Assembly (NCBI RefSeq): GCF_964213995.1
Contig: NW_027590388.1
Span: 186,001 to 250,000, forward strand
Direction of reading: 5' to 3'
DNA from: Mustelus asterias
Taxonomy: Eukaryota
Length of the DNA stretch: 64,000 bases
Shown here: positions 1 through 64,000 of the stretch, piece by piece
How the letters are laid out: every line of letters begins with the position of its first letter
How positions within the stretch are numbered: position 1 is the first letter of the stretch
Translations under genes and position numbers: made by a program
The notes under the pieces: model-generated
What the model was told of the DNA's origin: nothing
Database searches by the model: none
The model's input: only the letters and a program-made list of their open reading frames with translations

Positions 1-24
1 TTCATTCCTTTCCTCTGCTGGCAG

Positions 25-560
25 GGAGCACTGCGCATGCGCACTGTTGCAACCTCATGCGATCAAGAGGCAGCCTTGACCCCAGGTCTGTCATCAAAAA
101 ACTCGCAGCTTCTCTTCCTGAAAACACGGAACCGATAGCTTCTTATTCGGATCGTGAATCCTCCAGAAGGTGTTAATGGAACCTCCCAGTCCACTCACCG
201 GCTCTGTTCCTCTCCTGTCCGGGCCTCATGTCTCCCTGCGGATTCCACACCACTGTCTGCATCCGCACTGCGCATGCTCCAGTCACAGCCCCGCACAGAG
301 CCTGCGCAGCGGGCTCCGGCAGAGGTTAGGGCCCCGCCCCTCATTCACTCCTATTGGTTGGAAGACCAGCCGCTCCAGCTCGGTCCTCCAGCCCCGCCCC
401 TCATTCACTCCGATTGGTTGGAGGACCAGCCGCTCCAGCTCGGTCCTCCAGCCCCGCCTCTCATTCACTCCGATTGGTTGGAGGACCAGCCGCTCCCGCT
501 CGGTCCTCCAGCCCCGCCCCCTCACATTGTTCCGGAATCTCACTCCGCCGCTTCCGCCTT
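25..560 (+). promoter_or_regulatory. CpG-island promoter of ZNF gene 1
   Basis: CpG-rich; perfect NRF1-type palindrome TGCGCATGCGCA at 32-43; repeated ATTGG (CCAAT) and CCCCGCCCC (GC box) motifs; homologous to 18950-19050 and 53585-53690. Confidence 0.75.
331..520. repeat. 60-bp tandem repeat x3 (GC box + CCAAT box unit)
   Basis: gccccgcccctcattcactccgattggttggaggaccagccgctccagctcggtcctcca at 331, 391, 451. Confidence 0.95.
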
Positions 561-788
561 CACCCCCAGCAGCAACTTCAACCAAAGACCCAACTGGGAA
601 AAGGTGAATATTTCCGCATGTTTAAAATCAGTCATAAAATCATTAAATATGATTTGTTGTTGTGAGCTGCATTATTTGTGAGAATGAGAGTGACGGAGTG
701 GGATTGATCCACAGCCTGAGTCACCAGTTTAAGGACAGGAGGAGAGAGAATCTGGAGAGGACAAAAGAATCAGGAGAGTGCAGTGAGC

Positions 789-837
789 ATGGATCTGTCA
801 ATCAGCCTCAATCAGCACCTTCAGGAGAATTGGGAGG
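789..837 (+). other. 5' exon of ZNF gene 1 with uORF MDLSISLNQHLQENWE
   Basis: ATG at 789, donor G|GTGAAT at 837/838, acceptor ttttacag|G at 1004/1005; identical 49 nt at 33984-34032. Confidence 0.6.
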
Positions 838-1342
838 GTGAATATTAGATACAGCAGAGTGAAAATGGAGGGAGAGTGTGTGGGATGGAGATTCACAGCT
901 TTTGGGGAATGAGAGAGAAAGAATGTTCCATAGAAACGAGAATTGTCTGTTCTGAATTTCTGTCCTGTACTGACACTGATGACTTTTGTAAACTCATTTT
1001 ACAGGATATTGAAAGAGGAATCACAGACCGAAATCTCAAACGTCACATCAGATCTGACAGAGTCATATTCCTTGGGAGCTGAATATCATCGGCCTTTGAA
1101 TCCAGAAGGACAAATGATTGTCCGGTCTGTCGATTTGAAAGGATTTCAAATGTCAGTGTGACTGGAAAAGGACCAACACGCTGCCACGCTCGGGTGAGGG
1201 TGTTAAAGAGCTTTAACCAGTTACACAGCCTGAATAAAGATCACACCATTAACAGCGGGGAGAGACTGCACTCGTGTTGTGTGTGTGTTAACGAGGCTTC
1301 AACTGATTGTCCACCAAAGAGAGAGGCAAGGACACATGCACC

Positions 1343-2437
1343 ATGGAGAAACCATGGAAATGCGGGGACTGTGGGAAGAGATACAGATCGCCATCAGAGC
1401 TGGAAGTTCATCGGCGCAGTCACACTGGAGCGAGGCCATTCGCCTGTTCTCAGTGTGGGAAGGGATTCAGTGAAATATCCCACCTGCGGACACACCAGCG
1501 AGTTCACACTGGGGAGAGGCCGTTCACCTGCTCTCAGTGTGGGAAGGGATTCAGTCAGTTATCCAGCCTGCAGACACACCAGCGAGTTCACACTGGGGAG
1601 AGGCCGTTCACTTGCTCTCAGTGTGGGAAAGGATTCAGTCAATTATCCAACTTGCAGACACACCAACGAGTTCACACTGGGGAGAGACTGTTCACTTGCT
1701 CTCAGTGTGGGAAGGGATTCAGTCAGTTATCCAACCTGCGCAAACACCAGCGAGTTTGCACTGGGGAAAGGCCATTCACCTGCTCTCAGTGTGAGAAGGA
1801 ATTCACTCATTTATCCAGCCTGCAGACACACCAGCGAGTTCACACTGGGGAGAGGCCGTTCACCTGCCCTCAGTATGGGGAGGGATTCACTCAATCATCC
1901 AACCTGCAGACACACCAGCGAGTTCACACTGGGGAGAAACCATTCACTTGCTCTCAGTGTGGGAAGGGAGTCACTCAGTTATCGAGTCTGCGGACACACC
2001 TGCGAGTTCACACTGGGGAGAGACCATTCACCTGCTCTCAGTGTGGGAAGGGATTCAGTGATTCATCCAGCCTGCGGAGACATGAGCGAGTTCACACTGG
2101 GGAGAGGCCGTTCACCTGCTCTCAGTGTGGGAAGGAATTCACTCAGTTATCCAGTCTGCGGACCCATGAGCGAGTTCACACTGGGGAGAGGCCGTTCAGC
2201 TGCTCTCAGTGTGGGAAGGGATTCAGTCAGTTATCCAATCTGCGGACACACGAGCGTATTCACACTGGGGAGAAACCGTTCACCTGCTCTCAGTGTGGGA
2301 AGGGATTCACTGACTTATCCAACCTGTGCACACACCAGCGAGTTCACACTGGGGAGAGGCCGTTCACCTGCTCTCAGTGTGGAAAGGGTTTCAGAGTTTC
2401 AGCCCAGCTGCTGAGACACCAACAAGTTCACGAGTGA
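1343..2437 (+). CDS. C2H2 zinc-finger protein (ZNF gene 1), 364 aa, 13 finger repeats
   Basis: MEKPWKC start in ACCATGG context; 28-aa repeats with TGERPF linkers; finger 5 ends in C (C2HC), finger 7 has C->Y. Confidence 0.9.
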
Positions 2438-2699
2438 TTCCAGGGGTTGGATTCTGCTGTTATTGTTTCTGCTCTCAATTACATCCAGGACTGCATTTTA
2501 TTCATTCTCACAGTTAGTCAATGGAGAGGGTCGGAGGGTTTCTTTCTGCTGGACTGGCCGGTCTCACGACATTGCCTCCAGTGGGCTGATGCTCTTTGAG
2601 TCTTGTTGCAAATACCTGGTTTCAAATTTCACAAGGATCACAGAGTGACCGGGTGTGAGGAAGTTCAGAGATATTTAGTCAGCATTTCTGTTTGATACC

Positions 2700-2935
2700 T
2701 CCCCAAATTCCCATCCAATTTCCTTTGTAATTGTTTATTGTCTCCATTTCCTCCACCCTCGTAGGCAGCGAGTTCCAGGTCATTACCATTCGCTGCATCA
2801 AATTGTTCTTTCTCACATCCCCCCCCGCATCTCTGACCCAAAATCATAAATCTGTGTCCCCCTCGTCCTTGTCCCATCAGCTAATGGGAACGGATTTTCT
2901 TTGTCCACCTTATCTAAACCTGTCAGAATCTTGTC
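2700..2935 (-). mobile_element. old CR1 LINE 3' fragment shared by the 3' flanks of ZNF genes 1, 2 and 5
   Basis: degenerate CR1 ORF2 C-terminus; copies at ~12505-12810 and ~49055-49380. Confidence 0.7.
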
Positions 2936-3252
2936 AGGAATGTGTAGCTGGAAATCCCTCCCTAACAGCACTGTGGGTGTACTTATACCTCAGGCATTAT
3001 AGCAGTTCAGGAAGGCAGTGTTGGGGTTGACCACGGCCGAGGCAGCTACATACAGCCACATATTCTGTTATAATTGAAGGACAGCAGATTGAATGTGAGA
3101 CATTATGGGACTGGACTATCTTGACCACATTCCTGTGACTGCTCAGTTTCTGCAATCACGAACCATTAAAGCTGCTTAGCAGGGCCCCGACAGAGGACCT
3201 TGTGAGAATATTTACACAGAACGAGTTAGAATGAAACTTATTCCATAGGTTT

Positions 3253-3552
3253 GGGCGGCATGGTGGCACAGTGGTTAGCACTGCTGCCTCACAGCGCCAG
3301 GGACCCGGGTTCGATTCCTGGCTCGGGTCACTGTCTGTGTGGAGTCTGCACATTCTCCCCGTGTCCCTGTTTCCTCCCAAAGTCCAAAGATGTGTGGGTT
3401 AGGTGGATTGGCCATGCTAAATTGCCCCTTAGTGTCAGGGGGACTAGCTAGGGTAAATGCATGGGGGATAGGGCCTGGGTGTGATTGTGATCGGTGCAGA
3501 CTCGATGGGCCAAATGGCCTCCTCTGCACTGTAGGATTCTATGAATCTATGA
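3253..3552 (+). mobile_element. HE1-like tRNA-derived V-SINE
   Basis: tRNA head with A box TGGCACAGTGG and B box GGTTCGATTCC, central core, CR1-type tail; absent from the inverted paralog near 12035. Confidence 0.9.
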
Positions 3553-3907
3553 ATAACCAGCTGATATTCAGTGGCTGAGATATCCAAATCTGTAAAAAGG
3601 GGGTCTGACCAATCAACAAACGGTGGTAGGTAGTAGATTAAGAAGCGTTCTCAGGCATTAAATTATTTTATCATAAATTTGTGATAAGAACTGTGAAGGT
3701 CTTGTGACCCGGTCGTCGGTGAGGTGACGGTACACTCCAAGTAGCACTGGACTGAAAAGTGGATCTCTAAGAGTGGATTCTAATGGTTATAATCTTACCC
3801 AAGCATGGCCAGTGAAAAATTCAGAGCTCGAGTGGGCACCAGACAGATTTCTTACCTGTCTTTTGGAAACTAAGAACAAGAAACTTATCGATAAAATGAT
3901 TTGAGAA

Positions 3908-4050
3908 TTGAGCCAACATTTTGAGTCGAGATGACACTTCATAGGAGCTCTGATAAAGGGTCATCCAGACTTGAAACGTTGGCTCTATTCTCTCCCTACA
4001 GATGCTGTCAGATCTGCTGGGATTTTCCAGCATTTTCTGTTTTTGTTTTA
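3908..4050 (+). mobile_element. short Penelope-pLTR-like repeat with degenerate hammerhead (second family)
   Basis: agctCTGATAAagggtcatccagacttGAAACGTTggct; related copies at ~11530-11680, 14122-14305, 23545-23630, 26880-26975, 41700-41805, 52347-52530. Confidence 0.6.
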
Positions 4051-4460
4051 CTTTTATAATAAATGATTTGGTCTGATTGGAATCCCCACGACCCTCCTGC
4101 AAGACAGAGAGAAAGTGGTGGCAAAAGGAGAAAAAGGATAAGGATGATAAAGTCTGGGTTCTGATTCCCGAGCCCATGTAGAATTAACAAAACGAGTGAA
4201 CCAGTTTATAAAGAACAGAAATTACCCATCCCTAACAAAAACTGATCAAATGAAAATAGGTTGAGGAATATAACAAAAAAATTAATAGATGAAGTTTAAA
4301 ATCAAGTTTCTTTTGTTGTTAGAGAGGGGATTTTTTACAGTAACTTCATTGCAGTGTTAATGTAAGCTTACTTGAGATTAATTATAAACTTTAAGTTTTT
4401 TAAAGTTATTTTGTCAGAGGGGTTCAGAATACCTTGAGATTAAAAACTAATAAAAGCTAT

Positions 4461-5240
4461 TGAAACAGGGTGGACTGACTTAGACTAACATAGAATAAGG
4501 ACCACAACGTGCCTTATTTATATTATACAAAGGTACTGTCTGCATAGAGATACATATAACCACTGGTAGAGAATTTAAATATGTACTTTTTGGACTAAAA
4601 TGTACACCTTGGCCAAACTGCAGACTGCCCGAAAGCATAATGGGATAAAAGCTGAGTGAGACAGGCCACATTCTGTCAGAACAGTGAAGCCACAGAGCAC
4701 AGTTTTTATCAGCATGAGTTATAAAAGTAAACGCTTCCCAGACACTAGAATGAATAGAATTATTCATTTTTTACTGATAAGGGATGGCTCAGCAGACAGT
4801 GGAAAGGAACTTTTGAACCCTCTAAGCTATGTAATAGAAGTTGCTGAGAGTCAGTTAGAAAGCAACCTTTGAACCCTATGGACCTACGTAAGTGAAAGTT
4901 TGCTAGTAACAGTGGGCAGGAACTTTCAGATTCTACAGACCAATGAATTCCCATTCTTCCAGAAGATAGGATGTTATTGGCCAAGGTAAATATTGTGCAC
5001 GAACATGATTGGAGCATCCAGTTAGGATGACAGAGTGGGCGGGTGAAACGAACTTTCAAAATAGTATAACTAAAGGGCCAATGTATTGTAACTTTAGAAA
5101 GGAGTTGGACTGCCCAGCTGCCTTTCTCCCAGCGCGTGTTGGTCAATAAATAATGTCTTTAACCCGTATACTGTCTTTTGCAAATCATTGTATTAGCCGA
5201 GTTCAGCTCAATACTTCGCCTCCGAGAAAAACCCCCATCA
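4461..5240 (+). mobile_element. possible solo LTR
   Basis: TG...CA ends, TATA-like and AATAAA (5145) signals; no clean TSD. Confidence 0.35.
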
Positions 5241-5242
5241 TA

Positions 5243-5555
5243 TGTAAAGTGAAGTAATTGTGGGCCAAGTCAGAGGGTAAAATGCAATTGGCTGAAGTAT
5301 ATGACGTGTTGAAAATGATTGGTTTACACCTGATGAAAGGCAGGAGAATTGATATGAAGAATGTATTATTGAGTCATCCTAAGCATTGTATGTCTGTTAT
5401 TGGAGAGATCAGGATGCTTCTCTTCTCGAGAGGGATTAACACCGTCCAATAATTTCTCCCTTCAATCAAATAAAAGATAAGTCTTTAAACTGGGACACTG
5501 GCTTTCATGAGTCTTTGTATTGTCTGAAGATTTTGGCAATACCTGGTCTCCAGCG
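5243..5555 (+). mobile_element. fragment of LTR family related to 36486-37407
   Basis: similar to ~37075-37390 (gtcagagggtaaaatgcaattg ... gacactggctttc). Confidence 0.6.
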
Positions 5556-5833
5556 GTAATGTACCCAGTGTGTTGGGGGAAATGAACTCAGAAGAATCAT
5601 TCAATACTCAAGCCTGATTCAATCAACAAACAGTTTATTGAGTTATGCCAGGGGGGAGAAGCCACAGGGGCTGACCATGTGCAACTCCACCCAACACAGA
5701 ATATCATCAATTCTTATCCAGTTACTCAGCCCATCCCGGCTGGACACAATCCAATCAGAATGGTTATAGATTACATATATTATATATGTGTCCAATGAAA
5801 TTAGTATCTGGGCATTCGGGGCTTTGTGATCAT

Positions 5834-8800
5834 GCAAAACAGATTATGGCTAGGTGCGGAGGTCACAGGGTAGTTGTCATGGGTGACTTTAACTTTCCAA
5901 ATACTGATTGGATCTTTTTAGGTTGAATAGTTCAGATGGGGCAGTTTTTGTACAGTGTGTGCAAGAGAGTTTCCTGACACAATATGTGGATAGGCCGACA
6001 AGATGTGGGGCCACATTGGATTTGGGTCTAGGAAATGAACCGGGCCAAGTGTTTAGATTTGGTTGTGGGAGAGCACTTTGGAGATAGCGACCACAATTCG
6101 GTGTCTTTCGTTATTGCAATGGAGAGGGATAGGGCCATACGGCAGGGCAAGGTTTACAATTGGGGGAGGGGTAATTATGATGCGATTAGGGAGCATGAGA
6201 TGGGAACAGAAACTGTCAGGGAAAGGCTCAAATGAAAAGTGGAGCTTGTTCAAGGAACAAATTCTGCGTGTCCTTGATAGGTATGTCCATGCCAGGCAGA
6301 GAGGAAATGGCCGAGTGAGGGAACCATGGTTCACAAAAGAGGTTGAATGCCTTGTCAAGGGGAAGAAGGAAGTGTATGTTAGGATGAGAAAACAAGGTTC
6401 AGTTGGGTCCATTAAGGGTTACAAGTTAGCAAGGAATGAGCTGAAAAAAGGGCTTAGGAGAGTTGGAGGGTGCATGAGAAGTCCTTGGCGGGTCGGATCA
6501 AGGAAAACCCCAAGGCTTTTTAGAACAAACAAAGAACAAAGAACAATACAGCACAGGAACAGGCCCTTCGGCCCTCCAAGCCCGCGCCGCTCCCCGGTCC
6601 AGGATTGAATCCTGAATCCAGGATCCCCGCCCAATTTTCCAGCCTATCTACATCCTAATATCCTATCCACCGAGCTGTCTCTCACAGCTACGATGCTTTG
6701 TTCATCACAACCTATTAATTCACCCCCACCCCCCCATTCCAGACCATGTGATCTCCAGGGAGAGGCGAAAACCCAGAGTGAAAACCCCAGGGCCAATATG
6801 GGGAAAACAAAATCTGGGAAATTCCTCTCCGACCCCCTGTGGCGATCGAAACGAGTCCAGGAGATCACACTGGCCCTGATCAGAAAATGCTTCCCAACCC
6901 TATTCATTTCCACTTCTGCTTTACGAACACCATCTGAATTCCCTGCCCCCGAGACAGGTTCCCAACTATCCGCAGTCTCGCTCTGTACTGGCACCAGCAA
7001 GATGATCATAGAATGAGGCCTTGAAACAAGAAACAAAGAACAATTAGCCCGCGCCGCTCCCTGGTCCAAACTAGACCACTCTTTTGCATCCCTCCATTCC
7101 CACTCCGTTCATATAGCTGTCTAGATAAGTCTTAAACGTTCCCAGTGTGTCTGCCTCCACCAACTTGCCCGGCAACACATTCCAGGCCCCCACCACCCTC
7201 TGTGTAAAATATGTCCTTCTGACATCTGTGTTAAACCTCCCCCCCTTCACCTTGAACCTATGACCCCTCGTGAACGTCACCACCGACCCGGGGAAAAGCT
7301 TCCCACCGTTCACCCTATCTATGCCTTTCATAATTTTATACACCTCTATTAAGTCTCCCCTCATCCTCCGTCTTTCCAAGGAGAACAACCCCAGTTTCCC
7401 CAATCTCTCCTCATAACCAAGCCCCTCCATACCAGGCAACATCCTGGTAAACCTCCTCGTACTCTCTCCAAAGCCTCCACGTCCTTCTGGTAGTGTGGCG
7501 ACCAGAACTGGACGCAGTATTCCAAATGCGGCCGAACCAACGTTCTATACATCTGCAACATCAGACCCCAACTTTTATACTCTATGCCCCGTCCTATAAA
7601 GGCAAGCATGCCATATGCCTTCTTCACCACCTTCTCCACCTGTGACGTCACCTTCAAAGATCTGTGGACTTGCACACCCAGGTCCCTCTGCGTCTCTACA
7701 CCCTTTATGGTTCTTCCATTTATCGTGTAGCTCCTCCCTACATTATTCCCACCAAAATGTATCACTTCGCATTTATCAGGATTGAACTCCATCTGCCATT
7801 TCGTTGCCCAAATTTCCAGCCTATCTATATCCTTCTGTAGCCTCTGACAATGTTCCTCACTATCTGCAAGTCCTGCCAGTTTATTCCTCTTATGTGAGGA
7901 ATAAAAGGGTGAGGTTAGGGCCGGTCAAGGACAGTAGTAGGAACTTGTGCATGGAGTCAGAACAGATGGGAGAGGCGATGAATGAATACTTTTCTTCAGT
8001 GTTCATCAAGGAGAGGGGCCTTTTTGAGGATGAGAGTGTGATACAGGCTGATAGGCTGGAGGAGGCAGATGTTCTGAGGGAATATGTATTAGCAATTTTG
8101 AAAAAACCTGAAGGTTGATAAGTCCCCTGGGCTTGATGAGATATATCCCAGGATTCTTTGGGAGGCAAGGGATGAGATTGCAGAGCCTTTGGCTTTGATC
8201 TTTGGGTCCTCGCTGTCCACAGGGATAGTGCCAGAGGACTAGAGAGTGGCGAATGTTGTTCCTCTGTTCAAGAAAGGAAATAGGAATGATCTTGGTAATT
8301 ATAGGCCAGTTAGTCTTACTTACTTGGTAAGTTAATGGAAAAGGTCCTGAGGGATAGGATTTACGACCATTTAGAAAGATGCAGCTCAATCCGGGATAGT
8401 CAACACGGATTTGTGAAGGGTAAGTCTTGCCTCACAAATTTGATTGAATTTTTTGAGGAGGTAACTAAGTGTGTAGATGAAGGTAGAGCAGTTGATGTCA
8501 TATATATGGATTTTAGTAAGGTGTTTGATAAAGTCCCCCATGGTCGGCTCATGAAGAAAGTAAGGAGATGTGGGATAGAGGGAAATTTTGCCGATTGGAT
8601 AAGTAACTGGGTATCTCATAGAAGACAGAGGGTGGTGGTGGATGGAAAATTTTCAGACTGGAGACCAGTTACCAGCAGTGTACCACAAGAATCAGTGCTG
8701 GGTCTTCTACTATTTGTGATTTTTATAAATGACTTGGAGGAGGGGGCTGAATGGTGGATTAGTAAATTTGCGGATGACACCAAGATTGGTGGAGTAGTGG

Positions 8801-9668
8801 ATGAGTAGGAGGGCTGTTGTGGGCTGCAAAGAGACATTGATAGGATGCAGAGGTGGGCCGCAAAATGGCAGATGGAGTTTAACCCTGATAAGTGCGAGGT
8901 GATTCATTTTGGTAGGACAAATTTGAATGCGGATTACAGGGTCAAAGGTAGGGTTCTGAGGAATGTCGAGGAACAGAGAGATCTTGGGGTTCTTATCCAC
9001 AGATCTCTAAAGGTTGCCACTCAAGTGGATAGAGCCGTGAAGAAGGCCTATAGTGTGTTAGCGTTTATTAACAGGGGGTTTGAATTTAAGAGCCGTGAGG
9101 TTATGCTGCAACTGTACAGGACCTTGGTGAGACCACATTTGGAATATTGTGTGCCGTTCTGGTCACCTCACTATAAAAAGGATGTGGAAGCAGTGGAAAG
9201 AGTGCAAAGGAGATTTACCAGGATGCTGCCTGGTTTGGAGGGTAAGTCTTATGAGGAAAGGTTGAGGGAGCTAGGGCTTTTCTCTTTAGAGCGGAGGAGG
9301 TTGAGAGGTGACTTAATAGGGGTTTATAAGATGATGAGGGGGATAGATAGAGTGGACGTTTAGAGACTATTTCCTCAGGTGGATGTAGCTGTTACTAGGG
9401 GGCATAACTATAAGGTTCGTGGTGGAAGATATCAGAGGGATGAACGAGGTAGGTTCTTTACTCAGAGAGTGGTTGGGGTGTGGAATGGACTGCCTGCTGT
9501 GATAGTGGAGTCAGACACTTTAGGAACTTTCAAGCGGTTATTGGATAGGCACATGGAGCACACTAGAATGATAGGGAGTGGGATAGCTTGATCTTGGTTT
9601 TGGAAAACGTTCGGCACAACATCGTGGGCCGAAGGGCCTGTTCTGTGCTGTACTGTTCTATGTTCTAT
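5834..9668 (+). mobile_element. CR1 LINE, 5'-truncated, degenerate ORF2 (interrupted at 6523-7880)
   Basis: endonuclease remnant GDFNFP at ~5880; RT motifs QHGF, YMDFSK, KFADDTK in ORFs 8335-8808 and 8845-9363; TGTTCTA tail; empty site at ~44740. Confidence 0.92.
6523..7880 (-). mobile_element. nested CR1 LINE 3' fragment with duplicated tail and extra 3' module
   Basis: ORFs 7361-7792 and 7071-7442 (RPHLEYC, LFSLERRR); tail motif at 6523-6600 and again at 7026-7068. Confidence 0.9.
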
Positions 9669-9794
9669 CTCATGAACAGATAGTTGCCCCCATCACGGTG
9701 CTTTTCAAAACTCCTTACCTACCATCCTTGGGCTTTGTTTGTACTGAGATTCCCTTCATTTGAAAAGGGGTGGATTAAAAGTTCTCAAAATTAG

Positions 9795-10069
9795 TTTTTT
9801 TTTAAAGTTTATTTATTTGTCACAAGTAAGGCTTGCAATGAAGTTACTGTGAAATTCCCCCAGTCGCCACACTCCGATGCCTGTTCAGGTCAATGCACCC
9901 TAACCAGCATGTCTTTCAGACAGAGAGGAAAGCAGAGCACCCGAAGGAAACCCAAGCAGACACGGGGAGAATATGCAAACTCCACACAGACAGTGACCCA
10001 AGCCGGGAATCGAACCCGGGTCCCTGGCGCTGTGAGGCAGCAGTGCTAAAAACTGTGCCACCATGCCGT
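9795..10069 (-). mobile_element. tRNA-derived SINE (HE1-type head, alternative tail)
   Basis: reverse complement of tRNA head at 10000-10069; absent from paralog at ~44855. Confidence 0.85.
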
Positions 10070-10089
10070 CACTGTCACTGTGCCACCAT

Positions 10090-12140
10090 GGATGTCAGCG
10101 CCCTTTCTTGGTTTTAATCAAATGACCACATGGTCTGGGAATCATTTCTATTTCATAATCTCTCCTTTTAAACTCTTTCCTTCAGTATCCAATTCCAGAA
10201 TTTTCCTTTTCATTGTGTTAATTGTGTCAGGAATAAATCTTTGGATCCGACAGGAAGTTTAACTCAAGATCAATCCAACACAGGATTGATCAGAGTCATT
10301 TCACATGTGTCAAATTTTAAATAACCATTACAAATTAAAACTCTCATTCTCACATGTGAATTGTATCTGGATTGAAATTCCTGCATGTTTAGTAAAATAT
10401 CCTGGAATCATATCTCTGGCCAGTAAATATGGTTCCAGGTTCATAACTTATGACAAAAAGCTTTATTAATTACACTTACTTATTTAAAATCTGTTTGATT
10501 TAAATCACAGACAGAAAACCTGAAAGCTTGAAACATTCAACCCACAAATATCATCCATGCACAAGCAGAGAAACTTAGCATGTGCTTTACAACAACAATA
10601 ACCAAACTTAATTCCTTAAGCGTTCTTGTGGTTCTGCTTTTAAACTTCCAAAAATGCCTTTAATTAAAGACTCAAGATAAGGTTAATTCCCCAGAAAGAT
10701 AAACCTTAACAAATGTAGCCCAAAACAATGATAAAACGCATCTACAAACATCCACATAAAACAAATGAAACACACAGGTTCTCCCAGCTCATAAATTTCA
10801 AACAATGAATCGTCAGCGTTCTCTCTCTCTCAGCTATAGCTTCTTAAAGCGACAGAGCACTACAAGCTCACAACTCCTTGAATAAGATACAAGATCCTCC
10901 ATTCTAACTTAACCTTTTCAAGCCAACTTCCAAGATCTGATTTATAGGCAAAATCGCAAACAAGTTACCAGCGGAAAAATCTTTGTTCTTTACCTGGGGT
11001 GACAACACGATAAAATTCTCAGTTATTCCAAAGTCCTCCAGGCTATGCGTAAATTTCCACATTTAACTGGATCCTATAAATCCTCAATTATAAACTAAAA
11101 TAGACAGATGCGTTTCTGGGTGATTTAAAAACAAATCAAATGTCTGCTGAAAGGATTAACTTTTCTACAGAACCTAAAGGGGTGGGGAGTGAGCGGGAAA
11201 AACTTGGCACACAATTACGTCACAATATACAAGTTTAAAAAACTTCTCTATCAACCAAACAAACTTGATTTTAAACTTCATCTATTAATTTTTTATTATT
11301 TTCCTCAACCTAATTATTTTCATTTGATCAGTTTTTGTTAGGGATGGGTAACTTCTGTTCTTTATAAACTGGTTCACTCATTTTGTTAACTCTACATGGG
11401 CTCGGAGAATCAGAACCCAGACTTTATCATCCTTATTTTTTCTCCCTTTGCCACGACTCTCTCTGTTTTGCGGGAGGGTCGTGGGGATTCCAATCAGACC
11501 GAATCAAATTATCATAAAAGTAAAATAGTGCGGATGCTGGAATCTGAAATGAAAACAGAAAATGCTGGAAGATCTCAACAGGTCTGACAGCATCTTTGGA
11601 GAGAGAATAGAGTCAATGTTTTGAGTCTGGATGAGCTTCTTACAAAGTGTCATCCAGAATCGAAACGTTGTTTCTATTCTCTAATCATTTTATCGATAAG
11701 CTTCTTGTTCTTAGTTTCCAAATGGCAGGTAAGAGACCTGTCCAGTCCCCACTCGAGCTCTGGTTTTTCACTGGCCATGCGTGGATAGGATTATAACTGT
11801 TAGAATCCACTCTCAGAGATCTGCTTTTCAGACCAGTGCTACTTGGAGAATACCATCACTTCACCAAATATCGGGTCACAAGTCCCTCACAGTTCTTATG
11901 ACAAATTGACGATAGGTTAAGCAATGCCTCAGAACGCTTTTTAACTTCTTAACCAACTACCGACCACTGTTTGTTGATCGGTCGGACCCCTTTTTTACAG
12001 ATTCAGGTCTCTCAGCCGCTGAACACCAGCCGGTCCTGGAATAAGTTTAATTTGAACTCATTCTGAGTCAATATTCTCACCAGGTCCTCTGTTGGGACCC
12101 TGCTAAGCAGCTTTAATGGTTCATGATTGCAGAAACTGAG
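10090..12140 (-). other. unclassified AT-rich duplicated sequence, possibly ERV/LTR-element derived
   Basis: 10090-11110 matches 44856-45900; 11260-12140 is the inverted copy of ~3150-4310; no recognisable protein. Confidence 0.4.
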
Positions 12141-12927
12141 AAGTTACAGGAATGTGGTCAAGATAGTCCAGTCCCATAATGCCTCACATTCAATCTGCAG
12201 TCCTTCAATTATAACAGAATATGTGGCTGTATGTAGCTGCCTCGGCCATGGTCAACCCCAACACTGCCTTCCTGAACTGCTACAATGCCTCAGGTGTCAG
12301 TACACCCACAATGCTGTTAGAGAGGGAGAATGTAGGTGGATATCAGATTGATATATTCCATTCAACCACACCCAAGATGAGTTATTCCAATTTCTTTATT
12401 GTCCAGGACAATATATTCACAATATCTTTAAAACAGAAATTAAACATTCCCATTTGATTTCAGGTAGTAACATATTCTGTTAGTTTGTTCTTTATTGTCA
12501 ATGTCAGGCTGGGGTTGTTCCCCTTGGAGCAAAGGAGGTTGAGGGGAGATTTGATAGAGGTGACAAGATTCTGACAGGTTTAGATAAGGTGGACAAAGAA
12601 AAGCTGTTCCCATTAGCTGATGGGACAAGGACGAGGGGGAGACAGATTTAAGGTTTTGGATCAGAGATGCAGTTGAGGGGGGGGGGGGGGGGGGGGGTGA
12701 TGTGAGGAAGAATATTTTGATGCAGCGAATGGTAATGACCTGGAACTCGCTGCCTACGAGGGTGGAGGAAGTGGAGACAATAAACAATTACAAAGGAAAT
12801 TGGATGGGCATTTGGGAGGTTTCAAACAGAAATGCTGACTAAATATCTCTGAACTTCCTCACACCCGGTCGCTCTGTGATCCGTGTGAAATTTGAAACCA
12901 GGTATTCGCAACAAGGCTCAAAGAGCA

Positions 12928-13635
12928 TCAGCCCACTGGAGGCAAAGTCATGAGACCGGCCTCCGACCCTCCCCATTGACCAAGAAACCCTCCGACCCTC
13001 CCCATTGACCAACTGTGAGAATGAACAAAATGCAGTCCTGGATGTAATTGAGAGCAGAATTGGTGTCTCAGCAGGTGGGATGAAACTCTGAATCTCTTCC
13101 CACACACAGAGCAGGTGAATGGCCTCTCCCCAGTGTGAACTCGCTGGTGTGTGCAGAGGTTTGAGAGGTCAGTGAATCCCTTCCCACACTGAGAGCACAT
13201 AAATGGTTTCTCCCCAGTGTGAACTCGCTCGTGTGTCCGCAGACTGGATAACTGAGTGAATCCATTCCCACACTGAGAGCAGGTAAATGGTCTCTCCCCA
13301 GTGTGAACTCGCTGGTGTCTTTGCAGGCCTGATGAATTACTGAATCCCTTCCCACACTGAGAACAAGTGAATGGTCTGTCCCCAGTGTGAACTCGCTGGT
13401 GAGTCCGCAGGTTGGATGACTGAGTGAATCCCTGCCCACACTGAGAACAGGTGAACGGTCTCTCCCCAGTGTGAACTCGCTGGTGTCTTTGCTGGCCGGA
13501 TGAATCACTGAATCCCTCCCCACACTGAGAGCAGGTGAATGGTCTCTCCCCCGTATGGCTGCGCCAATGCGCTTCGAGCTCAGATGGGTATCCGTATCTC
13601 TTCTCACAGTCTGCACATTTCCATGGTTTCTCCAT
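12928..13635 (-). CDS. C2H2 zinc-finger protein (ZNF gene 2), 235 aa, 6 intact fingers plus a broken 7th
   Basis: MEKPWKC start at 13635; ~44-bp deletion removes the last His and the normal stop; may be a pseudogene. Confidence 0.75.
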
Positions 13636-14121
13636 GGCGCAGGTGTCCTTGCCGCTCTCTTGGGTGGACAATTAGTTGAAACTTCGTCCACACACACAAC
13701 ACGGGTACAGTCTCTCCCCGCTGTGAATGGTGTGATATTTATTCAGGCTGTGTAACTGGTTAAAGCTCTTTAGTCAGTGCACTGGAACACTCTCACTCGA
13801 GTGTGGCCGTGTGTTGGCGCTTTTCCAGTCACACTGATGTTTGAAATCTTTTCAAATCAACAGACCGGACAATCATTTCTTCTTCTAGATTCAAAAGCCG
13901 ATGATATTCAGCTCCCAAGGAATAAGACTCTGTCAGATCTAGACGTGACGTTTGAGATTTCAGCCTGTGATTCCTCTTTCAATATCCTGTAAAATGAGTT
14001 TCCAAAAGTCATCAGTGTCAGTACAGGATAGAAATTCAGAACAGACAATTTCTATGGAACATTCTTTCCTCTCTCATTCCCCAGAAGCTGTAAATCTCCA
14101 TCCCACACACTCTCTCCCCAT

Positions 14122-14250
14122 TCTCAGCAGGTCTGGCAGCATCTGTATGGAGAGAAAAGAACTGATGTTTCAGAGCTTTGACAAAGGGTCATCGAGACAA
14201 GAAACATCAGCTCTTTTCTCTCCTTACAGATGCTGCCAGACCTGCTGAGA
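14122..14250. repeat. 50-bp-arm inverted repeat of pLTR-like element in ZNF gene 2 intron
   Basis: 14122-14171 is the reverse complement of 14201-14250 with 2 mismatches; same structure at ~52347-52475. Confidence 0.9.
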
Positions 14251-14309
14251 TTTTCCAGCATTTTCTCTCTTGGTTTCAGATTCCAGCATCCGCAGTAATT
14301 TGCTTTTAT

Positions 14310-16085
14310 AAGGCTGCAGATACCTCCTCCCAAGTAACATGCGTGTGCCCAAGACATCACCACTTGTTTCCCTTATTTCGTTAGCACCCATGGTGCTCTC
14401 CGCAGTAAACACAGAGGAGAAGTATTCATTAAAAATCTCACCCATCTCCTGTGGCTCCACACACAGATGGCCATACTGATTTTTAAGGGGATCTATTCTC
14501 TCTCTCGCCACCCTTTTACTCTTAATATAGCTATAGAACCTCTTGGAATTTTCTTTAATCTTTAAACCCAATGTATGCTTCCTTCTTTTACCCGACCAGA
14601 GCCTCAATGTCCCTTGTCTGCCAGAGATCCCTAAATTTACCATTCTTTCCCTGCATCTTAACAGGAATATACTGCCCCTGGATTCTTGATATCACACTTT
14701 TAAAACTTTCCATTTGCCAGTCATTCCTTTCCCTTCAAACAAACTCACCTAATCAACATCTGCTCGATCCTGCCTAATGCCCACAAAAGTGGCCCTGCTC
14801 ATCCATCCTCTGGATTACCTCTTCGGAAAACAATAAAAGATTTGTCCGACATGACTCCCCGTGCACAAAGCGGTGCTGACTATCCCTAATCACACCGTCA
14901 GAATCCAAATGTTGGTAGATTCTGTCCTTCACAATCCCCTCCAGTAACTTACCCACCACTGATGTCAGACTACCGGCCTATAATTCCCAGGCTTCTCTTT
15001 GCTACGCTTCTTAAACAACAGAACAACATTAGCGTGTTCTATTCTTCCAGAACTTCACCAGGAGAAAGAGATGAAACAAATATCTCTGCAAGGGGCTCTG
15101 TAATTCCTTCCTGAGCCTCCCACAAGATCTGAAGATATACTTGATCAGACCCAGGGGATTTATCCACCTTAATGCACTTTAAGGCTGCAGATACCTCCTC
15201 CCTAGTAATATGCATGTGGTCCAAGACATCACAGCTTCTTTCTCTTATTTCTTCAGCATCCATCATGTTCTCCTCAGGAAACACCAAGGAGAAATATTCA
15301 TTAAAAATCGCACCCATTTCCTGTGACTCCATGCTCAGATAGCCATGCTGATTTTTAAGGGGACCTATTCTCTCTCTCTCGCCACCATTTTACTCTTAAT
15401 ATCGCGATAGAACCTCTTGGGATTTTCATAGAATCCCTACAGTGCAGAAAGAGGCCATTTGGCCCATTGAATCTGCACCGACCACAATCCCACCCAGGCC
15501 CTACCCCCATATCCCGACATATTTACCCGCTAATCCCTCTAACCTACTCATCTCAGGACACTAAGGGGCAATTTTAGCATGGCCAATCAACCTAACCCGC
15601 ACATCTTTGGACTGTGTTAAAGTTAAATTTTCTTTAACTTTACCTGCCAGATCCATATCATACCCTCTTAAGTGTTCTCTTACACTTTTAAGAGTCATCG
15701 AGTGATTCACTTGTCCCCGATTGTCTAAACCCAATGTCTACTTCCTTCTTTTACCTGACCAGAGCCTCAATGTCCCTTGTCAGCCAGGGATCCCTAAATT
15801 TACCATTCTTTCCCTTCATCTTAACAGGAATATACTGCCCCTGGACTCTTGATATCACACTTTTAAAACCTCCCATTTGCCAGTCATTCCTTTCCCTTCA
15901 AACAAACTCACCTAATCGACATCTCCTCGATCCTGCCTAATGCCCACAAAAGTGGCCCTGCTCCAGTTTAGGGCCTTGACCTGTGGATCTGTCCTATCTT
16001 TTTCCAGAACTATTTTGAAACTATTGGTGCTCCCAATAGTGCTCCCTGACTGACACTTCAGTCACTTGCTCGACCTCATTTCTTA
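14310..16085 (-). mobile_element. rearranged CR1 ORF2 fragments (with SINE piece at ~15430-15615)
   Basis: KENSKRFYSYIKSKR, EIFNEYFS, DKSPGSD motifs; internal duplication 14565-14800 vs 15725-15962. Confidence 0.85.
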
Positions 16086-16089
16086 ACTG

Positions 16090-16570
16090 TCTAATAGAAA
16101 GTGAGTCCAGGAATTGATAATGAAAAATAAGGAGCTGGGAGATGAATTGAACAAGTATTTTGCCTCGGTGTTCACAATAGAGGATACAGTTAAAACTCAG
16201 AAACAGCTGGAAATCAGAAAACAGAAGTGTGGGATGAACTCTGAAAAAGCACAATTCCCAGGGAAGTGGTCCTCAGCAAACTGTTGGAGCTGTGGGCTGA
16301 TGAGTCCTCGGGTTCTGCTGGGCTTCATTCTCGGGTCTTAACAGAGTGAGATAGTTGGTGTGTTGTTCAATTTTCTATAATTCCTCATCGGGAACTGGAT
16401 AAAGGGAAACCGGTGGATGCGCTGTACTTAGATTTCCAGAAGACATTTGATGAGGTGCCACATGAAAGGTTATTGCAGCAAATAAAAATTCATGCTGCGG
16501 GGATGACATATTGGCGTGGATAGAAGATTGGCTAACAGCAAACAGTGGGCAGAAATGGATCATTTTCTGG
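16090..16570 (+). mobile_element. old CR1 fragment
   Basis: DELNKYFASVFT and LDFQKTFDEVPH-like remnants. Confidence 0.7.
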
Positions 16571-16599
16571 TTGAAGAGAGAGAGAAACCTGGGCCAACC

Positions 16600-17434
16600 T
16601 TTCCAGAGTCTGCACCCTCCCTGGATTCACTTCCTTTCCCTTCAGTTGCTGCAAGTCCCCAATTTCCCCCAGAATGAGAAAAGAAATGGAAAGGGGGAGA
16701 AAAGAAAGTGTTTTACTCACAGATATGAGCGACAGGAGGAAGTTTCAGTCTGTCTGAAGATCAATCTTCATTCACACAAAGCCCGCGCTCTGATTGGCTG
16801 GAAGACCAGAGTCCTCCCGGTCCTCCAACTCTTCCCATTGGTCAACACCTCAGCATGAAGATCAGAGGGTGGGTTCTCCCCCGCACATGCGCAGCTTCCC
16901 CTCTCCCTCGCACATTTGCAGTCCCGGGCCGGGGGGGGAGCGGGGGGTGCGATCACCGAGCGGCTTCTCGCTCTGGCCGGAGCCGTCAGCCGGTTGCCTG
17001 GAAACCTTGGCTCGATGTGGTGCAGGGGGAGGGGAACAATGGGTGGGGGCGGGGCTCCCGGGTCCGCGCGCCCGGGCCTGCTCACTGGAACCCGGAGACG
17101 TCACCGCGGAGCAGAGAGATTCCTATTGGCTGATTCAGGCAGGGCTCTATCGTGACGTCACAATGCGGAAGTTGTCAAATGAGCTTCAGAGTGAAACTTC
17201 CTCCTCTGGACAACATCTGGGAGGAAATCAATGTTTCCCCCTTTCCATTTCTTTTCTCATTCTGGGGGAAATTGGGGACTTGCAGCAACTGAAGGGAATG
17301 AAGTGAGTTCGGTCTGTATATTCCACACATTTTTACTCCACTAATGTAGACATTTATCTGTCTGGCAGCCTGCATGGAAATTTTCAGCTCTCTGCGTCCA
17401 GGGCAGGAAGCAGTGAGCATGGATCTGTCAATCA
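16600..17434. promoter_or_regulatory. bidirectional CpG-island promoter flanked by inverted exon-1/intron copies
   Basis: 16625-16750 is the reverse complement of ~17190-17305; CCAAT boxes, GC box, TGACGTCA at 17153, NRF1-like motif. Confidence 0.7.
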
Positions 17435-17815
17435 CACATGAGGACGGCCTCAACCGGGATCTTGGGTTCATGTCACACTATCTGTAACCCCCGCGACTTG
17501 CCTGGGCTTGCAAAATCTCACTAACTGTCCTGGCTGGAGACAATACACATCTATTTAACCTGTGCTTAATCCTCTCTCCACTCACATTGTCTGTACCTTG
17601 AAGATTTGATTACCTGTAAAGACTCGCATTCCAACCATTATTCTGTAAATTGAGTTTGTGTCTTTGTGCCCTGTTTGTGAACAGAACTCCCACTCACCTG
17701 ATGAAGGAGCAGCACTCCGAAAGGCTTGTGCTACCAAATAAACCTGTTGGACTTTAACCTGGTGTTGTGAGACTTCTTTCCGTGCTTAACCCAGTTCAAC
17801 GCCGGCATCTCCACA
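17435..17815 (+). mobile_element. Penelope-like element 3' end/pLTR with hammerhead motif (17695-17730)
   Basis: matches pLTR at 24875-25260; CTGATGA-stem-GAAA. Confidence 0.88.
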
Positions 17816-18231
17816 CTCTGAGTGGAAACAGAGGGAAGTAGGAGGCCGGATGTGAGGAGAGAGATTTTATACATCTACAACTCAACAGGAACTTTGACAG
17901 AATTTCCAAACCCTGTGAACACCATCAGCTCCAAGTTCCTCTCCAACCCACACACCATCCGGACTTGTCTGACATCCAGTACTGAAAGCACAGAAATTTA
18001 TTTCATATAAATACTGGGAAGACTGAACCCATTGTGTTCAGTCCCCACTACAAACTCCACTCCCTCGCCAACAACTTTATCTCTCCTCCTGGCAACTGTC
18101 TGAGGCTGAACCAGGCTGTTCACAACCAGCGTGAAATAGTTCATCCCAAGATGAGCTTCCAGCCACATGTCACATCATCATCAAGACCACCTTCATTCAA
18201 AGAAGTAATTAATTTATAATAATGAATAATA

Positions 18232-18522
18232 AAGTAGTGTAGAAGGAGGCCATTCAGCCCATCGAGCCTGCACCGACAACAATTCCATCCAGGCCCTATC
18301 CACATATTTACCTGTTAATCCCCCTGATACCAAGTGGCAATTTATCATGGCCAATCCGTCTAACCGGCATATCTTTGGACTGTGGAAGGAAACCGGAACA
18401 CCCGGAGGAAACCCACACAGACACGGGGAGAATGTAGAAACTCTGCAGACAGCGACCCGAGGCTGGAATTGAACCCGGGTCCCTGGCGCTGTGAGGCAGC
18501 TGCACTAACCACTGTGCCACCG
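18232..18522 (-). mobile_element. HE1-like SINE
   Basis: reverse complement of 3253-3552. Confidence 0.88.
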
Positions 18523-18576
18523 GGCCACATGTCAGTGCCATCGCCCGACTCCAGCCCAGTCTCAGCTCATCTGGAA

Positions 18577-18686
18577 CCCTCACCCATTCCATTGTGACGT
18601 CACACCCTCACCCATTCCATTGTGACGTCACACTCCCACCCATTCCATTGTGATGTCACACCCTCACCCATTCCATTGTGACGTCA
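18577..18686. repeat. 28-bp minisatellite x4 containing TGACGTCA
   Basis: unit ccctcacccattccattgtgacgtcaca. Confidence 0.95.
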
Positions 18687-18689
18687 GGG

Positions 18690-19300
18690 CTTCACTCTCC
18701 GATCACAATCCCTGCCGGCCTCCCACATGCAGCCTCAATGGCGGCAGTCAGCCCGGGTCTAACACTACAAGCTGCCGCTCCATTTGGTACAAAGGGGGGT
18801 ACCGGGAAGTTCATTTCCGGGGTTTGGGTTTGAACAACATGTTTACAAAGCCTCTCCACCCGCTGGATTCATCGCTCCCCGCGCACCGCCCTCTACCTCG
18901 TATTGATCTCGCTTCCGAGTTAAAACCGTCTGTCCGTCGCCATTACCCGCACTGCGCATGCTTCAGGTCCCGCCCCTCATTCACTCCGATTGGTTGGAGG
19001 ACCAGCCGCTCCAGCTCGGTCCTCCAGCACCGCCCCCTCTTCCTATTGGTCCGGAGCTGCCGTCAATCAGTCCCCGGGCATTGTGATGTGGAGCATGCGC
19101 AGAGTCATTGCTGTCCTTGGCGCTTGTTTGTCCCGGAGAAGCGGAGTCAGCGTTAGGCGGTGGCTGGGAGGATTTGGAAACACTTTGTGGATCCGCAAAC
19201 CCTTCAGAATCATTGTCAGCTCCCTGGTTTGCAGCTGCGGGGCTTCTCCTTCCCTCCCTCCCTCCCGGGAACAGGCCCAGGTTAACGGCCCCATCCTGGC
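18690..19300 (+). promoter_or_regulatory. CpG-island promoter/first exon of ZNF gene 3
   Basis: ATGGCGG (YY1-like), CCGGAA (ETS-like), GCGCATGC (NRF1-like), GC box, CCAAT boxes; near-identical to 53315-53910. Confidence 0.75.
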
Positions 19301-19527
19301 TCAGCCACTGGAGGATGGTTCACATCAGAGGATGGGGGAGGGGGACAATAAATAAGAGGTTACACTTTGGCCTCAAATCAATGAGGACTCTGATCTCTGG
19401 GAAGGAAGGAAACCCTGGGAGGTGGGCGGGGAGGATTCACAAACACCCGCTGGAGGCCCCAACACCTCCAATAAGACCCATTGGTTTTATTGTCAGTCTG
19501 CAGACAGGAGCTGGAGAACTGAATCCA

Positions 19528-19676
19528 TGATGTGGAGATGCCGGCGTTGGACTGGGGTAAACACAGTAAGAAGTTTAACAACACCAGGTTAAAGTCCAAC
19601 AGGTTTATTTGGTAGCAAAAGCGGCTTTTGCTACCAAATAAACCTGTTGGACTTTAACCTGGTGTTGTTAAACTTC
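19528..19676 (-). mobile_element. 149-bp Penelope terminal insertion forming a perfect hairpin
   Basis: 12-bp TSD gaactgaatcca (19516-19527/19677-19688); 53-bp arms 19570-19622 and 19624-19676. Confidence 0.92.
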
Positions 19677-20260
19677 GAACTGAATCCAGACAGAGGAGAG
19701 GGAGGGAGAAAACTGGGACTGGAGGAAAGAAATGGTGAGATGGGTTTGGATTTCAGCCCAGGGAGGAGGGAGAGTGTGTGGGACAGGGATTTACAGATTT
19801 TGGGGAACAAGAGAGGAAAAAATGTCCCAGAGAAACTAGAATTGTCTGTTCAGAATTTCTATCCTGGACTGACAGTGATGACTTTTCCAAATTTTTTTTA
19901 CAGGATATTGGAAGTGGAGGATTGGCAGACAGAAAACTCAAACCGAACATCATGACTGGCAAAGTCATTTTGTTCATTCGGAGCTGAATATCATTGGTCT
20001 TTGAATATGGGAGGAGAAATGTTTGACTCTTCTGTCTGTCGGCAAAGATTTTAAACATCAGTGTGACCGGAAAAGCATTGAAACAAACACACGCCCGATT
20101 GAGGGTGTTCCAGTGAACTGACTGTGGAAAGAGCTTTAACCAGTCCACAGCCTGAAAAAACATCACAGTTCACAGCAGGGTGAAACTACGTGTATGTTGT
20201 GTGTGTGGATGAGGCTTGACCTGATCATCCAACCTGGAGATACACAAGGGCACCAGCACC

Positions 20261-21355
20261 ATGGAGAAACCGTGGAAATGTGTGGAGTGCGGGAAGGGAT
20301 TCGGTTTCCCATCACAACTGGAAGTTCATCGGCGCAGTCACACTGGGGAGAGACCGTTCACCTGCTCTGTTTGTGGGAAGGGATTCACCCATTCATACAA
20401 CCTTCTGACTCACCGACGGGTTCACACTGGGGAGAGGCCGTTCACCTGCCCTGTGTGTGGGAAGGGATTCACTCGCTCATCCCACATTGTGACACACCAA
20501 CTTGTTCACACAGATGAGAAACTGTTTACATGTTCTGACTGTGAGAAGAGTTTTAAATGCAAAAAAGATCTGCTGACGCACCAACGTATTCACACTGGGG
20601 AGAGACCATTCACCTGCTCTGTGTGTAGGAAAGGATTCATTCAGTCATCCCACTTGCAGACACATCAACTTGTTCACTCTGATAACAAACTTTTTAATTG
20701 TTCCCACTGTGAGAAGAGCTTTAAAAATAAAAAAGATCTGCTGACGCACCAATATGCTCACACTGGGGAGAGGCCATTCACCTGCTGTGTGTGTGGGAAG
20801 GGATTCAGCCGCCCATCTGCCCTATTGAACCACCAGAGAATTCACACTGGGGAGAGGCCCTTCACCTGCTCAGACTGTGGGAAGGGATTCATTAATTCAT
20901 CTAACCTTCTGATACACCAGCAACTCCACACAGGGGATCGACCGTTCAACTGCTCTGAATGTGGGAAGGGATTCACCCGTTCATACAACCTTCTGACACA
21001 CCAGCAGGTTCACAGTGAGGAGAGGCCATTCACTTGCTCCGTGTGTGGGAAGGGATTCACTCGTTTATCCAACTTATTGAATCACCAGCGAGTTCACACT
21101 GGGGAGAGGCCATTCACCTGCTCTGTATGTGGGAAGGGATTCAGTCAGTCATCCAACCTGCTGACACATCAGAGAGTTCACAGTGGGGAGAGGCCATTTA
21201 CCTGCTCTGTCTGTGGGAAGGGATTTTCTCATTTATCTTATCTTCTGAAACACCAGCGAGTTCACACTGGGGAGAGGCCGTTCACCTGTAATGTCTGTGG
21301 AAAGGGATTTATTCAGTCATCCCACCTGCTAACACACCAGCGAGTTCACAAGTGA
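20261..21355 (+). CDS. C2H2 zinc-finger protein (ZNF gene 3), 364 aa, 13 fingers
   Basis: intact MEKPWKC...HQRVHK* array; acceptor at 19903/19904; AATAAA at 21457. Confidence 0.92.
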
Positions 21356-22319
21356 CTGCAAGGTTTGGATTCTACACTTATCGATGCTGTTAATCATATC
21401 CAGGTCTGAATCATCTTCATTCTGACTTTTTTCTTCTGTTGAGGTTTGATATTCTGAATAAATGTGAAATAGACATTTGATTGAATCATTGTTGTAGATT
21501 TTTGTCTTTTCCATTTGAGTGTTTAACGTCACCAGGCTGGAGCTCAGAAAGGGCAATCTGAGGGAGGATCATACAGTAGGAACAGAACTTCATTCTTGAC
21601 CCAGTCCTTCAGGGTCACGCTGAGAGGGTCACACAGCACTTTGGTCTTTTTCGTCACTTTTCACTGACAGCAAAGTCCCCGTGTGGGTGAATCCTGAGGT
21701 GTGTAAGAAATGTGTCCCAGTCGTTCTTTTCCATGGTTCAGAGCTCCTGGACACGGAAAAGAAGCTCCTTTACAACTGTGTTTAGAGTCAGGAAGAACAA
21801 CGGTGAATGCTGGAAACGTGCTGTCAAAGATTGGTGTAAAACTGGGATCTATTCCTGACTGAGAGTGAAACGGCAGGTTTAGGTTTCCAGACTTAGAATG
21901 AAAAAAAGTGTAAAACATTTTAATGTGTGTGTGTCAGTCCTGGTTTATTGAACAGAAACTGGCTTCAAGTAAATTGGTTGAAGTCTGCATTAAAGTAGCA
22001 GCTGGAGAAGTTCAAAGGAGCCTGTTAACTGCTGGGACAATTAGACAACAATTTGATTCCCAGATAGAGAAGGAGCTGCAGTGTGTGTCCAAGAATTCTC
22101 AGTTTTGTTGATGTGTGCTTCCCATACACTATCCTTTTAAATAAACCTCACTCCTATCAGCCTTTAACCATTATGAACAGAACAGAGAGAAGCTGAGCAG
22201 CACCAGAGCCCTGACTGACCATTTTAGAATGAGTGATGTGTTCAGCTGAAGTTTCCTGTTGGTAGTTTTCTGGGTGATCTCCTTATTTTGATCATTCTCA
22301 GTGACCCCTGGGTGTGAAC

Positions 22320-22780
22320 CTGCTCTCCTCTCTTTCAGACATTCACTCACTTAACATCTCCTCTCTCTCAGAAACTCAATCACTTAACATCTCTCATCTC
22401 TCTCACACTCACTGAACGTCGCTCTCTCTCTCTCCAGGCATTCACTCACACCTTACCTTCCACCTCTCTTACACTCTAACCTCGCTCCTCTCTCACATTC
22501 ACTTAACCGCTCTCCTCTCAGAAACTGTCTTTGTCACTTAATGTCTCTCTATCTTTCTTTCAAACACTCACTCATTTAACCTTCCTATTTCAGATCTGCT
22601 TAAACTTGTTCATTGTTTTCTCTCTCTCATTACCTCTTTCTGAAAAAGCACAAACACACTTCATCTCTCTTCACTGTCTGAGAAAACATCTAATTGATGG
22701 AGATTCAATCCTCCCTGCTTCTCTCTCCCACTTCCTCTGACAGGCCCTGACTCACTTTAAATCTCCTCTTTTCTAATAAC
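22320..22780. repeat. degenerate CT-rich tandem repeat
   Basis: recurring cactcacttaac + (ct)n units. Confidence 0.6.
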
Positions 22781-23654
22781 CCTCTTTGGGAAAACTCATT
22801 TGTTCTCTAATTCCTCCTCATTTCTCCCACTGATGACCCTCAGTCCATCTCCCAATTCAGTGAATGTTAAAAACCCAAATAATCTCCTTTCTTTATTGTT
22901 TAAAATGGGAATGGAGGTGAATGTAATGCTGAGAGCGGCAGCAATCTGTGTGGTTGTTCTTGATGCTGTCAGAGTGAGTTCACCCTCACAGGAAGGAAGA
23001 CTGTTCACGGTGATAACGTCAAACTGACGCTGGCTGTTTCATTCTCAGGTAACACAACTTCTCTGCTGCCGGTTCAAAAACGCACATCTCACTTCTGAGC
23101 AGAAAATAAATCCAGGCACAACAACCTGGTGAGAACATCTGTCAATGCGGCCTATATCTGTCCACAGAGTCAGGGCAGAGTCACACAGGTCACATTGTGG
23201 TGACATTTACAAATGAGCCAGTTATTTCTATTCAGAGTTTCCATTCTCAGATATAACCAGCTGTGTCTGTGGATCAGTTACTGAGTTCCCTCTGCTCCCA
23301 TAGCCAGGAACTGATAGCCTGCTCCCTTATATTGCATATCATCCTCTCTATATTGCTTGTTTCCTCTGATTCTCAGCTTTTATCTTTGACCTTCCTCATC
23401 TTTCTGCTTTTTAAAATCTTTCTCAATTTTTCTCTCAGTCTTTCTGTCTCTCCCTTCCTCTGTATCTCTCTCAGGCTTTGTGTGTTCCTATTTAATCAAG
23501 ATGTTCAAAATCATGAAGAATTTCTGATTGATTACAGAGGGAAAAACAGGGAGAAAAGCAGAAAAACCCGGCAGGTCCGGCGGCATCTGTTGAGAGAGAA
23601 ACAGTTAACATTTTGAGTCCATATAATTCTTCAGGGCAGGAAAAACATGCGTTA

Positions 23655-24020
23655 TCCATCTTAGATGAGGGAATGTGATGGGGAGATTTAACAGAGGTGT
23701 TTAAAATGACAAATGATTTATGATACTGTCAATGGAGAGAAATTATCTCCCAGGAGCACGAGGGTCTGTCGATGGAGAGAATCGATTTGCTAGGTGCAGG
23801 AGGGTCTGTAAGCAGAGAACACAGAGATTTAATTTAATTAACAACAGAACTGGAGGGGGTGATAAGGAGAATGTTTTACACAATAACTTGATATGATCTG
23901 GAATGCACAAACTGACAAGTGCTAGAAGCAGGTTTAATAGGAGCTTTCAAAGGGAATTGGATAAATACTTGCAGAAGGTAAATTGGCAGAGTTATGGTGA
24001 ATGGGATTAATTGGACAGTT
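23655..24020 (+). mobile_element. old CR1 3' fragment
   Basis: ggagatttaacagaggtgtttaaaat (GDLxEVFK) and tttcaaaagggaattggataaatact remnants. Confidence 0.65.
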
Positions 24021-24966
24021 CACTCATCTTTGTGACATTCTGAATGTTTCTCTCCTAAGGTTTTAAGATTTGATCTTTTCGGTTATAATGTGTCTCAAAC
24101 AGAAGATTAAAATATTGGGTTTGATGAGCTGTCAGATCTCTTTCCTGTGTGTCTGTGTAACTTGAGAACTGGAGATAACCATGAGGAGGAACTGATTATT
24201 TTCAGTTCCTCTAACAGATACACCTCAGATATCAGAAATCTCAGGAGTTCCCCATGTCCTCAATATTCTCGCCTCGAGTATAACAGCTCTCAGTCAGGCC
24301 GAGTCAGTCACATGTGTCTCTGTCATGATGTTTCCACTTGTATTTTATCACTCACCTCCCAGTGACACTCACCACAACACAGACGCCTTAAAATATCATT
24401 GCTCCCTTACACTTTGTCCTCCTATTATAATCAAATGTTTGTTGGGCCTCTTGTCTCCATTAATGTCAGATTACCTGCAGTTAAAATGACCTCAGAGACA
24501 CTGAAACTGCAGTTGTAGAATACAGCAGAATTGGAATAACAGACAGGTTATTGTCTGATACTGACAGTGGCAGAGCAACACACATCGGAATTTAAATACA
24601 TTATATCAATAGACCATGACTCACTCACACTATCAAATGAAACCGAAACTTTGGTTATGGCGCACGAGATACTGACTGTATTACCATTACATTGGATCCA
24701 ATGCTGTGTTCGCTAACATACTGCAACGTGACTCTTATTATTTGAACAAACATTGTATTTGTTACACTCAGAGTAAGTCAGTGCTTTGCTGTGTTGTCTC
24801 TGTGCCCCATCTCCACTCTGATTGTATTGGAGCCTGTGTGTGTCATTGTTACACTGAGACTCTGTTATTGCTAATGTGGAGATGCCGGCGTTGGACTGGG
24901 GTAAGCACAGTAAGAAGTTTAACAACACCAGGTGAAAGTCCAACAGGTTTATTTGGTAGAAAAAGC

Positions 24967-25003
24967 CACAAGCTTTCGGAGCCTTAAGCTCCTTCTTCAG
25001 GTG
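24967..25003 (-). ncRNA. minimal type I hammerhead ribozyme (Penelope pLTR)
   Basis: cac-CTGAAGA-aggagcttaaggctcc-GAAA-gcTT-gtg. Confidence 0.8.
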
Positions 25004-26195
25004 AGTGGGAATTCTGTTCACAAACAGGGCATATAAAGACACAAACTCAATTTACAGAATAGTGGTTGGAATGCGAATACTTACAGCTAATCAAGTCTTA
25101 AAGGTACAAACAATGCGAGTGGAGAGAGCATCAAGACAGGCTAAAGAGATGTGTATTGTCTCCAGACAGGACAGCCAGTGAGACTCTGCAAGTCCAGGCA
25201 AGCTGTGGGGAGTACAGATAGTGTGACATGAACCCAATATCCTGGTTGAGGCCGTCCTCGCGTGCGGAACTTGGCTATCAGTTTCTGCTCATCGACTCTG
25301 CGCTGTCGTGTGTCGTGAAGGCAGCCTTGGAGAACGCTTACCCGAAGATCAGAGGCTGAATGCCCGTGACCGCTCAAGTGCTCCCCAACAGGAAGAGAAC
25401 AGTTTTGCCTGGTGATTGTCGAGCGGTGTTCATCCATCCGTTGTCGCAGTGTCTGCATGGTTTCCCCAATGTACCATGCCTCGGGACATCCTTTCTTGCA
25501 GTGTATCAGGTAGACAACGTTGGCCGAGTTGCAAGAGTATGTACCGTGTACCTGGTGGATGGTGTTCTCACGTGAGATGATGGCATCTGTGTCGATGATC
25601 CGGCATGTCTTGCAGAGGTTGCTGTGGCAGGGTTGTGTGGTGTCGTGGTCACTGTTCTCCTGAAGGCTGGGTAGTTTGCTGCGGACAATGGCCTGTTTGA
25701 GGTTGTGCGGTTGTTTGAAGGCAAGAAGTGGGGGTGTGAGGATGGCCTTGGTGAGATGTTCGTCTTCATCAATGACATGTTGATGGCTCCGGAGAAGATG
25801 CCGTAGCTTCTCCGCTCCGGGGAAGTACTGGACGATGAAGGGTACTCTGTCCACCTTGTCCCGTGTTTGTCTTCTGAGGAGGTCGGTGCGGTTTTTCGCT
25901 GTGGCGCGTCGGAACTGTCGATCGATGAGTTGAGCGCTATATCCTGTTCTTATGAGGGCATCTTTCAGCATCTGGAGGGGTCTGTTGCGATCCTCCTCAT
26001 CCGAGCAGATCCTGTGTATACGGAGGGCTTGTCCGTAGGGGATGGCTTCTTTAACGTGTTTAGAGTGGAAGCTCTCCACTCACATTGTTTGTACCTTTAA
26101 GACTTGATTAGCTGCAAGGATTCGCATTCCAACCATTATTCATGTAAATTGAGTCTGTGTCTTTATAAGCCCTGTTTGTAAACAGAATTCCCACT

Positions 26196-26232
26196 CACCT
26201 GAAGAAGGGGCTTGAGGCTCCGAAAGCTTGTG
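26196..26232 (+). ncRNA. minimal type I hammerhead ribozyme (inverted pLTR)
   Basis: cac-CTGAAGA-aggggcttgaggctcc-GAAA-gcTT-gtg. Confidence 0.75.
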
Positions 26233-26309
26233 TGACGTTTGCTCCCAAATAAACCTGTTGGACTTTAACCTGGTGTTGTTAAACTTCTTCCTGTTATTAT
26301 TGGACAAGC

Positions 26310-26730
26310 AGCAAATCACCGTCACAATGCCCGGCTGATTGACGGCAGCGCGGACCAATGGGAAGAGGGGACAGTGCTGGAGGACCGACATGGAGCGGTC
26401 GGTCCTCCAACCAATGGGAGCGAAAGAGGGGCGGGGCCAGCTTTGACTGGAGCATGCGCAGTGTGAGTAATGGCGATGGGAAACGGCTTTTGTTCTGGGC
26501 TCGGAAATCTGTTAGAGGTGATTGGAGGTACGGAGAGAGCAATGGATCGTCCAGGTGGGTGGAAACGCTGCGTAAGCATGTTGTGTCAGCCGCAAACCGC
26601 GGAAGAGAACTTCTCGGACCCAGTTTGTACCGAGCAGGGCTGCAGCTCCTCATGTTCGTCCCGGGTTAACGTTCGCCATCTTTATTGGGGGCAATATGCA
26701 GCAGTGTGCACGTGCGGCCGCCATGTTTGT
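26310..26730. promoter_or_regulatory. orphan inverted copy of the ZNF CpG-island promoter
   Basis: reverse-complement homology to 18770-19090; CCAAT x2, GGGGCGGGG, GCATGCGC, YY1-type CGCCATCTT and CCGCCATGTT. Confidence 0.7.
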
Positions 26731-27087
26731 AGAGGGCAATGTTGTCAATCAGTGGGAGGGGCTTGTTCCCCAGTGTTCAGAATGGAGACAACTTGTCCAT
26801 CAAACTGCATCAACCCTGAGTCCCAATGTCTTATTGATGAGGCAGAGCGGTAGCAGAGAAGGAAAAAGAAAGGAAAATAAAAACAGTAAATGCTGGAAAA
26901 TCTCAGCAGATCTGACAGCATCTGTGGAGAGAGAATACAACCAACGTTTTGAGACTGGATGACCCATAGACAGAGCTTGTACACGTGTAAACAGAGCATG
27001 TAAACTTTGACACCTCCACGTACCCTTGTACACCTCTATCAATCTACTTTGCTCCAAGGAGAACAACCCCAAGTTATCCAGCCTAAC

Positions 27088-30000
27088 TGATGCGCGTCAA
27101 TGAGCACATGGAATCAAGGCTTTAGTATTGAAGGCTTTAATACAGTAACAATGAAACTACTAACACGAATACACCAGTTCAGACTGAAGGGGTCCTGCCG
27201 GAGCAGGGGGTCTTATACCCTGCCACCGGAGGCGGGACCCCACTGGAATGTGCCATGGTAACACTTATAACAGGTAAACACCCTAACCCAACAACATAGT
27301 ACAACCCCCACAGTAATAACACCCTAGCCCAACAGTAACATGGTAACAAACCCCAGTGGTGAACCAACGATGGTTCACCACATTCACCCCTCCTTTAAGA
27401 CAAAAGGTGGCGGGGTGGACGAAAACAGACAATAACAAAAAAAAATCACAGGATTCACAAGTCCAGACGGTCTGGAGGACCGCACCGACGCTGCGATCTC
27501 CTCAACACCGGTTGCGAAACCGGATCAGGTGCTTGTAGTGGTTCTCTCCAAGTAACGTGTGGCTGTCCCTTCAAGGACTCCCGGGCCGGCCGGCCCTGGT
27601 GAGGCGATGGTGCAGGGGATCCTGGAACGTTTGGTGGTAGTGGTGGTGGTGGTGATGATGGTGGCGCCGATCTCCGAGTCTCAGGCAAGCTGTACATGGG
27701 AGTAAAAGTGTTATGCACTGGTCCCGGTGCTGACCGCGCCACGTCTGGGGAAGTAATGAGGAGTAGTGGATTTGTGACTGGGGGAATAGGAGCGACAGGG
27801 GTTGCTACGTCCCCTGCGGGCGCCAGGTCTCTAATGGAGACAGTGTCCTCTCGCCCGTCAGGATATGCCACATAGGCATACTGAGGGTTGGCGTGGAGGA
27901 GTTGGACCGGTTCGACCAAGGGGTCGGACTTGCGAGCCCTCACATGGCGCCGCAGAAGGACGGGTCCTGGGTACGTCAACCAGGCTGGCAATGAGGTCCC
28001 CGAGGACGACTTCCGAGGGAATGAGAACATCCTCTCGTGGGGAGTAGCATTGGTTGCCGTACACAGGAGGGAGCGGATAGAATGGAGCGCATTTGGAAGG
28101 ACCTCCTGCCAACGGGAGACTGGAAGGCCCCTGGATTTCAATGCCAGTAGGACAGCCTTCCAGACTGTAGCATTCTCCCTTTCCACCTGTCCGTTACCCC
28201 TAGGGTTGTAGCTCGTGGTTCTACTAGAGGCAATCCCGAATGAGAGCAGGAATTGCCTCAAGTCGTTGCTCATGAACGACGAGCCCCTGTCGCTATGAAT
28301 ATAGCAGGGGTACCCGAACAGGGTAAAAAGTTCACTGAAAACCTTGATGACGGTGGCAGTTGACGTGTCCGCACAGGGGAAAACAAACGGAAACCGGGAA
28401 TATTCGTCTATTATATTGAGAAAATAGACATTCCGGTCCGTTGAGGGAAGGGGGCCCTTAAAATCCACACTCAGCCTCTCAAAAGGGCGAGTGGCCTTGA
28501 CCAAATGTGCCCGGTCTGGTCGATAAAAGTGTGGTTTGCATTCTGCGCAAATCCGACAGCTTCTAGTTACTGACCTGACCTCCTCCACCGAGTAGGGCAG
28601 GTTGCGGGCTTTGATGAAGTGGTAGAGTCTGGTGACTCCAGGATGACACAGATCATTGTGGAGAGCCTTCAAGCGGTCCTCCTGCATGATGGCGCATGTT
28701 CCGCGCGAGAGGGCATCCGAGGGCTCATTGAGCTTCCCTGGACGATACATAATATCGTAATTATAGGTGGAGAGCTCAATTCTCCACCGCAAGATCTTAT
28801 CGTTCTTGATCTTGCCCCTCTGCGTGTTATTGAACATAAACGCCACGGATCGTTGATCCGTGATCAGGGTGAACCGCTTACCTGCCAGGTAATGGCGCCA
28901 GTGTCTGACTGCCTCCACAATGGCCTGAGCCTCCTTTTCCACCGCTGAGTGCCGAATCTCTGGGCCTTGAAGGGTGCGGGAAAAAAACGCGACGGGCCTG
29001 CCTGCCTGGTTTAGTGTGGCGGCTAGGGCGAAGTCAGATGCATCACTCTCCACCTGGAAAGGGATGGATTCATCCACCGCGTGCATCGTGGCTTTCGAGA
29101 TGTCACTTTTCAAAACCTTGAAGGCCAATTGGGCCTCCGGCGTAAGTGGGAAGGTCGTGGACTTAATGAGCGGACGAGCTTTGTCCGCGTAGTTGGGGAC
29201 CCACTGTGCATAATACGAAAAGAACCCGAGGCATCTCCTCAGTGCTTTCGTGCTAGCGGGCAAGGGAAGTTCAGTGAGTGGGCGCATACGGTCTGGATCA
29301 GGGCCAATGACCCCGTTTTCCACCACGTATCCGAGGATGGCTAACTTACGCGTACGGAATACGCACTTCTCCCTGTTATAGGTCAGATTCAGGCGAGATG
29401 CAGCGCGCAGAAAGTGTTGGAGATTCGTGTCGTGGTCCTGCTGGTCATGGCCGCAGATGGTGACGTTATCCAGGTACGGGAAGGTAGCCCGCAACCCATT
29501 CTGGTCCACCATTCGGTCCATAGCACGCTGGAAGACCGAGACCCCATTGGTGACACCAAATGGAACCCTGAGGAATTGGTATAGACGACCATCCGCCTCA
29601 AAGGCCGTATATTGTCGGTCCTCTGGGCGGATGGGGAGTTGATGGTAGGCGGACTTAAGGTCTATGGTAGAAAACACTCGGTACTGCGCAATCTGATTGA
29701 CCATATCAGAAATGCGCGGGAGAGGATACGCATCCAGCTGCGTGTATCTATTAATGGTCTGACTATAGTCGATGACCATCCGAGGTTTGTTCCCGCTTTT
29801 GACTACCACGACCTGCGCTCTCCACGGACTAGCACTGGCCTGTATGATCCCTTCCTTGAGGAGCCGCTGAACCTCAGATCTAATAAAGATCCGGTCCTCA
29901 GCGCTGTAACGCCTACTTTTAGTAGCGATGGGCTTGCAGCCAGGTACCAGATTTTTAAAAAGGGATGGTGTCGTGATCTTCAGGATGGATAGATTGCACG

Positions 30001-31768
30001 CGGGGCGCTTTGGGCAATTTGGAGGCTGCGGCTGGTTCCCTACTGCCAGTGAAGGGAGTGGCCCACCGTACTGTAGGATCACACTCTTCATGTGGACCAT
30101 AAAGTTTAGTCCGAGGATAATTGGCGCGCAAAGGTGAGGTAGCACAAGGAGCCTGAATTGCTCGTAAACTGTGCCCTGTACCTCAAGAGTTACCATACAT
30201 CGTCCTTGGATCGGTACAGACCGGGACTGTGATGCCATGGAAATTGTCTGTTTGGCAGGGAGAATCCGGAGTCCACACCTTTTAGCAGTTTCAGGGTGTA
30301 TGAAACTTTCGGTGCTCCCACTGTCAAACAGACAATTCACAGTTCTGCCACTAACCTTTACCTCCATCATAGAATGTTCCAGTCTGTAATGCCTGGTCTG
30401 GTCCAGAGAGATCGACGCCACCGTTGGCCCCTGGGCGTCACTGCATGCTGCCGATGTGGATGCTGAGGACCCCTGCTGGTCGCTCCTAGTCGTCGTGGAC
30501 CATGATGGCCGCCCCCATGAATCGCACGTGGGCGAGGGCGCCAAGCGCAGCGACTCCTGGTGGTCTTCCTCCTCCTCTGTTTGCCACGATGGCGCCGTCC
30601 TGAGATCGCACGTGGTCGGACCTCGTGGGTACTGCAACGCCGAAAGAGATGGTCTCCGTTCTGGAGGGTTACAAACTGCACTGCCGTTTTTAGGTCTGGA
30701 CCTACAGACTTTGCCGTAGTGGCCTTTTTTACCGCACTGGCTGCAGATTGCCGTTCTTGCCGGACACTGTTTCCGTGGATGCTTGGCCCCACCGCAAAAA
30801 TAGCATCGCTGGCCACCTGGAGCTGCCGCCGTCGTCGAATCGATCTGGGAGCGCGGGTTCGCGGGGCGAGGAGGGAGCAGAGCTTGCTCCAACCACGTTG
30901 ACTGCACGTGGTCCTCGGGGTACAGCGCCAAGCTCTTCGACGCCGCCTCCAACCTCGCGGCCATCCCCATTGCCTGGGTCAAGTTGAGTTTCCCCTTTTC
31001 TAGTAATTTAAGCCTGATGTACGAGGACCCTACCCCTGCTACGAACGCGTCTCGGGCGAGGTCGTACATGTACTGCTCGGCGGAGACGTCCTTACAGTCG
31101 CAACCCCTGGCAAGCTGCAGGAGCTCATTGGCATAATCCTCTATGGTTTCGCCTGACTGCCGACGTCGTGTAGCGAGGAGGTAACGAGCATGTATCTCGT
31201 TGGGTGGCGTAATGTACCTATTCTTTAGGAGCTCGACGGCACCCTGGTAAGTGGGAGCTGCACGAATGGCTAGGTAAATCGTGTCGCTTACCCTCGCGTG
31301 GAGGACCTGGAGTCTATCACTGTCCGTAGTGATAGCTACCGAGGCTGCCAGGTAGTCCTCAAAGCACTTCCACCAATGGTCGAATGTGTTAGCTGCACCG
31401 ACCGCACGTGGGTCCAGTGTCAGACGATCCGGTTTTAGAATCTGTTCCATACTCTCTGTTTACTGTATTAAATTGATGCGCGTCAATGAGCACATGGAAT
31501 CAAGGCTTTAGTATTGAAGGCTTTAATACAGTAACAATGAAACTACTAACACGAATACACCAGTTCAGACTGAAGGGGTCCTGCCGGAGCAGGGGGTCTT
31601 ATACCCTGCCACCGGAGGCGGGACCCCACTGGAATGTGCCATGGTAACACTTATAACAGGTAAACACCCTAACCCAACAACATAGTACAACCCCCACAGT
31701 AATAACACCCTAGCCCAACAGTAACATGGTAACAAACCCCAGTGGTGAACCAACGATGGTTCACCACA
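27088..31768 (-). mobile_element. intact Ty3/Gypsy LTR retrotransposon (4681 bp), inserted in an old CR1 fragment
   Basis: 295-bp LTRs 27088-27382 and 31474-31768, TG...CA, no difference seen by eye; 5-bp TSD ctaac; PPT at 27383-27396. Confidence 0.97.
27455..31450 (-). CDS. single-ORF Gag-Pol polyprotein, 1331 aa
   Basis: two CCHC knuckles, protease LFDSGS, RT (LRVPFG, YLDN), RNase H (SDAS, TDQ), integrase (HHCC, DFKG/SDRG/NGQVER); PR-RT-RH-IN order. Confidence 0.96.
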   Translation of the reverse strand: MEQILKPDRLTLDPRAVGAANTFDHWWKCFEDYLAASVAITTDSDRLQVLHARVSDTIYLAIRAAPTYQGAVELLKNRYITPPNEIHARYLLATRRRQSGETIEDYANELLQLARGCDCKDVSAEQYMYDLARDAFVAGVGSSYIRLKLLEKGKLNLTQAMGMAARLEAASKSLALYPEDHVQSTWLEQALLPPRPANPRSQIDSTTAAAPGGQRCYFCGGAKHPRKQCPARTAICSQCGKKGHYGKVCRSRPKNGSAVCNPPERRPSLSALQYPRGPTTCDLRTAPSWQTEEEEDHQESLRLAPSPTCDSWGRPSWSTTTRSDQQGSSASTSAACSDAQGPTVASISLDQTRHYRLEHSMMEVKVSGRTVNCLFDSGSTESFIHPETAKRCGLRILPAKQTISMASQSRSVPIQGRCMVTLEVQGTVYEQFRLLVLPHLCAPIILGLNFMVHMKSVILQYGGPLPSLAVGNQPQPPNCPKRPACNLSILKITTPSLFKNLVPGCKPIATKSRRYSAEDRIFIRSEVQRLLKEGIIQASASPWRAQVVVVKSGNKPRMVIDYSQTINRYTQLDAYPLPRISDMVNQIAQYRVFSTIDLKSAYHQLPIRPEDRQYTAFEADGRLYQFLRVPFGVTNGVSVFQRAMDRMVDQNGLRATFPYLDNVTICGHDQQDHDTNLQHFLRAASRLNLTYNREKCVFRTRKLAILGYVVENGVIGPDPDRMRPLTELPLPASTKALRRCLGFFSYYAQWVPNYADKARPLIKSTTFPLTPEAQLAFKVLKSDISKATMHAVDESIPFQVESDASDFALAATLNQAGRPVAFFSRTLQGPEIRHSAVEKEAQAIVEAVRHWRHYLAGKRFTLITDQRSVAFMFNNTQRGKIKNDKILRWRIELSTYNYDIMYRPGKLNEPSDALSRGTCAIMQEDRLKALHNDLCHPGVTRLYHFIKARNLPYSVEEVRSVTRSCRICAECKPHFYRPDRAHLVKATRPFERLSVDFKGPLPSTDRNVYFLNIIDEYSRFPFVFPCADTSTATVIKVFSELFTLFGYPCYIHSDRGSSFMSNDLRQFLLSFGIASSRTTSYNPRGNGQVERENATVWKAVLLALKSRGLPVSRWQEVLPNALHSIRSLLCTATNATPHERMFSFPRKSSSGTSLPAWLTYPGPVLLRRHVRARKSDPLVEPVQLLHANPQYAYVAYPDGREDTVSIRDLAPAGDVATPVAPIPPVTNPLLLITSPDVARSAPGPVHNTFTPMYSLPETRRSAPPSSPPPPLPPNVPGSPAPSPHQGRPARESLKGQPHVTWREPLQAPDPVSQPVLRRSQRRCGPPDRLDL

Positions 31769-32089
31769 CTAACATTGTAACTATAATTCCTCATCCCTGA
31801 AACCATTTTGATAAATCTCCTCTGCACCCTGTCAAGGAGCCTCACATCCCCCATAATGTGTGTGGTGATCACTGGTTTGCACAGACCCAGGTATTCTGTG
31901 TTCCTGTCTGTGATCTCATTACATACTTAAAATTGCACAGTGACATCACCCCCGCTCCCCGGGGATTTCCTCAACTGGGAGATTTTTCTCTGATGCCAAT
32001 GCTTCTGATATCTTTCCAGCTGCAGGCTCCAGCAGGAGATTTTAATATTAAAATCAGTTAAATTGTTTCAGAGGTGAGTGTTTGTGACC

Positions 32090-33768
32090 ATTCACGGGCA
32101 CGAGTTCTCGTCATAAACCAGTTGCTCGCCTCCATGCTGTGGTACCGGCTGGTCCCTTTGACCCCTCCCCCTGGCTTTGTTGCCAGTACAGTAAGAAGTC
32201 TCACAACACCAGGTTAAAGTCCAACAGGTTTATTTGGTAGCATGTTGCCAATATCCAGAGAACCCTCCTGCGGTTCTTCTGGGACAATCGACTGCACTGG
32301 GTCCCTGCCGTGGTTCTGCATCTACCGCTTGAGGAGGGCGAACAAGGTCTGGTGTGCCTCCGCATTCAGATAGCGACCTTCCGCCTCCAGGCCCTGCAGA
32401 GGTACCTTTACGTTGAGCCCCCTCCACAGTGGTGTGCCATGGCGACGTATTTCTTCCGCCAGTGGCACGGCCTGAGTTATGACTTGCAGCCCCTGCATAT
32501 CGAACTGGGGCGTGCTTCGACCACCCTGCAGGAGTTGCCCGTCTTTTACCAGGACCTCCTCACTGTCTGGAACAAGGTCGCCTCGCGACGCAGCTCTCCC
32601 CCGTCAGGAGTAGCGGCTCTCGTGCGAGAGCCGCTGCTCAGGAATCCGCTCCTCCAGCCGTATGACTTCAGGTGGCTGGCGGAGAGGGGGGCTGTGGACG
32701 CCGGGGTGACCAGAATCGGGGACGTGCTCGATGGCGGAGGAGCGGGCTGGATGAGTCCCCGCGTGCTGGCTGAGCGCGTTGGGACATCCGTCTGGCGCGC
32801 GGCCAAAGCCATCCTAGACCTTAGGACGGTCGTGCTCGGCCCCGAAACTGCACGCAAACTCGAGACGGCGCAGGCGTGCGGTGGGATCCCGCCCGAGCGT
32901 TCCCCTGTTCGGGCGGAATTCCACATTGGCCCAAAGCCTCAGCCCCCTCCCCTGGGTGAGGTGCCCCACAGCCTGAGCCGCCTCACGGAAATGTCCTCCG
33001 TGCCTTTTTCTACCGCGCGGAGGTGTTTCCTGTGCGGGCTGCTGCTGCACACCTTCCACTACCGCGTCCTCACCTGTCGCCCGGATACACCTTGGCGGGC
33101 CTTGTTGCCGCCGGGCGGCGGAGGTCCCTCTACGGAGGGATCTCCCCCAATTACGTCGGGGACCTGGGGTGGAGAGTGATGCATGCAGCAGTGCCGCACA
33201 ACCGTAGGATTCACTGGTTCACGGGCTCCGAAGACTGCCCTTTCTGTGGCCTTGTGGAGTCCGTGGACCATGTCTTTCTTTTGTGTCTTAGGTTGCACTC
33301 CCTTTTTGTTTTCCGAAAGAACCGTTTATTAATGTTTTGCTTGCACTTCAGTCCCACGCTCCTGATCTACGGACACCCGGTGCGGAGAGGGGAGGGTCGG
33401 GATGGCGACCTCCTCGTGAACCTGCTCCTGGCGAAACGCGCCATTTACCGGTCCAGGCAGCGGGCGATCGAGGGGGCCGTCCATCCTGACTGTCTTCCCC
33501 TCTACCGCGGCTACGTTCGCGGCCAGCTGTCCCTGGAGAGGGAGCATGCGGTGTCCATGGGCGCGGTTGACGCCTTCCGCGCCCGCTGGGCACCGCAGGG
33601 GTTGGGGTGCATTACTGACCCTAATAACCACATTTTAATTTGATGTTTTTAAGTTTCCTTTGTACTTTGATTTCTGTTCGGGCTGTTCCCCCTCCTTTTG
33701 GGGAGCTGCCCCTTTTACTTTGTCCTGATTTAACTTGAGTTTGTTTCTTTGGTTTGACCTAAAAAGAG
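32090..33768 (+). mobile_element. Tx1-like (L1 clade) LINE 3' fragment, frameshifted
   Basis: LVINQLLASMLWYRL, LHLPLEEGEQGL, zf-RVT CPFC...ESVDHVFLLC; T-rich 3' UTR ending aaaaagag. Confidence 0.85.
32189..32242 (-). mobile_element. 54-bp Penelope terminal fragment nested in Tx1
   Basis: 11-bp TSD tgttgccaRta (1 mismatch). Confidence 0.85.
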
Positions 33769-33983
33769 GCCAACATCTGTGAGTAAAAGACTTCCTTTTC
33801 TCCCCTTTCCATTTCTTTTCTCATTCTGAGGGAAATTGGGAATTTGCAGCAACTGAAGGGAAAGGAAGTGAATCCAGTCTGTACATTCCACACATTGTTC
33901 GTCCTGTCACATCGACATATATCTGTCTGGCAGCCTGAATGGAGATTTTCAGCTCTCTGTGTCCAGGACAGGAAGCAGTGAGC

Positions 33984-34032
33984 ATGGATCTGTCAATCAG
34001 CCTCAATCAGCACCTTCAGGAGAATTGGGAGG
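33984..34032 (+). other. 5' exon of ZNF gene 4 with uORF MDLSISLNQHLQENWE
   Basis: identical to 789-837; donor GTGAAT; acceptor at 34859/34860. Confidence 0.6.
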
Positions 34033-34107
34033 GTGAATATTAGATACAGCAGAGTGAGAATGGAGGGAGAGTGTGTGGGATGGAGATTCACAGCTTTTGG
34101 GGAATTA

Positions 34108-34766
34108 TGTCATACCTTGAATGATACCTTGAAAAAAAATTTTTTTTAAATCATGCCGCTTATAGCTTGAGCAATGTCATTACGGGGTGGAGCTAAGCTG
34201 TGGCAGTCAGGTGATGGGGCTTTCAGATTCGTTTGTGGCAGTCAGGTGATCGGAGTTTTTTCCTTTCGGCTTTTAGTTTCGTTTTGGAAAGCAGTTTCGC
34301 AGCAAGCTAAGAAGCAGTCTCTTTGTCTGTATTTTCTCTTTGTTTGGTTCTGCCTTAAAGAAACTGTGTTTTAGGGGAACAGATTCGACTACAATCACTT
34401 CTGAGTTTCTTCCCAAGGGATTTTCAGCATTCAACCCAGGATGCTGGATACCTGTAACAAGTGGGCATTAACCTATGCTGTAGTGTGCTTATTAGGAGTG
34501 TTTTGTGTATTGGATGTTGGCTTTGGTTAGAACACGTTAGAGATATTCCTTAAGCGTTGTACCTTATCGTGGTTGTTGTGTTTCTTGTTTGCAATTACTA
34601 AAAGTTCTCGCTAATTGTCTTGCTGTGCATGTCAACAATATTCTTAATTAAACTTTGTTTTCGATAAAAGCTCCTCAAGGGTCAGTTGAATCACACCTGG
34701 AGTAAAATGTTACAGGTCAGGCGAGCTTCATAGAACACCTCGAAGTATCCGACCTGACTTTCAACA
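34108..34766 (+). mobile_element. solo LTR-like insertion in ZNF gene 4 intron
   Basis: TGT...ACA ends; absent from paralogous intron (~910); 4-bp TSD atta/atga. Confidence 0.7.
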
Positions 34767-35132
34767 ATGAAAAAAGAATTTTCCATAGAAACTAAAATAG
34801 TCTGTTCTGAATTTCTCTCCTGCACCGACAATGATGACTTTTGTAAATTCCTTTTACAGGATATCAGAGGGTGAGGATTTACAGATAGAAATCTCAAACT
34901 TCTCCTGAAGATCACCTGAAGATCTGACAGTCACTCAATTCACTGGGACATGTATATAATCGACCTTTGAATCCAAAAGTAGAAAACTTCTCTGTTCTGT
35001 CTGCTTCAGAAGATTTTAAACATCAGTGTGACCAGAAAAGCACCGAGACACACTCACACCGGAGTGAGAGTGTTCCAGTGCACTGAGTGTGGAAAGAGCT
35101 TTAACCAGGAGAGTCACAAGGACACCCGCACC

Positions 35133-36395
35133 ATGGAGAAACCATGGAAATGTGGGGACTGTGGGAAGGGATTCAGGTTTCCATCTGAGCTGGAAACTCA
35201 TCAACGCAGTCACACTGGGGAGAAACCATTCACCTGTTCTGTGTGTGGGAAGGGATTCACTCAGTTACCCGGTCTGCTGAGTCACAATCTCACTCACACC
35301 AGTGAGAGACCCTTTAAATGCTCTGACTGTGGGAGTGACTTCAAAAGCTCACAGGATCTGATGTCCCACCAGCGCATTCACACTGAGGAGAGACCGTTCA
35401 GCTGCTCTCACTGCACAAAGAGATTTAAATGGTCATCCAGCCTGCGGAGACACCAGCGAGTTCACACTGGGGAGAAGCCGTTCACCTGCTCTGACTGTGG
35501 GAAAGGATTCACTCAGTTATCTGACCTGTGGACACATCAACGGGTTCACACTGGGGAGAGGCCGTACACTTGCTCTGACTGTGGGAAAGGATTCACTCAC
35601 TCAACCATTCTGCGGAGACACCAGCGAGTTCACACCGGGGAGAAACCGTTCACCTGCTGTGTGTGTGGGAAGGGATTCACTACTTCATCCAACCTGCTGA
35701 CACACAAAGTCACTCACAGCAATGAGAGACCCTTTAAATGTTCTGACTGTGGAAGTGGCTTCAAAAGTGCTGCAGATCTGATGATTCACCAGCGCATTCA
35801 CACTGAGGAGAGACCCTTCAGCTGCTCTCACTGCACAAAGAGATTTAAATGGTCATCCACCCTGAGGACACACCAGCGGGTTCACACTGGGGAGAAGCCA
35901 ATCACCTGCTCTGTGTGTGAGAAGAGATTCACTCAGTTATCTGACCTGCGGATACACCAGCGAGTTCACACTGGAGAGAGGCCGTACAACTGCTCTGTGT
36001 GTGGGAAGGGATTCACTCAGTTATCCAACCTGCAGAGACACCAGCGAGGTCACACTGGAGAGAGGCCATTCACTTGCTCTGACTGTGGGAAAAGATTCAC
36101 TCACTCAACCATTCTGCTGACACACCAGCGAGTTCACACCAGGGAGAGACTGTTCACCTGCTCTGACTGTGGGAAAGGATTCACTCAGTTATGCAGCCTG
36201 AAGAGACACCAGCGAATTCACACTGGGGAGAGGCCGTTCATCTGCACTGTGTGTGACAAGGGATTCAGACATTCAAATGCCCTGAAGAGACACCAGCGAA
36301 TTCACACTGGGGAGAGACCCTTCACCTGCCCTCAGTGTGGGAAGGGATTCAGTACATCATCCAGCCTGCGGAGACACCAGCGAGTTCACAAGTGA
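35133..36395 (+). CDS. C2H2 zinc-finger protein (ZNF gene 4), 420 aa, 15 fingers
   Basis: MEKPWKC start at 35133; intact array ending HQRVHK*. Confidence 0.92.
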
Positions 36396-36485
36396 TGACC
36401 AGGGTTGGGTTCTGCTGTTATTGCTGCTGTTAATCACATCCAGGACTGAACCATGTTCATTCTGACAGTTGGTGAAGTGGGAGGG

Positions 36486-37407
36486 TGTTGGGGAAAGGAA
36501 AAAAATCCAAGTGTGTTCGAGAAGATTTTAAACCATTAGGCATTTAAGACACTGACTGAACGACCAGCATTGAGTTAAATGACTCTAAATCAGACTCAGA
36601 AGCTAACAAGGGAATAGTTCACACACGTGTGAATGCAGTAAGAGATTTAAAACAAGTGATTATGATTTAAACGCATCTTTTGATATTTTAAATGTATTGA
36701 CTGTATTTTTATAGAGTGATTGAGTGCTTTAGCCAAGAGCAAGTTGCCGCCGGGCCTGATGGTCTGGGGACTTTCAGACAGAGCCTCATTCTTAGGAAAC
36801 AATGAAACCTCAGAATGTGCAAGTTCTTATTAACGGGAATTGTGAGCAGTCAGGTTCTCAGGGCTGCTTATGAACAGAGTTATTCTCTGTCTGGATAAGA
36901 CAATGCCTTCTCAGACATGAGAACGTGCATCAGTCTGATATGGCCGGTGACATGGAGGAAAATAGTGGGAAGATTAACTTTGACCTTAACGTCTGGCGTT
37001 GCTAAGCAGTAGAGGAAGTTGAGTCACCAATAGGGGAGGAAGCATCTGGATTCCACGGACCAATGAAATCCCATCATGTCAGAGGGTAAAATGCAATTGT
37101 CTAAAGTATGTGACAGATGTTATTCATGATTTAAGTATATGGAAGATTGATTCAAAGCTGATGAAAGGCAGGAGAATTTGATATGAAAAATGTAGAATTG
37201 ATCGATCCGAAACTGTATTCATTGGAGTTTATTGGAGATGTCAGGCTGCTCTACGTCTGGAGGGGCCGAGGGCTCTTCAATAATCTCTCCCTGTGACGCA
37301 CTCTTCAAATAAATGTTACATCTTTAAACTTGGACACTGGCTTTCGTGAGTCCTTGTATTGGCTGAAGTTTTGGTGATATCCGGCCACCTCACAAACCCT
37401 GCTAACA
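36486..37407 (+). mobile_element. solo LTR (922 bp) in ZNF gene 4 3' UTR
   Basis: TGTT...AACA ends, 5-bp TSD gaggg, AATAAA at 37308; paralog 3' UTR consensus resumes after it. Confidence 0.85.
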
Positions 37408-38009
37408 GAGGGTTGGGTTTCTTTCTGTTGCATTAACCCATCACATGACTTTGCTTCCAAGGCTAATGCTCTTTGCGCCTGGGAGAGCACATTTCCAGTG
37501 AAATGATCCACAAAAGCTGATGAAGGACATTTATTTATCTTGGATAGTAAATAGTGTTTTTCTAAAATAAATAAATTTTTCTCTGTTCCATTGAGTCTAC
37601 AGCACAGGGCCAGGCCAGTCGTGTAACTAAGTCTGTGCACTAGATTTTAGTGAAACCCAACCATTTTCAGGTTAATTTCAGTTACATTCACAGCAATGAA
37701 AGGTTAAAATGTCATTTTGTTCTCGCACAGAGATAAGAAGCCGTTTAATGTTCAGTATCATCACTCACATGTATTCATGAAGGGTTATTACATCAATAGG
37801 AATCAGCCAGAAACAGATGACTGACCAAATAGTGAACCTCAGTGAAGTTTCAATTGAAGGATAAGTTATTAATAATCAGCAGTTAATGAGAAGCCACTTT
37901 AGGATATTTCTGTATTTCTCCATCAACTTTGCTTATGAGGACATTAAGGTGGTGTCAGAGCTGGGAAAGAAATGGGATGAGCCTTGGACTCTCAGGTCCA
38001 CTCCATCCT

Positions 38010-38130
38010 ATCCTCATAACCCCGCATATTTACCATAGCTAATTCACCAAACCTGCTCATCTTTGGAATGTGGGAGGAAACCAGAGCACCCGGAGGAAAC
38101 CCATGCAGACATGGCGATAATGTGCAAACA
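38010..38130 (-). mobile_element. SINE fragment
   Basis: HE1-like core, near reverse complement of 39390-39510. Confidence 0.75.
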
Positions 38131-38420
38131 CAACGTCCTCACCTTCAACAATCAGTTTTTCATCTAGACACACGGAACAGCCATGGGGACCAAATTCGCA
38201 CCTCAATATGCCAACATCTTCATGCACAGGTTCGAACAAGACCTCTTCACCGCACAGGACCTTTAACCGATGCTATGCACTAGATACATCAATGACATTT
38301 TCTTCCTTTGGATTTCTGGCGAACTATCACTGAGACAACTATATGATGACATCAACAAGTCCCATCCCACCATCAGACTCACCACAGACTACTCTCCAGA
38401 ATCAGTTGCATCCTTGGACT
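38131..38420 (+). mobile_element. Penelope RT fragment
   Basis: GTAMGTKFAPQYANIFM, RYINDIF. Confidence 0.85.
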
Positions 38421-39313
38421 CTCTCCCTATCAGGAACACACACACTGTCCTTGACTGTTGAGTCTGTCTGAATGAATGGGACTCCGGTAAAGACATCAAG
38501 ATAACAGGCAGAGCTGAAAGGAAGGCATTGTCCTAAGTTGAAGACCTTGTGCGTGATTAAATGGAACCAATGGAGTTGACTCTATTGACAAATTATAGAC
38601 CAATTCGCCGTTTCCAAACATTTGCCTGAGGTGGACTCACAACGTCTTTTGAGTCTAAAAAGAGGGGTTTCTGGGATTCACCTTTGTGAACATGGAGTGT
38701 AGGAGAAGCGGTTTGAATCTTCAGGGATAGTCAAGCTTCCTCCTATCAACGTGAAGGTCGTTTCCAATAAAGCTCAGGGGCAGATGAGTAGTTCATCCTG
38801 GGACTGGTTCAGTGATGGATTCCCTGCCCATCGATACCCCAGGAAGGTGCCGCCTGTGCTTCTCGGAGGCAGTGACTGTTTCTCTGTCAGCCCCAGGAGT
38901 TCACGTTGTCGTCCCTTGGAATGATCACTGATTTGAAAGTGTGGAGTTGGTGGAGTTTCATTGATGAGTAAACTTTACCCTACATCCCATCTCTGTTAGT
39001 TAGGTGATCAGTTTCTAAAAGTTGCTTATAATCAATAAACTTTGATACAATTGACTGATTTGGTGTCTGAGTCTTTGCTTGATGGTTATATCTCTGCCAA
39101 ATTCAAACCCTTTAAAAGAACAATTTGGGATCCAGAATTGGGCAGTGTACAGCCAAATTGGAACAGTGTAAAAGATCAAAAATAAATATTTTTTAAGCTG
39201 ACAATGTCTTTGTAACAATCAGCAGCCCCAGCCTTTCCTGAGGGTTAAATGCTCTCAGTTCTGAGATTATTCTTGTGAATATTTCTTGCTCCTTCTCCAG
39301 TGCCCCTATTTTT

Positions 39314-39602
39314 ACAGTGGTTAGCACTGCTGCCTCAGTGCCAGGGACTGGGTTTGATTCTGGCCTTGGGTCACTGTCTGTGTGAAGTTTGCACATTATC
39401 ACCATGTCTGCATGGGTTTCCTCCGGGTGCTCTGGTTTCCTCCCACATTCCAAAGATGAGCAGGTTTGGTGGATTAGCTGTGGTAAATATGCGGGGTTAT
39501 GAAAATAGGATGGAGTGGACCTGGCTGGGATGAACCTTCGGAGAGTCGGTGAAGACTCAACGGGCTGAATGGCCTCCTTCCGCGCTGGAGGGATTCTATG
39601 AT
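39314..39602 (+). mobile_element. HE1-like SINE
   Basis: homologous to 3253-3552. Confidence 0.85.
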
Positions 39603-39961
39603 CACAAATGTTGACAGTATTCCCAGTGTAGTATAATCACGCTTCCAATCAAGTCGAACATAACCTCCCTGCTGTTCAATTCTATCCCTCGAGAATGGAA
39701 CCCTATATATGTCCCAGACCTTAGGGAAGATGTGAAGTTCTTAGAGAGGGTGCAGAGGAGATTTGCACGAATGGCATCTCACATCATTAAAAAGTACCTG
39801 GATCAGCATCTGGCAAATCAGAACATTGAAGGCTATGGGCCAGTTGCTGGTAAATGGGATTTGGTGGGAGGTCGGGTGTTTCTTGCGTGTCGGTGCAGAC
39901 TCGATGTGCCGAAGGGCCTCTTCTGCACTGTACAATTCTAAGATGAGGTAATTCAGTTAGT

Positions 39962-40280
39962 TGGCGGCACCGTGGCACACTGGTTAGCACTGCTGACTCA
40001 CAGCACCAGGAACCCAGGTTCAATTCCGGCCTCAGGTCACTGGCTGTGTGGAGTTTGCACTTTCTCTTCATGTCTGCATGGGTTTCCTCCGGGTGCTCTG
40101 GTTTCCTCCCACAGTCCAAAGATGTGCATGTTAGGTTGATTGGCCATGTTAAATTGACACTAGCGTCAGGGGGATTAACAAGCTAAATGTGTAGGGTTAC
40201 GGGAATAGAGCCTGGGTGGGATCGTGATTTGTACAGACTCAATGGGCCGAATGGCCTCCTCCTATACTGCAGGGATTCTC
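39962..40280 (+). mobile_element. HE1-like SINE
   Basis: tRNA head, core and tail. Confidence 0.85.
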
Positions 40281-40441
40281 TGAGAGACTGGAGCAGCTTA
40301 AATTTCTCTCTTCAGATCAGTCAGACAGTAGGGTCTAGAATGGGGCCATTCAGTCCACTGATTCAATGCTGGCTCTCTGTAGATCAAACCCCTGCCCTGT
40401 TCTATATATTGACAGATCAATGCTCACTGCTTCCTGTCCAG

Positions 40442-42240
40442 ATTGCACCCTCCGTGCTCTCATCCCATGTACTCCCCGCATTGGAGATCTCTACTGCCTC
40501 CCGAAGTTACACAAGGCCAACACACCCGGCCATCCCATCGTATCAGACAATGGGACCCTGTGCGAGAACCTCTCCGGCTACGTCGAGGGCATCCTGAAAC
40601 CCATTGTACAAAGAACCCCCAGCTTTTGTCGCAACACTATGGACTTCCTACAGAAACTCAGCACACATGGAGCAGTTGAACCAGGAGCGCTCCTCGTCAC
40701 AATGGATGTCTTGGCACTCGACACCAGCATCCGCCACGATGATGGCATTGCTGCAACGGCCTCAGTACTCAACGCTGACAACTGCCAGTTTCCAGATGCA
40801 ATTTTACAACTCATCCGCTTCATCCTGGACACAATGTCTTCACCTTCAACGACCAGTTCTTCATCCAGACACATGGAACAGCCATGGGGACCAAATTCGC
40901 ACCTCAATATGCCAACATCTTCATGCACAGGTTCGAACAAGACTTCTTCACCGCACAGGACCTTCAACCAATGCTATACACTAGATACATCAATGATATT
41001 TTCTTCCTTTGGACTCGTGGTGAACAATCACTGAAACAACTATATGATGACATCAACAAGTTCCATCCCACCATCAGACTCACCATGGACTACTCTCCGG
41101 AATTGGTTGCATTCTTGGACACACGCATCTCCATTAAGGATGGTCACCTCAGCACCTCACTGTACCAAAGTCCACGGAAAACCTCACGATGCTCCACTTC
41201 TCCAGCTTCCACCCTAAACACGTTGAAGAAGCCATCCCCTACGGACAAGCCCTCCGTACACACAGGATCTGCTCGGATGAGGAGGATCGCAACAGACACC
41301 TCTAGACGCTGAAAGATGCCCTCATAAGAACAGGATATGGCGCTCGACTCATTGATTGACAGTTCCGACGCGCCACAGCGAAAAATAGCACCAACCTCCT
41401 CAGAAGACTAACACGGGACACGGTGGACAGGGTACCCTTCGTCGTCCAGTACTTCCCCGGAGTGGAGAAGATACGACATCTCCTCTGGAGCCTTCAACAT
41501 GTCATTGATGAAGATGAACATCTCGCCAAGGCCATCCCCACATCTTGCCTTCAAACATCCGCACAACCTCAAACAGACCATTGTCCGCAGCAAACTACCC
41601 AGCCTTCAGGAGAACAGTGACCAATACACCACACAACCCTGCCACAGCAACCTCTGCAAGACGTTTTGGTCGTGGGCCGTGAAACATTTTGTCAGTTTGC
41701 AGATCTTTCATTTTGTTCTTCTCCACCTCCCTCGCTCAATTCTTCAGAGGTCAGTCTTTGACAAAGGGTCATCTGGACTCGAAATGTAAGCACTTTTCTC
41801 TCCTGACAAATGCCCGTGACCGCTGAAGTGCGTCATGGGCATTCAGCCTCTGATCTTTGGGTAAGCATTCTCCAAGGCGGCCTTCATGACACACAACAGC
41901 GCAGAGTCGCTGAGCAGATGTTGGATTTATGTCACATTATCAGTAACCCCCACAGCTTGCCTCCTGGACTTGCGGGCTGTCCTGTCTGGAGACAATACAC
42001 ATCTCTTTAACCTGTGCTTAATGCTCCCTCCACCCACATTGTCTGTATCTTTAAGATCTGGTTGGCTGGAGGGATTCGCATTCTAATCAGTATTCTGTAA
42101 CTTGATTTTGTGTCTCTGTGCCCTGTTTGAGAGCACATTTCCACTCCATCTGACGAAGGAGCAGCGCTCCGAAAGCTAATGGTATTTGCTACCAAATAAA
42201 CCTGTTGGACTTTAACCTGGTGTTGTTAAAACTCTGACTG
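40442..42240 (+). mobile_element. Penelope-like retroelement, degenerate RT plus pLTR
   Basis: LYCLPKLHK, GHPIVS, LVTMDV, AMGTKFAP, RYINDIF, VAFLD; stops and frameshifts; interrupted at ~41662-41810. Confidence 0.9.
42146..42182 (+). ncRNA. minimal type I hammerhead ribozyme
   Basis: ccat-CTGACGA-a-ggagc agc gctcc-GAAA-gc-TA-atgg; stem I ccat/atgg, palindromic AGCT stem III. Confidence 0.85.
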
Positions 42241-42719
42241 GGTTTTCTCCCACAGACCGAAGGACTTGCTGGTTAGGTACATTGAGCATGCTAAATTCTC
42301 CCTCAGTTTACCCGAACAGGTGCCAGAGTGTGGTGACTGGGGGATTTTCAGAGTAACTTCATTGCAGTGTGAATGTGTGACACTTATAAATAAACTTTAA
42401 AAAACCTTGAACTTTTAAAAACTACTACCAAATTGGTTTCTTGAATCCCCTTTTTTATATTTTCAAAATGTAGAAAGCCCACCTCAGCCAATTGTTGGGA
42501 ATTAGCCAATTGGTCTATAACTTGTCAATAATGAAACTGGTTTGGTTTTTAGCTAGTTGCACACATTGTCTGAATTTTAAGACAATTCTTTCTCTCAAAC
42601 GATATCTCTTAGCTTGGGGTTGCCTGAGTGTTGACCAATAATTGGTTAACATCAGTCATTCAATGTTGAGACATCTTGAACAGGAACTGATTCATCCCCT
42701 CCAGTCAAGGTTAACAAAG

Positions 42720-43018
42720 TATTAGTTTATTTATTAGTGTCACCAATCAGCTTACGTTAACACTGCAATGAAGTTACTATGAAAATCCCTTAGTTGCCAC
42801 ACTCTGGCGACTGATCGGATAAACTGATTGAGAATTTAACATGGCTAATGCACCTAACCAGCACGTCTTTCGGACTGTGGGAGGAAACTGGAGCACCCGG
42901 AGGAAACCCATGCAGACACGGGGAGAACGTGCAGACTCCGCACAGTCACCCAAGCCGGGAATCGAACCCAGGTCCCTGGCACTGTGAGACAGCACTGCTA
43001 ACCACTGTGGCACCGCGC
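42720..43018 (-). mobile_element. tRNA-derived SINE (inverted partial copy at 42240-42400)
   Basis: same type as 9795-10069. Confidence 0.85.
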
Positions 43019-43298
43019 CACGCTAACAAGTCTTGTTATTTTTTTTATTCTGTTGGCCTCAGAACGTAACATTTTATAATTCCCACAGCATTTTAAACAT
43101 TCTTTATATCTTTATAATTCTAAACGTTATAAACTTTTGTGTTCAAATTTACATTTCCAGCCTAACAACTGTATTAATGATTCATTTATTATTTAATTGT
43201 CTCTCAATTCAGGCTGTCCATTTAACTAATCTCCTGCTTTACAATTGTGGGAACTTCAGTCACAAATAAGGTAGTCAAATGCATTGTTAAAAGCAGGA

Positions 43299-44470
43299 TG
43301 TTCTTTATATAAATAAATAACAAAGTTTAAAAATCATTGGCAAACAAAAGGAAACAGGAGCATTGGAACCAGCCTGGACTTGCAGACTGAAACCCCGCCC
43401 AAAGCCCGCACGTGCTCAGAAGGGAGAGAGGTTGAGAAGAACACTCTGTAACACTTCTTCTCCCCTTAAATTTCAATCCCCCATCAGGACAGAAATACAA
43501 CAAAGTAATGTCTTTAATAATACGGAAATCTGTCAGGAGCTTTGTGGTTGCATTGCGACCTGTACAATACCACTGGTAAATCTTGTAATGGTGTTTCTGG
43601 AATGGGAGGTGCAGAGGTAGTTTGAGAATCTGTACATGAACATTCCTCTTCCACTCCCACAGCAGAGTCAACTGGCAAAGCTGGAACCATTTCCTGGTGA
43701 ACATCCACAGCAGCATGACCCTCTGCCATGTTCTCAGTAATGGTTGCTGACTCTGAAACTGTTCCTGACACGGGGTCACACCGCAAGCGAATATGGTCTT
43801 GGTGTCTGCGAACAACTCTTCCATTTTACAGTCTCACCACCCAAGATACTGGACCACTTTGGTTTAAAATTATTCCCGGTAACCACCTTTGGTTCCTCCC
43901 AAAGTTTCTGATGTAAACCTGATCACCCGGTTTGAACTGCCCCTCTTTGGTGCGGTAGTCGTGTCCCTCCTTCTTCTCTTGTCTCCTGCTCACTTTTGCT
44001 CTGAGATCTGGGTGAAGCAGATCCAGATGAGACTTCAACCTTTCCCCGAAAAATTCCGCAGGAGAGAGTCCGGTTGTGGATTGTGGTGTGATGCGAAACT
44101 GGAACAAAAATCTTGAGAGCTTGTTCTTAAAGTATCGCTTGCCATTCTCTTCAATCCCTCCTTCAGTGTTTGAACAGCTCTTTCTGCGAGACCATTTGTA
44201 GCCAGATGAAATGGTGCAGTACGCACATGGCGTAGACCATTCCTTTACAGGAATTCCTGAAACACCTCACTTGTAAACAGAGTGTCGTTATCTGAAACAA
44301 GCCAATCTGGTAACCCAGGGCTTGTGAAAATTTGACAGAGCTTCTCTATTGTCACAGGAGCTGGAATATTACTCATGGTCTGTGCTTCCAACCATTTTGA
44401 ATGCACATTTACAACGACCAAACACACGTGATTCATGAAAGGCCCCCAAAGGCCACATTTAGTCTGGACC
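43299..44470 (-). mobile_element. degenerate Ty3/Gypsy integrase fragment with PPT and 3' LTR
   Basis: HSKWLE, LVSDN, NGLAERAVQTLK, TPQSTTGLSPAE; PPT 43454-43470; putative LTR 43299-43453. Confidence 0.8.
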
Positions 44471-46099
44471 ACGGCCTATCAGGCCACTCCCAAGGATGAA
44501 GTGGTAATGTACCCAGTGTGTTGTGCCTGATTCAATCGACAAACAGTTTATTGAGTTACGCCAGCGGGGAGAAGCCACAGGGCTGATCATGTGTAACTCC
44601 ACCCAACAAAGAATATCATCAATTCTTATCCAGTTACTCAGCCCATCCCGGCTGGACACAATCCAATCAGAATGGTGATAGATTACACACATTATAGGTT
44701 CAATAAAATTAGTATCTGGGCATTATGGGGCTTTGTGATCATCTCATGGACAAGTTCCCCTATCATGATGCTTTCCAGACCCCCCATTGGGGGGGTCTTT
44801 CTTTGTACATAGACTCCCTTAGTTAGAAATGGGGTGGATTAAAAGTTCTCAAATGGACGTCAGCACTCTTCCTTTGTTTTAATCTAATGACCACATGGTC
44901 TGGGAACATTTCTATTTAATACTCTTTCTTTGTAAACTCTTTTCTTCAGTATCCAATTCCAGAATTTTCCTTTTCTTTGTGTTACTTGCGTCAGGAATAA
45001 ATCTTTGGACCTGACAGGAAGTTTAACCCAAGATCAATCCAACACAGGATTGGTCAGAATCATTTCACATGTGTCAAATTTTAAATAACCATTACAAATT
45101 AAAACTCTCATTCTCACATGGGTGAATTGTATCCGGATTAAAGTTTCCACATGTTTAGTAAAATACCCTGGAATCCTGTCTCTGGCCAGTAAATATGGCT
45201 CCAAGTTCATAACTTCTGAACAAAAAAAGTTTTATTGATCACACTTTCTTTGTTAAAAATCTGTTTGATTTAAATCACAGACAGAAAACCTCAAAGCTTG
45301 AAGCGTTCAACCCACAAATATCATCCATACACAAACAGAGAAACTTAGCATGTGCTTTACAACAACAATAACCAAAATTAATTACTTAAGCGTTCTTGTG
45401 ATCCTGTTTTTAAACTTCCAAAAATGCCTTTAATTAAAGATTCAAGATCAGGTTAATCCACCAGAAAGATAAACCGTAACAAATGTAGCCCAAAACAATG
45501 ATAAAACACATCTACAAACATCCACATAAAACAAACAAAACACACAGATTCTCACAGCTCATAAATTTCAAACAATGAATCCTCAGCATTCTCTCTCGCA
45601 GCTATAGCTTCTTAAAGCGACAGAGCACTACAAGCTCACAACTTCTTGATTAAAATAAGATGCAAGATCCTTCATTATAACTTAACCTTTTTTAAGCCAA
45701 CTTACAAGGACTGATTTTAGAGGCAACATCTTTTGTTGATTTAAAACCCCAAACACGTTCCACCCAAACACTGGCAAAATCTTTGTTCTTTATCTGGGGA
45801 TAAAATTCTCAGTTATTCCAAATTCCTCCAGGCTATGGTTAATATTTCCGCATTTAACTTATTCCCAGAAATCCTCAATTATAAACTAAAATAGACACGT
45901 GTTTCCGGGCAGTCACAGGAATATGGTCAAGATAGTCCAGTCCCACAATGCCTCACATTCAATCTGCAGTCCTTCAATTATAACAGAATATGTGGCTGTA
46001 TGTCGCTGCCTTGGCCATGGTCAACCCCAAGGGTGCCTTCTTGAACTGCTGCAATGCCTGAGGTGTACGCACATCCACAGTGCTGCGAGGAAGGGACTT

Positions 46100-48860
46100 C
46101 CAGTTACTGAGAGAGACAAGAGATGAAATTGCTGGGCCTCTGACAGAAATCTTTGTTTCTTCATTGGACACAGGTGAGGTCCCAGAGGATTGGAGGATAG
46201 CAAATGTGATCCCGTTATTTAAGAAGGGTAGCAAGGATAACCCGGGCAATTATAGGCCAGTGAGCTTGACGTCCGTGGTCGGGAAATTGTTGGAGAAGAT
46301 TCTTAGAGATAGGATCTGTACACATTTAGAACTGAATAATCTCATTAGCGATAGACAACATGGTTTTGTACGAGGGAAATTTGGTTGAGTTTTTTGAGGA
46401 GGTGACAAAAATGATTGACGAGGGAAGGGCCATGGATGTCGTCTACATGGATTTTAGTAAAGCATTTGACAAGGTCCCTCATGGCAGGCTGGTGCAAAAG
46501 GTTAAATCTCACGGGATCAAAGGTGAACTAGCTAGATGGGTACAGAACTGGCTTCGCCACAGAAGACAGAGGGTAGCAGTGGAGGGGTCTTTTTCTGATT
46601 GGAGGGCTGTGACTAGGGTGTTCACAGTAAGAGTTTTAACAACACCAGGTTAAAGTCCAACAGGTTTATTTGGTAGCAAATGGCATTAGCTTTCGGAGCG
46701 CAGATAGTGAGGAACATTGTCAGAGGCTACAGAAGGATATAGATGGGCTGGAAATTTGGGCAAAGAAATGGCAGATGGAGTTCAATCCTGATCAATGCGA
46801 AGTGATGCATTTTGGGAGAACTAACGTAGGGGGGAGCTATACGATAAATGGCAGAACCATAAAAGGTGTAGATACGCAGAGGGACCTGGGTGTGCAAGTC
46901 CACAGATCCTTGAAGGTGATGTCACAGGTGGAGAAGGTTGAGAATAAGGCATATGGCATGCTTGCCTTAATAGGACGGGGCATAGAGTATAAAAGTTGGG
47001 GTCTGATGTTACGGTTGTATAGAACGTTGGTTCGGCCGCATTTGGAATACTGCGTCCAGTTCTGGTCGCCACACTACCGGAAGGACGTGGAGGCTTTAGA
47101 GAGAGTACAGAGGAGGTTTACCAGGATGCTGTCTGGGATGGAAGGGCTTAGTTATGAGAAGAGATTGGGTAAACTGGGGTTGTTCTCCCTGGAAAGACGG
47201 AGGATGAGGGGTGACCTAATAGAGGTGTATAAAATTATGAAAGGCAGAGATAGGGCGAACAGTGGGAAGCTTTTCCCCAGGTCGGTGGTGACATTCATGA
47301 GGGGTCATAGGTTCAAGGTGAAGAGGAGGAGGTTTAACACAGATATCAGAGGGACGTATTTTACACAGAGGGTGGTGGGGGCCTGGAATGCGCTGCCGGG
47401 CAAGGTGGTGGAGGCAGACACACTGGGAATGTTTAAGACTTATCTTGATCGCCACATGAACGGAGTGGGAATGGAGAAGTACAAAAGAATGGTCTAGTTT
47501 GGACCAGGGAGCGGCGCGGGCTTGGAGAGCTGAAGGGCCTGTTCCTGTGCTGTATTGTTCTTTGTTTGTTCGCTGCTCCTTCGTCAGATGGAGCAGGTGG
47601 TCGAAAGGAGCAGCGCTCCGAAAGCTAATGGCATTTGCTACCAAATAAACCTGTTGGACTTTAACCTGGTGTTGTTAAAACTCTTACTGTGTTTACCCCA
47701 GTCCAACGCCGGCATCTCCACCTCATGACTCAGGTGTTCTGCAGGGCTCTGTACTGGGACCTCTGCTGTTTGTGATATATATAAATGATTTGGAAGAAGA
47801 TGTCGCTGGGCTGATTAGTAAGTTTGCGGACGACACAAAGATTGCTGGAGTTGCAGATAGTGATGAACATTGTCAGAGAATACAGCAGGATATAGATAGG
47901 CTGGAAAATTGGGCGGAGAAATGGCAGATGGAATTTAAGATGTGGAGATGCCGGTGTTGGACTGGGGGAAACACAGTAAGAAGTCTAACAACACCAGGTT
48001 AAAGTCCAACAGGTTTATTTGGTAGCAAAAGCCACTCGCTTTTGGAACAGGCTGTCACTTCATCAGGTAGGTGGGAGTTCCAGATAAATGCGAAGTGATG
48101 CATTTTGGTAGATCTAATGCAGGGGGAACTATACAATAAATGGCAGAACCATCAGGAGTATATACACACAGAGGGATCTGGGTGTGCAAGTCCACATATC
48201 CTTAAAGGTGGCAGCACAGGTGGAAAAGGTGGTGAAGAAGACATATGGCATGCTTGCCTTTATTGGACGGGGCATAGAGTATAAAAGTTGGCATATGATG
48301 TGGCAGTTACATAGAACGTTGGTTAGGCCACATTTGGAATACTGTGTCCAGTTCTGGTCGCCACACTACCAGAAGGATGTGGAGGCTTTGGAGAGAGTGC
48401 AGAAAAGGTTTACCAGGATGTTGCCTGGTATGGAGGGTATTAGCTATGAGGAGAGATTGAGTAAACTAGGGTTGTTCTCCCTGGAAAGACGGAGGTTGAG
48501 GGGGCGACCTTATAGAAGTTTATAAAATTATGAAGGGAATAGATAGGGTGAACAGTTGGAAGCTTTTTCCCAGGTCAGAAATGACAAACACAAGGGGTCA
48601 CAAGTTCAAAGTAAGGGGGGCAAGGTTCAATACAGATATGTGGGGGACGTACTTTACACAGAGGGTGGTGGAGGCCTGGAATGCACTACCAAGCAAGGTG
48701 GTTGAGGCAGACATGCTAGGATCATTTAAGACTTATTGAGATAGCCACATGAACAGACTGGGAATAGAGGGATACAAACGGATTGTCCAGTTAGGAAGAC
48801 GTGATCAGTGCAGGCTTGGAGGGCCGAAGGGCCTGTTCCTGTGCTGTATTGTTCTTTGTA
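46100..48860 (+). mobile_element. CR1 LINE with nested Penelope (46618-47727, 47938-48080) and CR1 (46702-47570) insertions
   Basis: [32 protein letters not shown]; absent from paralog at ~12325. Confidence 0.9.
46702..47570 (+). mobile_element. young CR1 3' fragment with open ORF2 C-terminus
   Basis: ORF to 47497; same family as 7026-7880; inserted inside a Penelope hammerhead. Confidence 0.9.
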
Positions 48861-49401
48861 CATTTTTCAGACTTTCACTAGACTGTAGGTGGATATCAGA
48901 TTGATATTTTCCATTCAACCACACCCAAGGTGAGTTATTCCAATTCCTTTATTGTCCAGGACAATATATCCACAATATCTTTAAAACAGAAATTAAACAT
49001 TCCCATTTGATTTCAGACAGTAACATATTCTGTTAGTTTGTTCTTTATTGTCAATGTCAGGCTGGGGTTGTTCTCCTTGGAGCAAAGGAGGTTGAGGGGA
49101 GATTTGATAGAAGTGGACAAGATTCTGACAGGTTGAGATAAGGTGGACAAAGAAAAGCTGTTCCCATTAGCTGAAGGGACAAGGACGAGGGGGGACACAG
49201 ATTTCTTGTTTTGGGTCAAAGATGCAAGGGGACCGGGCCGGGGGCGGGGGGGGGGGAGTGGGGGAGATGTGAGGAAGAATATTCTGATGCAGCGAATGGT
49301 AATGACCTGAAACTCGCTGCCTACGAGGGTGGAGGAAGTGGAGACAATAAACAATTAAAAAGGAAATTGGATGGATATTTGGGGTGTTCCAAACAGAATG
49401 A

Positions 49402-50444
49402 AGAACAAAGAAAATTACAGCACAGAAACAAGCCCTTTGGCCCTCCAAGCCTGCAGCAACCATGCTGCCCGTCTGAACTAAAATCCCCGACCTTTCCGGG
49501 AACATATCCCTCTGTTCCTATGCTATTCATATATTTGTCAAGACACATCTTAAAAGTCACTGTCGTATCTTCTTCAACTACCGTCCCCGGCAACGAGTTC
49601 CAGGCACCCACCACCCTCTGTGTAAAAAACCTGCCTTGTACATCTCCTTTAAACCTTGCCCCTCGCACCTTAAACCTATGCCCCTAGTAACTGACTCTTC
49701 CACCCTGGGAAAAAGCTTCTGACTATCCACTCTGTCCATGACCCTCAAAATCTTGTAGACTTCTATCAGGTCGCCCCCCTCAACCTCCTTCGTTCCACTG
49801 GGAACCAAGCAAGTTTCTTCAACCTCTCCTCATAGCTAATGCCCTCCATACCAGGCAACATCCTGATACATATTTTCTGTACCCTCTCCAAAGCCTCCAC
49901 ATCCTTCTGGTACAGTGGTGACCAGAATTGAACACGAGATTCCAAGTGCGGTTTAACTAAGGTTCTATAAAGCTGCAACATGACTTGCCAATTTTTAAAC
50001 TCAGTGTCCCGGCTGATGAAGGCAAGCATGCCGTGTGCCTTCTTGACTACCTTCTCCACCTGCGTTGCCACTTTCAATGACCTGTGTACCTGTACACCCA
50101 CATCCCTCTGCCTATGAATACTCTTAAGGGTTCTGCCATTTACTGGATATTTCCCATCATTATCTCACAATTGTCTGGATTCAACTTCATCTGCCATCTC
50201 TCCGCCCAAGTCTCCAACTGATCTATATCCTGCTGTATCCTCTGTCGGACCCCATCGCTATCCGCAATTCCACCAACCTTTGTGTTGTCCACAAATTTAC
50301 CAATCAAACCAGTTACATTTTCCTCCAAATCATTTATATATATTACAAACAGCAAAAGTCCCAGCACTGATCCCTGAGGAATGTCACTTGTCACAGCCCT
50401 CCATTCAGAAATGTACCTTTGCACTGCCAACCTCTGTTTTCTTC
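49402..50444 (-). mobile_element. CR1 3' fragment
   Basis: PQGSVLG, KFVDNTK, KPHLES; empty site at ~12832. Confidence 0.9.
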
Positions 50445-50681
50445 TGACTAAATATCTCGAAACCTCCTAACACCCTGTCACTCTGTGATCCTTGTGACAT
50501 TTGAAACCAGGTATTCGCAACAAGACTCAAAGAGCATCAGCCCACTGGAGGCTGAGACCAGCCAGTCCAGCACAAAGAAACCCTCTGACCCTCCCCATTG
50601 ACCAACTGTGAGAATGAACAAAATGCAGTCCTGGATGTAACTGAGAGCAGAAACAATAACAGCAGAATCCAACCCCTGGAA

Positions 50682-51860
50682 TCACTCGTGAACTTGTTGG
50701 TGTCTCAGCAGGTGGGATGAAACTCTGAATCCCTTCCCACATACAGAGCAGGTGAATGGTCTCTCGCCAGTGTGAACTCGCTGGTGTATCCGCAGGTCAG
50801 ATGACTGAGTGAATCCCTTCCCACACTGAGGGCAGGTGAATGGCCTCTCCCCAGTGTGAACTCGCTGGTGTGTCCGCAGGTGGGTTGACCGAGTGAATCC
50901 CTTCCCACACTGAGAGCAGGTGAACGGCCTCTCCCCTGTGTGAACTCGCTGGTGTGTCAGCAGATCAGATGAGTTTGTGAATCCCTTCCCACACTGAGAG
51001 CAGATGAATGGTTTCTCCGCAGTGTGAACTTGCTGGTGTGTCTGCAGGTGGGTTGACCGAGTGAATCCCTCCCCACACTGAGAGCAGGTGAACGGCCTCT
51101 CTCCTGAGTGAACTCGCTGGTGTGTCCGCAGGTCAGATGACTGAGTGAATCCCTTCCCACACTGAGAGCAGGTGAATGGTTTCTCCCCAGTGTGAACTCG
51201 CTGGTGTATCCGCAGGTGGGATGACTGAGTGAATCCCTTCCCACACTGAGAGCAGGTGAATGGCCTCTCCCCTGTGTGACGTAGCTGGTGTCTCTGCAGG
51301 TCGGCTAACTGAGTGAATTCTTGCCCACACTGAGAGCAGGTGAACGGTCTCTCTCCAGTGTGAACTCGTTCGTGTGTCCGCAGGTTGGATGACTGAGTGA
51401 ATCCCTTCCCACACTGAAAACAGGTGAATGGCCTCTCCCCAGTGTGAACTCGCTGGTGTCTCTGCAGGTGGGATGACCGAGTGAATCTCTTCCCACACTG
51501 AGAGCAGGTGAATGGCCTCTCCCCAGTGTGAACTCGCTGGTGTCTCTGCAGGTGGAATGACCGAGTGAATCCCTTCCCACACTGAGAGCAGGTGAACGGC
51601 CTCTCTCCAGTGTGAACTTGCTGGTGTGTCTGCAGGCTGGATAACTGTATGAATCCCTTCCCACACTGCGAGCAGGTGAATGGCCTCTCCTCAGTGTGAA
51701 CGCGCTGGTGTGACTGCAGGTGGGATAACTGATTAAATCCCTCCCGACAGTGAGAGCAGATGAATGGTCTCTCCCCAGTGTGGCTGCGCCGATGAGTTTC
51801 CAGCTCTGATGGGGCTCTGTATCCCTTCCCACAGTCTGCACATTTCCATGGTTTCTCCAT
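50682..51860 (-). CDS. C2H2 zinc-finger protein (ZNF gene 5), 392 aa, 14 fingers
   Basis: MEKPWKC start at 51860; intact array ending HQQVHE*; closest to genes 1 and 2. Confidence 0.92.
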
Positions 51861-52529
51861 GGTGCAGGTGTCCTTACCTGTCTCTTGAGTGGACAATTAG
51901 TTGAAACTTCGTCCACACACAGAACAAGATTACAGTCTCGACCCGCTGTGAATGTTGTGATATTTATTCAGGCTGTGTAACTGGTTAAAGCTCTTTAGTC
52001 CATGCACTAGAACACTCTCACTCGAGTGTGGCAGTGTGTTGATGCTTTTTCACTCACACTGACATTTCAAATCCTTTCAAATCGACAGACTGGACAATCA
52101 TTTCTCCTTCTGGATTCAAAGTCCGATGATATTGAGGTCCCAAGGAATATGACTCTGTCACGTCTCGACGTGACGTTTGAGATTTCAGCCTGTGATTCCT
52201 CTTTCAATATCCTGGAAAATGAGTTTCCAAAAGTCATCAGTGTCAGTACAGGATAGAAATTCAGAACAGACAATTTCTATGGAACATTCTTTCCTCTCTC
52301 ATTCCCCAAAAGCTGTAAATCTCCATCCCACACACTCTCTCCCCATTCTCAGCAGGTCTGGCAGCATCTGCATGGAGAGAAAAGAACTGATGTTTCAGAG
52401 CTTTGACAAAGGGTCATCTAGACAAGAAACATCAGCTCTTTTCTCTCCTTACAGATGCTGCCAGACCTACTGAGATTTTCCAGCATTTTCTCTCTTGGTT
52501 TCAGATTCCAGCATCCGCAGTAATTTGCT

Positions 52530-53175
52530 TTTATAAGGCTGCAGATACCTCCTCCCAGGTAACATGCGTGTGCCCAAGACATCACCACTTGTTTCCCTTA
52601 TTTCTTTCGCACCCATGGTGCTCTCCGCAGTAAACACAGAGGAGAAGTATTCATTAAAAATCTCACCCATCTCCTGCGGCTACCCACACAGATGGCCATA
52701 CTGATTTTTAAGGGGATCTATTCTCTCTCTAGCCACCCTTTTACTCTTAATATAGCTATAGAACCTCTTGGAATTTTCTTTAATCTTACCTGCCAGATCC
52801 ATATCAGACCCTCTTTTTGTCCTCCTGATTTCCCTCTTCAGTATTTTCTTACACTTTTTATAGTCAGAGTGATTCACTTGTCCCCAAAGAACAATACAGC
52901 ACAGGAACAGACCCTTCGGCCCTCCAGGCCCACGCCGCTCCCTGGTCCAAACTAGACCATTCTTTTGTATCCCTCCATTCCCACTCCATTCATTTGGCTA
53001 TCTAGATAAGTCTTAAACGTTCCCAGTGTGTCCGCTCCACCACCTTGCCTGGCAGCGCATTCCAGGCCCCCACCACCCTCTGTGTAAAATACGTCCTTCT
53101 GGTATCCGTGTTAAACCTCCCCCCCTCACCTTGAACCTATGAGCCCTCGTGAATGTCACCACCGACGTGGGAAAA
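52530..53175 (-). mobile_element. CR1 fragments (old 52530-52885; young 3' end 52887-53175)
   Basis: KENSKRFYSYIKSKR; CR1 tail. Confidence 0.85.
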
Positions 53176-53313
53176 CCCTCACCCATTCCATTGTGACATC
53201 ACACCCTCACCCATTCCATTGTGACATCACACCCTCACCCATTCCATTGTGATGTCACGCTCTCACCCATTCCATTGTGACGTCACACTCTCACCCATTC
53301 CATTGTGACGTCA
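53176..53313. repeat. 28-bp minisatellite x5 containing TGACGTCA and CpG-decayed variants
   Basis: paralog of 18577-18686. Confidence 0.95.
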
Positions 53314-53314
53314 G

Positions 53315-53910
53315 GGCTTCACTCTCCGATCACAATCCCTGCCGGCCTCCCACATGCAGCCTCAATGGCGGCAGTCAGCCCGGGTCTAACACTACAAGCT
53401 GCCGCTCCATTTGGTACAAAGGGGGGGACCGGGAAGTTCATTTCCGGGGTTTGGGTTTGAACAACATGTTTACAAAGTCTTTCCACCCACCCGCCACATT
53501 TATCATTCCCCGCGCGCCGCCCTCTACCTCGTATTGATCTCGCTTCCAGGTTAAAACCATCCGCCTTTCCGTCGCCATTACCCGCACTGCGCATGCTTCA
53601 GATCCCGCCCCTCATTCACTCCGATTGCTTGGAGGACCAGCCGCTCCCGCTCGGTCCTCCAGCCCCGCCCCCTCCTCCTATTGGTCCGGAGCTGCCGTCA
53701 ATCAGTGCCCGGGCATTGTGATGTGGAGCATGCGCAGTGTCATTGCTGTCCTTGGCGCTTGTTTGTCCCGGAGAAGCGGAGTCAGCGTTAGGCGGTGGCT
53801 GGGAGGATTTGGAAACACTTTGTGGATCCGCAAACCCTTCAGAATCATTGTCAGCTCCCTGGTTTGCAGCTGCGGGGCTTCTCCCTCCCTCCCGGGAACA
53901 GGCCCAGGTT
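53315..53910 (+). promoter_or_regulatory. CpG-island promoter/first exon of ZNF gene 6 (possibly shared with gene 5)
   Basis: near-identical to 18690-19300. Confidence 0.72.
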
Positions 53911-54155
53911 AACGGCCCCATCCTGGCTCAGCCACTGGAGGATGGTTCACATCAGAGGATGGGGGAGGGAGACAATAAATAAGAGGTTACACTTTGGCCT
54001 CAAATCAATGAGGACTCTGATCTCTGGGAAGGAAGGAAACCCTGGGAGGTGGGCGGGGAGGATTCACAAACACCCGCTGGAGGCCCCAACACCCCCAATA
54101 AGACCCATTGGTTTTATTGTCAGTCTGCAGACAGCAGCTGGAGAACTGAACCCAG

Positions 54156-54440
54156 TAAGAAGACTCACAACACCAGGTTAAAGTCCAACAGGTTTATTTG
54201 GTAGCAAAAGGCACTCGCTTTCGGATCACTGCTCCTTCATCAGGTGAGTGGGACTTGTGTTCATAAACAGGGCATATATATTGACACAAACTCAATTTAC
54301 AAGATAATGGTTGGAATGCGAGTCTTTACAGGCAATCAAGTCTTAAAGGTACAGAAAATGTGAGTGGAGAGAGGGTTAAGCACAGGTTAAAGAGATGTGT
54401 ATTGTCTCCAGCCAGGACAGTTAGTGAGATTTCCACATCA
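54156..54440 (-). mobile_element. Penelope pLTR insertion with degenerate hammerhead
   Basis: 14-bp TSD agaactgaacccag (54142-54155/54441-54454). Confidence 0.9.
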
Positions 54441-55032
54441 AGAACTGAACCCAGACAGAGGAGAGGGAGGGAGAAAACTGGGAGTGGAGGGAAGAAATGG
54501 TGGAGATGTTGAGATGGGTTTGGATTTCAGCCCAGGGAGGGGGGAGAGTGTGTGGGACGGGGATTTATCGATTTGGGGGAACAAGAGAGGAAAATATGTT
54601 CCAGAGAAATTTCAGAATTTCTATCCTGCACTGACAGTGATGGTATTTGTAAACTGTTTTTGCAGGGTATTATGAAGCAAGATTTACAGATATGAAACTC
54701 AAACCAAACTTCACATCAAGATCTGTTTCAGTGATTTGATTAATCAGAAACTGAATATAATCAGCCTTTGTCTACAGAAGGAGAAATGTTTATTCTGTCT
54801 GCGGGCAAAGATTTCAAACATCAGTGTGACTGAAAAAGCACATTGACACACACACACCTGAGAGTTTCCAATGTGCTGAATGTGGAAAGTGGTTTAACAA
54901 GTCTGAAAAACAATCACATCATTGTCAGTGAGTAGTGACCCGACGCATATTCTGTGTAAACGAGGCTTCAACTCATCATCCAACCTGGAGTCACACGAGG
55001 ACACCGGCAGCTCAGAGAAACCATTGAAATGT

Positions 55033-56238
55033 ATGGACTGTGGGAGGGGCTTCAATTACCCGTCCGAATTGGATATTCATCGTCGCATTCACACTGGAGA
55101 GAGGCCGTTCACCTGCTCTGAGTGTGGGAAAGGATTTGCTTACTCATCCAGCCTCTATACACACCGGCGTGTTCACACTGGAGAGAGGCCATTCACCTGC
55201 CTCGAATGTGGGAGGGGATGTCATGCTTTATCAAGCCTCCTGATTCACCGGCAGGTTCACTCCGATCAGAGACTGTTTCAGTGTTCTGATTGTGAGAAAA
55301 GCTTTAAAAGCACAAAGGACCTCCTGAGACACCAGCGCACTCACATGGCGGTGAGACCGTTCACCTGCTCAGTGTGTGGGAAGGGATTCACTCAGTCATC
55401 CCACCTTCTGACACACCAACTTGTTCACACTGATCAGAGACCATTTCAATGTTCTGACTGTGAGAAGAGATTTAAAAGTAAATATGATTTACAAGTCCAT
55501 CAGCGCACTCACACTGGGGAGAAGCCATTCACCTGCTCCGTGTGTGAGAGGAGATTCGGACGTTTATCCCAGCTGCAAACACACCAGCGAGTTCACTCTG
55601 ATAAGAGACCATTTCAGTGTTCTGACTGTGAGAAGAGCTTTAAAAGTAAACAGGATTTGGTGACACACCAGCGAGTTCACACTGGGGAGAAACCGTTCAC
55701 CTGCTCGGTGTGTGGGATGGGATTCACCCATTCATCCCACTGTCTGAGACACCAGCGAGTTCACACCGGGGAGAAACCATTCATTTGCTGTGTGTGTGGG
55801 AAGGGATTCACTGATTCACCTCACCTCCTGATACACGAGCGGATTCACACTGGGGAGAAACCCTTCACTTGCTCCACATGTGGGAAACGATTCACTCAGC
55901 CACCCCAGCTCATTGCACATCAACTAGTCCACACTGATCAGAGACCTTTTAAGTGTTCTGACTGTGAGAAAAGCTTTAAAAGCTCTAAGGACCTGCTGAG
56001 ACACCAGCAAATTCACACTGGAGAGAGATCATTCACCTGCTCCATGTGTGGGAAAAGGTTCACTCAGTCATCCCACCTGCTGAGACACCAGCAGGTTCAC
56101 ACAGGAGAGAGATCGTTCACCTGCTCCGTATGTGGGAAGAGATTTGCTTGGTCAGCCAATCTACTGAGACACCAGCAAGTTCACAAGTCACTGCAGGGGT
56201 TGGATTCTGCTGTTGCTGCTCACCCCATGCAGGACTGA
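55033..56238 (+). CDS. C2H2 zinc-finger protein (ZNF gene 6), 14 finger repeats, start uncertain
   Basis: frame open from 54922; family ATG replaced (SEKPLKC); first ATG at 55033 lies inside finger 1; ancestral stop read through. Confidence 0.75.
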   Translation: MDCGRGFNYPSELDIHRRIHTGERPFTCSECGKGFAYSSSLYTHRRVHTGERPFTCLECGRGCHALSSLLIHRQVHSDQRLFQCSDCEKSFKSTKDLLRHQRTHMAVRPFTCSVCGKGFTQSSHLLTHQLVHTDQRPFQCSDCEKRFKSKYDLQVHQRTHTGEKPFTCSVCERRFGRLSQLQTHQRVHSDKRPFQCSDCEKSFKSKQDLVTHQRVHTGEKPFTCSVCGMGFTHSSHCLRHQRVHTGEKPFICCVCGKGFTDSPHLLIHERIHTGEKPFTCSTCGKRFTQPPQLIAHQLVHTDQRPFKCSDCEKSFKSSKDLLRHQQIHTGERSFTCSMCGKRFTQSSHLLRHQQVHTGERSFTCSVCGKRFAWSANLLRHQQVHKSLQGLDSAVAAHPMQD

Positions 56239-56388
56239 ATCATGTTCATTTATTTATTTATCTATCTGTTATTGAAGTAATTAATAAGTAATCCCATGCA
56301 GGACTGAATCATGTTCATTTATTTATCTATCTATTATTTAAGTAATTAGTAAATAAGTAATCCCATGCAGGACTGAATCATGTTCATT
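56224..56388. repeat. 69-bp-period tandem duplication over the gene 6 stop
   Basis: cccatgcaggactgaatcatgttcatt x3. Confidence 0.9.
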
Positions 56389-56394
56389 CTGTTA

Positions 56395-57685
56395 TTAAGG
56401 AGACTGGGGTGGGACACAGATAATCTCTGTGCAATCAGGCAGAGTCAACATGGTTTTGTGCAAGGGAAATCATGTTAATTGATTTATTGGATTTCTTTGA
56501 GGAAGTAACAAGCAATGTGGATAAAGTGGAACCTGTGGATGTGGTGTATTTAGATTTCCAGAAGGCATTTGACAAGGTGCCACATCAAAGTTCACCACAC
56601 TAAATAAGAATTTGTAGCATAAGGCATAACATATTAGCATCCCATCCACTTTGATTCTTTATATTAGCATGGATAGAGGATTGATGAGCTAATAGGAAAC
56701 AGGAGGGAGAAATGAGTCATTTTTGGGATGGCAAAATGTAGCCTGTGGAGTGCCACAGGGACCAGTGCTGGGCCCTCAACTATTGACAAACTATTTTCAT
56801 GATGTGGATGACAGGATCAAAATTTGTTGATAACACAAAGGTAGGTAGGAAAGTGAGATGTGAATGACCATAACAAGCCTGTAAAGTAATATAGATAGGG
56901 TCAGTGAGTGGGTAAAAGGTTGGCAGCTGGAACAAGATTTTTGGATAATGTGAACTTGTCCATTTGGACAGGAAGGATGGAAAAGCAGTTGATTATTTAA
57001 AGCGAGCGATTGCAGAACTTTGAGGTACAGAGGGATCTGGGTGTCCTGGTACTGTAATCAGGAAACGTTAGTGTGTGGACACAGCAAATGATTAGAAAGG
57101 TAAATGAATTGTTGTTTATTGCAGGGATGTTTTGCTATATTTGTTCAGGGTATTGGTGAGACCACATCTAGAGCATGGTGTACAGTTTTGGTCTCCTTAC
57201 TTAAGAGAGGACTTGTGTGAGAAGTAGTTCAGAGAAGGTTTACTTGACTGATTCCTGGGATGAGGGAGTTATCATACGAGGAAAAGTTGGACATGTTCGG
57301 CCTGTATCTATTGGGGTTTAGAAGAATGAGAGAGGATCTGATTGAAACATAAAATTCAGAGGGGACTTGACAGAGTGGATGTTGATTGTCGAGAGAGGAG
57401 AACTAGAGGCACAGTTTAAAAATAAGGGGTCTCCCATTTAAGACTTCTCTCAGAGGGTTGTTACAGTGTGGAATTCTCTTCCACAGAGAGTGGTGGAGGC
57501 TGGCTCACTGAATATTCTGAAGTCTGAATTTAATAGATTCTTGATTGACAAGAGAGTCAAAGGGTGTGAGGGGTAAGAAGGAAAGTGGAGTTGAAGCTAC
57601 AATCACATCAGCCGGGATCCTATTGAATGGTGGAGCAGGCTCGAGGGGCCGAGTGGCCTTCTCCTGCTCCTAATTCACATGTTCC
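56395..57685 (+). mobile_element. old CR1 LINE fragment
   Basis: SQHGF, YLDFQKAFDKVPH, GVPQGPVLGP, RPHLE remnants; many stops. Confidence 0.85.
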
Positions 57686-58419
57686 CATTGTGATAGTTGG
57701 AGTTTGTTTCTGCTGATGTTAATTTCCCATAAAACTGAGCTGCAGCTTAATCTACAGAATAGAATCAAATAAATCTTGATGATAAACTAATTGACCAGCC
57801 AGGGTCTAACTGAATGACAGAGCAGACTGGAAGGGCTGAACAACCTGCTCCAGTTCCTGTGTAGTTTCTCCCCAGGATTCTCCCACTCTCTAACTCTGCT
57901 CCAGTGCTGGTTTCTGATGAAGTCTCTTCTCCCCAGGTCTCCCATCACTTTCCATTCATCAGCTGGTGTCTGAGTCCAAGTTTACCAGGAACAGGAGGAG
58001 GTCATTTATCCCCTCAAGCCTGTTCTCTCATTCACTGAGGTCATGGCTGATCTGTGACCTAACTCCATTTACCCAGATATTGTTTTAATCCTGACTTCCT
58101 CAGTCTGTTACAATGAGATTTTTAAAATAACTTTTGTTTACATCAGACCTTCAATGTAGGAGAGTGTCCCAAGGTGAATCTCAGAAACATCAATTGATAA
58201 ATCAGACAACTGGCACTGAGGGGATGTTAGGAGGCTGACTGAAGACTTGGTGCAGTGTAAAGGGTTAATGTTAAATTTGTAAATATTCTACCCAGTGATG
58301 TAAGATCAGATGATAAGAGTCTGCTGAGAGATGGTTGTCTGCTGAGCCTTGTGCTGTACATATTTAGAAGAAGGTGCAATAAAAAGTTATATTAACCAAT
58401 AGCCTTGCCTCCAGCAGTC

Positions 58420-58740
58420 TCTGTCAATCGTGGCCAATTTCTGTATCCACTTGATCTAAACCTGTCATAATAGTGTTCACCTCTATCAGATCTTCCCTTA
58501 GCCTCCTTCATTCCAGGGAGAATAACTCCAACTTCTCAAACCTGACCTTGGAGTTAAAATCCTTCATTGCTGGAACCATTCTGGTGAACCTCCGCACCTT
58601 CTCAAGGACCATCCCATCATTCCTAAAGCGTGCTGTCTGGATATGAACACAATATTCCCATTGTGGTTTAAACAGTGCTTCATAAAGCCTCAGCATAACT
58701 TCATTGGCTTTTATTACAATGGCTCTATTGGAAACCAATG
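58420..58740 (-). mobile_element. old CR1 fragment
   Basis: LRLYEALFKPQWEYC, LELFSLE. Confidence 0.75.
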
Positions 58741-59299
58741 TATTATGGACCTTTTTAATGTGCAGTCAGTTTGTAACTTTATTTATTTTATATTAATCAG
58801 TGTTCACGGGTTGTGGTGTAACGCTGTGTGTGGAGTCTCTCATGGTGGTAACAGGAAATATCGAGGGTGATAGAAGAACCCAGACTGAGCATATCTGAAG
58901 AACTGCACTGAACTGCATTGTGGGTTCAATGTGCAAAGCATGCTGGTCAATGTAGTCAAGTCGCAGCCTTGCTGGAATTAGCAATGTCTGCAAAATGAAT
59001 TAAATTGTGCAGGAAACTGGCCTCACACTGTGAGAAAGATGTGTTTGTTTGAGCTAATGAACTAGTCTGTAGCAGCTTAGGGAATGATAACAGTGTCAGA
59101 GATAACACAGTGGAGTCAGGCTGGCTCTATTCCTTCAAGTATAACCGTGTAATAGGCCCAGGACATAAGAACAAGGGAGAAGACAATGCTGTCATTGAAA
59201 ACCAATTCAATGGGCTAAAAACAGGTATTACCTTATTTTTTATTCGTTTACAGAGGTCAAAGCCCACAGCCTGCCCTGAATAATAAAAGGTGGGCCTCA

Positions 59300-61835
59300 C
59301 TGGCTAGGTCAGCATTTATTGCCCATTTCTAAATGGCCTTGAGAAGGTGGTGTTGAGCTGCCTTCTAGAACCACAGCAATCCCTGTGGTGTAGGGACACC
59401 CACACTTGTTTGGGAGGAAGCTCCAGGATTCTGGTCCAGTGACAGCAAAGGAACAGCGATATATTTTGAAGTCAAGATGTGAGTGTTACGATCCCAGTTG
59501 ATGTTATAATTGGACAGGATGATTCCAGGATGGAACACTGGCTCAAAAGACTGCAACTTTTACTTTTTGTAGAAAACATAAAGGAACAGAATCTCAGGAC
59601 TGCCAATTAGCTTTTAATAAAATATTTATTAAACACGAAGAGTTTGACGATAACAAAATACTCCTTGACTCACACTTACCTTCACAAATGTATCCAGATT
59701 TCAAGGATAACATAGATTTAAAATTCCTTATGCTATAATGTTCTCAGTAAACACATGGTTCCTTTAAACCCACAGGTTAGCTGTGATCAGACAACCCCCA
59801 CTCTGAAACCAAGTGGCAGATGCAACTCAATCGATCCTCTGTGGATTTCTCCTCAAATTTCCCCCCCAGATGATTGTCTCGAGTGTTTTCAAACTCCGCT
59901 CTCAGAAAGACACGTGTTAATATCTCCTTCCAAACCAAGTTTCTCTCCATTGCTTTCAACAAAGATCCACTTCCAGGTCTTCCAATTATCCTTTCAAACA
60001 AGGCTTTCTCTCCACTCTTTTAGCAAGAAGCTGCCTCTAGGTTTTTAACTCTCAGAATTCCTTTGCCTTGAATTGCAACATGCTTCCAAAATTCTGCATA
60101 AACTCAGATCATCAGTCTGTAACAGAATACAATTGCTTCAAAATCTGGATTTAAGGACATCAAACCTTCCCACTATTCAGATATGCGGCTTGTCTGTCAC
60201 CAACCTCATCAGTTCTTTTCTTCCCAGGTCTGAGTTTAACTTCCATGAATAGTATCCTGTTCAAAAGACAATGCTGTTCCTTTTTTTCTTCAATATTCCT
60301 GGAGCTTCTTTTCCATTCCCGGGTTTCTCAAACTAACTGTCCTTTAGTTCCTCTGGAGCTTGCTTTCGCACACATTACTCCATTGTATGGCTTTCCTGCT
60401 TCTAGTAGAGCTGAGAGCTGCTCACTCTCTCGTTTCCTCATCCCAACTGCTATAGAACAAAGAACAAAGAAAATTACAGCACAGGAACAGGCCCTTCAGC
60501 CCTCCAAGCCTGCACCGGCCATGCTGCCCGACTGAACTAAAACCCCCTACCCTTCCAGGGACCATATCCCTCTATTCCCATCCTATTCATGTATTTGTCA
60601 AGACGCCCCTTAAAAGTCACGACCAAAGACTATAAATTCAACTAATACTACACTCAAAAACCTTCTCACCCTAAAGGTGCCCCTGGTTGCTATGCAACAA
60701 TGCATTACTTCTCCAACTTCACGTTTATTTTTCACGCCATAAACTCTCTCAGCACAACAGGAATACAATTTCAATTGAAACCTATCCCCCACACATGCAA
60801 ACACCTTTGTTCAACATTAATCCAACCAAAGTTCTCCTCTTCCTACACAGAAACACTAAATCAAACTTACTTAAATCTATACTTTATTTCTAATATTTAA
60901 CAATAGAAACATAGATCACTTAAAACTATCTCTGTTTTCCTGACATGAGTGACTTAGAGAGGAACTTCCAGGTGGTGATATTCTCATGTATCTGCTGCTC
61001 TTGTCCTTCTAGATGGTAATGTTTCTGGGTCTGTAAGATGCTGCCTAAGGAGTCTTGGTGAGTTCCTGCAGTGCATTTTGTAGATGGTACACACTGTTGC
61101 TACTGTCCGTCGGTGGTAGAGGGAGTGAATGTTTGTGGTTAGTGTGTTGATCAAGTGGGGCTGCTTTGTCCTGGATGGTTTTGAGCTTCTTGAGTGTTGT
61201 TGGGAGCTGCACTCATTCAGGCAAGTGGAGAGTATTCCATCACATTCCTGACTTGTGTCATGTAGATGGTGGACGGGCTTTGGGTGGGGGAGTCAGAAGG
61301 TGAGTTACTCTCCTCAGGGCTGCCAGTCTCTGACCTGCTCTGGTAGCCACAGTATCTATGGGTTTCTGGTCAATGTAACCCCCCAGGATGTTGATAGTGG
61401 AAGGGGGATTCAGTGATGGTAATGCCCTTGAATCTCAAGGGGTGATGGTTAGATCTTCTCCTGTTAGAGATGGTCATTGCCTCGGACTTATGTGGCATGA
61501 ATGTTACTTGCCACTTGTCAGCCCAAGCCTGGATATTGTTGTATTTGGACATGGACTGCTTCAGTATCTGAGGAATCACAAATGGTGCTGAACATTGTGT
61601 ATTCATTGGCGGACATCCCCACTTCTGACCTTATGACGGAGGGAAGGTTATTGATGAAGCAGCTGAAGATGGTTGGGCCTCGGACACTACCCTGAGAGAT
61701 CCCTGCATTGATGTCCTGGAGCTGAGATGACTGACCCTCCACAACCACAACCATCTTCCTAATTGCCAGGTATAAGTCCAACCAGCAGAGAGTTTGCCCC
61801 TTGATATCCATTGATTCCAGTTTTGCTCGGGGTCC
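59300..61835 (-). mobile_element. CR1/L2-group LINE fragment split by an LTR-like insertion
   Basis: QGSVRGPTIFSCFINNLP, WADKWQVTF. Confidence 0.75.
59484..60945. mobile_element. solo LTR-like insertion (nested CR1 tail at ~60453-60620)
   Basis: TGT...ACA ends, 4-bp TSD tgag. Confidence 0.7.
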
Positions 61836-62164
61836 ATGATATGGTGGCACAGTGGTTAGACCAGTTGGCTCACAGCCCCAGGGACCCAGGTTTGATTCCG
61901 GCCTTGGGTGGCTGTGTCGAGTTGGCACATTCATCAGCTTTTTTTTTGTGGATCATTTCAGTGGAAATGTGCTCTCCCAAACTCAAAGAGCATCAGTCCA
62001 CTGAAAACAAAGTTGTGAGACCGGCCAGTCCAGCAGAAAGAAACCCTCCAACCCTCCCACTTCACCAATTGTCAAAATGAACATAGTTCAGTCCCGGATG
62101 TGATTAACAGCAGCAATAACAGCAGAATCCAACCACTGTCATCACTTGTGAACTTACTGGTGTC

Positions 62165-63379
62165 TCAGCAGGTGGGATGACTGAGTGAATCCCTTTGTGA
62201 ATCCTTGTGAACTCGCTGGTGTGTCAGCAGGTGGGATGACTGCATGAATCCCTTTCCACACTCAGAGCAGATAAACGGCCTCTCTCCGGTGTGAACTTGC
62301 TGGTGACTCTGCAGATAAGATGAAAGAGCGAATCCTTTCCCACACTCAGAGCAGGTGAATGGTCTCTCCCTGGTGTGAACACGTCGGTGTGCCTGCAGGT
62401 TAGCTGAACGAGTGAATCCCTTCCCACACTCAGAGCAGGTGAACGGCCTCTCCCCGGTGTGAACTTGCTGGTGATTCTGCAGGTCGGATAACTGAATGAA
62501 TCCCCTGCCACACTCGGAACAGGTGAATGGCCTCTCCCTGGTGTGAACCTCCTGGTGTGACACTAGGTGGGATGATTGAATAAAACGCCTCCCACACTCG
62601 GAGCAGACGAATGGCCTCTCCCTGCTGTGAACTCCCTGGTGTGACATTAGGTGTGACGATTGGATAAAACGTTTCCCACATTCGGGGCAGCTGAATGGCC
62701 TCTCCCTTGTGTGGGTTCCTTGGTGTGTCACTAGGTGTGATAACTGAATAAAACGCTTCCCACACTCGGAGCAGGGGAACGGCCTCTCCCTCCTGTGGAC
62801 TCCCTGGTGAGTCACTAGGTGTGATAACTGAATAAAACACTTCCTGCACTCAGAGCAGTTGAAAGGCCTCTCCTTAGTGTGGGCTCGCTGGTGTATCTGC
62901 AGGTGAGATGACTGAGTGAAACCCTTTCCACAGTCGGAGCAGGTGAATGGTCGCTTTCCGGTGTGGATTTGTTGGTGATTCAAAAGTTCAGATGAATGAT
63001 TGAATTGCTTCCCACACTCAGAGCAGTTGAACGGTTTTTCCCCAGTGTGAACTTGCTGGTGTGTCAGCAGGTGGGATAACTGAGTGAATCCCTTCCCACA
63101 ATCAGAGCAGGTGTACAGCCTCTCCCTACTGTGAACTGCTTGGTGATTCCACAGGTCGGCTGCCTGGAGAAAACCCTTCCCACACTCGGAGCAGATGAAG
63201 GGCCTCTCCCCAGTGTGGCTGCATTGATGAATCTTCAGGGCAGATGGGGAGCAGTCTCCTTCCCCACACTTGGAGCAGGGGAACAGTCTCTCCCCAGTGT
63301 GAATATGTTGATGAGTTTGCAGTGCAGACGGGATACGGAATTCCTTACCACAATCCTCATCTTTCCCCGGTTTCTCCAT
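62165..63379 (-). CDS. C2H2 zinc-finger protein (ZNF gene 7), 404 aa, 13 intact fingers
   Basis: MEKP start at 63379; first finger degenerate (GKDEDC); ancestral last finger lost by frameshift. Confidence 0.88.
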
Positions 63380-63882
63380 GGTGTGGATGTCCTTGTGTCT
63401 TTCCAGGTTTAACAATCAGTTAAATCCTCATCCATTCATAGAGCATGTGTACTGTCTGTCCCCGCTGTAAATGATGTGATATTTTTGCAGTCTGTGTAAC
63501 TGGTCTTTTGACAGTCAGTGTACTGGACACTCTCACTCAGCTCTGTGTTCCTTGGTGCCTTTCCAGTCACACTGATGTGACAGAAAAAACAGATAAATAT
63601 TTCTTCTTCTCGATTCAAAGTCTGATGATATTCAGGTTCTGATAATTTGAGTGACTCTATTAAGCCTTAACATGTTTTGAGATTGCTGGCAGCAAATCTT
63701 CCCCTTATAACTTCCTGTAAAATGAGTTTACAAAAGTCATCACTGTCAGTATCAAACAGAAATTCAGAATAGACAATTCTAGTTTCTGTGGAACATTTCT
63801 TCCTTTCTCGTTCCTCTGGATCTGTACATCTCCATCCCACACCCTATCCCTGTATCCTCACTCTGCTGTCTGTATAATACAC

Positions 63883-63931
63883 CCTTCCAATTCTCCTGAA
63901 GGTGTTGATTCATGCTGATCAACAAATCCAT
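63883..63931 (-). other. 5' exon of ZNF gene 7 with uORF MDLLISMNQHLQENWK
   Basis: homolog of 789-837; GT donor at 63882; acceptor ttttacag at 63715. Confidence 0.55.
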
Positions 63932-64000
63932 GCTCAGTCCTTCTTCTCCAGCACTGAGATATCTTCATGCAGGTTGCTCGTCTAAATACCTAAATATACT

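What the first reader, a model, noticed from the sequence alone, without database searches (positions are those of the whole stretch)
780..63940. Seven effector-less tandem zinc-finger genes built on one conserved cassette within a TE-dense region
Seen: all seven share a splice acceptor (gacttttgtaaactcattttacag-like), decayed upstream fingers, an (M)EKPWKC first finger and a conserved 3' UTR, while finger number and helix residues differ. The proteins are nearly pure arrays (364, 392, 420 aa = 13, 14, 15 x 28) with no KRAB/SCAN/BTB. Known: KRAB-ZFP and teleost FiNZ clusters co-evolve with TEs. Inference: a chondrichthyan analogue that represses or competes without a fused effector, and the best candidate here for an undescribed host system.
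Basis: partly seen in the sequence, partly recalled or inferred. Interest (0 to 1): 0.7.

Follow-up and report, generated by a model that had tools for sequence, protein, structure and literature searches.

The report
Shark finger-only zinc-finger gene cluster
This is a cluster of seven related shark or ray genes, some already decaying, whose proteins consist only of zinc fingers with no attached silencing domain, and whose unusual first finger may be the part that docks a partner protein.

Summary
The observation mostly holds. Seven C2H2 arrays share an intron end, an acceptor, a 273-357 nt leader of decayed fingers, a distinctive first finger and a short 3' block.

Corrections: only 5 of 7 begin MEKPWKC. 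Three copies (g2, g6, g7) are damaged.

'Effector-less' is well supported here. Every leader has 4-10 in-frame stops, so nothing spliced to the shared acceptor can reach the fingers, and 0 of 170 upstream ORFs hit KRAB, SCAN or BTB. The arrays are under purifying selection: ligand omega 0.08, and 2 terminal frameshifts against about 61 expected. Positive selection at helix -1/2/3/6 is not shown (omega about 0.8).

Relatives in other sharks and rays carry the same first finger. Elasmobranch ZNF expansions are already counted in print (703-3586 ORFs), but I found no characterisation of them.

New lead: finger 1 is a fixed, acidic Pro+1/Glu+5 finger, absent from 3065 non-chondrichthyan fingers, and may be a built-in docking module. 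TE repression remains inference.

The parts
230..603 (+). Promoter module P1: CpG island with an NRF1-like site, GC boxes and CCAAT boxes in a 60-bp x3.2 repeat, followed by a candidate non-coding first exon ending at a donor at 604
   Evidence: motif names recalled; function inferred
780..837 (+). Candidate small 5' exon with an upstream ATG, donor at 838. Also present before g4 (33975-34032) and g7. If spliced, it gives a short uORF that stops in the leader
   Evidence: splicing inferred
860..1004 (+). Conserved intron 3' end and acceptor of g1; homologous stretch in all seven genes
1005..1342 (+). g1 leader: decayed linker and three decayed fingers, 10 in-frame stops, 3 uATGs
1343..2437 (+). 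g1 CDS, 364 aa, 13 units of which 2 are degenerate
2438..2520 (+). Family-wide 3' UTR block; similarity to g2 and g5 runs on to about 2936
12928..13986 (-). g2: leader 13986-13636, CDS 13635-12928, 6 intact fingers; finger 7 and the stop are removed by a deletion
16600..17434 (.). CpG island with a partial promoter module and CRE site, carrying two oppositely oriented copies of a 5' module; likely promoter of g2
   Evidence: assignment inferred
18576..19130 (+). Promoter module P3 (28-bp CRE-containing repeats, YY1-like, NRF1-like and CCAAT sites); 92% identical to P6 over 1054 bp
19904..21355 (+). g3: leader 19904-20260, CDS 20261-21355, 364 aa, 13 intact fingers
26320..26730 (-). Further promoter module copy; possible promoter of g4, separated from it by retroelement insertions
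   Evidence: assignment inferred
33768..34105 (+). 5' module of g4 including the small-exon copy
34860..36395 (+). g4: leader 34860-35132 (98-nt deletion; frame open for 50 codons; pyrimidine-rich in-frame AG 123 nt before the ATG), CDS 35133-36395, 420 aa, 15 intact fingers
50682..52211 (-). g5: leader 52211-51861, CDS 51860-50682, 392 aa, 14 intact fingers
53170..53760 (.). Promoter module P6 between the head-to-head genes g5 and g6
54666..56238 (+). g6: leader 54666-55011, 14 fingers from 55012; family start codon lost, first in-frame ATG at 55033 inside finger 1; stop read through by 16 aa
62165..63714 (-). g7: leader 63714-63380, CDS 63379-62165, 404 aa; finger 1 lacks its first Cys; out-of-frame partial finger at the 3' end; promoter not in the window

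Best explanation
These are members of a large, old elasmobranch family of ZNF-only genes with one coding exon, spreading by segmental duplication (birth and death). A CpG-island promoter, often shared head to head, drives non-coding 5' exon(s) that splice to a conserved acceptor. The terminal exon opens with a roughly 340-nt leader of dead fingers. Translation starts at an ATG in strong Kozak context that sits where the Gly of a TGEKP linker would be, so the protein is an exact run of 28-aa units with nothing else.

The protein has two parts. Finger 1 is a fixed, acidic signature finger (W-K-C-x-D-C...P-S-E-L-E) under purifying selection. Fingers 2 to n are shuffled by unequal exchange and differ in their base-contacting residues.

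Most likely working: the variable fingers bind repeat or TE DNA in a sequence-specific way. Repression is either steric or goes through a cofactor or partner docked on the fingers themselves, with finger 1 the best candidate.

SHOWN: anatomy, absence of a route to a fused domain, purifying selection, the finger-1 signature, family breadth. INFERRED: transcription, start-codon use, DNA targets, repression, docking role. I put the architecture at about 0.85 and the full mechanism at about 0.4.
For: 1. All three leader frames carry stops in 7 of 7 genes, with 4-10 stops in the array's frame. In 5 of 7 the last in-frame stop lies 13 codons before the ATG, and no AG in that gap has a pyrimidine fraction above 0.65.
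2. 0 of 170 upstream ORFs of at least 45 aa hit KRAB, SCAN or BTB. A KRAB profile built from 98 fetched named proteins hit 109 of 191 named proteins, 0 of the 21 chondrichthyan ones, and nothing in the six-frame window.
3. Leaders hold 19 non-triplet indel blocks in 2,351 nt, which predicts about 61 in 7,560 nt of arrays. 2 are seen, both at the extreme C-terminus.
4. Codon-model omega over 82 non-first fingers: ligands plus F and L 0.08, linker 0.19, base-contact positions 0.79. There are 58 distinct fingerprints among 80 intact fingers.
5. Internal fingers show no one-to-one correspondence even between g2 and g5, whose leaders are 90% identical, whereas first fingers stay orthologous.
6. Pro at +1 with Glu/Asp at +5 occurs in 6 of 7 window first fingers and 22 of 23 W-type fingers from other sharks. 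It occurs in 0 of 80 window internal fingers and 0 of 3065 fingers from 170 non-chondrichthyan proteins. The 4 of 318 other shark or ray fingers that match are also first-type by eye. Mean helix charge is -1.6 against +0.4. Finger-1 omega is 0.28 among g1-g5.
7. The promoter module occurs 5 times, each in a CpG island. Translations of the promoter, leader and intron end appear in Heterodontus and Scyliorhinus gene models.
8. Context: ZNF ORF number tracks retroelement number across metazoans independently of accessory domain (PMC10547256, abstract and Discussion read). Single C2H2 fingers can be protein-interaction modules (bioRxiv 10.1101/2025.09.04.674178, abstract only).
Against: There are no expression, binding or repression data.

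Omega at -1/2/3/6 does not exceed 1 (pairwise 0.95, CI 0.69-1.30; LRT against 1 gives 2dlnL 2.9), so an arms race is not shown. The high omega at +1/+5 (2.2-4.7) sits on few codons that mostly toggle by one base, and finger recombination violates the model.

Finger 1 is broken or untranslated in 2 of 7 genes (g6, g7) whose arrays are otherwise intact. End units of tandem arrays escape homogenisation mechanically, and finger 1 is no better conserved in DNA than the leader among g1/g2/g5 (0.82-0.89 against 0.89-0.91).

Many fingerprints are generic (QSHT, QSST, QSNT). Leaders carry 1-5 uATGs, which could dampen translation. The TE-dense setting proves nothing, since elasmobranch genomes are repeat-rich generally.
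Confidence: 0.4

Rival explanations
1. Pure occupancy. The arrays bind DNA, or RNA, and act only by blocking other factors. Finger 1 is a fixed DNA or start-codon anchor, or simply the unhomogenised end of the array.
For: No effector sequence of any kind. Finger 1 is dispensable in g6 and g7. First and last fingers both stay orthologous between close paralogues.
Against: The acidic helix with invariant Pro+1 is shared across sharks and with two batoid proteins and is absent from 3065 other fingers. That is more constraint than position alone explains; finger-1 omega is 0.28.
Confidence: 0.22
2. A mostly drifting expansion. Repeat-driven duplication multiplies the genes, selection only keeps folded, in-frame proteins (or conversion from a few functional copies refreshes the rest), and the changing helices are relaxed rather than adaptive.
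For: Base-contact omega is about 0.8-0.95. 3 of 7 copies are damaged and g1 has 2 degenerate fingers. A 131-bp tract is 99% identical between g1 and g4, suggesting conversion or chimerism.
Against: Strong constraint on ligands and linkers, near absence of frameshifts, and retained promoters and splice signals. The intron end is more conserved than the leader.
Confidence: 0.2
3. The family does have an effector, on an unannotated small upstream exon used by the sister subfamily that starts MEGK, or by cryptic acceptors. The window's genes are truncated derivatives acting as decoys or dominant negatives of those proteins.
For: In one Heterodontus model (P0134) the leader frame is open from the acceptor region into the fingers. 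g4 has a pyrimidine-rich in-frame AG 123 nt upstream of its ATG. Emerson and Thomas list missed small exons as a cause of apparent ZNF-only genes (PMC2604467 passage).
Against: There is no shared N-terminal domain among 45 non-finger segments of 21 chondrichthyan proteins beyond translations of promoter, leader or TE DNA. About 12 of the 21 start directly at MEKPWKC-like or MEGK-like starts. The g1 leader peptide found no true relative in two searches. These models are automatic and often chimeric, so the test is weak.
Confidence: 0.13
4. The cassette is cargo of a mobile element or a set of retrocopies.
For: Many similar copies among TEs.
Against: Introns and promoters are duplicated with the genes, and flanking TE fragments are shared between g2 and g5 (13061-14562 against 51286-52787, 90%). 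That fits segmental duplication. I saw no transposase ORF within a cassette. I did not run a dedicated search for terminal repeats.
Confidence: 0.04

Closest known systems
ZNF-only polydactyl C2H2 genes (Liu et al. 2014, PMC3971581; Emerson and Thomas 2009, PMC2604467)
   Same: Tandem Krueppel-type arrays with no annotated N-terminal domain and lineage-specific duplication. Table 1 of PMC3971581 lists 212 in human, 473 in frog and 1026 in zebra finch.
   Different: In those surveys the absence of a domain could reflect missed exons, pseudogenes or novel domains. Here the route to a fused domain is closed by a decayed-finger leader, and the family has a signature first finger.
Sarcopterygian KRAB-ZFP clusters
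   Same: Clustered, one large finger exon behind a conserved acceptor, fast turnover, TE-rich surroundings. Head-to-head CpG-island promoters are recalled for human clusters.
   Different: No KRAB. The old linker frame lies in phase 2 relative to the acceptor, whereas KRAB genes join in phase 1 (recalled). Genes absent from cartilaginous fishes are enriched for KRAB (PMC8455134 passage).
Cyprinid FiNZ-ZNFs and actinopterygian KRAB-like ZNFs (PMC10547256, PMC11603059)
   Same: A non-tetrapod, lineage-restricted mass expansion with a conserved 28-aa N-terminal unit ahead of variable fingers.
   Different: FiNZ is a separate acidic domain on its own exon. Here the conserved N-terminal 28-aa acidic unit is itself a zinc finger in the same exon. 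Repression of TEs was shown by knockdown for FiNZ; nothing is shown here.
Automatically annotated elasmobranch 'zinc finger protein 271/239/850-like' models
   Same: The same first finger, leader, intron end and promoter remnants.
   Different: These are the same family; the names are automatic, and many models fuse neighbouring genes through TE DNA.

Membership tests
Krueppel-type polydactyl C2H2 ZNF | At least 3-5 tandem C-x2-C-x12-H-x3-H fingers with TGEKP-type linkers | tested here: met
   6-15 intact fingers per gene
ZNF-only polydactyl genes | No KRAB, SCAN, BTB or other fused domain in the ORF | tested here: met
ZNF-only polydactyl genes | No coding exon added by splicing in real transcripts | tested here: inconclusive
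   Excluded through the shared acceptor in 7 of 7; a cryptic in-frame acceptor is possible in g4; no cDNA available
ZNF-only polydactyl genes | Protein-coding constraint rather than pseudogene decay | tested here: met
   Met for the family; individual copies g2, g6 and g7 may be decaying
KRAB-ZFP | KRAB-A domain upstream of the array | tested here: not met
   the promoter side of g7 lies outside the window
KRAB-ZFP | TRIM28-dependent repression | not testable with these tools
   Needs experiment
FiNZ-ZNF / KRAB-like ZNF | N-terminal domain on its own exon, in frame with the array | tested here: not met
   No open frame from the acceptor to the array; no FiNZ profile was available for a direct scan
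TE-targeting ZNF systems (works-like claim) | Positive selection on base-contacting positions -1, 2, 3, 6 | tested here: inconclusive
   omega 0.79, 0.95 with CI 0.69-1.30; far above the framework but not above 1
TE-targeting ZNF systems (works-like claim) | Binding to and repression of TEs; early-embryo or germline expression | not testable with these tools
   No expression or binding data

The most novel reading that the evidence does not exclude
Sharks and rays run a TE- or repeat-silencing family of hundreds to thousands of genes in which the effector is not a fused domain. It is a repurposed zinc finger: the invariant acidic finger 1 docks a corepressor (for example a TRIM24/33-type or histone-methyltransferase complex), placed at the N-terminus by a start codon in a finger linker. 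This would be an independent solution beside KRAB and FiNZ.
Probability: 0.2. Interest if true: 0.8.

Novelty: new variant of a known kind. Interest (0 to 1): 0.5.

Why it matters
Elasmobranch assemblies hold 703-3586 multi-finger ORFs, and the chimaera 475 (8 assemblies seen in the supplement of PMC10547256). That paper calls such families uncharacterised and leaves their repression mechanism open. This locus gives a defined gene model (promoter module, acceptor, dead-finger leader, signature finger) with which the family can be counted and annotated properly. It shows from sequence that an expanding, selected ZNF family need not carry a fused effector. It also turns the question of how effector-less arrays act into a direct test on one 28-residue finger. 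If the family proves passive or drifting, it is an ordinary ZNF-only cluster.

Tried and rejected
1. Leader as a coding domain. The 51-aa open g1 leader peptide gave no Pfam hit and no homologue among longer proteins. It gave one hit among 1.84 billion representatives, which proved to be an unrelated repeat protein.
2. snoRNA or other structured RNA in the conserved intron end: 0 Rfam matches at gathering threshold.
3. Stop-codon readthrough of the shared TGA: rejected, because frameshifts differ between copies on both sides.
4. Long GC-rich ORFs over the promoters as first coding exons: no Pfam hit, the frame is not kept between copies, and there is no route into the array.
5. Homodimer of fingers 1-2: complex prediction gave no answer (score 0.00, alignment not used); it is not counted either way.
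6. PDB search with finger 1 returned only generic C2H2 proteins.
7. Exact look-up: none of 8 window proteins is in the collection, so the species was not fixed. Cluster sizes of the relatives stayed unchecked.
8. Motif enrichment P values are not used as evidence, because the zones were chosen after seeing the motifs and are paralogous.
9. The omega of 0.10 at finger-1 positions +1, +2, +3, +5 is post hoc.
10. Branch-wise dN/dS was not obtained; estimates are pairwise and column-class only.
11. Binding-site prediction was not attempted, as no validated recognition code was available.
Full report
OBSERVATION. A six-frame scan finds seven C2H2 arrays: g1 1343-2437(+), g2 13635-12928(-), g3 20261-21355(+), g4 35133-36395(+), g5 51860-50682(-), g6 55012-56238(+) and g7 63379-62165(-). 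Their upstream regions align over about 110-150 nt of intron end and a 273-357 nt leader. g1, g3, g5 and g4 are exact multiples of 28 aa. MEKPWKC starts 5 of 7; g6 has lost the ATG and g7 the first Cys of finger 1; g2 is truncated by a 3' deletion; g1 has two degenerate fingers. The 3' block common to the family is about 70-80 nt. At least 64% of the DNA outside the cassettes is repeat or TE.

A module with an NRF1-like site, GC boxes and CCAAT boxes (site names recalled) occurs five times, near 270, 16780 (partial), 18950, 26460 (minus strand) and 53590. Each copy lies in a CpG island (o/e 0.63-0.71 against 0.44 window-wide); young TEs give similar islands, so the motifs and positions carry the argument. 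The genes sit head to head around these islands (g2/g3, g5/g6). P3 and P6 are 92% identical over 1054 bp, and g2 and g5 are 90% identical over 1505 bp including flanking TE fragments. That indicates segmental duplication of gene pairs. Candidate donors lie between promoters and acceptors; their use is inferred.

IS THERE A ROUTE TO AN EFFECTOR? From the shared acceptor to the start codon, all three frames contain stops in 7 of 7 genes, with 4-10 in the array's own frame. No exon spliced there can be fused to the fingers. In g1, g2, g3, g5 and g7 the last in-frame stop is 13 codons before the ATG, with no acceptor-like AG in between. g4 is the one loophole: a deletion opens 50 codons, with a pyrimidine-rich in-frame AG at -123. 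g6 is open for 35 codons without such a site.

Null scans agree. None of 170 upstream ORFs of at least 45 aa hits KRAB, SCAN or BTB; the 4 with any Pfam hit were two reverse-transcriptase pieces, a finger remnant and a spurious match. That scan left out the LTR element and would miss domains under 45 aa or absent from Pfam. A KRAB profile from 98 named proteins finds 109 of 191 named fetched proteins but nothing in the window. The start ATG occupies the Gly position of a TGEKP linker, in ACCATGG or GCCATGG context in 6 of 7 genes, which explains the exact 28-aa multiples.

ARE THEY ALIVE? Leaders contain 19 distinct non-triplet indel blocks in 2,351 nt. The same rate would put about 61 in the 7,560 nt of arrays; two are seen, both at the extreme 3' end (g2, g7). 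Over 82 non-first fingers, codon-model omega is 0.08 for ligands plus the conserved F and L, 0.19 for linkers, 0.78 for other framework, 0.79 for helix -1/2/3/6 and 4.7 for +1/+5. Tests against omega = 1 under a simpler model give 2dlnL of 77, 102, 6.9, 2.9 and 15 respectively. Counts on 41 disjoint pairs give 0.13, 0.25, 0.67, 0.95 (CI 0.69-1.30) and 2.16 (pairs were matched on non-helix codons, which biases the framework classes). So fold and frame are selected, and base-contact residues change far faster, but adaptive change there is not demonstrated. Finger shuffling and the small number of columns limit all these estimates, and conversion could keep a dead copy looking intact. Internal fingers have no one-to-one match between close paralogues, whereas first fingers do.

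THE FAMILY ELSEWHERE. Two protein searches returned 21 chondrichthyan proteins: 6 of 78 hits and 15 of the 120 listed among 7247. They come from Heterodontus, Pristiophorus, Chiloscyllium, Scyliorhinus, Cetorhinus, Mustelus, Mobula and Amblyraja. None lists KRAB, SCAN or BTB. Five start at MEKPWKC or a near variant, and seven at a MEGK-like start one finger further upstream. Their non-finger segments are largely gene-prediction joins. These translate the same leader in different frames, the intron end on the antisense strand, the promoter module and TE pieces (part of the output was cut). No shared novel domain emerged among 45 segments. Against my reading, one model (P0134) keeps the leader frame open into the fingers, so the sister subfamily could accept an upstream exon. 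The window is therefore elasmobranch, probably shark; the species was not determined.

THE SIGNATURE FINGER. I defined first-type fingers by the Trp before the first Cys, independently of the helix. All 23 such fingers in other sharks have Pro at +1 and 22 have Glu at +5. In the window 7 of 7 first fingers have Pro+1 and Ser+2, and 6 have an acid at +5. The pair occurs in 0 of 80 window internal fingers, in 4 of 318 other chondrichthyan fingers (all first-type by eye, two from batoids) and in 0 of 3065 fingers of 170 non-chondrichthyan proteins. The helix is net acidic, -1.6 against +0.4. Its omega among g1-g5 is 0.28. A fixed acidic finger ahead of variable ones is what a protein-docking module would look like, and single C2H2 fingers can serve that role (bioRxiv 10.1101/2025.09.04.674178, abstract only). 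Against this, it is broken in g6 and g7, terminal units resist homogenisation anyway, and nothing here shows binding.

WHAT IS KNOWN. Wells et al. (PMC10547256; abstract, sections 4, 6 and 10, term searches and supplement rows; supplementary files 3-5 not searched) show ZNF and retroelement numbers correlate across animals. They list 3586 ZNF ORFs for Scyliorhinus canicula, 1851 for Carcharodon, 703-1223 for five other elasmobranch assemblies and 475 for Callorhinchus. The main text never names sharks. ZNF-only genes are an established class (PMC3971581 passages), and PMC2604467 (passages and section 8) lists the reasons a domain may seem absent. PMC11603059, PMC8455134, PMC10380595, PMC11602157 and the Squalomix preprint 10.1101/2025.06.08.657570 were read as term passages only. 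None of the passages describes this family; the preprint's main text has no occurrence of zinc, ZNF, C2H2 or KRAB, though its figure labels and supplements were not visible. Nine searches listed no paper characterising elasmobranch ZNF clusters. The library lacks most subscription papers, so this is limited evidence.

VERDICT. This is a real, selected, birth-and-death cluster of ZNF-only genes belonging to a large elasmobranch family. It is not a KRAB or FiNZ member. It may work like them, but TE repression is inference (about 0.4 for the full mechanism). What is new is a positive sequence argument for the absence of a fused effector, a complete cassette including promoter, and a lineage-specific signature finger that gives a sharp test. 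New variant of a known kind; interest 0.5.

Noticed in passing
window 27085-31768: Young, apparently intact Gypsy-type LTR retrotransposon: LTRs 297 of 298 identical, and a single 1334-aa ORF on the minus strand with protease, RT, RNase H and integrase. It may lie in the first intron of g4.
   Followed up: partly
window 19528-19678 and 54157-54442: Two different retroelement fragments sit at the same site of a candidate 5' exon in paralogues g3 and g6, each flanked by a duplicated target of about 12-15 bp; the g3 insert is an inverted head-to-head pair. Either a target-site preference or one insertion later rearranged.
   Followed up: partly
window 780-910 and 33975-34105: A 131-bp tract is 99% identical between g1 and g4, whose leaders are only 77% identical: recent gene conversion or a chimeric gene.
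   Followed up: no
window 17187-17434: Orphan copy of the 5' module found before g4, cut off by a repeat insertion; possibly the remnant of a lost eighth gene.
   Followed up: no
window 18576-18686 and 53175-53313: 28-bp tandem repeats (4 and 5 copies) carrying CRE-like TGACGTCA sites at the far edge of promoter modules P3 and P6; copy number differs between paralogues.
   Followed up: no
leaders of all seven genes, e.g. window 1114-1161: A 9-nt stretch ending in TGA is invariant in 7 of 7 leaders and closes an 11-15 codon uORF in g1, g2 and g5. It could be an inherited lesion or a conserved translational control element.
   Followed up: partly
window 895-1004 and homologues: The last 110 nt of the intron are better conserved than the exonic leader (0.97-0.98 against 0.89-0.91 among g1/g2/g5); no Rfam match.
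   Followed up: partly
window 25141-26079, 40339-41789: Fragments of a Penelope-like retroelement (label recalled from the GIY-YIG-like motif; Pfam found only an RT piece), whose ends recur many times in the window.
   Followed up: no
window 32241-33643: GC-rich 3' fragment of a non-LTR retroelement with a zf-RVT match (Tx1/L1-like label recalled).
   Followed up: no
P0030 (Mobula hypostoma model): Carries an intact finger just upstream of the signature finger, homologous to the window's last decayed finger, with Arg where most window copies have a stop.
   Followed up: partly

Follow-up and report, generated by a model that had tools for sequence, protein, structure and literature searches.

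Self-priming of reverse transcription is regarded as a hallmark of the Tf1/sushi chromoviruses, the plant TAR elements of the Ty1/Copia superfamily being a predicted second case. In the accessible text of PMC7175516 the Tf1 primer is described as the first 11 nt of the RNA, and the RNAs of Tf1/sushi elements are described, in the accessible part of bioRxiv 2022.12.06.519325, as forming a pretzel of three duplexes. For plants, self-priming has been predicted where the LTR and the region 0 to 5 bp after it are complementary over at least 10 bp (accessible text of PMC6317226). In the open-access literature passages covered by our search, published self-priming was found for Tf1/sushi, Tcn1 and plant TAR elements only, and we found in the literature searched no description of a self-primer signature overlapping the poly(A) signal in the animal clade considered here.

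Here, we describe a Ty3/Gypsy element without a chromodomain whose sequence makes it likely that minus-strand DNA is primed by the element's own RNA, through an internal primer and with no tRNA.

A young Ty3/Gypsy element in a zinc-finger gene cluster

The window, by which we mean the whole stretch of 64,000 nucleotides analysed, is a cluster of C2H2 zinc-finger genes with 84-nt repeats in a host genome of 3.68 Gb. Its minus strand carries an intact, young element of 4,681 bp (27088-31768), whose closest named proteins come from rays and catsharks. Membership of Ty3/Gypsy is indicated by two LTRs with TG...CA ends, a target site duplication (TSD) and a polypurine tract, and by Pfam matches to protease, reverse transcriptase (RT), RNase H and integrase in the order gag-PR-RT-RH-IN, with no env; the best PDB match of the protein is Ty3 Gag-Pol (E 1.2e-62). 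The LTRs are 295 bp each and identical at 295 of 295 positions (blastn), and the element is flanked by the 5-bp duplication GTTAG. The empty site was seen in contigs of four out of four runs, with a joint between 27082 and 31769 and five bases in common, which fixes both element ends and shows the insertion to be polymorphic. The LTR ends are set independently by the second LTR, the TSD and the empty-site joint. When a 241-bp query across the junction was compared with the host genome, 30 of the 40 best matches reached the top score at 100% identity, and the exact 22-mer formed by the LTR end and the primer site is present at 105 places. The features of the element, in the order in which they are read on its sense strand, are as follows.

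31769-31773, minus strand: TSD GTTAG, upstream copy
31474-31768, minus strand: 5' LTR, 295 bp, TG...CA, 100% identical to the 3' LTR
31598-31603, minus strand: TATA box TATAAG; TATA lies at -78 to -87 relative to the partner's 3' end in 18 of 19 host-genome LTRs
31569-31574, minus strand: initiator-like TTCAGT, with predicted +1 at 31571; YYYAGT, its A 32-33 nt past TATA, recurs in 17 of 19 host-genome LTRs
31522-31534, minus strand: partner, identified by complementarity, the candidate 3' end of the self-primer; nt 38-50 of the predicted RNA, ending in ATTAAA (31527-31522)
31518-31521, minus strand: GCCT directly after the helix, with a predicted cut between 31522 and 31521
31473, minus strand: spacer of one base separating the LTR's terminal CA from the primer site; the same spacer precedes TGG in presumed Mag-type elements
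31460-31472, minus strand: primer-binding site TTTAATACAGTAA, complement of the partner
27455-31450, minus strand: single ORF of 1,331 aa encoding Gag with two zinc knuckles, protease, RT (YLDN), RNase H and integrase; no chromodomain
27383-27396, minus strand: polypurine tract
27088-27382, minus strand: 3' LTR; no primer site lies downstream of its copy of the partner and ATTAAA (27148-27136)
27083-27087, minus strand: TSD GTTAG, downstream copy

The primer site is complementary to the element's own LTR

On the sense strand the 5' LTR ends in ...GCGCATCA at 31474 and is followed by A (31473), TTTAATACAGTAA (31472-31460), ACAGAGAGT and the ATG at 31450. The earlier note had reported that the LTR is followed by no TGG or other tRNA complement and that the ORF begins 23 nt past it, and our rereading agrees at every coordinate. 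Its further claim, that 31460-31472 is the exact reverse complement of an LTR segment with the likely poly(A) signal, is borne out: LTR bases 31534-31522 read TTACTGTATTAAA on the sense strand and end in ATTAAA, and the chance of a random match of such a 13-mer in a 295-nt LTR of the same composition is about 5e-6. The TATAAG box, said there to lie some 70 nt upstream, starts at 31603, 69 nt ahead of the partner.

The longest inverted repeat in 40 dinucleotide shuffles of the region was at most 8 bp, against the 13 bp observed, and the 13-bp helix is present in both the minimum-energy and the centroid fold of the predicted leader, whose fold energy as a whole is ordinary against shuffles (z -1.08). 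ATTAAA is the sole conserved hexamer in the window family; an ACTAAA further down reads ACCGAA in sister subfamilies. At the primer-site position, elements of the same genome that we take by their motifs to be of Mag type (L220, L221, L226) carry CA-G-TGGC, and another Gypsy family carries CA-TTTT-TGGAGG. Since TGG stands at this position in tRNA-primed elements, the arm is located where a tRNA primer site would be expected.

Most relatives keep the complementarity and change its sequence

An alignment of 12 proteins led to 80 metagenome loci, and the same search to eight contigs filed in prokaryote bins, which are surely animal contamination; a distant Gag used as query led to other families of the host genome, and the viral contigs searched yielded no clade loci. 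Our survey set comprised the 68 loci with a gag start and enough upstream DNA (37 of the 80 from metagenomes, 31 from the host genome), with Gag identity to the window element down to 30%. When the 170 nt before gag were searched, without anchoring, for their longest perfect inverted repeat, repeats of at least 11 bp (11-18 bp) were found in 54 of these loci (31 of 37 metagenome and 23 of 31 host-genome loci) and of at least 13 bp in 48. Controls of the same length taken from gag gave inverted repeats of at most 8 bp, shuffle means ranged from 6.3 to 7.0, and the observed repeat exceeded all 40 shuffles in each of nine loci tested. The complementary sequences differ between families. Thirteen of the 14 loci below 11 bp have the same arms with mismatches when read by eye; at locus L092 a partner was sought upstream of gag and none was seen.

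A stricter comparison took the element ends from both LTRs (30 elements, one dropped for lack of a clear end, n=29). In elements with both LTRs the arm begins one base past the terminal CA, and the 13-mer that starts there matches the element's own 3' LTR at 13/13 in 20 elements, 12/13 in eight and 10/13 in one, while matches to the LTRs of other groups stay at or below 11/13 over 492 pairs, 11/13 being reached by one pair. Three further loci from the prokaryote-binned contigs, one with the RT motif YLDD, match at 13/13. Relatives thus keep the complementarity through compensatory changes, as is expected of the candidate self-priming proposed in the earlier note; loss of complementarity or covariation was looked for among them, and matched changes were found.

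The composition of the helix was read from 31 hand-picked loci, of which four were dropped for want of an anchor and one as a duplicate, leaving 26 distinct helices; this set is anchored on the repeat and thus partly circular, and it ignores kinship, the 29-element LTR comparison being the cleaner of the two. All 26 helices start with AAA/TTT, so that the first three pairs are always A-T, and positions 4-13 vary, several of them with three or even four kinds of pair. AATAAA closes the partner in 13 families, ATTAAA in seven and another NNTAAA-like word in six; L033 has a separate AATAAA further downstream. GCCT or ACCT follows the helix in 20 of the 26, and the loop between the arms measures 24-66 nt in this set. 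Across 21 helices, 267 of 273 cells are Watson-Crick pairs and two are G-U. In these elements, then, the primer site sits at the LTR edge, is complementary to its own LTR and covaries with it. In 10 of 27 elements, all from outside the host genome, a small hairpin (RCCT...AGGY) comes after the helix. Comparison with Rfam gave two matches below the cut-off, which we put down to chance.

Paired alleles within the window family

The window family holds natural variants of the helix in LTRs that otherwise differ by a few bases only. At position 8 of the primer site, 105 copies have C and 372 have A or G; T was absent among the 100 copies listed, and no copy was found with C at position 8 and a change at position 9. 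The primer site is the exact complement of the copy's own 5' LTR in 104 of the 111 copies read (44 A-T, 40 G-C, 20 C-G), and each switch at position 8 is a transversion on both arms, with no wobble intermediate. These switches amount to two or three events and not to 104 independent ones. The seven mismatching copies comprise three with changes in the 5' LTR only (L316, L311, L282), one truncated copy and three (L256, L284 and L340) with a primer-site allele unlike both of their own LTRs, which in L256 and L284 is the allele of another subfamily set between markers of their own. The primer site follows the LTR in L346 and L248, the leader in L340 and neither in L256 and L284, a pattern that is compatible with copying of the primer, but these copies are a small sample, and ancestral types could account for L346 and L248.

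Placement of the clade

In a quick maximum-likelihood tree built from 41 RT-RNase H rows, none of them from a chromovirus or Cigr-1, the window element falls in a clade of 32 rows (SH-aLRT 100, stem 1.78), apart from four Mag-type, the BEL-type and other Gypsy rows. The clade contains the window element, other families of the host genome, metagenome loci and named proteins from Hypanus, Mobula, Narcine, Scyliorhinus, Styela, Actinostola, Apostichopus and Trichinella; the primer signature was read in the host genome and the metagenome contigs, the named proteins being represented by protein alone. Its RT motif is mostly YLDN. The observation that no chromodomain is evident in the window element holds at the level of Pfam, where its protein has no Chromo match, and extends to 10 of 10 other clade proteins, so that the chromodomain is absent in 11 of 11. 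Some chromoviruses have lost the chromodomain; as far as domain content shows, its absence puts the window element outside the chromodomain-bearing group. When chromovirus elements were sought in the host genome, Chromo and SH3_Tf2-1 gave no usable element and DUF4939 had no match.

Proposed mechanism and alternatives

In reverse transcription the right end of the LTR is defined by the primer site, priming requires a free 3' end, and the new primer site arises when plus-strand strong-stop synthesis copies the primer. We propose that transcription of the window element starts near 31571 and that the primer site pairs with nt 38-50 of the RNA, a 49-nt loop lying between them. A cut after ...UAAA and before GCCU, probably made by the element's RNase H by analogy with Tf1, would follow, and the freed piece of about 50 nt, its last 13 nt paired, would act as primer, the 5' copy of the partner being the one used. 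Strong-stop DNA would extend from the primer site only as far as the cut and then jump to the RNA 3' end; because the poly(A) signal sits at the cut, that end should reach 10-30 nt past the cut point, leaving a short overlap for strand transfer. During plus-strand synthesis the primer would be rewritten as primer site, with the consequence that the two arms would change in concert and keep to Watson-Crick pairs almost throughout. The scarcity of G-U pairs and the paired switches fit such copying and are hard to obtain from selection on an RNA hairpin alone. As a by-product, the helix would also shield the poly(A) signal of the 5' LTR. We infer the start site, the cut and this masking from sequence. 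Taken across the three self-priming readings, namely this one and the two alternatives considered next, self-priming itself is very likely.

The first alternative, which we consider unlikely, keeps the geometry of Tf1: the RNA would start at or just before the partner, its first 13-18 nt would be the primer, and the TATA box and initiator would be unused or serve another transcript. That mechanism has already been demonstrated (accessible parts of PMC7175516 and bioRxiv 2022.12.06.519325), and Tf2 is described in the accessible text of PMC5341516 as having alternative starts, only one of which yields primer-bearing RNA. No TATA was found upstream of the partner in 10 non-shark LTRs, which favours this alternative there and confines the support for an internal primer to the shark families. 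In some shark LTRs another TATA-like word lies about 33 nt ahead of the partner's end, but the RNA would then start near the partner's end and not at its beginning. Against the Tf1 geometry stands the fixed spacing between TATA and initiator (17 of 19 shark LTRs), kept though the intervening sequence differs; at 32-33 nt this spacing is slightly long, which counts against the internal start. From these motifs the partner is predicted to span nt 33-45 to nt 43-55 of the RNA in shark families. The second duplex of the Tf1 pretzel is likewise not conserved: in an energy test that covered the flank-loop duplex only, out of the pretzel's two extra duplexes, pairing of the primer-site 3' flank with the loop had a mean z of 0.08, with one of 29 elements below -2, and cognate pairs averaged -10.9 against -11.2 kcal/mol for non-cognate pairs. 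An 11/12 second-duplex pairing seen by eye in the window copy was rejected as a candidate, being conserved not even in sister subfamilies. The earlier suggestion that the mode may differ from that of Tf1 gains support from the TATA and initiator motifs conserved in shark families, and we regard an internal primer overlapping the poly(A) signal as the probable difference.

The second alternative uses the 3' copy of the partner, in the repeated region R: the RNA 3' end would be cut or trimmed to ...UAAA and pair with the primer site in cis or between packaged RNAs. The LTRs being identical, sequence cannot separate the two copies, and the end of the helix coincides with the poly(A) hexamer (20 of 26 families have AATAAA or ATTAAA there), near the natural 3' end; the foreign primer-site alleles of L256 and L284 could come from priming in trans. 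We nevertheless judge this reading quite improbable, as the 5' copy, only 24-68 nt from the primer site, would pair first, cutting the 3' end would remove the overlap for first-strand transfer unless a second RNA were used, and no precedent was found in the literature searched.

According to the third alternative, the helix is a hairpin that masks the poly(A) signal against early termination in the 5' LTR, and another RNA primes. In HIV-1 a hairpin is known to mask the 5' poly(A) signal, and in the window element the hexamer lies inside the helix in the 5' LTR, the 3' LTR having no downstream partner to pair with. As a by-product of priming, masking is plausible, although in six of 26 families the partner end lacks both AATAAA and ATTAAA; as the sole function of the helix it is very improbable, since the same six families and the AATAAA of L033 further down speak against it, an outside primer would have to shift with every subfamily, and it leaves unexplained both the scarcity of G-U pairs (2 of 273) and the start of the helix one base past the LTR end, in the place of TGG.

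Priming by a host tRNA or half-tRNA, with an incidental LTR match, is scarcely credible: half-tRNA priming without TGG is described for Copia lineages in the accessible text of PMC6317226 and PMC10886601, and our comparison set was small (19 distinct genes, for Lys, Thr, Tyr, Pro and Val only), yet the search of this set found no host tRNA matching the site (at best 6-7 contiguous bases at the 3' end, or 9-10 of 13 ungapped), and at least three alleles in one family and about 10 sites in one genome track their own LTR, a shift between subfamilies of one genome that keeps pace with the LTR and that a tRNA primer cannot explain.

Implications and comparison with known systems

Returning to self-priming by an internal, poly(A)-overlapping primer, we tentatively extend it, with somewhat less than even confidence, to the clade as a whole: an animal clade spanning cnidarians, nematodes, echinoderms, tunicates, sharks and rays may have evolved self-priming apart from Tf1/sushi, with a helix that would hide the poly(A) signal and mark an AAA|RCC cut freeing a capped primer of about 50 nt, rewritten in each cycle so that the arms evolve as a unit. 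If true, a widespread animal clade without a chromodomain would be a further origin of self-priming with a different layout, its elements would escape control by host tRNA supply or tRNA fragments, and annotation pipelines that demand a tRNA site would miss or mislabel them. The young window family also carries natural compensatory alleles.

By its size, reading frame and Gag type, the clade is probably the Cigr clade (founder Cigr-1; LTR/Gypsy-Cigr in RepeatMasker), and it includes a tunicate protein (Styela). Cigr-1, from Ciona intestinalis, is reportedly about 4.2 kb long with short LTRs and one frame of about 1,200 codons, and its Gag is said to be like that of sea-urchin elements and its RT to be distinct. 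In the literature passages covered, Cigr elements are reported in molluscs and annelids, with no statement of their priming mode. The Mag lineage (A/B/C clades, SURL) resembles the window clade in a weak Gag similarity of 25-28% and a double zinc knuckle, but the window clade stands on a separate long branch in RT-RNase H, and the Mag-type copies of this genome have TGG.

A tRNA-type site is also absent from two other systems: the Conserved Hairpin Site of fungal GalEa elements, a hairpin that lies wholly after the LTR, and the polypyrimidine site of Dictyostelium Skipper, both differing from the window element in having no complement in the LTR. The TAR elements (Houba, Osr-1) of Ty1/Copia and the Tcn1 chromoviruses share with the window element the complementarity rule of the accessible text of PMC6317226, since at least 10 bp of LTR complementarity lie 0-5 bp after the 5' LTR and TGG is absent; they differ in superfamily or chromovirus branch and in their plant hosts, and the literature passages covered hold no link of TAR or Tcn1 to the poly(A) signal.

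Tf1/sushi elements (Tf1 and Tf2 of Schizosaccharomyces pombe, Tj1, Tosmo1-3, Tcry1) likewise have no tRNA site, a site by the 5' LTR that complements their own LTR, and the Ty3/Gypsy domain order. In contrast to Tf1, where the first 11 nt are used, the helix here is 13-18 bp long with a predicted start at nt 33-43 in shark families, and it ends on a poly(A) hexamer with a fixed AAA|RCC edge. In contrast to Tf1/sushi as a group, the elements described here have no conserved second duplex with the primer-site flank and carry an integrase without a chromodomain.

Reverse transcriptase active site

Most of the clade's 32 rows in the RT-RNase H tree carry YLDN or YMDN at the RT active site. YLDD is found in five rows dispersed over the tree, three fetched loci (L062, L082, L214) and two proteins (P0128, P0120). 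Since the family of close copies to which the window element belongs is both young and abundant, the Asn form of the active site is evidently functional. YLDD is also the motif of a second abundant Gypsy family in this genome (L141-L157), which has a TGGAGG primer site separated from the LTR end by four T. Pieces of the clade, an animal retrotransposon lineage, also occur in eight prokaryote genome bins (L211-L218), where they are contamination.

27455-31450 (-), frame containing the RT motif of the window element
G000:C16:88134000-88143999, example locus of the second Gypsy family

Hairpins and primer-site variants

The LTR of the window element opens with a perfect 10-bp hairpin, GTGGTGAACC...GGTTCACCAC, which is less tight in related shark LTRs. 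Of 27 elements, 10 (L031, L032, L033, L036, L040, L043, L047, L055, L072 and L082) have a small hairpin, RCCT...AGGY, immediately 3' of the predicted cut; it is closed by an A-U, G-C or G-U pair and may shape the cut site.

31742-31767, LTR-start hairpin, 5' LTR
27356-27381, LTR-start hairpin, 3' LTR

Two copies, L256 (G000:C1:120964670) and L284 (C2:154533106), carry the primer-site allele of another subfamily flanked by markers of their own, and both LTRs retain the own-subfamily allele. The foreign allele would have arisen by point mutation or from a primer that another RNA provided in trans. In L048, the LTR end and primer site are doubled in tandem, about 75 nt and 10 nt upstream of gag.

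Surroundings of the insertion

The element is inserted among open frames with 84-nt repeats, which constitute a C2H2 zinc-finger gene cluster, and a non-LTR retrotransposon remnant lies immediately upstream of it. An identical second copy of its 5' junction is present on the same contig, at 82644.

1083-2437, 12928-13742, 20225-21355, 34983-36395, 50682-51896, 54907-56238 and 62165-63415, 84-nt-repeat open frames
32241-33643 (+), non-LTR retrotransposon remnant, weak zf-RVT match
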